The notes under the pieces were generated by a model. It was not told where the DNA came from. It saw only the letters and a list, made by a program, of their open reading frames with translations, and did not search any database. Source: Botryllus schlosseri (Eukaryota). Taken from it: 64,000 bases of DNA. This document shows positions 1 to 64,000 of this stretch, piece by piece. The stretch covers positions 2,916,001 to 2,980,000 of the forward strand of contig CM119373.1 of the NCBI GenBank assembly GCA_051294905.1, given 5' to 3'. The position numbers were made by a program, and so were the translations under genes. How positions within the stretch are numbered: the first letter of the stretch is position 1; each line of letters opens with the position of its first letter.

Positions 1-1786
1 CATAGCTTTGTACGATGTTTCGTGTGCTGAGGTTTCAAGGCTGCCGCAGCAGCAAATGGTATGGAAATATAGTTTAAGGAGATGGATTGAATCTTAGCTG
101 CAATTATCGTATAATTTCAGTACTCGATGAAAGCATCTTCCACTGCTCGACTCAAATCATTAGAACTAATGCTCGATTTAGATCCGAGTGGAGTACTCGA
201 ATCATTGTGTCCGGCCTTATTCAAAATCTTTGAGTGGCCAATTCATAAATTTGCATTATGCAATATTGTAGCATACTAAAAGTGTATGTTATTTTACATC
301 AGTTCTTTGCCGAACTCCACTAAAGATTTGCCCAAACGTAACCTTTCCCAATAAGGAATCGTATGGCGAAAGTCGTATGTGAAGTACTGGTATTTTTACA
401 AGTCAATAAATAGTCAAAGTCGTGTATTTTGTTCTTGCCAACTGTAATTTCTGGTCACTAAAATCGCTTTTCGACTATACAATTACATCCTGGTTCGGAT
501 ACAGAGCATCGGATACAGAGTAATGTTGACGTCAGCAATTTTACTATTAATAGTTTACCCACAGTTGAAATGTTATGGCTTAATGCCAACAATGGAGCAT
601 TATCGTGACATGAGTTGTCTGGTAGCTGGTCTGACTAACTCAGGGGTTCCGAAAGGGCGGGCCATGGCCCACTGGTTGGTCACATGATTAATTTGAGATG
701 GGCCACAAAGCTATTTCAAAAATTGTAGATTTAGTAAAAATTTAGTTATATTTCTTATGTTCATATATTCAAACATATACTCATTATTCATATTATCGAA
801 TTATACGTTGGCTACAAAGCTTTTCATCCGACTATGATGAGATATAGTAGCACGTATGGAGTCACAATGTACAAGTCGAAAATGGTAGGGGAAACGGCGG
901 CTTTTATCCCCCGGCTATGGCAACTTACGGCTAACAGCAACGTAAATAATTTCTGTCATATAATATCTGGAACTTAATGCTGAAGTGACCAAGTATTCCG
1001 ACAATGTCATATGTCGTATGCCCTTGAAAAGGGCGTGCATTAAACTCGAACTGAAGTGCATTTGATGTAGATGTACGGTACTTCTGTAGGTCGTATTATT
1101 ATACGATCTTCCGGGCCGTAACTGTCGCACCCCAAAACCCGAAGGGGCCTGAAATTTCGTTGGTTGTTTGTTGCATGAGATGTATTCATCTTGAAAATAT
1201 TCGTCGCCATTCGCGCGACTTCATGTCTAGGTCTACACTTTAATACGATTATTACGACAAAAATGTGCTATAAGTCGGAGTTATGGGTAAAAATGAAGAA
1301 TATCGGCCTGGTGTAAATGACCATAGTAGTCGATAAACACCATGGATGCCACAAAACAAATAAACAAACAAAGTAGAATGACCGCTGTAAATTCCTTCTC
1401 AAATTTCAAAGAAAACGTTTCGTTGAGTCGCCGGATACCTTTAGTGGTCAACTGTAAGGCGTCACTTTCGAAATTGCAAAGTGCATCGATGCCACTAACG
1501 CAATAGTATATGACAACACCACCCTTTTATACGGGTGCCAACATACACCCAGAGCAAACGAAATCAGAATCTACCTTATACCGCTGTATAAATCGACCAC
1601 AACACTTTACACATTTTGCATGCACGTAGGAACGAAGGAAGGTATGCGCGTAGGCCCTTTCGGTGTGAAGTGACCATCTTTTCGATAAGAGTGTACTGAT
1701 TGCTAAAATCTCTTTCGCCCAGTCCTTGTGACAGGGTTGCATTTAAAACAAATATCAACTTAAAACAAACATGTTTAAAACAAGGC

Positions 1787-3417
1787 CCGTCTGAAACGGT
1801 AATTTAACGCAAACGCCGATATCGGTGACCTATCTGTTCATTTTGAGGATGTTTTAAACCGGGATGGGTCATATGATTTGGTATGGTATATCTTGACGAT
1901 ATCATCGAACATTGTACCAAGTTTCAAGTTTGTCAGTCCGCGACTAAGGTAGGAATTGCCTTATTCAAATCGACTACGTATAGGTGTGCTCGAAACTGAA
2001 ACTAAACTACTACTATTTTACGCAAAATTCGCCATTGATATGTTTTGATTTTGACCGTGTTCTATACGTATTTGGTAAACAAGATTTCGCATGGTTTATC
2101 TTGATTATATCAGCTAACGAACTGCCAGGTTTAAAGGCTGTCATTTAATAATTAGGGCAGTAATTTCGTTTCCGAAGTCTCATATTTATACTAGGTGCTC
2201 GCTAAAGTGATTTACGTATAAGTTGGTATTGGTCTGTATTGATTTTGACACTGTTAGGCCTATATACCGAATGAGGACACAAGGTTTACTATGGTATATC
2301 TTGGCGATGTCATCAAACACTGTGCAAATTTCCAGGTTGTCATCCGATGATTACGGCATTAATTCCGTTATCGAAGTCGACCGTTTATGTAGCGACCTGC
2401 AGCGTCAGACCTCTGCAATCTAGCCTACCGCATAACAGAATTTGCGCAAAAGCCGGCACTGGCCGGTGTCCATTTTGACGGTGCCCTGTACCGAGTTGGA
2501 GACAGAATGTCGTATGGTATATCATCATGATGTCATCAAACACTGGTCCAAGTTTTAAGGTTGTAACGCAATGATTTGGGTGTACTCATCGCTAACGAAA
2601 TTATACTGACCCAATCATCGAATGACAGCCTTGAAAATTGGCACGTTAGCTGATATAATCAACATATACCATGCGAAATCTTGTTTCCCAACCCCGTATA
2701 GAACACTGTCCAAATTAACACATATTAATAGTGACTTTTGCGTAAAATCTGCTATGCGGTAGCCTATAGTTTTAGTTTAGCGCACGCCTTCATACATAGT
2801 CGATTCGGATAAGACAATTACTACCCTACCCTATTGCGTGATAGCCTTGAAACTTGGTACATCGTTGGCTGATATAATCAAGTTAAACCGTACGAAATAT
2901 TGTCTCCCAAATACGTACAGAACACCGTCAAGATTAACACATATCTATAGCGACTTTGCGTAAAATCGGTTATGCGGTAGCCTAGTTTCAGTCTGGCTCT
3001 CATATATGCATTGCCAACTTCGGTAAGGCAATTAAAAATTACCACCCTAATAATTGAGTGACAGCCTTGAATCTTGGTACATCGTTAGATGGTATAATCA
3101 AGATATACGAAGGTGTGTCTGCAAAATACGTATGGAATAACGTCAAAATCAAAACATATCAATAGCGAGTTTTGTGTAAAATTGGAAATGCGTATGCGTA
3201 ATTCAGTTTCAGTTTCGCGTACACTTATACATAGTCGATATGAATAAGGCAATTACCATCCCTAATCATTGAGTGACAAACTTGAAACTTGGTGCAATGT
3301 TCTATGATATCGTCAAGATATACTATACCAAATCATGTGACCCATCCCGGTATATAACATCGTCAAAATCAACACATACCGAAACTGGCATTTGCGTTAA
3401 ATCACCGTTTCAGACGG
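1787..3417. mobile_element. Foldback-like element built from ~200-bp modular subrepeats
   Basis: Ends CCGTCTGAAACGG / CCGTTTCAGACGG; ~4 subunits in one orientation and ~4 inverted, centre near 2600. Confidence 0.7.
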
Positions 3418-5738
3418 ACGAAAACGTCATGGCGAAAGCTTACCCCACCTAGTCCGGCCAAAAGTCACGGTCGGATTACATATGGTCATGGAAACACGGT
3501 CGACATGTACAACGCATGCGTCATGCCCTTTCAGTCGTGCATATACCGTTCTTGGAAACAAAGTAAATGAAGCGACCAATTAATTTTCCGACAAATTCGG
3601 ACAAAGCCGTTTCTTCGCTTAATTCGTATAAAAGTGAGCGGGAAGAAACTGCTCTTATGACTAATCGGAATCGACTGTATATCTAAGACGATGAAATGAA
3701 AATGACTGTCCACTTTGGTTTGATAAATTGCAGCATAATACTGTGTCTGCAACATGCCTAAGCAAATCATTCATTCCACATATATGGACGTCAACTTGCA
3801 GCTAACGATTGTAATCAATCATTACCTTCTCAAATTTCTGAAAACGCAGCGACGCCTTCTTAGCTTCTTTTTTCGCTATTCTTCGACGGTAGAATACAAC
3901 ATATAGCTTGAATATTATCTGTTCTGTTTCAGTAGGCAGGCTCTATCTGTATGTACGAGTATTTGTTTTATTTCCGCGTTGTTATCAATATTTGTAGAGT
4001 GGAGCGGGGTGCATAAAAAGTCATTCGCACATCACAATCGTTGACGTAGTTATTACGGAAATAGACCATCAGGTAGTTTCAGCTTGTGCTCCCAGCGGCA
4101 ATGATTTCGAACGATTGTTTGGTTTAATGTGGCTTCAGAAGTATCTGTCGCAATGAAATCATGGTGTTATAGCATTCATACTGCGTAATTACAACACAAT
4201 TTGAACGTATGCATATAGCATACCATTTAATAACCCAGCAATTATATGTCGCTATATATATCCCCTATACCTGTGATACTTAACTGTTACTGACCTGGGG
4301 AGTACTTACGCCAATCTTTTAGCTTTCGCGGAACCACAGTTTTTTGCTGATCATAAAAACAAAACTCTACCACAATACCCATCCAGTACATTAATATAGA
4401 CTACTGTTGCACAAAATGAACGGTGCATCAACATGTTGAACGAAAAAAAAACATTAAAATAGGATTTTCGCTCAAATCAAAATTCTATGATGAATATTTA
4501 TTGCAAATCAATGTTACTTCTGCTGTTCCCTTTCAGATTCCAGTTCAGAAATGTGAAGCTTCACCTTGGAAAGTGGCATCGCATTGTTCGATCGAAACGC
4601 AACAGTTTGATACCCATTAGTTGCTACATCGCAACTGAAGTTTCAAATATTGGAGATGGAATTTACATTTAACCCTTTTAATGGGGGGTCAGATTTTGCG
4701 GAACTGACCATCACTTTTCAAATCCATACCGTGACGTCACCAAGACTTTAATCTGAGCTGTTCCAGTTTAAAAGTGGCCGGAGTATTGCCTTCTACCGTT
4801 TCCGCCCTCGATCGACACCCCATGCCATGCCTAGGGTTTTTTATAAGACTAAATAAAAAAACTTTTTCTATGAAAAATCTCATTATCTCACTCATTTTTC
4901 CAGACTGACCCCCAGGATAGCGTCAGAGAGTCCAAAATGATGCCTCAGGGCGTAGCCACCGCTGCTTGGTTTCAAACAAGCCGTCAACCATGACAGTAAA
5001 CCGCGTGGCTCGCCAGATATCAAAAAATCAAAAATACACCGAAAATCTACATAGGGGCGTGGTCAGTGAGTGGTCATAATGATCAAGCTCAAGATCAATA
5101 CCGAATCGGACCCCTACCACCATGAAACAACGTAGTATACATTCTCTTGTCATATCCCACCATTTGCAGGTATAGTAAACCAGTTTATGACTCATATTCC
5201 GTCACGAACTTAGACTTGAACTTGGCTATGTTCTTGAAACTCACCGAAGCGTGAACACAATTAACAAACCCCATCAGCAAACTCCCCAGAACAAGGTTTG
5301 ATGTTCGAAACGGTTATAAATTACACAGAATACCGTACAAGTCGACTTCATATCTTCTGGCAGAATTTCTGACTGTATTTCCCACTCGGAAAATATCTGG
5401 AAATTTTAGGCATTGGTATTTTCAGCCGAACTCTTCATGTAAGATCGTCGGTATTCGAAAATTGTCATGCCCTATACCTTCAAATTAGGTATGATATCCA
5501 TAGAAACCAAAAGCAGTCCGCTACGACATATATATATATGGAGAAATTGAGAGATGAACTTGAACTTGGGACCCCAGTTTAAAAGGGTTAAGAAAAAAAG
5601 CGTTTCCATTTCGCTCTCCAATAGCCCCTGCCTAAGCCACTGCACATTACGTACCACCACAGCGGCCACAATTCGACTACTGGTCGCCCCAAATTGCCAG
5701 TAACCAATGGCGGCCAAGTCTAACGTATCATCATAAAT

Positions 5739-7251
5739 CAGAGGTCTCAAACTCAAATGTGCTCACGGGCCAATTCCGGATTTCCGATGACGCCTCGTGC
5801 AGCAGCATCAATAATAGGGGTATTCAATGTATATTATCCAAGTAGGCCTTATTTGACGGCACCTTGCAGACAGGCATTCCACAAACATCGCGAAAATGTA
5901 ATTTATCATTCTACTACGCTTGGCACGAAAAATAAAAACATTTTTAAATATTATAATAAAATAATTTTTGTACCGGACATAATTTGTTAAAATAATGAGT
6001 TGTAGATATCATGAGAGAGGACGCATGATGATATCGTAAAAGCTGCCGGGTTATGATATTGCAGCTATAGTGGATTTATGACGTGCCGGAATTTTATGTG
6101 GAATATCTCAAAATTTACTGAAGATTGACCTGATATCAGAGCATGTGAGTGGTGTAGCCTAATCGGGGTTTCTGATATAGTCCTGATAAGTAGGCTATTG
6201 TTACTGTCATTACCAAAGTCGAATTAAACCAACGTTAGTTTTTTCGATTAAAATCGGAGCAGATCAATAACAACTAGCAATTATTGTGCCATAGTAATAG
6301 CATTGTTTCTTAACCTTTTTAGCGACCGTACCCCTTATGCTTTCAATATGACTGCCCGTGCCCCAGTCCATTTTCAACACAATTTCTGCGGGTACATATA
6401 TACAAAATCAGAAAGGCCATACACATAAAATCAGGCATAGAGCGAAGAATATTTTCCAATTGAATAAATTGGCCCAGATAATATTCCACGTCATATAGGC
6501 CTATTTACAGAATGAATCTCGTACCCCCTGATGTGGTGCTTCGTACCACGAAGGGGCTACGGACCCCTGGAATAAAAATGTCTAATCGAAGAAGAATCCT
6601 TTGGTGTTACGGCTGTATAGCGTACCACTGCCTTACTCACCACTGATAACAACATAGATAAAGAGAACAAACAATACTTAGGATTTTACCAAATATACGT
6701 CACGGGGGTCACATAATGCCAATGGTTTCCATACAGACATGATTGGATATCTATATATCCCACGCAACGCAAGCCACGGCCTTTTGATATACTGCTATTC
6801 CCCATAACAGTTTCATTGGTTGTTTCCGTATAGCATTACCAAGTCACTATTCCGATACGCAACTCCTCTGATTTCAACGTTTGACCCGACTCAACTCGAG
6901 TCGTTTTTAGTTAATCACCCACTCTATCAACAATCCAGTAATGTGACGAAAGGTTGCACCAACCAAAATCACAATATTCAGTCACGAATCATCAACGGGT
7001 CATGTTTTATCACCATGAACTAGAAATGTGACGTAATAGCGATCTTCCACCGCATGGTAGATTTTAGAAGTGATGTGATAGTGAAGTTTGTTGAGATTTC
7101 AGGTTTTTGTAATAGTTTTAGAGCGAACTTCAAGTCCTTGAATCTAAAAAAGATATATGACGCTGGAATATACTGTCGAACACTTGAAATTCCAAAATGC
7201 CTTCGCGGGTCGCACAAAATGTTCTCGTGGGCCGCGTGCTTGAGACCTGCG
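5739..7251. mobile_element. Non-autonomous hAT-like element (CAGAGGTCTCAAAC family)
   Basis: TIR-like ends; homologous along its length to 47372-48835; TSD not preserved. Confidence 0.7.
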
Positions 7252-7589
7252 TGAGCTGATTGTGTGTCTTGACCTTCCGCGAACCCTTGATACTGACCCA
7301 GGTAACTTCTTGTTTTCCCGGTAACACTGCTTAAGAACCTATTGGATCGGTGCCAGTTTTCCACGATGCAGTATAGCACGGAAATATGTGCGCGTGACAA
7401 TGAACGGAAGCCTTGGACCGCCGGGCAATAGCATCAACTGACAGACCTAATTTAAACAAAACGCCTATGAGTACTGGGTTGTTGTTTGTGGTAGACTATC
7501 CAGTGGCGTAGCAGCCAGTTGGCGATTCTGGTTCTTCGTCAGGTGCGGCTAACTGCAAGGAGGGTGAAAGAGGCTGCAGACAGCATACA

Positions 7590-7828
7590 GCAAGGAGAGA
7601 TAGCTATTTAAGGTTGTCCCTGAAACTTTATCTTACCATTAGTGTTTCAATTGCGATCTGTGAGAGGAGTTTCTCAAAATGATAAAGTATTTATGTTTTA
7701 CGATGAATGATGATTGTCTATCAGCTTCAAGGATTCATTCTATAGAAAGAGACTCCGTTTAACAACATGATTTTGTAGATGCTATCGCTGATTTTGCTTC
7801 GGTGATAACTCGAAATGTGCAATTTTGA
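7590..7828 (+). pseudogene. Degenerate hAT transposase C-terminal dimerisation region
   Basis: CERSFSK / TMNDD..SIERD..IADFAS..RNVQF* with frameshifts; paralog at 31200-31442. Confidence 0.65.
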
Positions 7829-8059
7829 TCTTTTATTTGCCTAATAGCCTACGTCTGTTCTCTTTTTTTCGGCCTCAACGCTGAGTCAGCGATGCTTCTT
7901 TCTCAAGCATTAGAGAACTTCTGAGACGCAGCGGATTATTTGTAATTGCTTGAACATGAAACTATTTCAAAGTTTGCTGCAGTCTACCTAGACCGGCCTT
8001 TTCAATTTCAATGAAAGCCAGGGGCGGCAGCAAATGCTCACAAGACACTGGTGGTATCC

Positions 8060-8292
8060 GTGAGTTTGTTTTACTCCAATGGTCATCAACACGAGGCCAA
8101 TATTCTTTCTCGTGATTTCGTAGCTTCCAGCTAATAGCACGGCCCACTTCTAGGCTTTTTAAGACACCACTTACTCGGATCAAAATGCAAGGAGCAGCCA
8201 ATAGATAAACCTGTAACACTTGGTCTAGCGTCGACCTCAGTAACCTTATGGTGTTGCAGCTGTGGATCATACCACTACGCTATCTCGCCACA
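8060..8292 (-). mobile_element. tRNA-derived SINE, same family as 37463-37741
   Basis: Head GTGGCGAGATAGCGTAGTGG; body similar to the 37463 copy. Confidence 0.7.
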
Positions 8293-8687
8293 TATGTGAT
8301 TGCAGTGTGTTTATGGTCTATCAACCGTCAGTCCAGTCTCCAGAGTTAGGTTGTCCAGAGTGAAGAAAAGAACTTGACGCGCATGAAGCTGGACTAAAGA
8401 AGGTGATTCACCGCCAATCCGTCATCATTGCGACAAATATCAACAAGTTAATACAACATGTATTTGCTGGACGTAAATTCAAATATATGTTCCTTCTAAA
8501 TTTCATTTATTTACATTGTGCAATAAACCTTGTGCAATAAACCTTCTGCCGAGTAAGAAACAATAAGTTCCTTTAGGCCAACAGTGGTAATTTTAGTGTT
8601 GGAAATCAAACATTGAAGCATTTTCACAAATAAGTGAACTCCAATTGTCATACCGGTAAATTCAACCGTACTGAAGAGTCTCATCAC

Positions 8688-9714
8688 TAGGGTCCCGTTT
8701 TTATATGACCTGAAAAAATCAATTATATGACTTTATTTTTGGGAAAATATGACTTTATATGATTTTATGCCAAAATCGTGTATTTTTACATGTAACCAAC
8801 ATCACTCATGGAACTGACGAGTGACGAGTAAACATAAACAACATAACAGTAATACACATCCATTTTTATTTTAAACCACTTTTGTAGTACAGTTTCGTGT
8901 AGTGTGGAATGTTGGAGTCTTTAAAGTTGCGATTTGGACGTAAAAATGACTTTAGTAAGGAAAATGAGCGCTCCACAGATGCTGATGTTGGTTGACACTT
9001 CTGCAGTTTTGCATACAGCGCTGGTGAAATGCCTTGTCTTTGTATCTCCATAATTTGTTTCATGTCATTTTGTCCAATCGCTTCTTAATGTAATTTTTGA
9101 GCTCAAGCGGATCTTTTCCGAAATCGCGGGCATTTAGATCAACATGAGCCTCTTTGATAGTGTACAACTTTCCATTTTCAGTATCAAGTTAGAAATATTG
9201 TTGTAGTGGAGGCATATTTCTGTTAACTGACTCGTCAACTTTGGATCGTTCACTGAATCTTTGACGCTCTTTACATCAACTCCTTCAGCTTCCCATGCGT
9301 TGACTATTTCTTCCACTTGTGGAAGTCTCTGACCTTCAAATGACGTCCCCCTTCAGTGCACAGAAGTAAATCAGATTGTGTAGCAACACAATGCAATGTG
9401 TGACCTCATAATGCAATGTGTGACCTCATAGGTCTGCGACTGTAATGTTATGTAGGCTAACCTTACGTTTGCCTTCGTTCAATCAGAAATTGCCTTACTT
9501 TGCTAGTGCGTAATTGCTTCAATTGGCACTTTTTATTCAAAGTATACAACAATATGACTTTATATCTCAAATATGACCTAACCAGGAAAATATGACTTTA
9601 TATGACTTTATAACTTTCATACCCCATATGGATGCGGTTTTTGCGTTAAAATTGATTTCACGACTTACTGATGCATAGAAAAAAATATGACTTTAATGAC
9701 TTTAAATGGCCCTA
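8688..9714 (-). mobile_element. Internally deleted hAT transposon with transposase remnant
   Basis: TAGGG...CCCTA ends; perfect TSD CTCATCAC; PTSASVERSFS motif at 8866-9063; empty site in unit B near 32138. Confidence 0.85.
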
Positions 9715-9999
9715 CTCATCACCCACTGTTAATTCTGGTCCCGCTTATGTCTGTGTAATGAATATTTAATGATTTTGCGCAATCCGTAAAATGACGAATA
9801 TCACGGTATGAACACATCCAACTTCGATGTTAAACACAATTCAAACATTTTCACCCGCTACCGACGGTTGAATCTAATCTGCTGCACAGCGCTCTCTCGC
9901 GAGTCGAGCTGCCGAATTGCTTGCATATCTTGTTACTTTTGATGAATGAGTATTATTATTAATTCAAGGCATTTCAATGGCGCTTATAGCCTTTTTTAG

Positions 10000-10341
10000 G
10001 CCTTGTGCACCACGGCATGGATATTGTACAGTTCAATGACATTGTCTTTTCCAGTATCTTCGACTTTTTCTATTTGCATCGTTCTTCGATTGCTTCGTAA
10101 TTGTTCACTTTTCGTTTCACTCTTCACACTTCATCGCACTCTCCCATGCATTCAACTTCGGGTCTCGGATGCCGACTTTTTGCAGCGTGGCTTACTGTGT
10201 TTCTGGGCTTTTTCAAGACGCTGTTAGTACAGCGGGATCAGCGATGAGGAGCCCAGATAAACCTCCGACACATAGAAACTAGCCCGAACAAGGGTTCGAG
10301 AACCAATCACCATTGGTGTCGCAGCGCAGGCGATTTACACA
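10000..10341 (-). mobile_element. tRNA-derived SINE
   Basis: A/B-box-like head plus core TGTGTCGGAGGTTTATCTGGGCTCCTCATCGC, shared with 23975-24293 and 26815-27168. Confidence 0.65.
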
Positions 10342-11454
10342 CTGCGCCACTCGCATCCCCCAAATGAATGAGTAACATACGGATTGTTGAGATACCGTGT
10401 TTTTGTGGTTACCCGTCGGAGTTCATCCATTGATATACGAAAAAAGTACAGATATTATGGAATGAAACTTAATTTTGATGGTTGTACAATGAACAGTGTG
10501 GTAATTCGACCCATGATTAACACAGCCGAGTCTACGGAACTCAGCAGTGTTGTGGAACAGGCAAATTGCACTATTTTGAAATTAAGCAGCACACAGTATC
10601 TGTGGTATGGCAATGCTATTTGCAAAGACTTAACCTGCGGTTCCTTCTCATCTAAAATAGGGATATTGCAAAGGTTCGGAAAGTAACACGTTCAGTAACA
10701 GCGGTTTTGATGATGGCCAGGTTCGTGTTTGTACATTACCTTTCAGCAGGTACGTATGTAGGCCTACACAATGATTCGGGTACTCGGAGCTGAATCGGAA
10801 AACAGTTCTGATGATTCGTGTCGAGTGGTGGGAAATAATATTTTCGAGTACTGAAATTATACGATACTTGTTCAATTTTTATCGAGATTTATAGTTTTGA
10901 TGCTATTCTGCACTTGAGAACTCTGTAAAATTCGATTGGTCGTACTACAGAATACGAAACATGCGGCACAACGCTATCCACGTTGGTGCAGATGAAATGT
11001 GAAGTCGAGATCGATCCGCTACATTGTCGCATCGTGCAATGAAGCAGGTCTTTATATCGTCTAAAATACCAAATTATCTTCATCTAGTGTCGAACTGGCA
11101 TTATAATATTTGTGTCGCATGAAAGGCACATATTTCATATCCTATGCATACTGATGTGTTACGATATTGAGCGTGATACACCTCAGAATCGAATCCCTCA
11201 GCTATACTCGATTTCGTCCAGCCCTAGTCGTAGGTATCTCCTCAATGTGACATATAACAGATACAGTGTTGCATCATTTCATCTGTCGCCCGAGGCCCGA
11301 TGACTCCAGCAAAACGCAAAATATATATTGTGACCAATCGCAATGGACCATACGTAGACTCGACATCGGTGTGAAAATAGCAAGTTCCATTGAAGCGACT
11401 ATCGAGGCGTGTAAATTAGCTAGTGTCGATACAGTGAGTGTCAACATAGCGAGG

Positions 11455-11526
11455 TATTCAAATTAAGTCAGTGATTTTTATCAAATTAAGGCAGTGATTT
11501 TTATCAAATTAAGGTAGTGATTTTTA
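11455..11526. repeat. ~24-bp minisatellite x3
   Basis: caaattaag(t/g)(c/t)agtgattttt repeated. Confidence 0.8.
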
Positions 11527-12671
11527 ATTGTGGTTCATTGAGCCAATCTAGGGTGTCACGCTGGAGGTCAAGACAACCAATCAATTCGTGCATATATGAT
11601 TCATATTAACACGCTTTTCTTAGCAATTGGGCGTGATCAGTCGTATAATTGTGACTGTTATGGTAGTGATCGAGTGCAGTTCGAAATTGAAACCCTGTCC
11701 TTCTGAAATACCTATTATATCTCCAATATTAATTACGTGATTTGCAATTAGGCAATTGATATCACGCTGCTGCGTTGATGAAAGGATAGGAACCACTTAG
11801 CTTGGATTAGGATCGGTTTAGCTCAGTGTTTCTTAACTGTGTCGCCTGCACATCCCAAGGAGCGATTTGGATTTTGAAGGTGGCGGAAACGCTCAGGAGG
11901 CGAAATGGGGGGCACTGGGCCGAGGGTAAAATGGCGTCTCAGCAGAGGGAACAGTAGGGACATAATATTCTATCGTAGAACAACAATTCTATGTATCCCT
12001 CAGTTCTCATTGCAAATTAACTTTCGACAAAATCTGTCAAATCTCGGAAAATATGCCGACAATGTTTGCGGCATTTTTCCACGAATGCAGTGGTTTATTA
12101 TAATTCATGTAAAATTATTTGTGCGTAATTTTAGACCGCCATTTCCCCGTCGAAATACTCTCATCACGCTAGCTCGGTTATTCTTCACAAAATGTATCTA
12201 ACTAGGTATCTTATCCCGCCGCGCACAGCGTGTCGGAATCGAAGAAAGAGTCACTGTGGCACTTTTGAGAGTGAGAGCCCTTTGTACATTAAGGATGTTT
12301 TGAAGCATTTTGGTCAAAATGATTAACTAAATATATGTGTATTTGGGATCTACAAAATTAAATCTTCAGAATATTTCTTCATCGTTCCATAAATGATGAT
12401 ACTATTTACTTTTGCGACCCTCAACCTCACCTGAATGTTACATAATTTGGATTGCTTTGTTTGGAATACATTCATGCTAAAGTTAATAACTGGGTGCAGT
12501 ACTAAATTCAATGTGAGCAAAGCTCTCCACCACTATCTCAGTTGGTTTACTTGTCACATAATGCAATAAAACAAAACCGCCCCCGTATTGCCAGCCGCCG
12601 CGGTGAATTCGGGATGGGTAGACCGGGCCCGAACCAGCTGTTATGAGACCATACGCGATGGCTGTTTTAAA

Positions 12672-14932
12672 CAGGGCTTTGGAGCAGCCGTAAATTTGCA
12701 TTGCTCCAGCTCCGGCTCCGGAGCTTTCTTCTATCATACATTAGCTCCGGCTCCGGCTCCGGCTCCAGCTCCGGAGCCGCATTATTACCACTGCTCCGGC
12801 TCCAGCTCCGGCTCTGAAAACTATCGACGGTGTCTGTATATATCAGGAGTGGGAAACCCACGGCCTATTACGAGCCATATGTGGCCCGCGAGAAGGTTTT
12901 GAGTAGCCCGCGATTAAATTTCCCATTATATTATCGAAATTCTGTTATATTATCGAAATTGCATTGCTGATATTGTGAACTTGCAAGGCCAACCAAAAAT
13001 ATGATTAGTCTGGCCGCGACACTTGGGATGTTGATGACTAAAATATCAGTTCCGACAATTGGCAGATCCAGGGTCCAGTCACATTTTCAGTAAATCGTCG
13101 TATATTACAATAAACTAAATAAGTAGTAACATTTTTCTTCACGCTTCGCGTGTTTAATTGTCACACGATTTCTTTCTTTGTAGTCTAACCCCGCCTGAAA
13201 ATGAAAAAACGCCTGATTTAGCCGATTGAGTCTAACTGTATTCGGAATTACGAGAGAAATTCTTTTCGCGTTTGCGCTCGCAGAAAGATCGTCGACGATG
13301 AAATGTAGGCACAAAAGGATTGTCGTATATTAGCGGAAATCTTCGATATCGACATGTCCAGATGCCGAATAGTCATGTCCTTGCAAACTGAGCCCAGTGG
13401 GCGGTATACAGTCGACCCGCAATATACCCAAGTAATAATAATATTAACTTTGAAAATTTTACGCGCCTGGCGCGGCTATAGGGCAGCGCACTCGTTCGTC
13501 AATTACACGTGGCGCTTTAGCCGAAAAGGTTGACCCTCTGGTCTATATATATTACTAATTTACCCGTAGGTTGGTTATCTTTAGTAATCTAGAGTCTGTC
13601 AGCCGTCGGTAACATCGGATGCAGAAACGCAGAAATAGGTGCCGCCTTGTGACGACATAATGAATACTGGTCAATTGTCGATAACATCATAGTTGCAAAC
13701 GCACTTTACTCCGTGCCATTGCTGTGTACAGCATCACAATTTTGATGCGGCGTTTTAACACTGGCACTGTACTCGTTAACAGTAAGCCATACAGCTCAAT
13801 TCAATCTTTAAATGTGCGATTATTATTCAACTGAAACTGTAGTAAGAGCAATATGGGCGGATATAACGACGTGATCAATAGAAATTCGATTTGTACCAAA
13901 TGGCCAATGGTTTGACGTTCGATATTGGTGCAATCGTTACTAGTTCATCCGGTGTCGATCAAGTTTATCGGAATATAATATTTTCCAGTTGAAATGAATC
14001 GAATATTCGAATTAAACACTGTGCCATGAACATTGCGCCATGCCCATAACGAATTGAATTATTGCACATATACAAGTCCCAGTTCGCGATAATCCGGGAA
14101 TACTGGAGTATCAAGCAGACATCAAGAATGAATTTACGAAATAGATGATTAGAAATTGGAAATTGCGTATCAAATCAGTAATTTGTCTCCAACATAAAAT
14201 ACCATGGGGTTTTGGGCTACTCTTCTGCCATCCCCTATTTACGCTCGAAAATCCTTACTGGAGTGAATGGCGATGTAGCGCAGTAATGAATTCCAATTAG
14301 CATGCAAAATTGCATACTCAATCACACTGTCCAATTTCGCGGCCCGATTAAAGAACTATCACGAAAGAACGACTATTTGCTCATCCGATTCATAGCAACC
14401 ATGAGCTGGAATTTCTCGGCTCGCGCTCGTCATATCGACATGTGCAACGAAATCACGTTTTTATCCTCTCTCCAATTTCGCGTAATACATGTGATCATTA
14501 TTTTGGAACCGTGTATGCAATTGGCCAACAATGTTGTGCTGATGATGCAATTGCGGGAATGCCGAATAGCCACAATATTCACATGCATATTTCGCATACC
14601 TAGGTTCGGCACTCATGTATGAAAATGGAAAATTGAACATATGACTGCTCTGCTGTTGAATCCCCAGGAACATGGTTAGTCGGAAAAGGTAGCGGCAAAG
14701 AGGAAAAGATTCTTAATTTCGCGAAGGCCTGCTGTTGAATTATGTGAACTCAGCAGATATGGTTGTGGCATATATAATAGCATCTTATAAAATACGTCGG
14801 AGCCGGAGCTACCCCTCAAATAACTGGCTCCAGCTCCGGCTCCGGCTGAATTTTATGTAGAGCTCCGGCTCCGGCTCCAGCTCCGGTAAAAATGCACGGC
14901 TCCGGGGCTCCGGCTCCGGCTACAAAGCCCTG
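12672..14932. mobile_element. hAT-like element with (GCTCCG)n subterminal repeats; nested MITE at 12844-13540
   Basis: CAGGGCTTTG...CAAAGCCCTG TIRs; perfect TSD GTTTTAAA; possibly itself nested in 11824-15135 (CAGTG.TTCTTAAC ends). Confidence 0.85.
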
Positions 14933-15755
14933 GTTTTAAAGACCTTGATTTGATCCCGAATATAGCACATGCAATTATTACAGCGTTAATTAGTCGAGTA
15001 GTCCACGGGCACGAATCAAGCTATTTCAAAGAGTGGACTTCGAACGCCTACCGTCTGCTTTTACCAATGTCCTTTTAATATATGGGAAGGGCGCCAGACC
15101 TAGGCACTGCATTAAAAATAGGTTAAGAACCACTGATTTACTGGTATTGCGGATAGTTAGAGTGCGCGTGTGTAAGGTTTGGACTAGCTGTAATTGTTTT
15201 TGAATGACTCACTATCATGACAATCGCTATTTCGAATTTCTATTCTGACACTTGCTGCTCTGACGGATGCAATTCTGAACGCGAGGTAGATGCATGATAG
15301 ATAGTCTGACTTTATTGATTCTCATTCCATGCGTTGCGTCTGAGCCTACATTTCATCGACCTGCAATCTGTCTTTATTGGTGACTCTTTTTCCTTGTTCT
15401 CTTTATGTAACCTTTAGATATGCAGTAGCCTACATTTGATAGGCACAAATAAATCCACCGAATTCTGTATTGGTTTACAAATATGGACTCATCATATCAT
15501 AGTCATCTTGATTAATTCAAAAATTAAAGTTTTTTAATGTCTGAAATCTACCATGTCATGGTAATGAAGAAATACTTACATATAACAACATTCAAATTCA
15601 CAAATATATCAGAAAAAGTACATATATCAAAATTGTGTTCGTACAGCCTACTATATGTTGAGACGTTGTAGAAAGAGCATATTCAGCTCTGCTCTTACAT
15701 ATATTGTTAACCGTTCACACTGGAATTGATGTCAATAATTTATTTTAGATACTAC

Positions 15756-15960
15756 TAGGGATGGTGTGAACGTGAGTTTCACGTTCGCGTTTTGTGTGTG
15801 AACCTCCGAAATTTAGAGGTTCACGTTCACAAATGAACCTTGGTAGGTTCTGCGCTGTGAACCTTTTGCATATATTACAATTTTCACTTCGTTATAAAGT
15901 ATTTGTATGAAATGTATTGCATTTCAACGCGTGCGGTCACTCTATGCATGGCGCTGGCTG
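15756..15960. mobile_element. Left end of a TAGGGATGGTGTGAAC hAT-like element
   Basis: Homologous to 56166-56365. Confidence 0.65.
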
Positions 15961-16299
15961 TAGCCGCTAAGTAGCGTACATAGTGCAAACAAATAAGATC
16001 TACTCGAGCAGTCAAAATGAATGAATTTCGATCATACTAGAGGTAAGAAAATAACAGCCTGGCCATATGGAATTCGTAAAACCGTTTTCTCGCGGATTTT
16101 CATATTTCGCCCGGGCCGCAAGATGGCGCTATGAATATCTATTCCTCTCTTCTCTTTTCGCAACCTTTTGCAAATCGATCACCGCGAGAGGGCGCTAGAA
16201 AATTTGAGTCAATACAGTCATACGTCGGTGCGACGTCACACTCACATAAAAGAAAGTTTACTTTTGAAGTGTGACGTCACAGATCCGCAAAAGTCAAGT

Positions 16300-16603
16300 T
16301 CACAATCTTTTCCGGAACTTCATCTCCGAGAAGCGGAGGAGGTTGTAGGTATCACCCCACCAAATCCCCTTGACGCCTGTTTTGCGGAAGTTTCCATTCA
16401 GATTGCTCTCGGCGCAGTTCTTGTACCACCAGCCTCCTTCGCGAAAAGAAGCGCAATTCAATGACGGATGAGAATCGTGATCCGCGTCCTTCGTTGAGAA
16501 TTGTTGATTGTTGTGATATGAGAGACCATCGTAGGTTGCATTCCCGGAGAATCCGGATACGTTCAGTCTGTAGTTGTCGGATCCGGGGCCGATGCCGAAG
16601 GAG
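16300..16603 (-). CDS. Gene A last exon, FReD C-terminal (P) subdomain
   Basis: AG acceptor at 16604-16605; SFGIGPGSDNYRL...FSTKDADHD...GGWWYKNCAESNLNG...FSEMKFRKRL*. Confidence 0.92.
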
Positions 16604-19600
16604 CTGAAAATGAGAACCGCTGAGTGAATTTCGAATGATTCCAAAATGTTAAAATCCTTGCCTTGTTTTTCGCTCGAATAGTTTGTATTTCAGCCTGCAT
16701 GCGTAATATCATAAGTCTATAAGGATTATATTACGGATCATTGGGGTTCTTTCCTAGCAATAATTTTATTCGCCAACCATTATATTGGCAAATATACGGT
16801 GAATACAGGTATTAAACGCTAAAACAGTGACCCTAACGATGATAGAAGTTGGCATATCTCTATGCTCCTGTTGATTTTGTCGCAATCTGGCGTTATAGCC
16901 CTGCGTGTGCGTTGTGAGAAATACAAGATTGATGAAATGCACCGAAATGATAATGCCAACGACTCATATTCACCTGTATTTAGCAACCCAATAAACCTCT
17001 TTTTTCGTGATCATTTTGATTTTCATCTCCATATCCCCTGTCTTGGTCAATTGATGCAATGCTTCCACGCCTGAAAGAAAGTAGAGCGCCAGATGATTAC
17101 AAACTTACATACGTACGAGTTCTTGACGTGGGCGCAGTGACAAGATGATGAAACAAATTCTCCAGTAGTGTTCACTATAAACGCGCTCACACTGTCAATT
17201 TACTTTACCATAGATCTGCTAGATCACGACCAATGGATATGACACCTCTTCGCTCCTCGTGATGTGTGTCTGGGCGCACTTCATGAGATAATACAAAAGT
17301 TGTATATGAAAAGTCGTACCCAACCAATGATCTCCTTGCAAATCGCCGAATCCTTTCACGTAATAATTCCAACCTCTGTCGAAATCAACGTCTCCGTTCA
17401 TTCTTCGCTGGAAAACCTTTCATGAAAATGGAAAGGATTTAATTTTTTCTGCAACAATCGCGCATTCAACTCACGGTCCAGTTTCCTCCATCGTCAGTTA
17501 CGTCACAGAATACATTCGTGGTTCCGACTTCCGGTATGTCTAATTTAAACACACCCCCAGAGTCATTACGTGCTAATGCTGATTGGGCGTCCTCACAACT
17601 TCTCACAAGACCTAGAAATAATAGAATTCGTTTCATAATCGTCAATCGACGAATGACGTCAATCATTCCAGCCTTGTTAATGTCAGATTGGCGGCAGTGA
17701 ACAGCGTGATACTTGTCAAGTTATTGTTAGTGCATTCATTAATTTATGCATATTAACGAAACATGGGATAGGCTCAACCCATCTATTTTCTCTGTCTGCA
17801 ATATCTGTGACTGAATTTACAATCATGGATGTTCGTTACAACGGTTGGCATTTCAACTGTTCAGCCAAATACTGTGTCTTGTAATAATTTCTGATTAAAA
17901 TTTGTGATACTCATTTCAGTTAATCTACGAATTATTTTGGTGCTATATTTAGACTTTATTTTACGAGGGAGAGTTGGAGACTGAAGCCAGATATGCTCAA
18001 ATATCAGTATAAGTCTGATGGTGAATTGACAAGAATGCAGCGTTGGCGAAGGCAGCAGTTCATAAAATATCATCCTCTATAAGCATTGCTTCAATCTGCA
18101 ACGACAATGTCCATGATTAGCCGATTACCACTGCTAAAGATATCTGGCTGACAGTGCATCGCACGAGCTCGGAGGGCCCAAAATTATCTCGTGAATTAAC
18201 ATAAATTATAGAGTATTTTTTTTGGAAATTTAGGCCACTTTTTCAAAAATTTTCGCGCTGAATGCGCTATTGAATATTGCCGAATATATTGATTATTGGG
18301 TACGCATCCCCAACGAAAATACCTAGATTTTATAGAAATGGAGACTTCGATGTCGGACATTACTGTGTCTCGACGCACCAAGACATATGAAGTTATAGGC
18401 CATGTAACATGCGACTCCGAGAAGTGTGCCAGAACAATCAAGAGCGAGAAGAGCTTGACCGAGACGTAATGCCTTTGTGCAGACCGAAAACTTCGAGATA
18501 TATACAATATACTTATATGTTGTCCATAGGCGGCTGAATGGCTGGCGTCGAATATTCATGTCCTGACGATCTGAACCCCACAGGACAAAAAATGGCATCC
18601 CGCAGGGGAAAATTATTTGCCAGTAAAGCAACACCAATTTGAAATCGTGTGTGCCTTTTGGTTTTGGCGATTTCCATATCTTTTGACATAACAGATATAG
18701 GCGGTCACGAAATAGCATAATGTAACGAATTCAATATACCAACGGGTCCGCCGGAAGATCCTTAATACTTATTTAGTTAGGGGTCTTACCTTATCCAACA
18801 CACCTCACTCAGCTCTACCGTTAAATCAGATTACGTTAACAAAGATGGGATAAAAAATTGAGAGCAAAATATATGCAATTCCAGATCATATCGACCTATT
18901 CAAACATGAATTATATAAAAGTTTCGCGCTACGCTCGTTTAGTCGACATAAGGCGACGCAATAAACAGTAGACCCGATGTAGCTGATAAGTAGCGGGGGA
19001 AGGCGTACAGGCTCAGGAGGGCTGAGATGGTTCCGGGGGCTTTATTTGGTTTATCACCCTGTGGGGGGGGCAAGACCAAGCTTTTTTGGGGGGGAGGATA
19101 ACGTAGTGCTTTCAAGGTCTTGGTGGGGAATGAAGGCTCGGAATAAATCTGAAGTGGGGAATGAAGACAAAAAGGTTGGAAACCACTGGTGTAGATGGTA
19201 CGACGCAAATATGACATTTAAAATAGAAACATAATTAGGATTATGATTATTGCCATTGTTGACACTTGGAAGTTTCAGCACAGATTAAACTCATACCGAG
19301 TTCAAGAAACATTATTTCTGTCAGGTGGTTTCATGCCTCCCCTCAGATGCCTCGTCGCCCGGTAACCCCAAAATCAGACTCGAATTTTGCATTTTGCAGT
19401 TTGTCATCGCGACGCAACAATGTCGTCTGCTCAGGAGAAAGTGATCAGCTGCGACGAGAGTGAGAGTAATCAATGGGCAGCGCGAAAACGAGCAATGCTC
19501 CTGTGTATCGTCACAGATATACATTGCGATATTAATGACGGATGTCCATAATTTCTTCTAGTCTACTTTTAGTCTAACAACGTAAGCAATTTAGTTCATA

Positions 19601-21883
19601 CCGATTACTTGGTGACTTAAAATTGACTCGAAAATTTTGCTTCGAGTCACGAGTCAATCCACATTTCTGAAACGCCAAGTCAAGACACGTCAAGTCATGA
19701 CTCGATCCGTACCAACACTAATTCACGGTAATTTATGGATAGAGAGGAAGCGATTTATCAAACCTACTCAAGTTAGACTCAGTCAAGTATTGTGGCAGTC
19801 AGCGACTCATCTCCTTCGCATAGCTCAAAATCTAGAAGCAATATAGCCTATACTTACGGCTGCAATTTTTGCCATAATATCCTTCGGCGCAGTTACACGA
19901 ATAGTACGGAGGAGTGAGCTTACTAAGACATGTTCCGTTATGTTGACAGACATTCGGATGGTGTTCGCAGTAATTTTCTAGATGGAAACGAAGCGATGTG
20001 CCAAACCTTCTGAATTTATACACAGCCAAGTGTTGTGGCTAGGGTTGCATTTTATATTGATTTTTGTTTTAAATGCAACTCTAGTTATGGCAGTAAGAGA
20101 CTTATTTCCTGAGCATTGTTCAAAAATTAGAAGCGATATACTTACTGCTGTATAGTTTTTTCCATAGTATACGTCGGTGCAATTACACGTATAGTACGGT
20201 TGAGTGTCATTCTTTAGGCATGTTCCGTTGTGTTGACAGACATTCCGGATGTGTTCACAGTAATTTTTTATATAGAAACGAAGCGATGTGTCGATCATAC
20301 TGAATTCATACGCCACCAAGTGCTATGGCAGTGAGTGAATATACTTCTTGGCATAGCTCAAGAATTAGAAACGATATATTCATCTCTGCAGTTTTTTTCC
20401 ATAATATCCATCGGTGCAATTACACGAATGTGTAATGAATGACAGACATTATTCAGACATGCTCCGTTATGTTGATAGACATTCGGATGGTGTTCACAGT
20501 AATTATATAGAAAATATATAGAAATGTAATGTAAAACTGGCATTGTATTTTTTGTGGTCACAGAAATTACATATTTGATTTTTTCCATTCCACATCGTTC
20601 ATACTGTCTTTACGTGCTAATGATGAATACTCCAATGTTAGACTCGTCTCGAAGCCCAATTCCCGAATCAGATTCGTCCCTGATTGGAAGCAATATACTT
20701 ACGGCTGCAGTTTTTTCCATAATTTCCGTCGGTGCAATCACACGTATAGTACGGATGGGTGTCATTATTCAGACATGCCCCTCCATGTTGGCAGGCATTC
20801 GGATGGTGTTCACAATATCCCTCTGCGTGGAAAGGAAGCGATAACTGTTTCAAACCTACTCACGCTGTAGACACAACAAAGTATTGTGGGAACGAGCTTG
20901 TCTTCGTCTGGACATCACATACATCAGAGGTTCTCCACCGGGGGTCCGTGGACCCCTATGGGTCAGTGAAGCATTTTCAGGGGGTCCGCGAAGCCTCAAA
21001 ATTTATAAAATGGCTGATAACCTACTTGGTATTTTTTATTTAGAGAAAACACAAGGCCGTCTCGCTTCATAACTGCTAAAACTTCATGACTCACATAAAC
21101 AGAATGGCCGTCGGAGATGTAATATCCTACCATGCAAACACATGTGAATTGCTAAATTGTCAATAGCCAACTGATACAAACGTATGGTTGTTAGGTTCAG
21201 CGATGTTTTAGAAACTAATTGTTTGCAAAATTCATATTCTCATGTGATAGGCATAACCACCAACTTCCAGATGAGCTGCTAGATAAAAGTGACTCTACTG
21301 GATGTTAAGTTCACTAAAAACTGTTCCTCACTTTTGGCGTCACATATCTAGCGATCATGCCCAAAGGAGGTGTCGAAAGCGTTACGCTTTATGATTACAA
21401 TAGCAACCGCCTCTCTTTGCGGAAATGGATTTTCGGCACTCGTTCATATCGGATAGACGGCGCGGATTTTAAAGACCCGAGCGCGTACTTCAAGACATTT
21501 AGCTACATACTTCGCTTTGAACTAATAAAATTATTCCTAATTTCTACATACAGAGGAGGCTATGATGTTATTTTGTTGCTGTTTATCACCAGCCTATAGT
21601 TGATATTTGCACAGGACAGATGCCGGTTGCTCGATAATGGATCTAAATTTGAACTAAAACTTTGGGGGTCCGCGGGGGTCCGTGAGGGTCCAGAAGGGGT
21701 CCGCGAAGACAAAAAGGTTGAGAACCACTGACATAGATCAATAATTAGAAACGATATACTTACGGCTACAGTTTCTTCCATAATATCCGTCGGTGCAATT
21801 GCACGTATAGTAGGGTTTGGTGTCATTATTCAGACATGTTCCGTTATGTTGACAGGGATGCTGATGATAATTGCAGTAGTCGC
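16300..21883 (-). CDS. Gene A: multi-exon EGF-repeat + fibrinogen C-terminal domain (FReD) protein; 5' leader unresolved
   Basis: Exons 21764-21883, 20703-20822, 19858-19977 (EGF) and 17475-17611, 17320-17416, 16974-17070, 16300-16603 (FReD) have GT-AG boundaries and join in frame. FReD motifs: VFCD..GGNWTVFQRR, GFGD..GDHWLG, FSTKDADHD, GGWWY, SNLNG, SEMK. Confidence 0.9.
16974..17070 (-). CDS. Gene A FReD exon 3
   Basis: 97 bp, phase 1-2, (G)VEALHQLTKTGDMEMKIKMITKKEVYWVAKY, AG/GTGAAT boundaries. Confidence 0.88.
17320..17416 (-). CDS. Gene A FReD exon 2
   Basis: 97 bp, phase 0-1, VFQRRMNGDVDFDRGWNYYVKGFGDLQGDHWLG; 58-bp intron upstream. Confidence 0.9.
17475..17611 (-). CDS. Gene A FReD exon 1
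   Basis: 137 bp, phase 1-0, LVRSCEDAQ...SGGVFKL...VFCDVTDDGGNWT, donor GTGAGT. Confidence 0.9.
19858..19977 (-). CDS. Gene A EGF-like exon
   Basis: 120 bp, phase 1-1, NYCEHHPNVCQHNGTCLSKLTPPYYSCNCAEGYYGKNCS, six Cys, TAG/GTAAGT. Confidence 0.88.
20146..20267 (-). pseudogene. Decayed EGF pseudo-exon (gene A)
   Basis: EGF homology, but the acceptor AG reads AA and a 2-bp insertion removes the 6th Cys (GKNYTAV). Confidence 0.75.
20384..20506 (-). pseudogene. Decayed EGF pseudo-exon (gene A)
   Basis: EGF homology with 2nd Cys changed to Tyr, an internal frameshift and donor GT changed to AT. Confidence 0.75.
20703..20822 (-). CDS. Gene A EGF-like exon
   Basis: 120 bp, phase 1-1, GYCEHHPNACQHGGACLNNDTHPYYTCDCTDGNYGKNCS, CAG/GTAAGT. 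Confidence 0.88.
20925..21730. mobile_element. hAT MITE in an EGF intron of gene A
   Basis: CAG(A/T)GGTTCTC TIRs, GGGGTCCGCG subterminal repeats, TSD ACATACAT/ACATAGAT; same family as 36094-37242. Confidence 0.85.
21764..21883 (-). CDS. Gene A EGF-like exon
   Basis: 120 bp, phase 1-1, DYCNYHQHPCQHNGTCLNNDTKPYYTCNCTDGYYGRNCS, CAG/GTAAGT. Confidence 0.88.
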
Positions 21884-23974
21884 CTGTATTGACAAGTAGC
21901 GACATCATTTTATTGTTCTTGGTGTTAGGTTGATGCAGCGAATTTGTTGGATTCTGACTACATCATTTCTCATCGACAATGATAAACGTAACAAGAGCAA
22001 TCACCGGCAATCCTACGGATTCACTGGTTCACTTTCATGTATACTTGAATAGTACTGTTACTTTCTATTTTTCAAAAACGTGCCTTAAATATTACAGCGA
22101 TTCAGAAAGTACCTATTTTGAATGCTGTATACGCCTTGCGGGATGGGTTTATGATTTAGCTTATAGTCTGATGTTAAGCTCTAGTGAGCTACGACCAGAC
22201 ACTACAATATGTATATGCTAACTATTCACATGAATATTTCTGACAAGTTTATTCAATACCAATTCGCGCCTCGTGCGATGTTCTTATTGCTGTTCGCGAT
22301 TGGTAATTATAGAGCGGTATCTAATTTATTAATAATCCATATCATCTTTGCCAATCATGATATGATGGTTCTTGCAAATATAGTCGAAATCATATGCTTA
22401 CTCCGCGTTTACTCTTGGCCCGCAATATTTTTAACGATGACAATAAGTCACGACTGCATTGTAACGGGGTAAAAACTAGTGACGTCACAAGATCACAGTC
22501 AAATTTCGAGGGATATGTCCCATAGCTACACCCTTGTATATAACTCATACACAATACGCACTAGGTTTCTGTTTGGATTGAACACGTGTCTGTTGCGAAT
22601 AATTGCGACGGTACATCGTATTTTGGTCGGGTTGTTGATTAGAATTTATCATATTAAAAACAAATATTACAATTCCCTGTTTTATGGTGGAATTTATATC
22701 ATCCAATATGTAATTAGATCATATATTTCATTTCCAATTATCCACTGTCTCAATCTACTAGTCCTAATTTACATGAGCCCACATTTACTGGATATCCTAC
22801 TCTGCCGCATTGCACATTACATATGGCCCTGGTAAAACATGTTTCCTGTTACATTGGTTCTTATCTATTGTATGATTGAATTCTAACACTTTGCTGCTAA
22901 ACGTGGAGTTAAATTCATTCACGAGCGTCACCACACCGACGTCATGCGTTCTATATTTCAAATTCAGACCATAACATTTACCGAGGCTCGTTCATGATCA
23001 AATTCATCGTAAAAGCTTGATGAATAATTAACTCAGTTAAATATGTAGTATAGACCGACGTTTTATCGTCGTAGGGGTAAAGTATAAACCAAGTTGAAAT
23101 GCTTTACTTTTGAGTTGAATTGGAAACGGAGTTTACGGTGATCGACCTATCGATTTCTATAGATTGTTAGTTGCTTGACGATTACTTTATCCAATTTATC
23201 GCAATATCACCTTGTAGAGTAGCTTCAACTCGTTCTCTTTCAGCCAGCTTTTCCAGGTCACTCATAATCGTTTCAAGAGATGTTCCGTCCTTCAAAACGT
23301 ACAATCTTATTTACCTTTCTCGTGAAATCCACCTTATGTGATAATTCACATACATGAAGGCCTGAACAATATTTATGACATGGAATATGAAGGAAATGAC
23401 GAATGTTTTCATTCGTATTTGCTTCTTAGCAGGTGGGTTTACCGATTGCTCGTGCACCTTTATTATGAATTCATGACTAAGTATCCGCGGGTGGAAGAAT
23501 TCACGCGAAATAATTTAGTTGGCTGTTGATTGCGTATCGCACAACACTTCTAGCTGCTTTGTTGGTATCCACCTAATTTCATTTGAATACGCCATATTCA
23601 ACTGGCTTACCTCACAATTTCCATGAGAGATCCATCGTCCATTGATGTAATTTCTACTGCAAAATTGGCCTGCAATAAACGGAAATATTCGGTTCAGCGA
23701 TGGTGTTTTTCAATCGACAGTATGCTGTGAAGCTCGGTATGTGACTTCTAGGCTATCAAAAGAGTGGGGCTATAACATTATTGGGACTCTTTATGAATTG
23801 TTTTGCCAAGTTACCTTTTATCCGGCTATGAACACGTACATCAGTGTACAATGTGTACATCCTTACAAATTTAACTTACAAACCACATATATAACCAACC
23901 AGCAGTGGATTATAACATCGCAGCTTTGTCAAATATCTAACAACATATTGTACGAAAACGATATAGACTTGACT

Positions 23975-24293
23975 TGGTTTGTTTTGTTTTATTGACACAC
24001 ATAATTGGCGCTTAACAACTTGGTCAAATGCGCTCGCACAGTTAATGTCATAAGGTATTTTTTACGCTGGTCTTGCGCCCTTTTTCCGGTCCATTTTCTG
24101 CCATCTTTCAAGAGTTCGGCTCTTTCTTCCTCTGAGCTTTTCAATGCGATGTATTTACAGCGGGATCGGCGATGAGGAGCCCAGATAAACCTCCGACACA
24201 TAGAGAGTAGAGACATGGCAGAGCCGAGACTCGAACCAGCAACCATTAGTGTCGTGACTGCAGTGTTTAACCAAATGCACCACTCGCTTACTC
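23975..24293 (-). mobile_element. tRNA-derived SINE
   Basis: B box GGTTCGAGTC, shared SINE core, AATAAAAACAAAAC tail. Confidence 0.7.
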
Positions 24294-25789
24294 ATTGACT
24301 TGACTTGTAGTTGCTGGTTGTCGGCTGTCACCATGATATTGTTTTTCCATGATTGGTTTGGGAGTATCAGATATCCCACGATTATGATATCCTGATTATG
24401 GAGTATCGACAATGTCTAACATATTATCTGAAATTTTTGCTTGATCATGAATACATGAGTTTGGAATTCTGATTATTTTTAGCGTCTGCAGAATTATTCA
24501 TATTACATGTGTTACAGTAACTGTGATACTCAACCATTACTATAACCCGCGGAACACTTAGGCTAATCAGCAAGCCTTCGCGGAACTCAAAATTTTTCGT
24601 TGAGTCAGAAAAACATAAATCTAACATTACATATCTAACTAGACATCTTATACATTACTACAGATTGCTGGTGCATAAACTGAACTGTACATCAACTTCG
24701 GGAGTTGAGCTGGAAAATATTACTGATTTTAGTCAACCCAGCAATAATAATTCACTTAAGAATTTGATACTACCCGTTTTCTCGTCCGATGTCAAGGAAC
24801 CTCTAGTGTTCCGTGGAACACGGGTTAAGAATCACTGCTCTAGAATTTTCAAGCTAGTTTTCTTTTGGTTGAATTAGACACAACAAGAACATCTGCGAAT
24901 AATTATAATGGTTCAAGTATCTCATGTATTTCCTGTGATATTCGCGACATTGATGCCCAGATTGGGTCGAAAACTCTTTCAATTAGTCACGTCTGCTCCA
25001 AAAATGTGTGTGTTTGCTTTTCACCAACCGGTATAGCCAAAATACTTGGATTACCCTGAAACCATAATTCGTGTACAGGCGCTATATATATATATATAAG
25101 TTTTTACAGACCTTCGAGATCTCCGATAGCATTTTCATGGATCGAATATGCATATGATTTCGGGAAACTTACTGATGTATAAATCTTACACTTTCGTTGG
25201 GGCTGTAGAGGGCTTCATTATTAATTATGGCAATATCGCCATAATTTGACTCTGTCGCGGCCAAACGTTGAGTATAAACGAAAACTAGTCATAACGAACA
25301 ACTCACCCGAAGAACGCGAAACTGTCAAAATCAACGCAGTCGCTTGCAAAATTATCGAGAGCAGTGGAAACGCAACCATACTGCCTGACTATAGTATTCA
25401 ATATAAGTTTACCTTCATAAATCATTTCTGGCTCAATAACAACGTGGAACGAGGAAGTTGCGCTTTGGGCATAATTTTGGTACTACGTGAGAGATGCCCT
25501 GGTATGAACTGAGTCAACTGACTAACATTTGTTCCCCGTGTTTTTTTAAGTTGACATCTGACGGCTGTGCAAGTGTGCATGTTGGGCTGTCAATCATATA
25601 CACATCGCATCATATACAACTACATTGGTTACATTTCCTCGTCAGCGCTGAGAATTTGAGACAATAGTCATCACTTCATGCTCTTGTGATATAATTACTA
25701 TTAACACTGATTTTTGTACATAAAAACCCGATTTTATTTTTTTATGGGTTATGTTAAAAAGCCTTTGAAAGCACTTGCTTTCATATTAA

Positions 25790-25972
25790 AAAAGTTGAAG
25801 TCAGAGTCAGGAACATTATCACAAACTCCGACCCCGACTCCAGACAGTAATTTTTCACGACTCTGACTCCGTCACCAAGGAGGGCTGAAACAAATTTGAG
25901 AGTCCGACTCTATCATGAAAAATATTACAGGAACTCCAACTCTGACTCGACAGACTCCGACTCCACAGCCCT
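25790..25972. mobile_element. MITE fragment with (GACTCC)n repeats ending CACAGCCCTG
   Basis: Subterminal repeats and hAT-like terminus. Confidence 0.55.
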
Positions 25973-26814
25973 GCTATGTACTACTGCAGCATCAACTGCT
26001 CACCAACAACAATGTTAAGAGAACAATGTAAGTAAACATGGTTGTCACACAAAACAAAAACATTGGAATGACTTTTAATTGAAAATCAGGTTGACTTCTT
26101 TTGTATAAGTCTGGTGTGTGTATTGACCTCCAGCGAACTCCCAGGGCTCGTATGAACCGCGGTTGCGAACCACTGATTCAGAAGTATGATGAGTATTGAT
26201 TGGAGTGGATTGTTTCCGGATTTAAGTTGTCAGAATCACTCAATAAGCATTGTCGGTGTATCATGAACACTGGGAGTAAACATGACATTGCCTCTCCGTG
26301 GATGTTAAGGATGGTCGTTTCGACATCCATTTATCTGTTCATTGCGTCACATTGTCTGTTGTGCATCGCATAATGCGAGTGAATGAAAATAATAGCATCT
26401 ATGGTAGGATATTTTTACTGAAATTGGCTGTTAAGAGAACAGTAGGCTACTGATTTACTGAAAATACTATACCGCTAATTCCAAGCGACTTCGTCCCGAA
26501 AAGCAAGAGAATGGACGATATCCAGTAGGCGAACATCACGGATGTCATTAATTTCCTGCAGAATAATCGACAAATAAATGTTGCATATACTATACATGTA
26601 GGTTCAGTATATGTAAAATAATCGTAGTGTATATTCCTCGTGTGCGTAATTAATAAGGCTGGCAAAAGCGGCAGCCTCAGTGATTCTATTCGTAATCGTG
26701 TAATATGCGTCGAGTAGAGTCGAGTATTGTAGTATCGATTTTTATGACGTCATATCAGTATGGAGGATCGGGAAATATGTATCTTTTATGCGACGACAAA
26801 GAATGCAATGCCAG

Positions 26815-27168
26815 ACTGGCGCAGTTATGGTTGAGCACTAGCGTCACGACACCAATGGCATTGGTTTGAATCCCTGTTCAGACCAAGTTACATGTGTCGG
26901 AGGTTTATCTGGACTCTTCGTCGCTAACCTCACTGCCATTGCGATGCTTCAAGATAGCCCAGAATGATGGTGGCCTTGCCAAAGAGTCGGCAGCAAAGAA
27001 CAAGTTATACGGCTCCATGAAAAGCGAGAGAGACTGCTGGGTGAATGGATGTGTGGCTGTAATTCGTTCGTTAAAGAGTATGCAAAGTCAAAAACACTAC
27101 GGTGAACGTTACCTCCATGACCTGATGATAAACGCCACAATTGTTCAATAAAACAAGCAAACAAACAA
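26815..27168 (+). mobile_element. tRNA-derived SINE
   Basis: TGGCGCAGT A box, GGTTTGAATCC B box, shared core, (AAAC)n tail. Confidence 0.7.
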
Positions 27169-30100
27169 TGACAGTTCTACATAAATGAAAGATATTTGGT
27201 ATTTTTCCGCACTTTGTGACAATGCTGTGGGATGATCACGACTCAGCAGACAGGCTCTGTACTACATGTTTCGTATGCTGAGGTTTCAAAGCTGCCACAG
27301 CAGGAAATGGTATCAAAATATAGTTTTTGTGGATGGATTGAATCTTAGATGCAAATAACGTATATTTCAGTACTCGAAAGAATGATATCTCACTACTCGA
27401 CTCGAATCATTAGAATTAATACTTGGTTTATAGATTCAAAAACTCGAATCATCGTGTCCAACCTTATTCCCTATCATTCAGTTTTCATCATGCAATACTG
27501 AAGCATGCTAAAAGTGTAGATTATTTACCATTGGATCTTTGGCGAACTCCACTAAACATTTGTCAAAAATGAACCTTTCCCAATGGGGAATTCGCAATAT
27601 ATTATGCTGCCAAAGTCGTATGTGAAGCATTGGTAGTTTTAAAAGTCATTAAATAGTCAAAGCCGTATATTTTGTTCTTGCCAACTGTAATTTCTGGTCA
27701 CTAAAATCGCTTTTCGGCTACAATTACATCCTGGTTCGGATACAAGGCATCGGATACAGAATATCGTCGACGTCAGCAATTTCACTATTCATAGTTTACC
27801 TACAGCTGAAATAATATGAGTTAATGTCAACAATGTTGCAATATCGTTCCATGACTAATGTTGTAGCTGGTCTACATGACTGTATTACCAACAGAGGTGG
27901 TGAAAGTAGTCATTGTTCGTACCGTAGCAGAAGTAGAATTACCGCTGTAAATTCCTACCGCCTACCCGATTTCAAAGGGGGCGTTTTTTTGAGACGCCGG
28001 ATACCTTTAGTGGTCAATTGAAGGCGCCACTCTCAAAATTGCAAAAGTACATGACACCACAACCCTTATATACGGGTGTGAATATACTATACACCTATAG
28101 CACGCGAAGTCATAACCTACCTCTGACTTATACCGCGCAATAAATAGAGTAGACAACATTTTATTCCAAATTTTGCATGCATGTAGAAACGAAGGAAGGT
28201 ATGCACGTAGCCGCGATATAATTCTAATTCAGATAACCTGTTGAGTAGATGTGAAAGTGGTAAATAAACACAACCACTTGCTGAGGTATTGCGAGTAGGA
28301 AAAACCTATTTAAGTACTCTCGAAAGTAGAACAAATATGCATAACACCATGTAGCAAAAAATTAGTTGAACCAATGTTTTCATATTTCATACACCATATT
28401 CCTCGATAAAGCATGTTTCATGCATTTTTAGCCTCTAGTATCGCTTCAAAATCTCATTTTACGCTTTAACTTCCCGCACAACGTTTATTGAATTACATAT
28501 TAACTGTAACTTCACATTGATACATCACTCAATTCATAGTAGCTGGTTGTTAGTAACAATCATCGTCTCAGTCTCAGTTAGTCAGCGTTGGCTACAACCA
28601 GCAATTTCAAATTCATTTTCGTTTTGTTCCGATAATGCACCGATTGTGGATCTAGTGTGTATCATTAATGTCAGGATCACAACTGTAATCTGCGTGGTGG
28701 CTGTCTTTGGTATATCTATGTGGTCTGTATATCAGTTTGAAACAAGTTAAGTAGATAATACAAATAGAAGTAAGTTTTTTTTACACTTATTAACTTTACT
28801 TTTGCATGGAAATTGTAAAGAAAGATCAAACTGGTCATTTCGTGTAATCGGCGAAACATGCCGATGAAATATGGATGGATGGCGAAGGGGAGATCGGCAT
28901 TTAATGTCATTTGCTATTAAATAATCTGAAGGGAAATTCGAAACCTTATAGATGACTATTATTTCTATATGGCTGAGATTCCAAGGGTCAGAATACCTAG
29001 TGACTAGACATTGCATATCCTTCGAAGCCATCTCCTCTTAAGAAAATGTTCCGTATTGCAGTAAGTTTTCATTGCCCAAATTATGAGGCAAGAAAGTTCC
29101 AGGAGACTCGACACTCGACAGGGCTTAAAGATACCGAAAATGACTCCAATCACGAATCCAAGATCTCTGATATAGATATAAATTTAGAACCACACATTCT
29201 GAACCAACACGAAATTGATGATTTAGTTGGGACCCACTAAATCAAATGCGGTGTGCCAGAAATTTCGCAAATGGAAGAAATAACGCGTCACGTCGGTATC
29301 ACACAGATCGATGGAATGACATATACCTTTTCCGTGAGAATATTCTAGCTGCAGTTTCAATGATGGCCGTTCGGCTATGCTGACGCTGTATCTTCGATCA
29401 GCTGATTGCTATTTGCTAGTTACAATACACTTTACATATCGGATTAACCATGGCTGAAACTCCTGACAGATCTTGGACGCATTACGAAACCCGGAATTTA
29501 ATTATCAGCGGCGTAAGTGAAATTAGTTTGGATGGTAGAAAAAGCAGCTGAGACTTCTTGGTGTTAATACTTATTAACGATTTGCAGTTCTTATGTCGAA
29601 GGACAGCTAAAATCAGATGCAATTGCTTGCTAATATGTTATCCCAACAATCGCTTGTCCTGAATACCAGCAATATTTTATTTTAACGTTTTCAATTCAGT
29701 CCTGCATGTTTCAGGTCAAAACGGGTTGTTTGATTGAATGGCCGCTACAAGTCGTCTCGGCTCCTTCCTGTCGAGTCATTTAGTCTCAATCTGGTGATAT
29801 GTTGAAATTATTAATGAGGAAGTAAGCCGAAAACGTCATCGCGAAATCTTCGCCCGCCTAGTTCGGCCAAGTCACGGTCGGATTACGCCTGGTCATGGAA
29901 ACACGATCGACATGTAAAACGCATGCGTCATGGCCTTTGGGTCGTACGTGTACCGTTCTTGGAAACGAAGTAAATCAAGCGACCAAGTAGTTATACGGCA
30001 AATTCAAGCCGTTTCTTCGCTTAATTCTTATAAAAGTGAGCCGAACGAAACTGCTTTACTAAGCGGAATCGACTGTATATGTAAGGCGATGAAATCAAAA

Positions 30101-31199
30101 TGACTGTCCACTTTGGTTTGATGACTTGCAGCACAATACTGTGTTGGTAACATGCCTCGGCAAATCACTCATTTCGCATATATGGACGTCAACTTGCAGC
30201 TAACGACTGTAATCAATCATACCTTCTCGAATTTCTGATTCCAACTTCCTGCAAACGCAGCGGCGTCTTCTTTGCTTCTTTGTTCACTATACGTCGACGG
30301 TAGAATACAGCATATAGCTCGAATATAATCTGTTATGTTTTAGTATGCAGGCCCTATCAGTATGTACGAGTATATGTTTTATTTCCGCGTTGGTATGACC
30401 ATTCGTAGAGTGGAATATGGGTGAATTAAAAGTCATTCGCACATCAAAATCGTTGACGTAGTTATTACGGAAATAGGACATCAGGTGGTTTCATCTTTTG
30501 TGCTCCCAGCGGCAACGATTTCGAAGGAGTGTTCAGTTTAATGTGGATTCAGCAGTGTCTGTCGCCATAAAATCACCTTGCTATCGCATTCATACTCCTA
30601 GTCCAGATGTAGCCTTTCTAGTTTATTTCATGTTCAAATATAACAATGGCTGTAAAGATGTTCAAATAAATGCTCTGAAGCTTTGAAAATGTTCTTATGT
30701 ATATCCAACTTATTTTGAATATCGGCTGAATGTATTGGGGTTCTCGGCCAAGGTGTAAGATATCGGTTTTATCGGTATCGACCCAAAAATCCAATATCTA
30801 TTGGGCTCTATAGAGTATACCAAAGATTATTTGCTGCTATTTTTGGTTCGAATGTCCTGCAGCGATAAAGTGCCTTAAACTCCCATTGGAAGTCGGATAT
30901 TTCCGTTGTAGATGTCCCTGGCACTAACATAATAACAGAAAGAGAAGTCAAATGGATGGATGAACTTTACCAGAACTACAAACGGACATAAATATGAAGA
31001 TTAAATTTGTAGCAAAGAATACCTTTGAATTGTAATTTTTTTATATATTTGGACCAGTGTCGCAAATTGAAATTGGTTTGTGAGGGACATTTTTTTCGAT
31101 TTGAACAAAATGATTATAATTTTTTTAATTCATACCAAAATGTTCATCAATTCCTGCTACAGGCGATTTTCTTCTTCTTCTAGTCATACCCCTACTGCA

Positions 31200-31442
31200 C
31201 ACAGCAAAGAGATATGGCTGTTTAAGGTTGTCTCTGGAACTGTATCATACCATTGGTGTTTCAATTACGATTTGTGAGAGGAGTTTCTCAAAATGATAAA
31301 GTATTTACGTTCTACGATGAATGATGATTGGCTATCAGTTTCAAGGATTCTTTCTATAGAAAGAGACTACGTTCAAAGACATGATTTTGTAGATGTTATC
31401 GCTGATTTTGCTTCGGCGAAAGCTCGAAAGGTTCAATTTTGA
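31200..31442 (+). pseudogene. Degenerate hAT transposase C-terminus
   Basis: TIGVSITICERSFSK / YLRSTMNDDWLS..LSIERDYVQ..DVIADFASAKARKVQF*. Confidence 0.75.
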
Positions 31443-31589
31443 TCTTTTATTCACCTAATACGTTTGTTCTCCATTTATTGGCCCTTAATGCTGAAACAGC
31501 GAGGCTTCTTTCTCAAGCAATATAGAACTTCTGAGACGCGGCACATTATTTATAATTGGGGCAGCATTTGCTTCAATGCCACTGACGGT

Positions 31590-31795
31590 ATCCATGAGAG
31601 TTTTCGACTCCGATGGACACCAACACCAGACTGATATTCTTTCTCGTGATTCCGCAGCTTCCAACTGATAGCACGGCCCAAGTAAGAAGCAGCCTAGATA
31701 AACCAGTAACACTTAGTGAGGGATTCTGGCATCGACCTCAGTCACCTACTGGTGTTGCAGCTGTGAATCATGCCACTACGCTATCTCGCCACACA
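31590..31795 (-). mobile_element. tRNA-derived SINE (paralog of 8060-8292)
   Basis: Head GTGGCGAGATAGCGTAGTGG. Confidence 0.65.
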
Positions 31796-33337
31796 TGTGA
31801 GTGCAGTGTGTTTATGGTCTATTAACCGTCAGTCCAAACTCCAGAGTTAGGTTGTCCAGGGTTACAGAACTTGGCGCAAAAGAAAACAATTTGATGCCAA
31901 TCCATCGCCGTTGTGACAAATATCAACAAGATGTAATTGATGGCCGTAAATTCAAATAAATTTCCCTTCTAAATTTCATTTATGTCCATTGTGCAATAAC
32001 CCCTCTGCCGAGTAAGAAACAATAAGTGTATTTTAGGCCGACAGGAATAATTTTAGTGCTGGAAATCAAACATGGAAGCATTTTCCCAAAATGAACCTCG
32101 ATTATCATCACCGGTGAATACAACCTTACTGAAGAGTCTAATCACCCAATGTTCATTCTGGCTACGCTTATGTCTGTGTAATGAATATTTATTGATTTTT
32201 CACTGTTCGTAAAGTGACGATTATCATGTTATGAACACGTCGAACTTCGATGTTAAGCATTTAAACATTTTCAGACGCTGCTGACGCTTGAATCTAATCT
32301 GCTCAATAGAGCTCTCTCGCGTGTCGAGCTGTCGAATTGCTTACATATGTTGTTACTTTCAATGAATGGATGAATGAATGAATATGGATATACCGTGTTA
32401 TTTATAATCCAGCAGGAGTTCATCCATTGATATACTAAAACAAGGATGAAATATTATGGGATTAAACTTATTGTCGATGGTTGTACATTGAACAGTCTGG
32501 TAATTCGTCCCATGATTAACATAACCGCATCTACGAAACTCTGCCGTGTTGTGGAAGCAGCAAATTGCACTATTTGGCAATTCGCAGCGTAGTATATGTG
32601 GTAACGTAATGCTGTTTCCAACGGGGTGTAAAGTCTTGACCCGCGGTTCCTTCTCGTCGGAAATAGGAATATTCCGAAGGTTCGCACGGCGAGTTCACGT
32701 TTAGTAACTGGCTTTTTGGTAATGTTCCGGCTCGTATGACCGCGTGCACTTCCAGCATTGTCGCTATAGGCCCGCTACATCAGACGTCATAATGAGTGAC
32801 ACTCGAGTCTCGACTCGACGCCCAATACTCGTCTCAGAATCTAATCACGCAGGTGGTCGATTTCGTCCAGCCCTAGTCGTTGGTACGTCGTCATTGTGAC
32901 ATATATACAGAAACATGGTACCCCATTTCATCTATCGCCCGTTGACTCCAACAAAACGCAAAATATCTATTTATGACCAATCGTGATGGGCTATGCGTGG
33001 GCTGGACACTAGGGTTATGACTTGAAAAAAAATTGCCTGTAGCACGACTTAATGAAGATTTTGGTATAAATTAATATAATAATTTTGCTCAAATCGAATA
33101 AAATGTCGCGTACAAACTAACTTCAATTTTCGACACTGGTCCAAATATAGAAAAAATTTACAATTCAAAGATATTCTTTGCTACAAATATATGTCCTTTT
33201 GCACTTCCGGTAAAGTTCATTCATCAATTTGACTTCCCTTTCTGTTATTATGTTAGTGCCAGGGACATCTACAACGGACATATCCGACTTCCAATGGGAT
33301 TTTAAGGCACTTATCACTGCAGGACATTCCAGCGCAT

Positions 33338-33835
33338 TCTGATAAATCTGAGGACATGCCGGTTCATGCGTTCCAACATGTCCCCAGATTTATCAGACCA
33401 CGTGTAGCCTATCACGTTCGGTGAAAAGCTCACCCTTGACTCATCCGCTTGAACTGGATGTTGACCGATCAAAGGCCATTACTTCTGCCATCGGCAGACA
33501 TCTGCTAGATAATCCGATTTGTGCGAATAATTATCGAGACAACAGATTTCGCGTCGTTGGGATGGGCCGGTCACACTGCCATTTGTACGCCTTAGAATGG
33601 AATTTTATCAAAATACACCAACCAAAACTCTGTCAACAAAAGGAGTTCGTGTACCACCTGAAGATAGTACTTTGAACGCTCTCTCATTCGAGATTTCATG
33701 CTGGTGACGTCAAATTTCGTGATACGATGTTGATATACAATGTTCTTTCCAATTCTCTACTAGTTGGTGACCATTACCGCTGACGAGTGTTAGCCGAAAA
33801 TATTCGGGTTCATTTCAATATGAATATACTATTCA
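33338..33835 (+). mobile_element. Penelope-like element 3' fragment (GIY-YIG C-terminal region + pLTR)
   Basis: QHVP...SAIGRHLLDNPICA..F..L..LE..FI....PKLCQQKE; 5' inverted hairpin at 33338-33397; second copy at 44315-44545. Confidence 0.75.
33776..33809 (+). ncRNA. Minimal type I hammerhead ribozyme motif
   Basis: ACCG-CUGACGA-guguuagcc-GAAA-AUAU-UC-GGGU with palindromic stem III. Confidence 0.6.
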
Positions 33836-34916
33836 ATTGTATACTGAAGTTCTGTACCTCCAAGAAGCTCTTCGTATATATACCAATATTCAAATTCACA
33901 AATATATCAGAAATAACTCAGTAGCGCATAGAACTACAATTGTGCTCGTTTACTACATGTTAAGACGTTGTAGAAAGAGCATATTCAGCAATGCATTTAT
34001 ACCTATTGTTCACCGTACATATTGGAATTGATGTAAATAATTTAGTATTGATTAGGGTTACCATATGAATATGTCCTCTTTTTGAAGAATTTGTCCTCTT
34101 TTTCTAGAAAAGTGTGTTAAAATGCGATCGAGTTGGCAAGACAATCATAGAAAAATACGACACAACTGGTACTTTGGGAATAGAAATGGGAAAGATGACC
34201 TTTAGTCAACACGACGGAAGTGGGGAAAGCGGGCCGGGAATTGAGTCGGAAAGATGACCTTTTTCCTTTTCCGGTACTACAGCTTTCAGAATTTTTGAAA
34301 TGTGCCCACTTCTTCGGATATAAAAATAAGATAACCGTAATATTGATGCTACACAACTACCAATTACTACGCTATAGCGATAATATATCTACTAGATGTG
34401 TATATATTATGCTGCTTTACTGTGTTTACATAATCATCGTATTGCCTAATTAGTTCGTTAGAATATTTTTTGCTTCTACACAATGTATAGTCGAAGAGAA
34501 AATAATCCAGCCAATGATAGCATTACATAAAATATATGCTATTTCATATAGTGTAATAAAATCTCTTCACTTGTCGCTAGAAATTATTGTCAGATTATTC
34601 GGGTGCTGGACGCCTGGACGCCTGGTTTACATTGGTTACATAGGAATATTTACATGTTTACACTGACCAAAATATTAATTCCCAAAATATACAATCTATG
34701 GCACAGACGCTATAAAACGCGCTTCTGTCAGCATTTGCAGTTATAGTAATTTAAATTAGCTAATTAAATTAGCATAGTGAAGCGATTGGATTACAATAGA
34801 GAACGATCGAAGTATTTCCGCCACAAGACGTCGTCGGAACCAAATCTTCCGTATATATAGTACAAATTTTGAGCGTATGATTATGCCCCCTCGCCAACAA
34901 TACGATGAATAATGAC

Positions 34917-37348
34917 CAGGCCGTGTTATTTTTGGCATTTCAAGAGCCAAATAGTGTATTTCGTTCATGGTGTTGTGTTAACAGGACCGCGTTACAAGCG
35001 AGAAGAGCGTTTGTGAAAGGCAGGTTTCTTAATCTGGGTCCAGCCCACCCATTAGGGGTGAAAGCATGGTGTCCTAAATGGTGTGGGCACAGCCAGATTG
35101 AAGGGCTGACTGCATTTGGTTTACGTCATACTTTCCATTTGTCCAAAGGCAATTTTATGACCATTTTTGACCGGCTTGTCGAGCGCTAAATTTTATAAAA
35201 ACGGCTATCAATGAGAAGCTGCCGCAGTAATGATTATTAAAATATAAATTATATTCTGCTCATGGAACTGGAACCCCCAAAATCAGCCACGATTTTTGCA
35301 TTGTGATCGAGTTGAACATTGTGACTCAACAAACTGTCTGCCTATTTCTGAGCTGCATAGTCTCGTTTTGCCAGACAGTCTTGTTGCGTCAATGTTCTCA
35401 AACAAGCTAACCTTCCCAGGACTCTTCCATGCGAGTTGGTAATATTAAAGCCACCTGGAGTGACAAAAGTCCTCCGAAAATATATCGGTACACTGAAGGA
35501 GAAATGATAGTCGGGCTACTAAATAGAATGTGTTGAGAGACAACTCAGGAAACTCCTGGAAAAGGATCGGGAAGAAAATTCTTTCCGCGATGAGATCGAT
35601 GGCACTGGCGAAGTGATCTCTTTTCATGGTGCATGGAAGTCGGTTCGGCCCTCCAAAGATTTTGAAGCTCTGAAAACCTTTTATGGATGACTGGCAACAT
35701 TCTTTCCCTCAGCGGCTACTGTTGAAGCCGATATTTTCCAGATTCGCTGGGCGAGAAATGAATTTAGGAGAAACTTAGCTGACCTGAGTTTGGAAGCACT
35801 GCTACAGTGCAAACGATTTAAGTCTATTCAAAAGCTGTAACAATCAGCTGTTGAGCGTGTTTGTTAGGCTTTTCTTTCTTTGTTTTTGCTTATTGGCACC
35901 GATTCCGATGGATACTGCACATTTTGTGGTTTCGTTTGATATAATTAACCTATGAAATCGTTAGGTTTTTTCTTCTTCTTATTGTTTGTTGGCACTGATT
36001 ATACGTGGATGCTGCACATTTTGTGGTGTGTTCTGACAAACTATCCCAAATAAAGCGTTTTTGTGACTAATTCGAGGCTGAAACTATCTATTTCAGTGGT
36101 TCTCAACCGGGGGTCCGCGGACCCCTGGGGGTCCGCGAAGCATTTTCAGGGGGTCCGCGAAGCCTCAAAATAGTTGATAAGCTAATCTGTATTGTTTTTA
36201 AATTTGGGAAATCACGAGTCAGTTACGCTTCATAACTAGTAAGACTCCAGAGCTCACATCAACAGAATGGCAGTCTGAAATGAAATATCCTACGGTGCAG
36301 ACTCATTTTAATTGCTAAATTGCCATCAGCCTACGGACACAACATTTTCCTGTTTAGAGATGTTTTTTGGGGGATTGTGGAAAATAAGTTGGATGAGTAA
36401 GGTGTCTAGAAAATGTTTACAAAAGGCCATTTCTCTCGCGATATATAATACCTTTTTTCCAAAATAACTTCAAGATTAGCTGCTAGATCAGTGGTTCTCA
36501 AACCGAAGGGCTCACCCCCCTTGGGGGCGTGAAAGCATCTGAAGAAGGGCGCGAAGCTGCGGCCAACTGACAGTTGTTTCTCGCTCCATGCGATTTACCT
36601 CCAATTCATGGTTGTTGCCCTGTGTATAGTCCGAAATTCATATTTGAGAACTCTCTCATCAACAGTGATAACTTTCCATGCCATCAAACTATCCCCTGCG
36701 ATTGCTAGCACTCTGGTTTATTTTGTGATATGACGATAAGGGGGCGCGAAATGTTTCACTATCATAATGGGGGGCATGTTTAAAAAAAGTTTGAGAACCA
36801 CTGTGCTGACTAGGCTTGATAATATATGTTCATTAAAAAAATGTTTGCCAATGTTGGTGCCATATTTGTTGCGATTATGTGTCGTCTGAAGCGTAAAGCG
36901 CTATTATTACATTTGCCACCACCTATACTGTGGAGATGGATTTTCGGCACTCGCTAATATCCATTCGAAGGCGCGGATTTCCAAGACACAGCCATGTATT
37001 TCAAGAAATGCAATCGCAGAATTCGCTTTGAAATAACAAAAGTCAGTTGACACAATCTCTACATAGATAATATTTGCAAGTAAATTCATTTTGTTGCTGT
37101 TTATCACTGAGTCTGCAGTCATGAGGTCAAATGACGATTGCACGATAATTGAGCTAAATTTGAACTAAAACATTCTGGGGGTCCGCGGGGGTCGAAACGG
37201 TCCGAAAGGGGTCCGCGAAGACAAAAAGGTTGAGAACCACTGATCTATTTAGAGGACGATGCCAAAACTACCAAAAATAAAAATCGAAAAATGCCAAAAA
37301 TAAGTTATTTTTGGCAGTTTTGGCATATGCCAAAAATAACGCGGCCTG
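34917..37348 (+). mobile_element. Deleted hAT-superfamily transposon with transposase remnant and nested MITEs
   Basis: TIR CAGGCCG(T/C)GTTATTTTTGGC; perfect TSD ATAATGAC; remnant FYG*LATFFPSAATVEADIFQIRW..EFRRNLADLSLEALLQCKRF at ~35580-35840. Confidence 0.85.
36094..37242. mobile_element. hAT MITE nested in 34917-37348, containing MITE 36489-36803
   Basis: CAGTGGTTCTCAAC TIRs; perfect TSD ATCTATTT. Confidence 0.9.
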
Positions 37349-37462
37349 ATAATGACGGATCAATAATATATTTGACTTTTGTCTGTGTCTGAATTTTGCA
37401 TAGTCCATGATCCCGAACTCTGAACAGTGGCTGAATCTCTACACGGTAGACTATATTGGCGT

Positions 37463-37741
37463 GTGGCGAGATAGCGCAGTGGTATAATCCGCGGCTGCAA
37501 CACCAATGGGTGCGGGTTCGAGTCCGACCGAGGTCGACTTCCGAATTCCGATACCTAAGTGTTGGAGGTTTACCTAGGCTCCTCCTCGCCACCTCACCCG
37601 CGTCAGCGGTGTCTTACAAAAGCCTAGAGGTGGGCCGTGCTATAAGGCGGCAGTTACGGAAAACAAAAGAAGAATATCGGCCTGGTGTAAATGACCATAG
37701 TAGTCGACAAACATCATGAATACCCCAAAACAAACAAACAA
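37463..37741 (+). mobile_element. Full-length tRNA(Cys-like)-derived SINE
   Basis: A box TAGCGCAGTGG, CTGCAAC loop, B box GGTTCGAGTCC, (AAAC)n tail, 13-bp TSD ACTATATTGGCGT; 3' fragment also at 1290-1372. Confidence 0.9.
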
Positions 37742-38189
37742 ACTATATTGGCGTATGTCTTATTGAGACGTACCCTACCCGCAACCTACATCGCTGACGA
37801 CTTTTGACACATAGAAATTTGGCACATCAGGGCTGTTTAATTTAATTTAATTCCATTCCAATTAATCAGAATATAAAGTTCGGATAATTTCCACACATGA
37901 AAAATATAATATTATCAGAGATGTTGGGAAACTGTGAAAGTATGGAAAAAATATCAAATATGGTATAGAAGAATGTTGCTATGGAATGGGAAATTGCAAG
38001 TATGGTATGGAACGATTAAGGAATTCAGGAACATTTTTGGCCGCATTAGTTGACTGTAATGAATGCAGACAGTCTTTCACCATACCTCCACGTATCGAAG
38101 GCTTATACGGGCGCTTCAAAACTGCAGTACAGCCCCATCTTTAGAAAACCAAAAATTGGCTTTCTTCAAATAAAAACAAAGTTGGAGGA

Positions 38190-38459
38190 ATGGAGAGAGA
38201 GAAAGAGATATGGTATTCTTTTTAGCCTGCACCATCGAGATGCTTTGACGACGGAGATGCGATACGGCCTTTATAGTAAGGTCATCTAGTCTGCACACCC
38301 GGGTTTTTTCTCCTCCATGCTATCCGTGATTGCTGAGCGCCTAGCGGGATAGCCGCGGATACCAGTTTTCGAGTCTCTGGTCTGACCCGGCCGGGGACCG
38401 AGCCCACGACCTGCCGATCGAGAAGCCGGACGCGCAAACAATGCAGTATCTCGCTCGGT
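38190..38459 (-). mobile_element. tRNA-derived SINE with a Meta-domain-like central region
   Basis: Degenerate tRNA head followed by GGCCGGGTCAGACCAGAGACTCGAAAACTGGTATC..CCGCTAGGCGCTCAGCA. Confidence 0.55.
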
Positions 38460-39169
38460 AGTGGAGTAGATGGAAAATTATTAGCAAGAGATAAAAAGCT
38501 TTACACCGTGATAAATGAACTACAGAAATCCATTGAACAGCTCTAATGTCACTATTGTGTATCGCCCGACAATATTCGTAATATACCAGCGAGATGGGAT
38601 TAGTTTTTGATTAATTGCTCTCGTAAAGTTGTTTCGACAACGTCCTATTTCTTCAACTGTTCATAGTAACGAGCGTAAACTGTATAGCTTTGAATCGGAT
38701 GAATATACTGGTAAAATCGGTTTACAGTTATTAGGATTAATTGCTTTGAGACGGCAACGGCCACGAACGCGAGGGCTCGTCGGTCAAAAGCAAGCACGCC
38801 CGATCAACAACACTCTTATAGAGAGTTGCAGTCGTAATTTTGGCTACTTCTGAATTATTTCTTTTGCAAATACGCATCGCTTCTTCGTAATACATGAATG
38901 TCTTTGAAATTTCCATCCAGTAGCATCCTTCCGTTGCATTGATATGGCATTGTTCTAAATTTGCAGGAATAAATTACAGAACCAATTTAGTAGTATAAAT
39001 GGAAAATGTACTGGTACATTTGACAGTAGATGTATGTGGAGTAGTGGTTCTCAATCCGGGCTCGATCGAGCCCCAAGCTTTCACTAAGTTACTTTCGGGA
39101 GTTTGGCGAACTAGTGGTACGTGATGCATAAAAATGCATATATTCATGCCAATCAACGACTGCTTCGCT

Positions 39170-39692
39170 TAGGAAGGCGTGCGTCGAACTATGTAATAAC
39201 CGATATTCCCAATCGGACAAGTCACAACAATATAAGGAATGTTTTCCAGCCGTTTACAACAGAGAAGACGTGAATGGACTACCGAAAAGGTATCAAAAGA
39301 TAATGTTCCGACTACAAACCGGACATTGCGGATTACAAGCGCACCTATTCAAATTGGGCATAGCAGATTCGGCCAATTGCTCAACGTGCCGTCAAGAAGA
39401 GAGTGTCACCCATTATTTATTGACATGTCGAAGTTACAGACACCAGAGAAGAGTTCTCGAGAACACGGGTCGGAGAAAGAATATCATTCCCACCGTAACA
39501 AACTTGTTGACTGACGCGCATATTTTCCCATGCATTGTTGAATTTGTTCTCGCTACGAAGCCAATTTTGTATTGTAATGTCCAACCGTAGATGTTAAATG
39601 CTCTTTTGGATATGGCGAACACAACCATTCGAGTTATAATTCGCCAATCAAATAATCAACAACGACGACGACGACGACGATGACGACGACGT
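39170..39692 (+). mobile_element. 3' end of a non-LTR retrotransposon (LINE) ORF2
   Basis: RLQTGH..L...L.....SANCSTC..EESVTHYLLTC CCHC motif, short 3'UTR and (AAC/GAC)n tail. Confidence 0.8.
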
Positions 39693-40704
39693 GACGACAA
39701 AATTGAACATTCGTGATGTCGCCGTGGCACGATAGGATTCGTCCTGTGCTCCCTATTTACTGTGTTAAGAAACTACCGTGATTTTTACAGTCCGCATTTA
39801 CCATGCCTGTAGCTGGACCCTTGGGTCACGGTGCGATCAGTCCATGCCGCGATCTGATCATCACAAATCGACTATCGACCAAATATCCAACAGTTCAAAA
39901 TTCTATTTTTGTGCTCTCCGGCGGCATCTGACCCGCCAGGAATCGCGATTTAATAATCATGAAGGAAATTCTAACGTCCGCGTTTTACAATTAAATAACA
40001 TGAATTCCTCACAACGTATAACGCAGGGCTAAAGTCAGAGTACTACTAAATCTGGCTTAGCGGTTTGTTACTGCATTCAACCGACTAATCGTTGTATTTT
40101 TGGCAATTCCGTTGTTTGCAAATAAATGTTTTGCTGGAATAGAACTCCTTTGATCCCTATTATAATATTATATGCTTTGATGTATATAGAGGTTTCATAA
40201 TAAATTATTGAAGTGAAACACACTGTAAAAAACCCTCCTGTATATCCAATCTACATGTTTTCCTGTACATTGGTGACCGAGACTGTAAACGTCCGTGTAA
40301 ATCGGGATTAGATGCCAGCTTGTAAATTCACATAAATCCATACCTATCGCAAACCAACGCGATGCTAAACTATCGCAACAGTTTCTTCACACTCCCAAAA
40401 CGACATTGGAACAAACTGTATATTCAATCATGACTCAGATGAAATGGTTATCGATGGAAAAGTATTGCTGCTGGAGGTCTAATTCTTCTTTAGGAAGCAT
40501 GCCGTAACAGGAGTGGTCTCACGACAAGATGAATCAATTCCACTATCGGCTAAACTTCCAATTGTTTCTTTTTCTCGTCCTCGTGCATTCCTTCTGTGTA
40601 ACTATTATCTTGCAGTTCCACTAAAAAGAATTCATGGGTAAGTCGCGATATTGAGCAAAGTTCGTAACCTAGACATGATATTATGAAGACTAAGACAAAT
40701 AGGT

Positions 40705-41796
40705 AAGGGTTGCCATATTTGAGTTTCACAAATTTCGGGCGCTCTTCAGCGCCCACTAGCGGATTTCAAAATGAGGTATGACCACATTGTCGTTCAATAT
40801 GATTTCACGCCAGCAAACCTTTGTCTATCGACTAGAAGTGGTCACGATCCGGTTCAGGAGTATGTGGTTGGGTGTTAAATTGTAACCAGCGCCGAAGCCA
40901 CCTTTTTTCAGCCCCCTCCCGTCCAAATAACACTGCTCTTGGGCCCACCGTAGGGCAATCGGTGCTACTTCCGGGGGCTTACTATATGCATCTGTTCGTT
41001 AAATGATTTGAATGAATTATGTCAATAATATTATTTCTTCCATATATTACTATACAATTTTGCTCCTCTCTCCGCCCACATGATCAGAGTTGGCGATAGA
41101 GCTGGTGGGGGATGATTACTTGCTGAATGCAGGGAACGTAATTGTACAAGTACATCGTAAAGTCATGTTCATGTCACACGGTTACGACTATTTAGCAGCC
41201 TAACTGCCGGTCCGCACCAGCAGGTTGCACATCCGGAGGTTTTCAACCTTTTATGATCGCGACTCCGTTTCTAATTTGAAAATGTTCCGTGGCCCAGCTG
41301 AAAACTTGATAAGCTGATTACTAAAAAACGGCCAGCACCTTTGCCCAGACTTACTCACGGCCTATTTTGGAAGCTGATTACGTTCAACATATTCGCGAAC
41401 TTCAGAATAGAGGCAAACTACCCCCAGGTTTAGTACCACTATTTTTGCATAAAGCATCCAAACGGCGTAAACCGACTCAATCTTGTAATTGCGATTATAA
41501 TTCGACTTATTTTTGTAAATGAATGTTAGTTTTATCTATTTTTAATCGCAATTTTTGCGAGGGTGGTATTCCCCATATTAAAACGAATACTTATGGTAGG
41601 CTACTAAATCACGCGCAGCCACGAAGATAAATTTCATGTAGCATAAGTCTGCCCAAAAATAATATTGTTTATGTTGATTTACGAAAATATTATGAGCTTA
41701 CTTCAAGCCTTCAAAATTCCGGACATTTAGGCATATTTTAGAAATTCCACCCGGACGCAGTTTTAACAGTGAAATTCCGGACGTATGGCAACCCTA
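40705..41796. mobile_element. hAT MITE (TAGGGTTGCCATA family)
   Basis: TIRs; TSD AAATAGGT/AAATAGGC; homologous to 61464-62519. Confidence 0.85.
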
Positions 41797-44314
41797 AAAT
41801 AGGCGAAAAAAATATAACAATTTTTGATGTACCGATACTTGTACATTGTGTGATGACGGATCCGCATTTTATATGATATAGCAGAGATGACTTACTTTAT
41901 CTCTAATGTATTGAAGCAAAAGGTTCCTCATTTGAGGGGGCATGTGCGCCAAACATATCCAGCAGTGGATGAAAACATATCTATGCTATGGCCCGATAAA
42001 TGACATTACCAAGCCAACAGTTTCAACTCCTCCGCGGCGGAGTATGTGGTGTCACAGGTCACTATATAAGTCGACTAATGGCCCGAAATAGAACAGAGAA
42101 TGCGGCGAATGAAATATTTCAATCATGAAATCAAAGTCAGTCGGGTGGTGTGCGCAGTCGTAGATATTCACGGTAAGAAATAATATGTAGTAGGCTACTG
42201 TACCTTTCACGATGTGTATCTCGTTCATCATTCGCAGAAATCTTTAACGATCGTGTCCACTTCCTGCACAAGTTTCGCACCACCCTTTGCTCAAAGCACT
42301 CAGACGACACTCGGACGATTCCGAAGTAAGTGATATTCATATGCTCACATATGCCACCAATAATATTTACTGACCAAGTTATAATGTTTAATCTTGGTAA
42401 GGGGTTCTCAACCTTTTTGTAGACATGCCCCCCTTTATGATAGTGAAAAATTTCGCGCCTCATTTATCGTCATATCACAAAATCTAACCGGGATGCTAGC
42501 AACCTCAACATATTGTTTGATGGCATGGAAGGTTATGACTGTTGATGAGTGAATTATAAATTATATGAAATTCGGTCTATATATAGAGATACACGCGTAG
42601 CGCGAAATTTTATATCAGTTGGCCGCTTCTTCGCACCCCCTGCTGATGCTTTCACCCCCCGTTCTTTCGCCGTTCTTTCATAGAGAAGCATTTATCAACA
42701 CACATAGTCCCTTTCTTTTCCATCTGATTCGTATTTCTAGTTTCCCGAACAATAGTATACATCCTAAACTGATTTTTTAACTTATGAGCCCTATCCGTGA
42801 CAACGAATCTAACAAGCGAGGCCGGCGTGTAGCCATAGCCTTATAATATAATATAATGACTTTGGTGTAACCCAGTGATTCACAAGCGCGGCCACCAGCT
42901 AGCCTTCTTGCGTCCCCCAAAAATATATAAAGAAATTGATTTATGACGAAAAATAAAATTTATATTTATAAAATACTCTTGCTTGGCTTGGAGTCTGGAG
43001 CTTTTAATTAGGATTGTAGGAAAGTTGTAAAGCTAACGTTACATCACTGCTGTGTCAATGCAATGTGCTCTAACCTTCCTGTTGAACGAGCAGTAGCTAT
43101 AGATATAGGTATAGATATAGGTATTGATAACTAATCTACGGATAGATGTGCAACACGTGACTCACGGTTGAATATGCCGAGATGGTGACTGCTTAGCCGG
43201 CAAAAAGCAGCATACCGTCAGGGTTGTAAATTTTAATGACTCGAGTCATGACTCGACTCTAGTCACGATTTTCTGATGACTCGAGACTTGACTCGAGTCA
43301 TTGTCTCAAAATACGTAAATGACTCGAACCAAGTCATATGACCCGAAACTCAGACGGTCAAGACCGACATTTCATTGTAATTTCGATGAATAGTAAAGTA
43401 ACTACCACATTGGCATTTCGTCTATTGGTACTGGTACTTGAAAATGAGACCAGAAACTGCTAAAAGTGAGGCAAATTAGTCTATCATAAATGCGAACCAT
43501 TCGATATCGCTAAACAGTTTTATTAAAAGTGGGTTTAACAATACTTTAACAGGATACCGACCAGTCAATACAATGAGTCGCACTCGAGTCATAATACCAT
43601 GACTCGGACTCGATCGACTCGACGAATTGAAATCTGGCGAATACAATAAAACTAGTTTGGAATAGCCACCAAAGGTCGATTGTTCCGAACAATGGGAGCG
43701 CAGCAACACAATGACCTAAATAATGGCCAATGGCGTCAAAGCGATTGATCGGAACAACGCCAATTTTCATATTTTGGGTCCGTTTCATTGCCCTGGTATT
43801 CGTGCGGCCCCGACCATACTCTGAAATTCTAAATTTGACCCTGACACCGAAAAAGGTTGGGAACCACTGGTGTAACCACATTAGCTTGTCAGTTGTTTCT
43901 TGTACCGTACTATATGTACTATACTGAAATTCGTACTAGGGTCAACCATTTCCGTATGACCCACCCCTGTCTCGCGAACGAGGTTGAATCAGGTCAAATC
44001 ACCACGAAAATAAAATATCAGTAACATTCAGTTCCACGTGTACATTGGCTGCAGCGATTTGGAAGCTAATCAATTTTGCCAATAGCCTGCTCTGGTAAAC
44101 TGCAGTAACGAGTAACTGTCAGTGATTTTACGATGAAATTCTGGTAACTTGACTTGGCAATTAAATTAGGGTAATGTTACATATCAAAATATAAAATTAC
44201 AAGCTACGCACAGTTAGTGGCTGCGACCTGTAGACCCTAATTTGTTGTAAAATTTACAGAGATTTCTTTGATGAGCTTCTTAAAGGTACAGAACTTCAGT
44301 ATGGTATATTCACA

Positions 44315-44545
44315 GAATAGAATAGAATAGAATAGTATATTCATATTGAAATGAACTCGAATATTTTCGACTGACACTCGTCAGGGGTAATCGTCAGCAA
44401 CTATGTAGAGAATAAGAAAGAACATTGTATATCAACAATCGTATCATAAAATATGACGTCACCAGCATGAAACTTCGAATTACAGAGCGTTCAGTGCACT
44501 ATTCCTAGGTGGTACACGAACTCCTTCTGTTGACAGAGTTTCTTT
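44315..44545 (-). mobile_element. Penelope-like pLTR fragment with (TATTC)n tail
   Basis: Reverse complement of 33625-33835. Confidence 0.75.
44355..44388 (-). ncRNA. Minimal hammerhead ribozyme motif, second copy
   Basis: ACCC-CUGACGA-gugucaguc-GAAA-AUAU-UC-GAGU. Confidence 0.6.
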
Positions 44546-47371
44546 GTAAATCTACCAGATTTTTTACAGTGCACAGGGCTTGGGTTTTAAGGTAAAATTT
44601 GGGAATCATTTTGCTGGTCCGACCCGCAAGCGATCTGAATGTTTGGATCCGGCCCTCACTCAGGTTGAATTCGACACCCCTGTCTCATACCCTATCGCCC
44701 GGATCTTTACACGCATAAACGATTTGATGTGTGTCAGTGGCAAGACAGACTCAAAAGGGACACATCGTCAACGGAACTGCGTAAAATGTGTTTGATGAAA
44801 AATTAGAAATGTAATTTCACGGCAGTTATTTGTTAGGTTTACTTTTAAATGAGTCACCATCTCATTGATGTTTTTACAGTTCCTATTCTAACCCAAAATC
44901 GGGTCAATGTGTCCATATAATTCGCATGTTTTCCAATCAATTCGTGTGTAACGGTGGATTACTTCACCAACTTATTATCTGGGTGCAGCAGCATGAGTTA
45001 GGAAAAGTGGGCGAAATTTGAGTATTTGAGATCATGCGTCATCAATCCCGGGTACCGGCTTGGGGCCAAGGATTTGATTGAGCACGGGTTTTTATTGGTA
45101 CGTGAATATTCTTTTGAAACGGCCTAGATTTCCAGATATGTTCAGAGAATGTAGCGCCTGGACTGAAGTGCTTAATGAACAAAAGTTTTGCTGTTCTCTG
45201 CTCGTGTGCGGAAGAGCATTTCGTATTTTTCAGTTACACTTCGCCCTTAGTGCCCTATCTATGAATCAACTATATCAGTGCTTTGCAACCTGAGTGACGG
45301 TTCGCACTTGGCGAATGAAAAAAATTGCAGCGCGAATGACGAAGGTGGTGCGAATGAAAATCCGGATGACTGCGAATGAAAATCGTGAATAATTGTTAGT
45401 TTTTCTGACGTGGAATAATTCCAATGAACCTGATAGTAATTTCAAGGGCAGTGTAAGTGTGCGACGCAATAGTAAAAACTTGTTTAACTTACGACTAATC
45501 GTAGCTCTCAAAAGCCGTAGTGAATTAATATTTTGCACTATAATTATAGCGTAACCCAAAAACCTGGTTTGTAATCTGGTGTAGTTGCAGACATACAGTA
45601 TATCAGTCCGTCTGAGTATGCGACATGCGACAGGCTGAAAAAATGACGTCAAATTGACTTTCTGCTTTCTTTCGCTAAACAATCATCATATTTTCGAAAT
45701 AACTGTTTGATTGGCGCGAGGCGCGAGGATAGTAGTAAATGCCATCATTACAGAATCACATTTGCAAGTTACTGTAACGCAAGGGTTATTGAAGTATGGA
45801 CAGCAAAGCAGAGCTTTGATAGTCGGAGCAAGGAGCCTGAGCCACGGAGCCGAGTATTTTCAACGCAGCCGGGGCTCTAAATAAAATTCTGATGGAGCCG
45901 GAGCCGGAGCTGGAGCCGGTTGTTAGAAAGGTAGCTCCGTTCCAATGTATTTTATTAGGTGCTATGCTAATACTTTTGGCTGAATTCACAAAATTTTACA
46001 GTAATCGTTCAAAAAATTAAGAATCATCGCCTCATTGGCGCCACCTTTTTTAAACTAAGCATGTTCAAATTGTTCATAGAGAACGCGCTAAACCCGGGTA
46101 TGCGAGATATGCCGTGCATTACTATATTCTGGGACGTGGTTATTCTCCATACCCGCAATTTCGTCATCAGCACGACACTGATGGTCAATAGAGCGATTCC
46201 GGAAATATTGATCACTATGTACTTCATAAAATGGGACTGCTGCTTATGTGAAAAGAGCAAATTAACTAGTGAGTAATTAGCCAGTACTTCTCATTAAATT
46301 ATGCTTTCTTGCTATCCGTTGGTGTTGCGGTAAAGTACGAACAGGAACAACCAACAAACACCGTTACATTCAAGTACAATAAGTAATTCAGGAGGTACGA
46401 CCTGTTGTGAAAAACAAGTTAGTGGTACGCCGTGTGGTGAAAAAAGAACAAATTAGTGGTACGCGATGGGAAAAAGTTTGAGAAACACTGAATTACACGA
46501 AGCGATGCCAGAGGATGAACGTGACCTTGCTGCACTTGCACCGTACGCCGTCTACTCTCTGAATTAGACTAGCAAATATCCGTTCTTTGGTGATAGCCAT
46601 TCAATCATACCGCGAAATTCAACAGTGTGTTATTGTGTGTGCCTGCGAATTGGAATTGTATCCTGCGCATGATAGTGTATTGCTGTACGGATATGCGAAC
46701 GTAAATAGAGAAACGCATCCCAGAACCCCGTTATAGTCCGCGAAACATTTTCGCGATGCGAGCTAGTCAGTTCGATGCCCCAACCCCGTGGTGTTGGATA
46801 TAATAGAGGAATTATAGTGATTGAATGCGCGCTTTCCCGTGTGTAATCATCTCTTTTGTGCATTTATTCTTGTCAGCTTGAAACAGTATTCCTGAATTAT
46901 CTCGCAATGAACGTGTTTAGTTCAATTTGTTAACGACACGGTGCACACAAGATTATCAGTAGAACTAGCTCTGCAAATAAATCGGTTCCTTCGAAGGGAA
47001 ACTTTCTATATTCCAGTTAACCTAATCGACACGGGACGGACTGGTAACGATCGCATCAATGTCGAATTTCAACCCATTGGGTATTTGGTAGAAAGCGAGT
47101 TTCTGATCGCGACAAGCGCTCATGTTGCGCTTGCTGCAGTTACACTTGAACAATCCCACATTTTCAAGATTACAGTCAACTATATGGCTTGATATGTGCA
47201 AGTGCAGCGTGGGTGACTATATGAAGTTTTCGACAGCAGACATAGAGTAATTATGACGTCACAGGACTGTGCGTACCCACACAAAATTACGGTAGTTATT
47301 GACTACATGACTGAGCCATTCGATAGTTTACGGAGCCGGAGCCTTACTATATAAAGTTGCATGCTGTAGAC

Positions 47372-48835
47372 CAGAGGTCTCAAACTCAAATGTGCTCGCG
47401 GGCCAATTTCCTAGTTCTTCATGACGCCGCAGGGCGCAGCATCAATAATAGGGATATTCAATGTATAATTTCCAAGTAGGCGTTATTTGACGGGACCTTG
47501 AAGACAGGCATTCCACAAACATCGTGCAAATGTAATTAATTATTGTAATATTCACGCTTGACACGGAAAAAAATCACATTTTCAAATATTTGAATGAAAT
47601 TGTTTTTGTGCCGGGCATAATATTTTGGATTAATGAGTTATAGACGTCAATCGAGAGGATGCATCTTGACACCGTAAAACTGTCGCGTTATAATATTACA
47701 GCTAGTGGACCTTTTACGTGCCACAATTTTATGTAGAATATTTTAAAATCTACTGAAGATTGATCTGATATCAGTCCATTTGAGCGGTGTAGCCTAATCC
47801 TGGTTTTGATATAGTCGTGGTCAGTATAGGCTATTCTTACTGTCATTGCCAACTTCAAATTAAATCAGCGTTAGATTTTGCCTTCGATTATTGTTAGAAC
47901 ATATCAATAACAACTTAAATATAATCATTGAGCCATAGGGTTAGAATATTGCTTCTTAACGTTTTTAGCGATCGTACCCCTTGTGCTTCCAATGAAATTT
48001 CTCGTAGCCACTGTCCAGTTTCAACACAATTTCTGATGGTACCTATATTAAAATCTGAAAGCCCATTCACATAAAATCGCGCGTAGCGCGAAAACTATTT
48101 TCCAGTTGAATAAATTGGCCAAGAAAATATTCCACAGTATATAGGCCTGATTCCCCAATGCATCTCGAACACCCTGATGTGGTGCTTCGTACCCCGACGA
48201 GGTCTACGGACCCTGAACCCCTGGAATAGAAACGTCCAATCGGCGACGAATTCATTGGTGTTACAGCTGTAACTACTACTACTACCTTAGTCGCCACCGA
48301 TAAAAATACGGATAAAGAGAACCACGAGCACCCAGCATATAACCAACTATACGTCACGTGGCTCACGCAATGCCAATGCTTGCCATACTGACCTGATTAG
48401 ATAGCTATATTCCCTACGCAACGCAAGCTCCGACCTTTTGATATATTATTATTCCCATGACAGTTTCATAGATTGTTGGGTCCGTAGGACCAATCCGAAA
48501 TCGAGTAACTTTACGAGAAGGTCGCACCAAAACAAATCACAATTTTCAGTCATGATTCATCAACGGGTCATGTTTTATCATCGTGATCTAGAAAGGTGAC
48601 GTAATAGCTGATCTCCTACCGCATGTTAGCTTTTAAAAGTGATGTGATAGTGAAGTTTGTTGAGATTTCAGTGATTGTTATATTTTTAGGGTGAACTTTA
48701 AGTTTTTATATCTAAAAAGCATACGACACTTGAATATATTGTTGATAACTTGAAATTCCAAAATGTCGTCGCGGGCCGCACAAAATGCTCTCGCGGCCCG
48801 CATGCAGCCCGCCGGCCGCGTGTTTGAGACCTCTG
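47372..48835. mobile_element. Non-autonomous hAT-like element (CAGAGGTCTCAAAC family)
   Basis: Perfect 14-bp TIRs; TSD CTGTAGAC/CTATAGAG. Confidence 0.85.
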
Positions 48836-49599
48836 CTATAGAGTCTGTGTATACAATCAGTTTAAGAGGATTTGTCCTCTTTTTTTACTTTTTTGAAAGT
48901 GTCCTCGCAGGACCCCCAAATGTCCTCTTTTCTGAGAATTTTGATTAAACGTACGTGGAAATTTGCCCGAGATATAGGAAATCAGCGGCCAAATAACGGT
49001 CCGAAGCGTTTACGGAGACTTGAGCCAGAAAATGACCTTGTTTTTAGTCAACCGGCCACGAAGTTGGGTAATATTTACCATTTTTTCATGATTTTATTAT
49101 ATATTAGTATATATTTAGTATATATTGACAAGAAAAAGCAACAACAAAATTGTAAATAGTATGTAAGTATAGGCCTGTAGTGAAAGAAAAACTGGATATA
49201 TCATGTGTAATGGATAACGGGTGAGAACGTGTGGTATTAATGGAAGCAGTCTATGTATGTAGCCGTAAGTAGCCTACATAGTGCAAACAAATAATATCTA
49301 CTCGAGCAGTCAAAATGAATGAATTTCGATCATACTAGAGGTAAGAAAATAACAGCCTGGCCATATTGAATTCGTACAAAACCGTTTTCTCGCGGATTTT
49401 CATATTGCACCCGGACCGCAAGATGGCGCTATGAATATCTATTCCTCTCTTCTCTTTTCGCCACCTTTTGCAAATCGATCACCGCGAGAGGGCGCTAGGA
49501 AATTTGAGTCAATACAGTCATACGTCGGTGCGACGTCACACTCACATAAAAGAAAGGTTACTTTTGAAGTGTGACGTCACAGATCCGCAAAAGTCAAGT

Positions 49600-49668
49600 T
49601 CACAATCTTTTCCGCCGGAACTTCATCTCCGAGAATCGCAGGAGGTTGGGAGGTTGATTCCAATCCCA
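49600..49668 (-). CDS. Gene B terminal FReD segment (WDWNQPPNLLRFSEMKFRRKRL*), coding only if the 485-nt insertion is spliced out
   Basis: Homologous to the gene A C-terminus; preceded by AAG in phase 0. Confidence 0.55.
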   Translation of the reverse strand, partial: WDWNQPPNLLRFSEMKFRRKRL

Positions 49669-52600
49669 CTTTAACGAACTATATTGTTCACGCCATTTTA
49701 ATATTTGAGCAATAGGGAGTGTTGTGAACTTACTTAATTCCCTGAAGTGAAAACCCGATAAGACCTTTGTTATTCGTGTGAATATAGATAAGAGCAATAA
49801 ATCGTACGATGTTTTGTGCATATATTCTCTCGTGGCTATAATTTATATACGCATGTAATACCACGTAGACAGTCATTCGGTTCATGATATTTCGCTGATT
49901 CGGAAGTCCGTTGTATTGCCGTACGTGATTCAATAAAGTTACAAGTCGTGGAGACGGAAACAAAATATATTCGTCAGTGTGATCCATCGAATACGTGTGC
50001 AATAGACAGGCTTCGTGGTACGTCAGCCAACAAGGCCGTACGGCGCGGTTACGCCGGTCCGTCAAAGGAAGAAACACGCAGCGAATTGTAAACGCAACCT
50101 TCTTGGAGTCAGATATACAATTATACAACTACAACATTCGCTCTGCGTTATACCCACCACCAAATTCCCTTGCCGTCTGTTTTGCGGAAGTTTCCATTCA
50201 GATTGCTCCAGCCACAGTCCTCATACCACCAGCCTCCTTCGCGAAAAGAAGCGCAATTCAATGACGAATGAGAATCGTGATCCGCGTCCTTCGTTGAGAA
50301 TTGTTGATTGTTGTTCCATGTGAGACCGTCGTTGGTTGCATTCCCGGAATATCCGGATACGTGCAGTCTGTACTTGTCGGATCCGGGTCCGATGCTGAAG
50401 GAGCTGGAAAATGAGAACCGCTGAGTGAATTTCGAATGATTCCAAAATGTTAAAATCCTGGCCTTGTTTTTCGCTCGAATAGTTTGTATTTCAGCCTGCA
50501 TGCGTAATATCAATAAGGATTATACTTCGGATCATTGGGGTTCTATCCTAGCAATACTTTTATTCGCCAACCATGAAATTGGCAAAAATACCGTGATTTA
50601 CCGGTTGTATACAGGTATTGTTACTAAAACAGTGGCCCCAATGACGATATAAGTAGGCATATCTCTATGCTCCCGTTGATTTAGTCGCAATCTGGCGTTA
50701 TAGCCTTGCGTGTGCGTTGTGAGAAATACAAGATTGATGAAATGCACCGAAATGATAATGCCAACGACTCAGATTCACCTGTATTTAGCATCCCAATAAA
50801 CCTCTTTTTTCGTGATCATTTTGATTTTCATCTCCATATCCCCTGTCTTGGTCAATTGATGCAATGCTTCCAGGCCTGGAAGAAAGTAGATTGCCAGATG
50901 ATTACAAACTAACATACGTGCAGGAGCCCTTGACGTGGGCGCAGTGACAAGATGATGAAACAAATACTCCAGCAGTGTACACTCTAAACGCGCTCACACT
51001 CCCAATTTACTTTACCATAGATCTGCTAGATCAGAGGTCTCAAACACGCAGCTCGCGGGCCGCATTTTGTCCGGCCCGAGACGACATTCTAGATTTTTAT
51101 TAATTTGACAATATATAAGGGTCACATGTATCTTTTCAGGTTATAAAGTGAAAATTCTCTCTACAATTGCTCTGAAAGCCTGACACTATTCATCAAACGT
51201 CACTATCACATCAATTGCAAACGCTCCCATGTAGTGGAAGATTGATTATTTCGTCACATTTTCACTTCATGTTGATAAAACCTGTTCCTTAGACGATTCG
51301 TGACTAAAATTTGTGAGTTGGACTTGGACGTGACCTTTCCTAAAATTACTCGGACTCGGGCTGACTCGATGGAAAAATGAAAAAGACCCGATTGGACTCG
51401 GAGTGACTCGGAATGCCGTGAACTTGCTAGAACCACGGACGCAACAAACTAATCGCGTGTCATGAGAATAGTAGATCAGACGGTCACAGCTTGGTATTTC
51501 GCTAACTAAGCGAGTCGTTATTGCAACCAGTGGCAATCTGTTAGTTACATCTTGGGTCGCTTAGTCCTCGAACCATGTTATTAAGGCCACTTCAAGGTAC
51601 CGAGTACCGTAGTGATACGCTCCAACGATGGGCCGTTCGGCGTTCCGACATTTCTATTACTAGGACACATCCATTAATATATTTTTTATATTTAAATATT
51701 TTTCCGCTCCTATTTTCGAAGAAATTTGACCATGAGATTAATAATAACCACTTATCAGGAGTATAGGCAACCTAGGCTACCCGAGTCCTGGATTGGAACT
51801 ACACTGCCCAACCCAAAAATGTTGTGATCTCAGATCAGTCTCTATTATCAATCTGTTAAATTCGAAATATCAAAGGCGATAGCTTTTTTGATGACATCAT
51901 ACATTTGTCCGCTCATATGTGTCTATATCTTATAATTATTATATATAACGAGTACAACAAGAATCCTATTCAATTAGTTATAAATGTGATAATTTTTTCG
52001 TGCCAGGCCTAAATTGATACAAGAGTAAATCACATTTTGACGATGTGTGTTTACTCGCAGCCTGCTGGATCGGCTCACTTTCAATAGGACAATTCCATCC
52101 CGTCAAATATGGTCTGAAAGACATATAATACCCCTACAGATGCTGCGGCCCGCGGCGTCGTCAAAACTGGAAAACTGGCCCGCGAGCACATTTGAGTTTA
52201 AGACCTCTGTGCTAGATCACGATCAGTGGATATGGCATCTCTTCGCTCCTCGTGATGTATGTCTGGGCGCACTTCATGAGATAATGGAAAAGTTATATAT
52301 GAAAAGTCGTACCCAACCAATGATCTCCTTGAATATCGCCGAATCTTTTCACGTAATCATTCCAATCTCTGTCGAAATCAACGTCTCCGTTCATTCTTCG
52401 CTGGAAAACCTTTCATGAAAATGGAAATAATAATCAATTTTTTTCTGCAACAATCGCGCAGTGAACTCACGGTCCAGTTTCCACCATCGTCAGTCACGTC
52501 ACAGAATACACTCGTGATTCCGACTTCCGGTATGTCTAATTTAAACACACCCCCAGAGTCATTACGTGCTAATGCTGATTGGGCGTCCTCACAACTTCTC

Positions 52601-55600
52601 ACAAGACCTAGAAATAATAGAATTCGTATCATAATCGTCAATCGACGAATGACGTCAATCTTTCCAGCTTTGAAATGTCAGATTGGCGGCAGTGAACAGC
52701 GTGATACTTGTCAAGTTACTAGTGCTCTGAACGTGATGCGTATACTACCGGTACGTTGATATTTTAATGCTTAACCGCGTAAGAATGTGGGTACCCCTCA
52801 CCGAATCTTGACGTGTTGTGGTTATGGCTTGACATCATTTGTTAGTGCACTCATTAATGTATGTATATTAACGAAACATGAGATATGCTCAACCCATCTA
52901 TTTTCTCTGTTTGCAATATCTGTGACTGAATTTACAATCATGGATGTTCCTTACAACGGATTGCAATTCAACTGCTCAGCCAAATACTGTATCTTGTAAT
53001 AATTTCTGATTAAAATTCGTGATACTCATTTCAGTTAATCTACGACAGAGGTCTCAAACTCAAATGTGCTCGCGGGCCAATTTTCCAGTTTTGACGACGC
53101 CGCGGGCCGCAGCTTCAACAGAAGTATTCCATGTCTTTCAAAGTAGGCCGTATTTGACGGGATGAAATTGTCGTATTGAAAGTGAGCCAATCCAACAGAC
53201 TGACATTCAACACTCATCATAAAAATGGGATTTACTGTTGTATGAATTTAGGTCTGGCATAGAAAAATTATCACATTTATAACTATTTGAATGGAAGTTT
53301 TGTTGTATTTGATATATAATTATTATAAGATATAGACGCCATGTGAGCGGACAATTATATAATGTTATCGTAAAAGCTATCACGTTATAATTTTGCAGCG
53401 AATATGAATATTTTGAATTTAACAGATTGATAATAGAGATTGATCTGCTATCACAGCATTTGGGGTTTGGCAGTGTAGCCCAATCCGGGATTCGGATATA
53501 CTCCTGATAAGCTCATGGTCAAATACCTTCGAATATTGGAGCAGAAAAACAACAATACAAATCTATTAATGAATGTGTCATAAATATCGGAAGGCGGATC
53601 AACATCGTTACATCGTTGGAGCGTACCACTACGGTATACTCGGTACCTTTAAGTGGCATTAATAACATGGTTTAGCGACCCAAGATGTAACTAACAGATT
53701 GCCAATGGTTGCCATAACTACTTGCTTAGTTAGCGAAATGCCAAGCTGCGACCTTCTGATCTATTACTATCCCATGACACGTGAATAGTTTGTTGCGTCC
53801 ATGGTTCTAACCAATTCACAGATTTCCGAGTCCATCCGAGTCCACTCCGGTCATTTTCATTTGGCCATCGAGTCAGCCCGAGTCTGAGTAATTCTAATAA
53901 AGGTCGCGTCAATGTCTAACTCAAAAATTTCAGTCACGAATCGTCCAAGCATAGTGCTGTAAACGACTATCGTCTAAGCCTAAGGGTTGGGGTTTATCAT
54001 CATGAATTGGAAATGTTGCGAAATAGGGAATCTCTCCTGCATGGTCGCGGATAGCGAAGTTAGATGAATAGTTTTAGGCTATCGAAGCAGTTTAAGAGGA
54101 AATTTTCCCTTTACAACTTGAAAAGAGATATGAGGCACTTATATGTTGTAAAATTATTGAAATTCTGAAATGTCGCGGGCCGCATGAAATGCTCTGGCGG
54201 GCCGCGTGTTTGAGACCTGTGATCTACGAGTTATATCGTTGTTATATTTAGCCTTTATTTTACGACGGAGAGTTGGAGACTGAACCCAGATATGCTCAAA
54301 TAACAGTCTAAGTCTGATGGTGAATTGAAAAGAATGCAGCGTTGGCGAAGGCAGCAGTTCATAAAATATCGTCCTCCAAGCATTTCTTCAATCTGCTTTG
54401 ACAACGTCCATGATCAGTCGATTATCACTGCTAAAGATATCTGGCTGACAGTACATCGCACGATTATGAGGCCAGTGGAATTACCCAGATATCAGAGACC
54501 AAGCCAAGCCTTAAACGTGGGTTTTATCATTCACAATTGGGCTCTGAATGAAGTTAGCGTCCCACACAGTGAGCTGGCTGCTGATGGTAGCTCCGCGTTG
54601 CCTTGACCCTATTCTTCCCGCCAAGGCACAGACTTGTTGGATAAACCACATTTTGTCTGCATTTCAATTCAAGAACAGGAATAGTTGTATGAAACTTGTC
54701 CCGGAGAGAACATCTCTCTGTATCTCGGCTGGAATCAATGGGTCGTTTTATGCATTTTATATGACTGTCTGTCTGTATTTTACCGGTATTTTGAATGTAT
54801 GCTCGTGGTGGATTTTATTATAGCTAACGCGATAATGAAAATATATTGTCAAATTGTGATGTCTTGCAACATAAGGTTGATATATCTGCCAGAAAGCAAC
54901 AAAGATTCAGGTAGCGATAGGGTTACTAGCGGTTGTAAGCTGCAGTAGCGAGAGGGTTAATGAACGGCAACTGAAGGGTTAATGAGTCTGCAGCTGAAGT
55001 GCAAAAAGTGTATCTTTTGAAGCATCATTTCGACATCGAATGCGCAAAATACGCCGGCAGATCGCTTACCATTTTGTTGACTCGGTAGTACGGCTAAGTG
55101 TAAGTAAACTGACATTTTTCATTATGATGACAGGTATTTGGGTGGCGTTCACAGTAATTTACTGTATGGAACAAATGATCTGTCAAACTTACTGAATCTA
55201 TACACAGCCAAGTATTGTTGGAATTGAGCGTGTCTTATTCTCGTCATAGCTCAATATTCACAAGAAATATGGGCTACGTCGATGCAATCGCACGTATAGT
55301 ACGGACGATTGTCATTATTCATGCATTTACCTCCATATCGACATGTATTCTGGTGGTGTGCACAATATCTCTCTGTGTGGCAGTGAGTGAGTCATTTTCT
55401 GACCATAGCTCAAGAATTAGGATCGTTTTACTTACCACTGCAGTTTTTCCCGTAGTATCCGCCGGTGCAATTACACGTATAGTACGGACGAGTGACATTA
55501 TTCAGACATTTACCTCCATGTTGACAGGGATTCTCGTGGTGTGCACAATATTGTTCTGAACGGAAACAAAGCGATAACTGGGCCATACGTACTGAATTTA

Positions 55601-57761
55601 TACACGGCAGGTAGAGGGACATGGCATTGAGCGAGTCTTATTCTGACCATAGCTTAATAATTAGAAGCGTGTTACGCTTACCAGTGCAGTTCTTTCCATA
55701 ATATCCGTCGGTGCAATTGCACGTATAGTACGGACGGGTGACATTATTCAGACATTGTCCTCCATGTTGACAGGGATTCTGGTGGTGTGCACAATATTGT
55801 TCTGTGTGGAAACGAAGCGATTACTGTGCCATAAATACTGAATTTAGGCACGGCCAAGTGTAAGGCAGTGAGCGAGTCTCATTCTGGTCATATTTTAAGA
55901 ATTAGGATCGATTTACTTACCACTGCAGTTTTTTCCATAATATCCGTCAGTGCAATTGCACGTGAAGTACGGACGAGTGACATTATTCAGACATTTTCCT
56001 TCGTGTTGGCAGGGATTCTGGTGGTGTTCACAATATCTCTCTGTATGCAAACGACGCGTATACGTACTGAATTTGGACACGGTCAAGTGTCGTGGCAATA
56101 ACCAAGTCTTATTCTGGCCATAGCTTAAGAATTAGAAGCATTATACTTAACAGTGGAGTGTTTTATAGGGATGTTGTGAACGTGAGGCTCACATTCGCGT
56201 TCTGTATGTGAACCTCAGAATTTTAGAGGTTCACGTTCAGAAACGAATCTCGGTAGGTTCTGCACTGTGAACCTTTTTCATACATTACAATTTTCACTTC
56301 ATTTTAACATCTTTGGTTGAAATTTATTGCATTTCAACTGCGGGCCACTCTATGCATGGCGCTGACAGTAAAAAAAATCAACACTAAATGAGCATGCACC
56401 TTGACAATCTCAAAAATTTTGCTTGCTTTGTTAGAAGAGTTTGCTCGAAATATCCAGCTTTCCGTATGTGAATATTTAGCGACTCTCTGCTTTGAGCTTG
56501 AACCGCACAACATCACGAGCGAAATACACTACTAGTAGACGTAGTCAGCGAATGATGCTATTCAGCCTATCAATGAAATTGATATCGTTGACTGATGAAA
56601 CAAATCTAACAGGCGTACGAGGTCAATAGCGGTTGCAAAAATAGAAAGCCGTTTTACACTCTGCTCAATACCAACGAGCAATACTCCTACGCCGAATACA
56701 TTGTCCGGTCTGGCCTGGACCGTTAAAACGTAAGCTTATATTCCCTTACAAGTCCTCGTCGAAATTGTTGACAAAGCGACGGAAGATTTTGATTTAATGG
56801 GATTGTTATATCATTTGATTGCCCGAGTTGATACATTCGGCTACGTTCAAAACGTCAATATGTATTTCAGCATTGTGGTATTATGTTACCCGAGCCGTCG
56901 CTAGGTATCATGACCAATTTTACATTAATATAAGCTAGGGTTACCATACGTCCTCTTTTAAGAGGATTTGTCCTCTTCTTTGACTTTTTTGAAAGTGTCC
57001 TCGGAGGACGTCCTTTTCTCCTCTTTTTTGAGATTTTGTCCTCTTTTCTAAAATCTAGGTCAGATTTAGAGCAAATTGCGAATGATATGCAGTAAAGTAG
57101 CACAGAAGTAACGCAACGGATCACAAAGTGGGTAAAATTTACCGGTTTTTGAGAATTTTTCTCAACGGATCACAAAGTGGGTAAAATTTACCGGTTTTTC
57201 AGAATTCTTCTCCGGTTTTAGCAAGTCTTAAATTCTGGAAAAGTGTCCTCTTTTTAGATTTCCAAAATATGGTAATCCTAATATAGGCTATGACTTCACT
57301 GAAATGTAGTGTTGGAATTAGCAATATGACGTCAGGTGATGTAATGAGGTTCACGTTCGAGTTCACACGAACCTGAGCCTTTCAGAGGTTCACACCGTTC
57401 CTAGCCTTTTCCATAATATCCATCGGTGCAATTGCACGTATAGTAGCCTCCGGACGACTGACAATATTCAGACATTGTCCTCCATGTTGACAGGGATTCT
57501 GGTGTTGTGCACAATATTGTTCTCAACGGAGACAAAGCGAAAACTGGGCCATGCTTACTGAATTCATACACGGCAGGGTGTCGTGGCCGTGAGCGAGTCA
57601 TATTCCGGCCATAGCTTAAGAAACAGAAGCGGTATACTTGCCACTGCAGTTCTTTCCATAATATCCGTCGGTGCAATTGCACGTATAGTACGGTTTAGTG
57701 TCATTATTCAGACATGTTCCGATATGTTGACAGGGATTCGGGTGATAATTGCAGTAGCCGC
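49600..57761 (-). CDS. Gene B: paralogous EGF-repeat + FReD protein; last exon split by an insertion; 5' leader unresolved
   Basis: EGF exons 57642-57761 (GC donor), 55921-56040, 55682-55801, 55436-55555; FReD exons 52471-52607, 52313-52409, 50779-50875, 50154-50403 plus 49600-49668; phases compatible. Confidence 0.85.
49670..50152. mobile_element. Solo-LTR-like insertion in the last exon of gene B
   Basis: 483 bp; ends TTTAACG...CGTTATA (each one change from TGTAACG...CGTTACA); 5-bp TSD CCCAC; internal AATAAA; absent in gene A. Confidence 0.65.
50154..50403 (-). CDS. Gene B FReD exon 4 (P subdomain)
   Basis: SFSIGPGSDKYRL...GGWWYEDCGWSNLNGNFRKTDGKGIWWW; runs to a stop at 50148 if unspliced. 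Confidence 0.88.
50779..50875 (-). CDS. Gene B FReD exon 3
   Basis: 97 bp, (G)LEALHQLTKTGDMEMKIKMITKKEVYWDAKY. Confidence 0.88.
51032..52209. mobile_element. hAT MITE in a gene B intron
   Basis: CAGAGGTCT TIRs; perfect TSD TGCTAGAT; empty site in gene A at 17217-17224. Confidence 0.92.
52313..52409 (-). CDS. Gene B FReD exon 2
   Basis: 97 bp, VFQRRMNGDVDFDRDWNDYVKRFGDIQGDHWLG. Confidence 0.9.
52471..52607 (-). CDS. Gene B FReD exon 1
   Basis: 137 bp, LVRSCEDAQ...VFCDVTDDGGNWT. Confidence 0.9.
53046..54221. mobile_element. hAT MITE of the same family, inverted relative to 51032-52209
   Basis: TSD ATCTACGA; empty site in gene A at 17923-17930. Confidence 0.92.
55070..55161 (-). pseudogene. 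Decayed EGF pseudo-exon (gene B)
   Basis: NYCERHPNTCHHNEKCQFTYT*PYY: in-frame stop and 3' deletion. Confidence 0.7.
55270..55372 (-). pseudogene. Truncated EGF pseudo-exon (gene B)
   Basis: RYCAHHQNTCRYGGKCMNNDNRPYYTCDCID; the GYYGKNC end and the donor are deleted. Confidence 0.7.
55436..55555 (-). CDS. Gene B EGF-like exon
   Basis: 120 bp, phase 1-1, QYCAHHENPCQHGGKCLNNVTRPYYTCNCTGGYYGKNCS. Confidence 0.88.
55682..55801 (-). CDS. Gene B EGF-like exon
   Basis: 120 bp, phase 1-1, QYCAHHQNPCQHGGQCLNNVTRPYYTCNCTDGYYGKNCT, CAG/GTAAGC. Confidence 0.88.
55921..56040 (-). CDS. Gene B EGF-like exon
   Basis: 120 bp, phase 1-1, RYCEHHQNPCQHEGKCLNNVTRPYFTCNCTDGYYGKNCS. Confidence 0.88.
56166..57403. 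mobile_element. hAT-like element inserted into an EGF exon; nested MITE at 56936-57280
   Basis: TAGGGATGTTGTGAAC...GTTCACACCGTTCCTA ends; nested TAGGGTTACCATA element with TSD ATATAAGC/ATATAGGC. Confidence 0.8.
57404..57521 (-). pseudogene. EGF pseudo-exon (gene B) broken by a frameshift and a transposon
   Basis: 5-bp insertion GAGGC after RP; the 3' end is displaced to ~56150-56165 by element 56166-57403. Confidence 0.75.
57642..57761 (-). CDS. Gene B first EGF-like exon (GC donor)
   Basis: 120 bp, GYCNYHPNPCQHIGTCLNNDTKPYYTCNCTDGYYGKNCS; donor GCAAGT. Confidence 0.8.
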
Positions 57762-58287
57762 CTGTATTGAAACGCAGCGAGATCATGTTAAAGTTCCTGG
57801 TGTGAGGCAGCGACTTTGTTGGATTCCGACTATAGCGTTTCGCATCAACAATGATAAACGTAACAGGGACAATCACCGGAAATCCTATACGGATTCACCG
57901 GTTCACTTTCATGTATACTTGAATAGTACTGTTACTTTCTATTTTCCAAAAATGTGCCTTAAATAATACAGCGATTCAGAAAGTCCCTATTTTGAATGCT
58001 GTATACGCCTTGCGGGATGGGTTTATGATTTAGCTTATATTCTGATGCTAAGCTCTTGTGAACCACGACCAGACACTACAAGATGTATATGCTAACTATT
58101 CACATGAATATTTCTGAGAAGTTTATTCAATAACAATAAAATATTTCGCGCCTCGTGCGATGTTCTTATTGCTCCTGTTGGCGATTGGCAATTATAGAGC
58201 GGTATCTAATTTATTAATAATCCATATCATCTCAATCACCAATCATGATATTATGGTTTTTGCAAATAGTCGAAATCATATGCTTAC

Positions 58288-58312
58288 TCCGCGTTTGCTC
58301 TTGGCCCGCCAT
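58288..58312 (-). CDS. Candidate first coding exon of gene B (MAGQEQTR)
   Basis: aaaaatATGG context, upstream in-frame stop, phase-1 donor GTAAGC; disrupted in the gene A equivalent. Confidence 0.35.
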
Positions 58313-60492
58313 ATTTTTAACGATGACAGTAGGTCACGACTGCATTGCAACGTGGTAAAAACTAGTGACGTCACAAGGTCACAGTCAAATTTCGACGGAT
58401 ATGTCCCATAGTTACACCCTTGTATATAACTCATACAGAATACGCACTATGTTTCTGTTTGGATTGAACACTGTCTGTTGCTAATAATTGCGACGGTGCA
58501 TCGTATTTTGATCGGGTTGTTGATTAGAATTTATCATATTAAAAACAAAAATTACAATTCCCTGTTTTGTGGTGGAATTTATATCATCCAATATGTAATT
58601 AGATCATATACTTCATTCCCAATTATCCACTGTCTCAATCTACTAGTCCCAATTTACATGAGCCCGCATTTACTGGATATCCTACTCTGTCGCATTGCAC
58701 ATTACATATGGCCCTGGTAAAACATGTTTCCTGTTGGTTGCCATCTATTGTATGATTGAATTCCAACACTTTACTGTTCAACGTGGAGTTGGAATTCATT
58801 CACGAGCGTGTTTACTTATACGCATTCCGGCACAGCATCGTCATGCGTTATATATTTCAAATACATATCATACCATTTACCGACGTTCGTTCATGATCAG
58901 ATTCATCCTAAAATCTCGAGGAACACTAAACTAAGCTAATTTTAATGAACATAGTTTAAACATTTATATATTGTGTCAATAAAAATATATATTTTCATCA
59001 TTTTTAATTGATGAATATTTATGAAGGTGCCTTTTGCTGGTGTAATAAGACGAATAAAACTGAATGTTCCGCTGTTCATCAACTTCATAATTTACCGATA
59101 ACTCTGTGGCCCACAATCAAGTGATGGCGAACCACAGCGTGAATTAGTTTAAAACCCTTGTTGTTTGGTTGTTCGGCTTGTTGATTAGCAAGCGCTGGTA
59201 GCGTCGCAAACAAGTGAAATTTATTTTGATGCCCCGAAACATATACGAAACGCAAGATATGGGCCCATACCATCTGATCCCGCAGTGTCCATATCATTAG
59301 TATATTTTTCTTACCTGAGAAGTCACGAGTGGAATATATGGTAGTTTCAATTTTACAACCGCCCTCGACACAGTTCGAAAATAATTTTTGGAGCTCCGCC
59401 ACGTTACTCGGACCTGCGGATGTATATGATTTCGAAATGAGCGTATAGCGCAGCGTTTGCCTGTGCAGTATTATAGTAAAACGCTAGTGTTGTGGGAATG
59501 TCGGAACGATTCTAGCCATAAGTGTTATTGTTATAGCATGGAACGAGGTGGCGAAGTAAAGGCCCTATATATAAAGGAACGAGACTATAGCCTATTAAAT
59601 TACCTGAAGAGAGCTAATATCCGAGATAACGACTTATAAAGCATGTCCTTGTTATATACAAGGTATTTTCATGGTAATGCATATATGAGCCTATACCGGA
59701 TGCGAGTACTAAACTCATTCTCATTTCGTGCTAATTAGACTTTGAGGATAGAATAAACCATTTGGAACTCACCGAACATGTCGTCCTGAAATATGGAAGA
59801 ATGGAATTAAGTGATATCTAAGCGTTTTGCTGACATATACATTATACATATATTATATATACAACATCACGTTACACGCAGTCGAAAAATAAACCCATAT
59901 AACAGAACGAGCGTTACTATTGAATCCATCCACTATTCAGCCTGTGATTGAATTGTATTCGTACCCCAACCAATCTAATTTAGCGGGTAGTCACGTTCGC
60001 ACTGGTCTGGTGCACGATACCATAGCAGACACGTACAATTAACCCTGCACACAATAGTGTTCTCGAAATCAGTATTTTTCAATTTTGCTTCGATTGCTAT
60101 TTCACATCAGCCTCTTCATTTGAGTTTTTCAATAAGACGTCTCTAGTAAGAGAGGCTTCCAAAACGACTCTCACTTGAAAATTCAGCCTATTAATTATTG
60201 TATCTATCAGCTGATCAGTTTATGTCCTCTTCGTGGTCGCATATTTCAGTTGTACACTTGAAATATTATAAATCGCTCGCAGCACACTTACATGAGTAAA
60301 AAAGTTTCTGTAATTTTTGTTGATGAGAGTATAAGAATTAGAATAAAATAATTATGCAAAATGTGATAGTGGCTTCGGGTATCTGAAACATTGCCATCTC
60401 GAAGTGATTAGAATTAATTGCGAATAATATAGAAAAGGATCCTACACCTTTGTAGTGCCCATGGGATTTGATAAGTGCATGTGCATGTGCAT

Positions 60493-63199
60493 TAGGGTTG
60501 TCCAAAATTTGGAAAATCTCAAAAAGCCTCCTTGATTGTGTCTCATTCTAAAGATTATTGATAAAAAACAACAATTAGCCTGAAAGAAGCTTACAGGAAA
60601 GCCGTTAAGATTTCGGTCAAAGCGTTTGAAAGTAGCTGCTCAAGAATGGGCGTGCCACTGACCATAGAACGGCGAGAAGACTAGTAATCAAATAACCACG
60701 GCTCTTGATTGGCTAATCGGCTATGCTTCAATGACCACGGCAGCAGCAGCTTGCTGATCAGGTGTTCAAGAAGTCTGCTACCGGCGGGGATTCTGAGTGC
60801 GCATTGTTAGTAGTTTGGCAGGTGATGATTTAAGATTAATTCAGGACATGTTGAGGTACGAAATACATGATGAACAAACAACACCTGCTTCACAGAAGCT
60901 TTTACAGCATGACTGCTTCATTGTGAAGGAAACGGCCGAAGCCTACATGTCGTGTTTTCATCGAGAGAAAGCAAAGGCGCTTATGCAAGTGTTGAGCGAA
61001 TTCACCGTTTCAGTACGGATCCACCATCGGTGAATACAACTATATAAAGCTTAACAATGACACTATACGTTGTGTGATCTTATTGGGCTGAAGCTGTAGT
61101 ATATATGTGACGTTTTGAATGCTCTAGAGATCGGCGGAATCAGCCGGTTATGCTTGACCCTTATCAGATGCTTACAACAAATTGAATGCACTTGTAGGCG
61201 TTTTTAGAATCCTTAATGATAACGCAGAAAAGAGGTGGTAATGTACGCACACTCGCACAGGCTGTGCTGGATATGGTATGTCAAAGTCCTCATTGATCCC
61301 GCAGAAAAGAGGTGTATAGAAAAGCACAGACTATGCTGCATATAGTATCCAGCATAGTTTGGATATCATATCCAGCATAGCCTGTGCTTACCTTAAACCT
61401 CTTTTCTGCAGCATCACTAAGGACTTTGACTACTCTTATAAGTGAATTCAATTTGCTGTAAGTTAGGGTTGCCATATTTTAGTTTAACAAATTCCGGACG
61501 ATCTTTAGCGCCCACTAGCGGATTTCAAAATGAGGTATGAGCATATTGTCGATCAAGATGACGTCACACAAGCAAAGCTTTGTCTATCGACTAGAGGTGG
61601 TCAATGGTCATGATTAAGTTCAGGAGTATGTGGTTGTATGTTGTAAGTTGTAACTAGGGCCGAAGCCACACTTTTTTCAGACCCCTTCCCTACAAAATAA
61701 ACACTGGGTCCACCGTCAGGTAATCGATGCAGCTTCTGGGGGCTTACTAAATGCATTAGGCCGTTAAATTATTTGAATGAGTTATATCAATAATATTGGT
61801 TCTTCCATATACTACATGATCAAAGTTAGCGGTAGACCTGGTGGAGGATGATGACTTCGAAAATGTAAGGAGCGTAATTGTACATCGCTAAGTCATGTTC
61901 ATGTCACACCGATAAGATTATGCGTACTGCACCACCGAGCTATATAAACGCCGCACATCCGGTGGCTTCCGACCTTTTATGGTCGCGATTTCATTTCCAA
62001 TTCGAAAATGTTCCGTGGTCCAGTTCAAAATTTGATGAGCTGATTACTTACTCATGGTCTATTTTGGAAGCTGATTACGTTCAAGATGTTCGCGAACCAC
62101 ATAATAAAGGCAAACTACCCCAGGTTTAGAACCTCTATATTTGAATAAAGCATCCAAATGGCCTAACCCGAATCTATGAATATACCGTTATTTTTTAATT
62201 GCGATTAAATAGACTCATTTTTGTAAATGAATGTTATTTTTATTTAATTTTGATCGCAGTTTTGCGAGGATGTTATAGTTCCCATATTAAATCCAACATA
62301 CAGTATACTAAATCGCGCGCAGCGCGAAGAAAAATTTCATGTGGCATAAATCTGCCCAAAAGTAATATTGTTTATGCTGATTTACGAAACAATTATGAGC
62401 TCACTTCAAGCCGTCAAAATTCCGGACATTTAGGCATATTTTAGAAATTCTTCCCGGACGCAGTTTTGACAGTGAAATTCCGGACATGTCCGGGAAATTC
62501 CGGACGTATGGCAACCCTACTGTAAGTATAACTGCCAAGCATAACCGGCCGATTCAGTCGATCCCTAGAACCTTCAATACTTCACTATATACTACAACTT
62601 GGGTCCAATAAGATCACACAAAGTATAGTGTCATTGTTAAGCTTTATATATTTGTATTCACTGATGGTGGATCCGTACTGAAACGGTGAATTCGCTCAAC
62701 ACTTGCATAAACGCCTTTGCTTTCTCTCGATGAAAACACGACATGTAGGCTTCAGCCGTTTCCTTCACAATGAAGCAGTCATGCTGTAAAAACTTCTGTG
62801 AAGCAGGTGTTGTTTGTTCATCATGTATTTCGTACTTCAACATGTCCTGAACTAATCTTAAATCATCACCTGCCAAACTACTAACAATGCGCACTCAGAA
62901 TCCCCGCCGGTAGCAGACTTATTGAACACCTGACCAGCAAGTTGCTGCTGCCGTGGTCATTGAAGCATAGCCGATTAGCCAATCAAGAGCCGTGGTTATT
63001 TGATTACTAGTCTTCTCGCCGTTCTATGGTCAGAGGCACGCCCATTTTTGAGCAGCTACTTTCAAACGCTTTGACCGAAATCTTAACGGCTTTCCTGTAA
63101 GCTTCTTTCAGGCTAATTGTTGTTTTTTTATCAATAATCTATAGATTGAGACACAATCACGGAGACTTTTTGAGATTTTCCAAATTTTGGACAACCCTA
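60493..63199. mobile_element. Foldback-type element with ~660-bp terminal inverted repeats
   Basis: Arms 60493-61156 and 62536-63199 are near-identical reverse complements; TAGGG ends; perfect TSD ATGTGCAT. Confidence 0.9.
61464..62519. mobile_element. hAT MITE nested in the foldback spacer
   Basis: TAGGGTTGCCATA TIRs; perfect TSD CTGTAAGT. Confidence 0.9.
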
Positions 63200-64000
63200 A
63201 TGTGCATGAAATATTCTTATAGTAGTTTGACATAGCCTGCTCGAAATTTACAGGCTGAAACGAATATCATGAGAATACTGACCCGAAATCGAAGACTATT
63301 GCTGATTCAATTGAGGTCAGTATGAAGGGATACTGAAATTGTGGTGAGCTTCAACCAACACATCCCCCACGAAAAATCAAAACTTTTGAAATTGATTGGA
63401 TCAAAACTATATATGAGTGGACTGCTCAACACATAGAATTATCCTATGATTTCCATAAATCCTGACATACCGTCATTCTCAGCTCGACTTCCTTTTCGGG
63501 TGCGCAATGGTGTTCCCCTGAAAACGAATGAGTAATCTTTAAATGGGTCCTTAAATTGAATTACTGTTATTACTAAATTCCGTTTTATCTTTACGTTACA
63601 GCTAGATGATGTATAGATATAACACTATTGGATGCAGCTAATTGCCTCAATTATTCAATCGGTTCTTGTTTTAGAATAATCCATGCCTGTAAACTCAACC
63701 GAAACTGAAGCGAACGCAGCTCATAATTTTCATATAGTTAGAGAGTTGGCTCTTCACATTTAATAACTTTGCGAACACTGCAAGCTTTCGGCGACCCCAT
63801 ATATTCGCATATTCACAAAAATCTATTACATTACACATCTAGTACATTACTTTGTACTATACTAGAGCACAAAATTAACTGCGCATCAACAACAGTGTTA
63901 AAAAAAAGCAATTAAAACATGGCTGTCACACAAAACGAAAACATTATGATGAATATTTATTGGAAATCCGAGTGAATTATGTTTTATTACTCTGGTGTGA

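Follow-up and report, generated by a model that had tools for sequence, protein, structure and literature searches.

Does the array of EGF and fibrinogen-related exons in this part of the Botryllus schlosseri genome represent a diversifying family of immune or allorecognition molecules, as a preliminary description of the DNA had suggested, or is it one section of a larger gene family with its usual gains and losses? The window analyzed here, i.e., the whole stretch of 64 kb, shows what appears to be the normal turnover of a large family of lectin-like genes and does not resemble a special self/non-self locus. Taken as a whole, the explanation that we regard as probable, albeit with clear reserve, is that this region belongs to a lineage-specific tandem family of fibrinogen-related domain (FReD) genes undergoing birth-and-death, in which copy A encodes a secreted lectin and copy B is decaying.

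Two EGF-FReD genes on the minus strand

Two paralogs, A and B, both encoded on the minus strand, contain three and four open EGF exons of 120 nt in phase 1-1, respectively, and all seven have kept their six Cys residues. They are followed by four FReD exons, the first three with 137, 97, and 97 nt and the fourth with 304 nt in A. The EGF exons 1 to 3 of A are located at 21764..21883 (Pfam EGF, E 2.2e-6), 20703..20822, and 19858..19977 (E 5e-6), each with AG/GT borders, and its FReD exons 1 to 3 at 17475..17611, 17320..17416, and 16974..17070, with the introns on either side of exons 2 and 3 being spliced in reads of the family. FReD exon 4 including the stop codon (16300..16603) carries the calcium site and the pocket loops and matches the FIBCD1 structure 4m7f with E 3.4e-18. 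In B, the EGF exons 1 to 4 lie at 57642..57761 (with the donor GC instead of GT), 55921..56040 (E 3.4e-6), 55682..55801 (E 8.1e-8), and 55436..55555 (E 4.2e-5), and the FReD exons at 52471..52607, 52313..52409, 50779..50875, and, for the part of exon 4 preceding an insertion, 50157..50403. With regard to the curated cut-off of 22 bits for Fibrinogen_C (PF00147), exon 4 scores 64.6 bits in A (E 1.5e-17) and 58 bits in B (E 1.6e-15), exon 2 of A scores 34.2 bits, and exon 1 of A covers positions 3-44 of the profile below the cut-off (E 0.04). Both bare EGF exons that were tried against Pfam EGF, EGF1 of A and EGF3 of B, exceeded the cut-off. The two proposed paralogs with three and four EGF modules before a FReD are therefore borne out by exon structure and Pfam.

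The Pfam scan covered all 338 stop-to-stop frames of at least 55 aa in the window and gave no match to collagen, FN3, Ig, or C-type lectin families, although short exons can escape such a scan, as FReD exon 1 did in both copies (no match at E 0.01). The absence of collagen and FN3 parts assumed before thus holds for these frames, with the restriction that a very short collagen exon could escape. No further FReD or EGF cluster besides A and B is present within the 64 kb.

A candidate signal-peptide exon of A was found at 25307..25379 of the minus strand, comprising 24 codons plus one base and a phase-1 donor GTGAGT. Among the 32 candidates with an ATG and a phase-1 donor on the two strands of the window, it ranks first in hydrophobicity, and it is in frame with all later exons; it lies outside the region that A has in common with B, has no counterpart elsewhere in the window, and B is without a signal exon there. 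Together, the eight exons of A stay in frame over 1068 coding bases with canonical AG/GT sites, and the predicted product of 355 aa consists of a signal peptide, three EGF modules, and a complete FReD including the last EMK-x-R strand, which B lacks unless a putative cryptic splice removes its insertion. The EGF region and the C-terminal FReD of A are joined in frame on paper, with no read across the EGF-FReD joint among the joints listed. Upstream of A, at 23.2-23.7 kb, some stretches look like exons but were not counted with the gene, as they have no Pfam match, are missing in B, and show almost no RNA depth.

Copy B is most likely decaying

FReD exon 4 of B is interrupted by an insertion of 508 bp (49649..50156), which is single-copy within the window and brings a stop codon after three codons. 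It severs the last strand of the domain, so that the EMKFR strand and the original stop are displaced to 49600..49648 of the minus strand, the Pfam match stops at position 201 of 221, and four columns out of the 50 with the strongest FReD conservation are lost. Moreover, all 53 aligned relatives have a Gly that is replaced by Arg in exon 2 of B. A donor/acceptor pair that would restore the frame around the insertion exists on paper. B is most likely a decaying copy, and the view of A and B as two working variants is not supported given the insertion with its early stop, the Gly-to-Arg exchange, and the lost conserved columns.

Turnover of the EGF exons

Besides the open EGF exons, five decayed copies are present on the minus strand. 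The two in A, both with approximate ends, are located at 20352..20510 (acceptor AG absent, frameshift, donor lost) and 20114..20300 (acceptor AG now AA, sixth Cys lost). The three in B comprise 57403..57553, which has a frameshift and is split by a 1.2-kb insertion with the remainder near 56118-56163, and the truncated copies 55275..55390 and 55085..55190, the latter with an in-frame stop. The length of the stalk therefore alters via birth and death of exons. In the exon tree, EGF1 of A groups with EGF1 of B (support 0.996), while B2, B3, and B4 cluster with two of the decayed copies of B (0.892), and this cluster adjoins A2 (0.924); internal EGF exons of A and B are 15-26% different. The suggestion that EGF number varies at the locus is thus confirmed, by exon duplication and decay that took place separately in each copy. 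The lesions of B, the five decayed EGF copies, and the candidate signal exon of A had been overlooked in the preliminary description.

The open EGF exons are under purifying selection, with a median pairwise dN/dS of 0.24 and values below 0.5 in 20 of 21 pairs (seven open exons, the pairs not being independent). Each contains two to four N-glycan sequons, and three of the seven modules have an O-fucose-type motif C-x4-S/T-C.

An older duplication with probably homogenized patches

The 3' flank of unit A (5..15750) is non-coding and shares nine collinear blocks with that of unit B (27254..34052), from 5-632/27254-27873 through 15577-15750/33875-34052; in B, about 15 kb of B-only sequence follow before the gene. 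A hidden gene in the duplicated flanks was rejected, as tblastx gave no consistent frame and no Pfam family scored above the cut-off. The offset between A and B is 27.2 kb at the left end, has grown to 33.3 kb where the genes have their 3' ends, and amounts to 35.9 kb by EGF1. Non-coding columns differ in 493 of 3457 cases (14.3%) in the flanks and in 178 of 2652 (6.7%) in the gene body, a contrast with Fisher p 1.4e-21. Across 15750-15959, the divergence drops in a step from 15.4% to 2.6%, and two patches of the gene body are only about 7% apart. The tandem duplication is older, with flanks 14% apart, and we infer that the gene-body patches were homogenized later by gene conversion or unequal crossing-over.

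Reads of four of 24 runs (X13, X17, X6, X1) were mapped onto copy A only (15700-27300). X1 presumably consists of DNA contigs, and its summed contig depth is not copy number. Homology to both window edges had been taken as a sign of further units. At the left edge it stands with the nine collinear blocks, but at the right edge it consists of a single 129-bp block with 77% identity (25991-26118/63874-63999), and the bin holding this block has a contig depth in X1 of 3365 versus 20-24 in the two preceding bins, which is repeat level. The right edge as proof of more units is thus ruled out, and the figure of about 37 kb for unit B, whose right-edge support was this one repeat block, is without real support.

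It is very improbable that unit B is a second haplotype wrongly assembled in tandem. A-identical contigs and one B-like contig each have the single-haplotype depth of 8-12 in X1, as such an artefact would predict. However, A and B are 14.3% apart in the flanks and 15-26% apart in internal EGF exons, the depth is about double in A-only stretches (20.9 at 19738-19755 and 19.8 at 25121-25788), and it reaches 29.7 at 22552 in a stretch common to A and B, which, noisy as these depths are, suggests three or more copies. A mis-assembled haplotype, named before as a finding that would overturn the tandem array, is thus unlikely on the grounds of flank and EGF exon divergence and of X1 depth.

The calcium site is kept, the ficolin pocket is not

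When A was aligned to FIBCD1, the calcium ligands Asp393 and Asp395 and the bridge Cys401-Cys414 corresponded to identical residues; the D-A-D-H-D motif and both Cys align with D391-D395, C401, and C414 in A, and the same applies to B (residue roles as given in the accessible part of PMC3908420). In the acetyl pocket, Tyr405 is replaced by Arg and His415 by Ala in A and Gly in B, the Tyr431 loop is four residues shorter, and the fourth position (Trp/Tyr443) falls in a poorly aligned stretch. Judged from the alignment, the ficolin acetyl pocket is lost, with the calcium site kept.

The dN/dS between A and B is 0.82 overall, 1.11 in exons 1-3, and 0.73 in exon 4, where dS is raised, all values coming from two sequences, one of them damaged, and thus having low power. 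Positive selection (dN>dS) on the binding surface or P region was not found between A and B. Amino-acid differences are more frequent in exon 4 (15/82) than in exons 1-3 (8/109; Fisher p 0.025), and a comparison limited to residues from the DGL motif on gives 10/57 versus 13/134 (p 0.15). Around the pocket Cys, four of five residues differ, with seven changes in 18 bases. For this cluster, whose window was picked post hoc, permutation yields p values of 0.005 over the coding stretch and 0.027 within exon 4, and at the protein level 0.10 and 0.17. The surface had been expected to vary as in a diversifying family; the excess of differences in exon 4 agrees with this, but diversifying selection is not supported (exon 4 dN/dS 0.73; p 0.15). 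At the 50 FReD columns with the strongest conservation, copy A is nowhere the only one to deviate. It has two unusual residues found in none of 53 relatives, Tyr for Asp/Glu and Val for Leu/Asn, which, together with the dN/dS of 1.11 in exons 1-3, suggest that A may be relaxed too.

Relatives and known FReD systems

The best matches to exon 4 are three unnamed single-exon open frames with 58-66% identity (P0122, P0125, P0203), whereas named relatives reach 57% or less in word-index and full HMMER searches, and the nearest full-length relatives are two unnamed collagen-FReD, ficolin-like proteins (51% and 47%). Besides ficolins, the nearest solved structures include ANGPTL6, tenascins, and MFAP4. 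In a tree built from 59 FReD sequences, namely A and B, 12 chosen ones, and the 45 highest-ranking full-length sequences among 374 matches, A and B group with P0122, P0125, and P0203 at 0.79, and a wider group including the two collagen-FReD proteins has a support of 0.945, other nodes being weak. None of the 16 proteins that the EGF profile matched has a FReD among its listed families. An EGF module straight before the FReD, as here, occurs in a "ficolin-3-like" protein of Lytechinus pictus (P0114), in P0098 of Rhopilema esculentum, and in the unnamed P0192 and P0243. Unlike A and B, these have one EGF each plus spacer, PAN, or collagen parts; P0192 and P0243 show 42-45% FReD identity, and none of the four groups directly with A and B in the tree.

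Ficolins, tachylectin-5A, and FIBCD1 (PDB 2j0g, 1jc9, 4m7f) are alike in the FReD fold as judged by sequence, the calcium Asp residues, and the pocket disulfide, but they have a collagen stalk or membrane anchor instead of an EGF stalk, and for the collagen-like stalk of ficolins no match exists in the 338 frames of at least 55 aa. Tenascins likewise carry EGF repeats N-terminal of the FReD, but with FN3 repeats in between; here no FN3 exon was found, and the EGF modules have 40 residues with one exon each. Snail FREPs have one or two IgSF domains before the fibrinogen (FBG) domain, of which no Ig match was seen in the same 338 frames; weak copies could escape, since FREP IgSF domains need custom profiles (PMC7588048, accessible part). 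According to the same part of this source, one of the 73 FReD genes of Biomphalaria glabrata is a FReM with an EGF-like region and a C-terminal FBG domain. FReM resembles the genes predicted here in having an N-terminal region, an EGF part, a single C-terminal fibrinogen domain, and an expanded FReD set around it, and its genome copy is without the final EMK-type motif, like copy B. The snail has one FReM, whereas here there are two or more copies in tandem, and their exons turn over; the likeness is one of predicted architecture. In our classification, the locus has an architecture like that of FReM and forms part of an expanded family under birth-and-death. No paper describing a tandem FReD gene with several EGF modules in a tunicate came up in the literature searched, which consists mostly of papers accessible without subscription.

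Signs of many related FReD exons, some of them transcribed

The RNA runs X13 and X17, whose tissues are unstated, were sampled to 6% and 13%, respectively. In X13, the three FReD introns are spliced by 38, 160, and 67 reads. At 17035 (318 of 345 X13 reads), 17050 (284 of 326), and 16385 (42 of 44), letters found in neither A nor B predominate, while the letter of A at 17365 is present in no more than 4 of the 532 X13 reads and in 0 of 40 X17 reads, and the letter common to A and B at 17368 in 0 of 40 X17 reads. Reads matching neither copy come from other individuals and may represent alleles rather than paralogs. The EGF positions 19918 and 21768 and the bins 24988-25761 with the signal exon have zero reads in both RNA runs at this sampling, and among the joints listed for the runs on the A region there is none of the signal exon, of an EGF exon, or between EGF and FReD of A or B; we infer the EGF-to-FReD splice in both copies. 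In X1, 17-60 different contigs cover single bases of FReD exons 1-3 versus 3-6 in intron 2, which suggests that there are numerous related FReD exons. A multi-copy, transcribed FReD family is thus supported by the many variant contigs and the spliced variant reads, in which paralogs and alleles are indistinguishable.

What the family may do

The history favored here would have begun with a tandem duplication of the whole unit, followed by partial homogenization of gene-body patches through gene conversion or unequal crossing-over; EGF exons would have been gained and decayed separately in each copy, and B damaged and left to decay. The predicted product of A would be secreted, with three N-glycosylated EGF modules holding out one calcium-binding FReD head. 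As no oligomerizing part was found and the acetyl pocket is replaced, it may be a lectin with a ligand other than that of ficolins, putatively acting in pattern recognition or adhesion in a limited tissue or stage. An immune role is plausible.

Other readings have to be weighed against this one. It is unlikely that the FReD exons are expressed by themselves, beginning at a short hydrophobic in-frame start before exon 1, with the EGF array as a left-over stalk. In both copies, the exon-1 acceptor is indeed preceded at 24 bases by an in-frame ATG with eight hydrophobic codons, and the zero EGF reads would fit, but these codons coincide with the pyrimidine tract that belongs to a canonical phase-1 acceptor. 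Since a similar in-frame ATG lies upstream of both EGF1 acceptors, this feature is not special. Furthermore, the region between the last EGF exon and FReD exon 1 holds only three weak signal-exon candidates, none common to A and B, and the purifying selection on the EGF exons speaks against a left-over stalk. Quite unlikely, too, is the assumption that both copies are silent relics with the working members elsewhere, for which the near absence of the A letter at 17365 and of the A/B letter at 17368, the overall dN/dS of 0.82, and the two unusual residues of A could be cited; against it, A is open over its entire coding length with all splice sites intact and deviates alone at no highly conserved column, and the reads come from only two partly sampled libraries of unstated tissue. 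A structural protein or signaling modulator (of matrix, tunic, or egg coat, or a Notch-type partner), comparable to the FReDs of tenascin, MFAP4, or angiopoietin-like proteins, would agree with the pocket not being kept, the stalk predicted to be heavily glycosylated, the O-fucose-type motifs, and ANGPTL6, tenascins, and MFAP4 among the nearest structures. We consider it improbable in view of the apparently high copy number and the turnover, which suit recognition families better, and of the ficolin-like nearest full-length relatives.

The allorecognition role raised in the preliminary description, i.e., a multi-allelic self marker under balancing selection like v-Themis, whose product belongs to the egg coat and is linked to self-sterility, is highly improbable. 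Both FReD and EGF are used in ascidian self-recognition, as v-Themis is fibrinogen-like and HrVC70 has 12 EGF repeats (PMC9265791, accessible part), and the cluster of differences by the pocket Cys would suit such a marker. According to the same part, v-Themis shares with this locus the fibrinogen-like domain and the existence of several related loci, is multi-allelic, and is located in the first intron of the PKD-like s-Themis on the other strand. Here, no PKD/REJ-type, s-Themis-like partner gene was detected on the other strand among the 338 frames of at least 55 aa, where short exons can escape; moreover, dN is not above dS, B is damaged, and a large dispersed family is unlike a single determinant.

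Beyond turnover in a lectin-like family, a more far-reaching possibility, to which we give only tentative credit, is that the locus works like a construction kit, in which phase 1-1 glycosylated EGF arrays grow and decay independently and join different heads, here a FReD, while short pocket segments are exchanged among the heads by micro-conversion, with a large set of expressed FReD genes as the source. In its boldest form, the insertion of B would be partly spliced out and would add a 27-residue loop beside the pocket. If stalks are indeed traded among lectin heads and pocket residues converted, this would be a germ-line diversification system for innate recognition, and an invertebrate chordate would have a repertoire of secreted, non-acetyl-binding recognition proteins differing between individuals. 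As it stands, the locus is a small, clear case of turnover in a lectin-like family, with unit duplication, patchy homogenization, stalk-exon turnover, and the loss of one copy within 60 kb, and it belongs to an apparently large expressed FReD subfamily without the ficolin pocket, the named relatives of which reach at most 57% identity in our searches.

Structure of the Two Genes

Self-comparison revealed two collinear units in the window, each carrying on the minus strand EGF exons followed by four exons of a fibrinogen-related domain (FReD), and the two paralogs of the preliminary description, copies A and B, were largely correctly recognized. Copy A consists of three EGF exons (A1-A3; 21883-21764, 20822-20703, and 19977-19858) and the FReD exons 17611-17475, 17416-17320, 17070-16974, and 16603-16300, all flanked by AG/GT. 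Together with a candidate signal exon (25379-25307, minus strand), which has the top hydrophobicity among 32 ATG-to-phase-1-donor candidates in the window, it has 355 codons in open frame. The EGF exons of copy B are located at 57761-57642 (GC donor), 56040-55921, 55801-55682, and 55555-55436, and its FReD exons at 52607-52471, 52409-52313, 50875-50779, and from 50403 onward. The only Pfam families above cut-off among all 338 frames of at least 55 aa, a length at which short exons are missed, were EGF, Fibrinogen_C, and one zf-RVT fragment (E 3.5e-6), the latter in the 3' fragment of a non-LTR retroelement (39132-39587, plus strand).

Two exon-like minus-strand stretches upstream of copy A, 23212-23289 and 23612-23670, have good splice signals; they have no Pfam match and almost no RNA, are not present in B, and may derive from a gene fragment that was captured or has decayed. 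A plus-strand frame (22265-22440 in A, 58118-58408 in B) with a short hydrophobic run at its start and a possible phase-1 donor is kept in both copies, with an in-frame 3-bp indel between them; zero RNA reads were found there, and its conservation is not above that of the surrounding DNA.

Copy B is probably a dying copy. A 508-bp insertion (50156-49649) takes the place of a few codons in its exon 4; the reading frame meets a stop codon three codons into the inserted DNA, and the last FReD strand is thereby displaced. An alignment with 57 relatives shows Arg in copy B where all 53 sequences not gapped at that position have Gly, and four further columns among the 50 best kept are missing from B; copy A departs by itself at none of these 50, and four departures are common to both. 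Nine donor/acceptor pairs would in theory restore the frame, and two of these have a fair pyrimidine tract. No signal exon for copy B was found in 57762-64000, and it may lie outside the window, because this stretch consists mostly of repeats.

Duplication History and Stalk Turnover

Units A and B are more diverged in their non-coding flanks (493 of 3457 columns) than in the non-coding part of the gene body (178 of 2652; p 1.4e-21), and the divergence steps from 15.4% to 2.6% at ~15.9 kb. Internal EGF exons are 74-85% alike and EGF1 91%. The EGF exon tree places A1 with B1 (0.996) and unites five of the B copies (0.892), with A2 as their neighbour (0.924). From these patterns we infer an older unit duplication, followed at a later date by homogenisation of two patches, and EGF exons that would have duplicated independently within the stalk of each copy. 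A DNA profile search found 12 EGF copies and one fragment; seven are open, and the five others are decayed, having lost splice sites or acquired frameshifts, truncations, or a stop. This supports the earlier proposal that stalk length (EGF number) varies at the locus, here by exon turnover. The EGF exons are under purifying selection (median dN/dS 0.24; 20 of 21 pairs <0.5), and their 2-4 N-glycan sequons each suggest a glycosylated spacer. Homology had been noted at both window edges; it is real on the left, but on the right comprises 129 bp within a repeat.

About 15 kb (34052-49258) are found in unit B only, where A/B divergence falls from 15% to <3%, and a 207-bp high-copy repeat (15756-15962) sits at the same point in A. 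Two related 1.2-kb insertions lie in the introns of copy B, one at 51028-52209 and one at 53046-54221, and similar elements occur at 5739-7248 and 47372-48805. We take the two intron insertions to be hAT-like because they end in short inverted repeats and are flanked by 8-bp duplications of the target site; the same sites in A are empty. Further repeats are a 2.7-kb element (60484-63208) with ~680-bp terminal inverted repeats (94.7%), a palindromic stretch (61171-61462), and an interior matching 40700-41782 at 76%, as well as a 219-bp tandem repeat (2609-3182, 2.6 copies), relatives of which lie in inverted orientation at 1876-2374 and 3244-3405.

Divergence of the Binding Surface

Copies A and B differ in 23 of 191 comparable FReD residues, 8/109 in exons 1-3 and 15/82 in exon 4 (p 0.025). 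Synonymous distance also rises in exon 4, from 0.032 to 0.127, dN/dS is 1.11 in exons 1-3 and 0.73 in exon 4, and the excess from the DGL motif on is not significant (10/57 vs. 13/134, p 0.15). One cluster near the pocket cysteine has 7 of 18 bases changed (permutation p 0.005 and 0.027; at residue level p 0.10 and 0.17; window picked post hoc) and may reflect gene conversion over a short tract. Overall dN/dS is 0.82, and two sequences, one of them damaged, cannot show selection for a diversifying binding surface as previously suggested.

The nearest solved structures to the FReD head are FIBCD1, ANGPTL6, and L-ficolin. The alignment, in the FIBCD1 numbering of PMC3908420, retains both calcium ligands (Asp393 and Asp395) as well as the Cys401-Cys414 bridge. 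Tyr405 is aligned with Arg and His415 with Ala or Gly, and four residues are missing from the Tyr431 loop; the predicted head is therefore not a canonical acetyl-binding ficolin.

Expression and Family Size

Four public runs were aligned to 15700-27300 at a likeness of at least 86%. Among the joints listed, 38, 160, and 67 reads of the RNA run X13 span the three FReD introns, and five reads of the RNA run X17 span one. The bulk of FReD reads comes from neither A nor B as assembled: among the differences listed for X13, 528 of 532 reads are unlike A at 17365, letters absent from both copies occur in 318/345 reads at 17035, 284/326 at 17050, 42/44 at 16385, and 47/53 at 16298, and three other letters appear in 34 of the 38 reads that cross the last FReD junction. 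At 17368, all 40 reads of X17 match neither copy. At 19918 (A3), 21768 (A1), and the signal-exon bins, zero reads were found in the ~6% of X13 and ~13% of X17 that were read. This does not prove that the expressed genes lack EGF, because EGF exons of distant paralogs fall under the likeness limit; EGF-FReD joining in copies A and B, like any expression of these two copies, is a prediction. A short dispersed repeat (24098-24289; further copies near 10202-10321 and 26828-26925), presumably a tRNA-derived SINE, has very high RNA depth in both runs (~400-650 per mate direction).

In X1, presumed to be a DNA run, 17-60 variant contigs cover single bases of FReD exons 1-3 (summed depth 370-3100), 2-23 cover exon 4, and 3-6 cover intron 2 (summed depth 30-64), single-haplotype contigs having a depth of 8-12. 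Run X6 gave a similar exon vs. intron contrast at lower depth. Summed contig depth is not copy number, and we read these contigs only as many related exons and few copies of intron 2. Spliced variant reads and the variant contigs on exons 1-3 suggest an expanded, expressed FReD family, whose variants may be paralogs or alleles.

Relation to Known FReD Proteins

Exon 4 is most similar to three unnamed single-exon frames (58-66%), and the S-N-F junction of the RNA reads recurs in two of them. The best full-length FReD relatives are unnamed collagen-FReD proteins (51 and 47%), and a Styela clava "MFAP4-like" protein reaches 46%. The database proteins P0114 (Lytechinus pictus "ficolin-3-like"), P0098 (Rhopilema esculentum), P0192, and P0243 likewise have EGF directly before FReD, one EGF each, and the domain order predicted here is also that of snail FReM (PMC7588048). 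The predicted architecture is already known and copies A and B are new members; no description of a tunicate gene of the multi-EGF FReD type was found in the literature searched.

Because Botryllus ficolin-like transcripts go up in rejection, according to PMC2527998, an immune role is plausible for ascidian FReDs generally, which does not bear on copies A and B. v-Themis is defined, according to PMC9265791, by its location within s-Themis and many alleles, features not known for copies A and B; nothing supports the suggested allorecognition role. The preliminary interpretation was half right: the locus does belong to a FReD family that is apparently expanded and expressed and whose stalks turn over, but copy B is probably dying and allorecognition is without support.

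Follow-up and report, generated by a model that had tools for sequence, protein, structure and literature searches.

Neighbouring fibrinogen-related genes in Botryllus schlosseri with differing residues at the predicted S1 pocket on a near-constant framework

Two neighbouring genes of Botryllus schlosseri, here called A and B, encode fibrinogen-related domain (FReD) proteins that differ from each other at most positions equivalent to the S1 ligand pocket of FIBCD1. It is fairly probable that they represent a diversifying FReD recognition repertoire, in which the framework is near-constant, the loops of the S1 pocket have been diversified by selection, and the copies bind different non-self targets. 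The case for this reading comes from where the differences fall and from the other members of the family, and not from the overall divergence of the two copies, which is ordinary.

Both genes lie on the minus strand of the window, the whole 64,000-nucleotide stretch of contig CM119373.1 that was analysed (GC 40.3%), to which all positions refer. Each consists of a phase-compatible array of EGF exons followed by four FReD exons (Table 1), at 17611-16300 in A and 52607-49600 in B. That A and B are FReD proteins follows from the match to PF00147 and from the fibrinogen C-terminal fold. The last exon of A matches Pfam Fibrinogen_C (PF00147) with E=1.5e-17 and aligns to FIBCD1 with E=3e-18, L-ficolin chains also being matched. 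Its AlphaFold (AF2) model has a pLDDT of 89.4, with the minimum in the last 20 residues, and superposes on L-ficolin, FIBCD1 and tachylectin-5A with TMq 0.72-0.77 (0.77 for L-ficolin). In gene A all four FReD exons are intact, and the domain is complete including its terminal strand.

Table 1. Positions of the features of genes A and B in the window
Feature	Position	Strand	Remarks
High A/B similarity block	15959..18166	.	2.8-9.1% divergence per block, 12-20% in the far flanks on either side; a recent copy or a homogenised segment
Gene A last FReD exon	16300..16603	-	P subdomain, Ca loop, S1 pocket loops, last strand and stop; holds the main finding
Gene A FReD exon 3	16974..17070	-	AG/GT ends, open frame; no Pfam match by itself
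Gene A FReD exon 2	17320..17416	-	Pfam Fibrinogen_C E=1.9e-7; splice motifs
Gene A FReD exon 1	17475..17611	-	Weak Pfam match, E=0.04
Gene A EGF exon array	19858..21883	-	3 intact six-Cys exons and 2 decayed copies; Pfam EGF for the first
Gene A putative signal-peptide/linker stretch	21884..22038	-	Upstream of the first EGF; putative role
Gene B last exon end	49600..49669	-	3' of the insertion: remainder of the loop, last strand, stop
Dispersed repeat, 483 bp	49670..50152	.	Inside the hypervariable loop of gene B
Gene B last FReD exon, first part	50153..50403	-	Pfam Fibrinogen_C E=1.6e-15; comparison copy of the first-pass annotation
Gene B FReD exon 3	50779..50875	-	Near-private Val>Asp
Gene B FReD exon 2	52313..52409	-	GFG motif altered by Gly>Arg
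Gene B FReD exon 1	52471..52607	-	–
Gene B EGF exon array	55090..57761	-	Frame intact in 4, of which the first has a GC donor; 3 decayed; Pfam EGF for one
Gene B putative signal-peptide/linker stretch	57762..57912	-	Open into the first EGF; putative role

At the 5' side of the FReD exons two arrangements suggest themselves. The EGF-to-FReD splice phases are compatible in both genes, giving a putative joint; the intact EGF exons of A lie at about 21764-21883, 20703-20822 and 19858-19977, and its putative signal/EGF exon reads through a hydrophobic segment into an in-frame stop. There is also an in-frame ATG at about 17636, just before exon 1 of A, which may start a short signal-like leader, and a short hydrophobic leader from an in-frame ATG in this place is present in both A and B as a putative N-terminus. 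The EGF exons arise and decay by tandem duplication, with 3 intact and 2 decayed in A, and 4 and 3, respectively, in B. Unlike in ficolins, there is no collagen-like Gly-X-Y stalk, since no run of four or more GXY triplets occurs in any of the six frames across the whole window. In tenascins, FN3 repeats stand between the EGF and FReD parts; no Pfam match to FN3 was obtained in the 49 of 157 listed ORFs scanned, a scan that short exons would escape.

A first-pass annotation of this DNA had compared 16361-16603 with 50161-50403 by hand, and its counts are exact: 23 of 243 nucleotides differ in a gapless alignment, with 15 amino-acid changes in 81 codons and 5 purely synonymous codons, while the 107 bp of proximal intron carry one substitution and one indel, and 340 bp of 3' flank carry nine substitutions and two indels. 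The conclusion drawn from them, that the exon is more diverged than the surrounding non-coding DNA, holds against these two chosen flanks (Fisher p=4.6e-4) but not in general. Over all aligned non-coding DNA of the gene copies, 183 of 2720 sites differ (6.7%; Fisher against the exon p=0.11), and over its nearer part 93 of 1578 (5.9%; p=0.047). At least 23 substitutions are found in 2 of 11 non-overlapping non-coding segments of 243 nt, and one intron bin (16759-16858), with 14 differences in 99 nt, lies above every bin of the exon. The nine collinear far-flank blocks of the A/B duplication are more diverged than the exon (512/3464 sites, 14.8%; p=0.023). We therefore rejected exon-versus-flank divergence as evidence of selection, because its outcome depends on the flank chosen and the divergence is patchy in a conversion-like manner. 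The A/B contrast alone is ordinary, and the divergence of the whole exon is nothing unusual. Its Nei-Gojobori values (dN 0.094, dS 0.128, dN/dS 0.74) likewise do not bear out an earlier inference of diversifying selection in so far as this implied dN/dS above 1, and pN/pS over the four FReD exons is 0.82. Amino-acid changes are nevertheless concentrated in the last exon (15/81 codons, against 8/107 in exons 1-3; p=0.026).

As the far flanks diverge more, the gene block must be younger than the DNA on either side of it. Divergence inside the block is patchy (Sawyer-like test p=0.005; longest-run test p=0.07), for which gene conversion would be the simplest reading of the alignment. The limited divergence of the block (3-9%) could also be taken to mean that a tandem mis-assembly of two haplotypes produced A and B, their differences being allelic. 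This we regard as extremely improbable: the collinear flanks differ by the 14.8% given above, one unit carries about 15 kb of inserted DNA that the other lacks, the number of EGF exons is not the same, and sequencing reads reveal many family members regardless. A and B are neighbouring copies and likely tandem paralogs. The segmental duplication outside the genes is collinear between 5-15750 and 27254-34052 at 12-20% divergence, and the extra ~15 kb of the gene B unit corresponds to 34052-49258.

In the available text of PMC3908420 and PMC10825690, the S1 residues of FIBCD1 are given as Y405, C414, H415, Y431, A432 and W443, with H382, R412 and N413 forming S1(2) and H396 S1(3). We mapped these positions by hand along the FIBCD1 alignment, leaving out C414, which is invariant, and W443, which lies beyond the aligned 81 codons. 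The earlier suggestion that the changes surround the S1 pocket is borne out: A and B differ at 6 of the 8 remaining S1(1)/S1(2)/S1(3) positions, compared with 9 of the 73 others (p=3.5e-4). The enrichment persists with other choices of the set, namely when C414 is included (p=9e-4), when the gap-dependent match of Y431 is dropped (p=2e-3), or with both alterations (p=5e-3). The six differences are H/N, K/E, N/D, A/G, G/D and V/G.

All changes in the eight S1 codons are nonsynonymous (six, with no synonymous change). Their nonsynonymous rate, 6/19 sites, exceeds that of near non-coding DNA (p=0.001) and the pS of the exon (p=0.019), with only a borderline excess over the far-flank rate (p=0.051). 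In patches delimited post hoc, synonymous sites (4/10) are as diverged as nonsynonymous ones (12/41), which speaks for conversion; in an a-priori segment of S1 positions plus or minus two codons, the excess of synonymous change is no more than slight (3/17 versus 3/34 sites), which speaks against it. The clustering of changes that had been described is only borderline at the nucleotide level within the exon (permutation p=0.07, 0.07, 0.12). One of the three clusters, ending in GIWWWDWNQPP, does not form an unbroken genomic stretch: gene B had been silently joined across its 483-bp insertion. Taken at the S1 codons themselves, these comparisons suggest positive selection at the pocket.

A and B do not retain the canonical acetyl-binding pocket. 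At the equivalents of Y405, H415, Y431 and A432 they read R/R, A/G, G/D and V/G, so that none of these four alignable canonical residues is kept in either gene. The Asp pair of the Ca site (D393/D395) and the cysteines of the C401-C414 disulfide are identical in both. The replacement of the usual His after the Cys by Ala or Gly, which had been taken as a sign of a non-canonical ligand, is indeed found in both genes, but such loss is common rather than rare: among 360 matches to the motif in 313 homologous proteins, His stands in 141 and Ala or Gly in 47.

These patterns could arise without diversifying selection if the pocket were no longer needed, or its surface loops were simply tolerant of change, with purifying selection keeping frame and fold, and conversion tracts together with decay of B producing the patchiness. 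We consider this unlikely, though with a chance that has to be reckoned with. It accords with the ratios below 1 given above for the exon and for all four FReD exons, with the patchiness of divergence, and with an exon that is less diverged than the far flanks. Moreover, the changed positions also vary among 64 distant homologues (entropy 2.87 versus 1.70, p=0.001), and therefore loose constraint does contribute. Against relaxation as a full account, the changes fall specifically on pocket positions, including the H382-equivalent, which is conserved among homologues (entropy 1.11), yet differs between A and B, and codons 31-59 of the same exon contain just one nucleotide difference.

Further evidence on this question comes from other members of the family. 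Four sequencing runs were mapped on gene B (49300-52800) at 80% likeness. At position 50791, a letter other than that of B is found in 43 contigs of one run (X1) and 35 of another (X5), all overlapping this single site; the summed depth there is 71-199x (X1) and 93-113x (X5) that of single contigs, a rough value that includes both haplotypes and gives no copy number. These reads show that A and B come from a large expressed FReD family, likely of dozens of genes. Expression of the family is seen in RNA run X23, in which 2746 reads fall on the gene B stretch and 189 show splicing of exons 2 and 3. Loose ends of its reads (167 and 136 reads), translated by hand, differ in the residues of the Ca/Cys loop and of the first patch.

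A hypervariable loop connects the GIWW motif to the terminal LRFSEM strand, and the W443 equivalent falls inside it. This loop is replaced in 10 of the 12 variants listed (of 109 in total). Hand translation of these ten gave ten different loops, all stop-free and all in frame, with lengths of 4, 6, 6, 7, 7, 8, 10, 11, 14 and 14 residues (for example GYGL, DDPSIL, KWGDDDGRYNL and WWDDDDQGRRSYRL; gene A has GDTYNL). Counting six length classes, the chance of ten in-frame loops out of ten is ~1.4e-3. All ten come from run X5 and may mix alleles and paralogs; as only 12 of 109 variants are listed, and the loop variants are from this run alone, out-of-frame loops may exist beyond them. A range of 4 to 14 residues, in sequences otherwise alike enough to be aligned at 80% or more, is not what relaxed constraint would lead one to expect. 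Protein searches for close family members returned none apart from two Logan singletons, P0170 (65% identical) and P0173 (63%); these differ at the same loops, and several of the residue states of gene B are common to them. A metagenome scan for relatives yielded only 2 loci with a 17-residue match each, of which no use was made.

Gene B requires separate consideration, as its last exon is interrupted within the variable loop by a 483-bp insertion. This is bounded by a 5-bp direct repeat on both sides and has an imperfect terminal inverted repeat. Its summed contig depth of ~1,500-13,000 in run X1, versus 6-16 for listed single contigs, identifies it as a dispersed repeat; the depth falls into two levels, ~1,500-2,200 and 11,000-13,000, and the element is thus probably composite. 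It has no match in Rfam and no second copy within the window. Reading through into the insertion meets a stop after 1 codon and removes the terminal strand, which gene B would possess only if the insertion were spliced out. Two GT-AG choices restore the frame on paper; no joint removing it is present among the 15 of 276 splice joints listed. The insertion itself reads GT...AG on the gene strand, and could in time turn into an intron.

Two substitutions add to this damage. The first Gly of the GFG motif, which 225 of 228 homologue matches share and none replaces by Arg, is Arg in gene B, and at the Val>Asp site of exon 3 all of the 138 RNA reads covering 50791 carry the other letter. Since the unspliced form would lack the last strand and Arg replaces a near-invariant Gly, gene B is probably a pseudogene. 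Part of the change in B may accordingly be decay, given that the gene is damaged, and the insertion, the Gly>Arg change and the private Val>Asp are all what relaxed constraint would predict. However, the pocket states of gene B recur in other members, and not all A/B differences in exon 2 derive from B, which at two of them holds the commoner Asp. A look-up of the gene B stretch among RNA runs listed no run that contains it, and in run X23 just 22 of the 2746 reads are 99% or more alike to gene B, which is therefore at most barely represented there; the animal of that run may lack gene B. A 1.2-kb high-copy element that A lacks is also found twice, in inverted orientation, in the introns of B (51034-52209 and 53038-54239; 75% alike).

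A diversifying recognition repertoire, the reading we prefer, would work as follows. The genes of the family would code for recognition proteins that are secreted and that have a framework held by purifying selection and conversion. Gene conversion would homogenise the framework, introns and 3' flank, while patches of the pocket would stay old or come in from other members, and selection, rather than loose constraint alone, would drive the differences at the pocket. Gene B would then be a pseudogene that still carries pocket residues typical of the family. The role would be immune recognition, with ligands that are not simple N-acetyl groups and that, for different copies, could be non-acetyl or extended. 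One may go further and imagine, in a colonial chordate, a germline repertoire of ~50 FReD receptors, whose CDR3-like loop spans 4-14 residues, together with cassette-like conversion of pocket patches, in which dead copies such as B serve as donors, or in which the repeat in B is a newborn GT-AG intron whose removal leaves an in-frame Trp-rich loop as found in another member; such an elaborate scheme is improbable.

Comparison with known systems places the family among invertebrate FReDs. With FIBCD1, L- and M-ficolin and tachylectin-5A, A and B share the fold, the Asp pair of the Ca site, the disulfide of the P domain and the WWYxxC motif. They differ from all of these in the loss of the Y405, H415, Y431 and A432 equivalents, in a W443 loop that is shortened and variable, and in belonging to a multi-copy family. 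In its workings the family resembles the pattern-recognition FReDs of invertebrates, and it belongs neither with ficolins nor with canonical S1 lectins. Ficolin-like transcripts of Botryllus and Halocynthia, which carry a FReD and have been reported in Botryllus rejection, are classed as ficolin orthologues in the available text of PMC2527998 and PMC5465252; the genes studied here have no collagen domain.

Expanded FReD families with altered pockets are already known from mosquitoes, flies and snails, as described in the parts of the reports available. The FREP/FBN genes of Anopheles (PMC1242226) and Drosophila (PMC2429915) form tandem clusters, in which binding-site residues and loop indels vary and a wider range of ligands has been proposed. 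Like A and B, they combine a shared frame with variable binding-site residues and loops. Unlike them, the members described here are young enough for their DNA to be aligned at 80% or more, even in the introns, show signs of conversion, have one loop of 4-14 residues, and come from what is likely a chordate. Biomphalaria, with 73 FReD genes comprising sFReDs, FREPs and one EGF-bearing FReM (PMC7588048), is similar in the size of its family and in possessing an EGF plus FReD architecture. According to the same source, as far as its available text goes, the FBG domain of the snail FREPs is relatively conserved and their IgSF domains are highly diversified, whereas here it is the FReD pocket that varies, and several exons make up an EGF array that is decaying.

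Among tunicates, v-Themis of Ciona is a polymorphic fibrinogen-like recognition protein (PMC7018956, in the text available). This precedent raises the question of whether the pocket serves recognition of conspecific self and non-self proteins, such as a gamete or allorecognition ligand, rather than of microbial patterns. Loss of the acetyl pocket and long loops rich in Trp and Asp would suit protein partners. However, v-Themis is described there as three multi-allelic loci nested in introns of s-Themis and polymorphic throughout, whereas dozens of copies share a constant framework here, and no polycystin-type Pfam match was obtained in the 49 longer ORFs scanned, which is a weak test. We think a conspecific role very unlikely.

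The freely available literature consulted, supplementary gene lists aside, does not describe a young FReD family from a botryllid whose pocket loop varies in length. While the FReD copies of insects and snails are old, many of those described here are of recent enough origin to permit codon and recombination modelling, and their variation is focused on the three or four loops that surround a pocket of defined structure. This makes the idea that invertebrate FReD expansions widen the range of ligands directly testable, in a likely chordate model. The variation of the pocket loop, from 4 to 14 residues in the translated variants, likely lets different copies bind different targets.

Several minor features lie elsewhere in the window. 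Upstream of gene B, 59315-59414 (-) is an AG/GT-bounded open stretch with neither a counterpart in A nor a Pfam match, and is a possible exon. Short ORFs at 8866-9352 (-), without a Pfam match at 0.01, have a motif which we take to resemble the C-terminus of hAT-type transposases. The ORF at 39132-39590 (+) has a zf-RVT match (E=3.5e-6) and is a retroelement fragment. Finally, 60484-61164 and 62528-63208 form an inverted repeat pair of 682 bp with 94.7% identity, separated by ~1.4 kb.

Follow-up and report, generated by a model that had tools for sequence, protein, structure and literature searches.

The locus described here raises the question of whether an insertion in the last exon of a fibrinogen-domain gene of Botryllus schlosseri is removed from the transcript as a newly gained intron, or whether it has simply disrupted the gene. 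The first-pass annotation of this DNA had proposed the former, with a solo LTR as the inserted element. The window, that is, the whole stretch of 64,000 nucleotides analyzed (contig CM119373.1, positions 2,916,001 to 2,980,000), has a GC content of about 40%. It is animal DNA in which spliceosomal introns and a large tandem duplication are found, and its minus strand carries two copies, A and B, of a fibrinogen-domain gene with four exons (Table 1).

When analyzed with Pfam, exon 4 of gene A and exon 4 of gene B matched Fibrinogen_C (FReD) with 54.7 and 56.8 bits, respectively, for a cut-off of 22. The solved domains nearest to those of A and B are FIBCD1, ANGPTL6 and ficolin-2, and the nearest FReD relatives in protein searches stood at 37-53% in some cases and at up to 67%. 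The FReD family is large, as 67 contigs of run X1 were found at one exon-4 site. No protein product with the gene B loop was found at E 10 among 61 candidates, and literature searches returned no mention of the inserted element or of gene B, from which no wider absence is claimed. Upstream of each FReD gene, the minus strand carries an array of single EGF exons (19700-21900 and 55000-57800); one of these exons has a GC donor (near 57640), and another has lost its acceptor AG (near 20267).

Table 1. Features of the FReD locus, in window coordinates
Feature	Position	Strand	Remarks
Gene A, paralog	16300..17636	-	219 aa in 4 exons; insertion absent; loop has 3 residues fewer than that of empty B
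Gene B exon 1, coding part	52471..52632	-	
Gene B exon 2	52313..52409	-	Codon 76 is Arg; Gly in gene A and in 114/116 homologous domains
Gene B exon 3	50779..50875	-	Intron 3 joint observed in paralog reads
Gene B exon 4, before insertion	50154..50403	-	Pfam Fibrinogen_C, E 3.7e-15
Gene B exon 4, after insertion	49600..49668	-	Variable loop, last strand and stop; open
TIR element in gene B intron 2, absent from A	51034..52219	.	1186 nt, 8-bp TSD
Inserted element, 483 nt	49670..50152	+	Multi-copy, probably solo LTR; own sense +, antisense to gene B
TATA-like stretch of element	49837..49849	+	
AATAAA of element	49932..49937	+	About 85 nt after TATA-like stretch; second AATAAA at 49796
TSD (GTGGG), upstream copy	50153..50157	-	Last G is +1 of proposed donor; first G is +1 of stronger competing donor
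TSD (GTGGG), downstream copy	49665..49669	-	First G is the end of proposed AAG acceptor
Proposed GT..AG intron, 485 nt	49669..50153	-	Frame restored on paper; absent from the 15 of 137 joints listed
Best-scoring rival intron, 416 nt	49742..50157	-	7/11 U1 pairs at donor; CAG acceptor with pyrimidine tract; frame kept, 24 extra residues
ATTAAA, possible cryptic poly(A) signal	49697..49702	- (gene B sense)	About 30 nt before proposed acceptor
Premature stop TAA, unspliced reading	50148..50150	-	203 aa; last domain strand lost (alignment to solved FReD domains)

Insertion and reading frame

The 483 nt inserted in the last exon of gene B (50152 to 49670) lie between two copies of GTGGG, and this target-site duplication (TSD) is perfect (5/5); at fixed ends, a 5-bp perfect repeat has a probability of about 0.001. 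The edge at 49670 is also the match end in eight contigs of run X1, which have unlike flanks, and in two contigs of run X7. At the other edge, one run X1 contig (record 3) matches up to 50152 and continues for 134 nt beyond. Since other copies stop matching at these positions and their flanks are unlike, both edges correspond to real element ends. The duplication and its coordinates had been annotated exactly, and the edges of the element are here set independently by the other copies.

Upon removal of the 485 nt from 50153 to 49669, gene B is left with an open frame of 224 aa reaching the native stop, which is longer by 3 nt and one Trp. The terminal G's of this intron are supplied by the TSD, and the neighboring T and A by the element ends; all this had been read correctly from the DNA and was confirmed. 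It was equally correct that the unspliced frame stops early (after 203 aa), and alignment to solved domains indicated that the last FReD strand is then missing. This strand is required for folding.

The statement that gene A has no intron at this place has to be qualified. The insertion is absent from A, but A is not the empty site: gene B is longer than A by 497 nt here, and the difference of 488 nt, with its +3 nt, holds only in relation to an inferred empty B allele. The spacing between GIxW and EMK would be 13 residues in empty B (the commonest value, 36 of 72 homologous domains) and 14 in spliced B (6/72), and it is 10 in gene A (5/72). These counts were made on 155 proteins, in which the spacing pattern caught 72 of 144 domains and the test for Gly at codon 76 caught 116, the rest being unmatched. 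Among the 15 of 137 joints listed, none corresponded to an empty site with exactly 488 nt skipped; many paralogs are, like gene A, free of the insert, and their loops are different.

The in-frame GT..AG pair with its gain of 3 nt is automatic, because the element reads T..A on both strands and the target reads G-NNN-G, whatever the length of the element. When the same element was placed at each of the 667 coding positions of gene B, the strict arrangement arose at 49 of them (7.3%); if any in-frame GT/AG pair no more than about 5 nt from the ends is counted, the number is 66 (9.9%), in either orientation. Splice dinucleotides taken from the TSD and a conserved frame, as in introners, are thus present at the gene B site and expected at 7% of sites, and the in-frame GT..AG is hardly more than chance. 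The C-terminus downstream of the insertion is still open, as had been noted. However, when neutral change was simulated, the last 66 nt remained open in 96% of cases at 0.5% divergence and still in 65% at 5%; this observation has therefore little power, and it was rejected as evidence for splicing.

Splice-site strength and transcripts

Splice sites were scored by simple counts and duplex energies, not by an organism-trained model, and compared with a few introns that are paralogous. On this scale, the proposed donor at 50153 makes 4/11 U1 pairs, the commonest value among the 3639 GTs of the minus strand, whereas the six FReD donors make 5-9 pairs and the seven EGF-exon donors make 8. Four nucleotides upstream, the donor at 50157 makes 7/11 pairs, with an energy of -10.3 kcal/mol versus -5.4 for the proposed donor; its junction with the proposed acceptor results in a frame shift. 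The proposed acceptor at 49669 is an AAG with 6/11 pyrimidines, which is equalled or bettered by 47% of 3300 AGs, and it is preceded 10 nt upstream by another AG. In comparison, the acceptor at 49742 is a CAG with 8/11 pyrimidines and ranks in the top 9% of AGs. Both proposed sites are weak, in agreement with the earlier reading, and they are outscored by 50157 and 49742. Of the 18 donor/acceptor pairs tested, nine reach the native C-terminus in frame, the best pair being 50157/49742.

Native sites of the family can be similarly weak. The intron-2 donor of gene B has a U1 energy of -5.3 and shares the TGG/GTA context of the proposed donor, and intron 1 of both A and B ends with an AAG acceptor with 7/11 pyrimidines. 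Weak sites of this kind therefore work in gene B if they have no rivals. In the EGF exons, two of the seven acceptors have only 6/11 pyrimidines, but with CAG. Furthermore, the ATTAAA within the insertion could end transcripts at about the proposed acceptor. RNA folding of 49660-50165 revealed no special structure (z 0.83).

Transcripts were examined in the raw RNA run X23, which comes from one tissue of another individual that may lack gene B. About 6% of the run was searched, and 1312 reads were aligned at 86% likeness, 20 of which are at least 99% alike; the run listings covered 15 of 137 joints, 40 of 454 letter rows, 24 of 714 loose ends and 24 of 2625 pieces. FReD family transcripts are plentiful in X23 and come from other paralogs. 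Intron 3, joined in 33 reads, is the only RNA joint among those listed. In exon 3, the gene B letter was lacking at 50791 in 132/132 reads, and at 50803 and 50805 all 155 reads had letters of neither A nor B. Similarly, 306 of 310 reads were without the gene B letter at 50349, and the depth over 49276-49401 was 0-0.22. The share of gene B among the family reads has a 95% upper bound of about 2%. No 485-nt joint was present among the 15 of 137 joints listed, where a rare joint may be hidden. Gene B is no visible contributor to the X23 transcripts, and only this is shown by X23.

One alternative is that gene B is expressed somewhere and that several splices together, for the most part not the proposed one, rescue it in part. 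The pair 50157/49742, which scores best, would retain 72 nt of the element and TSD as 24 residues (partial exonisation), and half of the pairs tested would restore the native C-terminus. Imprecise splicing of exonic transposons is moreover a classical phenomenon, reportedly observed for the retrotransposon 412 in Drosophila vermilion, Tc1 in C. elegans and Ds in maize. As in those cases, the gene B insertion lies in an exon and offers cryptic sites near its ends; splicing was reportedly shown for 412, Tc1 and Ds, whereas for gene B it is only possible. Against a rescue of this type, no such joint occurs among the 15 of 137 listed, and the resulting spacing of 37 residues is far outside the range of 7-17 found in 72 homologous domains. 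It is considered rather unlikely.

Nature of the inserted element

The element clearly belongs to a repeated, mobile family, and a multi-copy element within an exon is what introners present. In run X1, summed contig depth, which is not copy number, was 830-17,420 over the element versus 8-150 over 49150-49590; in run X5, the same quantity, with the same reserve, was 2,734-74,669 versus 34-836. The window itself contains no second copy. Rare gene B-type letters of the element were detected at single-copy depth at 49771 in samples S1 and S2, and were absent at 49914 (X1) and 49872 (X5). Run X7 consists of contigs only, and gene B letters missing from it were not counted as absence.

A solo LTR was likely at the origin of the insertion, to judge from its structure. 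The TSD has a length within the 4-6 bp of solo LTRs. Its termini, in contrast, are TT..TA on the plus strand and TA..AA on the minus strand instead of TG..CA; on the plus strand, the ends read TTTAACG ... CGTTATA and match in inverted orientation at 6/7 positions. The earlier identification as a solo LTR is retained as probable LTR derivation of a mobile, multi-copy insertion with a 5-bp TSD, and is weakened by the ends. A purine tract of 9 nt ends 2 nt before 49670 in two contigs of run X7 only, a TATA-like stretch is followed by AATAAA on the plus strand, and the part of the element beyond 49906 is several-fold deeper than its first half. Because of these three features, the LTR would have its own sense on the plus strand, antisense to gene B. 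The size of about 480 nt, the 5-bp TSD, the short inverted ends starting with T and, for some copies, the purine tract that precedes one end are shared with Gypsy or BEL/Pao solo LTRs.

Instead of a solo LTR, the insert could be a non-autonomous element that is complete in itself, has short inverted ends and makes a 5-bp TSD. This would account for the unusual termini and for the match of other copies, which extends through the terminal base on either side and suggests shared end letters; it also fits the fact that no provirus was seen, exact-pattern scans having given 0 matches in metagenome contigs and 0 in viral contigs. On the other hand, the purine tract can be understood as a polypurine tract, and the deeper half as a shared R/U5 next to a variable U3. 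The TATA-like stretch and the AATAAA that follows it argue in the same direction, and the inverted ends are only 7 nt long. LTR ends other than TG..CA exist in plants, where the available part of bioRxiv 10.1101/137141 gives TG..GA, TA..TA, TA..CA and TG..CT. The TT..TA / TA..AA ends of the gene B element are not among these four motifs, and the full list of seven may differ. That the element is not an LTR is regarded as unlikely. The open frames of the element (132 and 80 aa) matched no Pfam family, and no Rfam match was found inside it. As the match of other copies appears to include the terminal bases, the whole family may have TT..TA ends and a purine tract 2 nt before the left end, which would be unusual termini for an LTR family; such family-wide non-TG..CA ends would be a small side lead.

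State of gene B and relation to introners

The first 201 codons of gene B and all its six splice sites are intact. Simulations of neutral decay left such intactness in 24% of cases at 2% divergence and in 3% at 5%. In the last 46 nt, both substitutions relative to A are silent. Since codons and splice sites are intact and these last two substitutions are silent, any loss of gene B function would be recent. A and B differ by 8 silent and 27 replacement changes in 201 codons; the resulting dN/dS of 0.92 (Fisher p 0.83) fits relaxed or diversifying selection. Codon 76 of gene B encodes Arg, which none of the 116 homologous domains has at this position. Four large blocks (1184, 120, 1186 and 497 nt) are present in B and absent from A, and none is present in A and absent from B.

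Among the paralog joints of run X5 with letters listed, nine of ten are in frame, with -5 to +5 residues relative to empty B. Judging from the paralogs, one extra Trp would probably be tolerated in the loop. The loop after GIWW (49645-50177) is hypervariable in length and letters among paralogs, the frame being kept in those nine joints. Replacements between A and B are concentrated at codons 143-149, 180-184 and 195-196, and the divergence reaches 9.3% in exon 4, while exons 1-3 differ by 2-5% and the 3' UTR by 2.7%. These features hint at diversifying selection or gene conversion.

Other rearrangements were observed around the gene. A 1.2-kb non-coding TIR element with 8-bp TSDs, which we take to be hAT-like, lies in intron 2 of gene B and again at 53046-54239, about 410 nt upstream of B, both copies being absent from A; further copies occur at 5739-7248 and 47372-48841. 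The 120-nt block (52719-52838) occupies the positions 87-206 nt before the start codon and is flanked by similar short motifs; it is an insertion in B or a deletion in A, with no second copy in the window. In run X1, record 2 (49463-49635) has B-type UTR letters and a 3-nt gap, and is probably without the extra Arg codon of B; this would mean either that individuals differ in their B-like haplotypes or that there is a third close paralog. Elsewhere in the window, a 680-nt inverted repeat with 94.7% identity (60484-61164 and 62528-63208) encloses about 1.4 kb, and an open frame on the plus strand (39132-39590) with a zf-RVT match (E 3.5e-06) is probably the tail of a non-LTR retrotransposon.

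We consider it fairly probable that gene B, as a copy, has recently been disabled or is decaying, and that splicing rescues it to a minor extent at most. An LTR retrotransposon would have integrated in antisense orientation into the variable loop of the last exon, duplicating GTGGG, and would later have been reduced to one LTR by recombination. The T..A ends and the G's at the target edges would then have created the GT..AG pair, with its 3 nt, automatically. The ordinary sites so formed would lose to retention, to cleavage at the internal ATTAAA or to the stronger neighboring sites, and gene B transcripts, if made, would mostly encode the protein of 203 aa without the last strand, or other aberrant ends. 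Loss of one paralog would probably cost little. Against this explanation stand the 485-nt joint that may be hidden, the origin of X23 from one tissue of another individual, the native sites of similar weakness, the intact first 201 codons and six splice sites, the two silent substitutions and the probable tolerance of one extra residue. In addition, a dN/dS near 1 can also result from diversifying selection in a lectin, and the 120-nt block found only in B may be a deletion in A.

The opposite explanation is that the spliceosome efficiently removes 50153-49669, giving a 224-aa B protein with one extra Trp and a newly gained intron. The exact frame with GT..AG and the intact upstream frame speak for it, as do the loop spacing of 14 found in six homologous domains, the similarly weak native introns of gene B and the location of the element's AATAAA on the opposite strand. 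In addition, such a mechanism exists elsewhere, according to the available parts of PMC9860276 and PMC12130899. However, the 485-nt joint is missing among the 15 of 137 listed and B-type reads are missing at exon 3, the arrangement has a 7% chance of arising, a stronger donor lies 4 nt away with an intervening AG at the acceptor, and Gly76 is replaced by Arg. Efficient removal of the intron thus appears highly improbable. A live gene B in an unsampled tissue, from which the antisense TT..TA solo LTR would be removed precisely as a new intron with one Trp in a hypervariable lectin loop, is very improbable indeed. Finally, it is extremely unlikely that a repeat and a FReD paralog were wrongly joined in the assembly: no indexed run has more than 54% of the words of 49300-50420, and no contig bridges the filled-site junction among the 24 of 2625 pieces listed, but the TSD is perfect at edges set by other copies, both flanks are colinear with gene A, and the B-type 3' UTR occurs without difference in run X1 (record 1).

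The possible gain of an intron is therefore not supported, as no spliced read was found among the 15 of 137 joints listed, gene B letters are absent at exon 3 in X23, stronger rival sites are present and the open C-terminus is of low power. Intron gain is unproven, and simple disruption is probably the likelier outcome.

Nor would a solo-LTR origin be new, because introns formed by solo LTRs and splice sites recruited from TSDs are already described in the accessible portions of PMC12130899 and PMC9860276. The latter describes introners of Florenciella and Aureococcus whose two splice sites are supplied, in whole or in part, by the TSD or the flanking exon; some of these introners add codons. 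The gene B site resembles them by its splice letters taken from the target duplication and by the whole codon added. In contrast, those introners are numerous within their families, supported by RNA and efficiently spliced (PMC9860276, same portion), where gene B offers one site and no spliced read, and the family of its element is not known to form introns elsewhere. As far as PMC12130899 is available, LTR elements represent about 12% of the confidently classified introner cases, with "co-opt both" rows for LTR families, and solo-LTR introns are represented by a Copia family in Panicum virgatum. The gene B site shares with these LTR-derived introners an LTR or solo LTR in an exon; unlike it, they were checked against RNA-seq. 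Introners were known in only two animal groups in PMC9860276, to which the portion of PMC12130899 at hand adds families in sea urchin and in the tunicate Styela clava, the latter with one classed LTR/Pao. The Styela row shows mostly non-canonical sites and a 2-bp TSD, unlike the clean 5-bp TSD and non-TG..CA ends of the gene B element. If spliced, the gene B locus would work like an introner; being a candidate identified from the DNA alone, it is not filed as one.

As it stands, the insertion in gene B is one more transposon hit in a large and fast-changing lectin family, with a mechanism already described. If it were spliced, it would join the rare cases in animals where an intron was recently gained from an LTR, and it would be one caught early and with a testable allele pair. 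If true, the underlying rule would be general: irrespective of its length, an LTR with T..A ends in a 5-bp G-NNN-G target would give an in-frame intron, and about 1 in 14 coding sites would qualify. The combination of T..A ends and G-NNN-G, with its gain of one codon, thus defines a predicted class of sites, open to a genome-wide screen.
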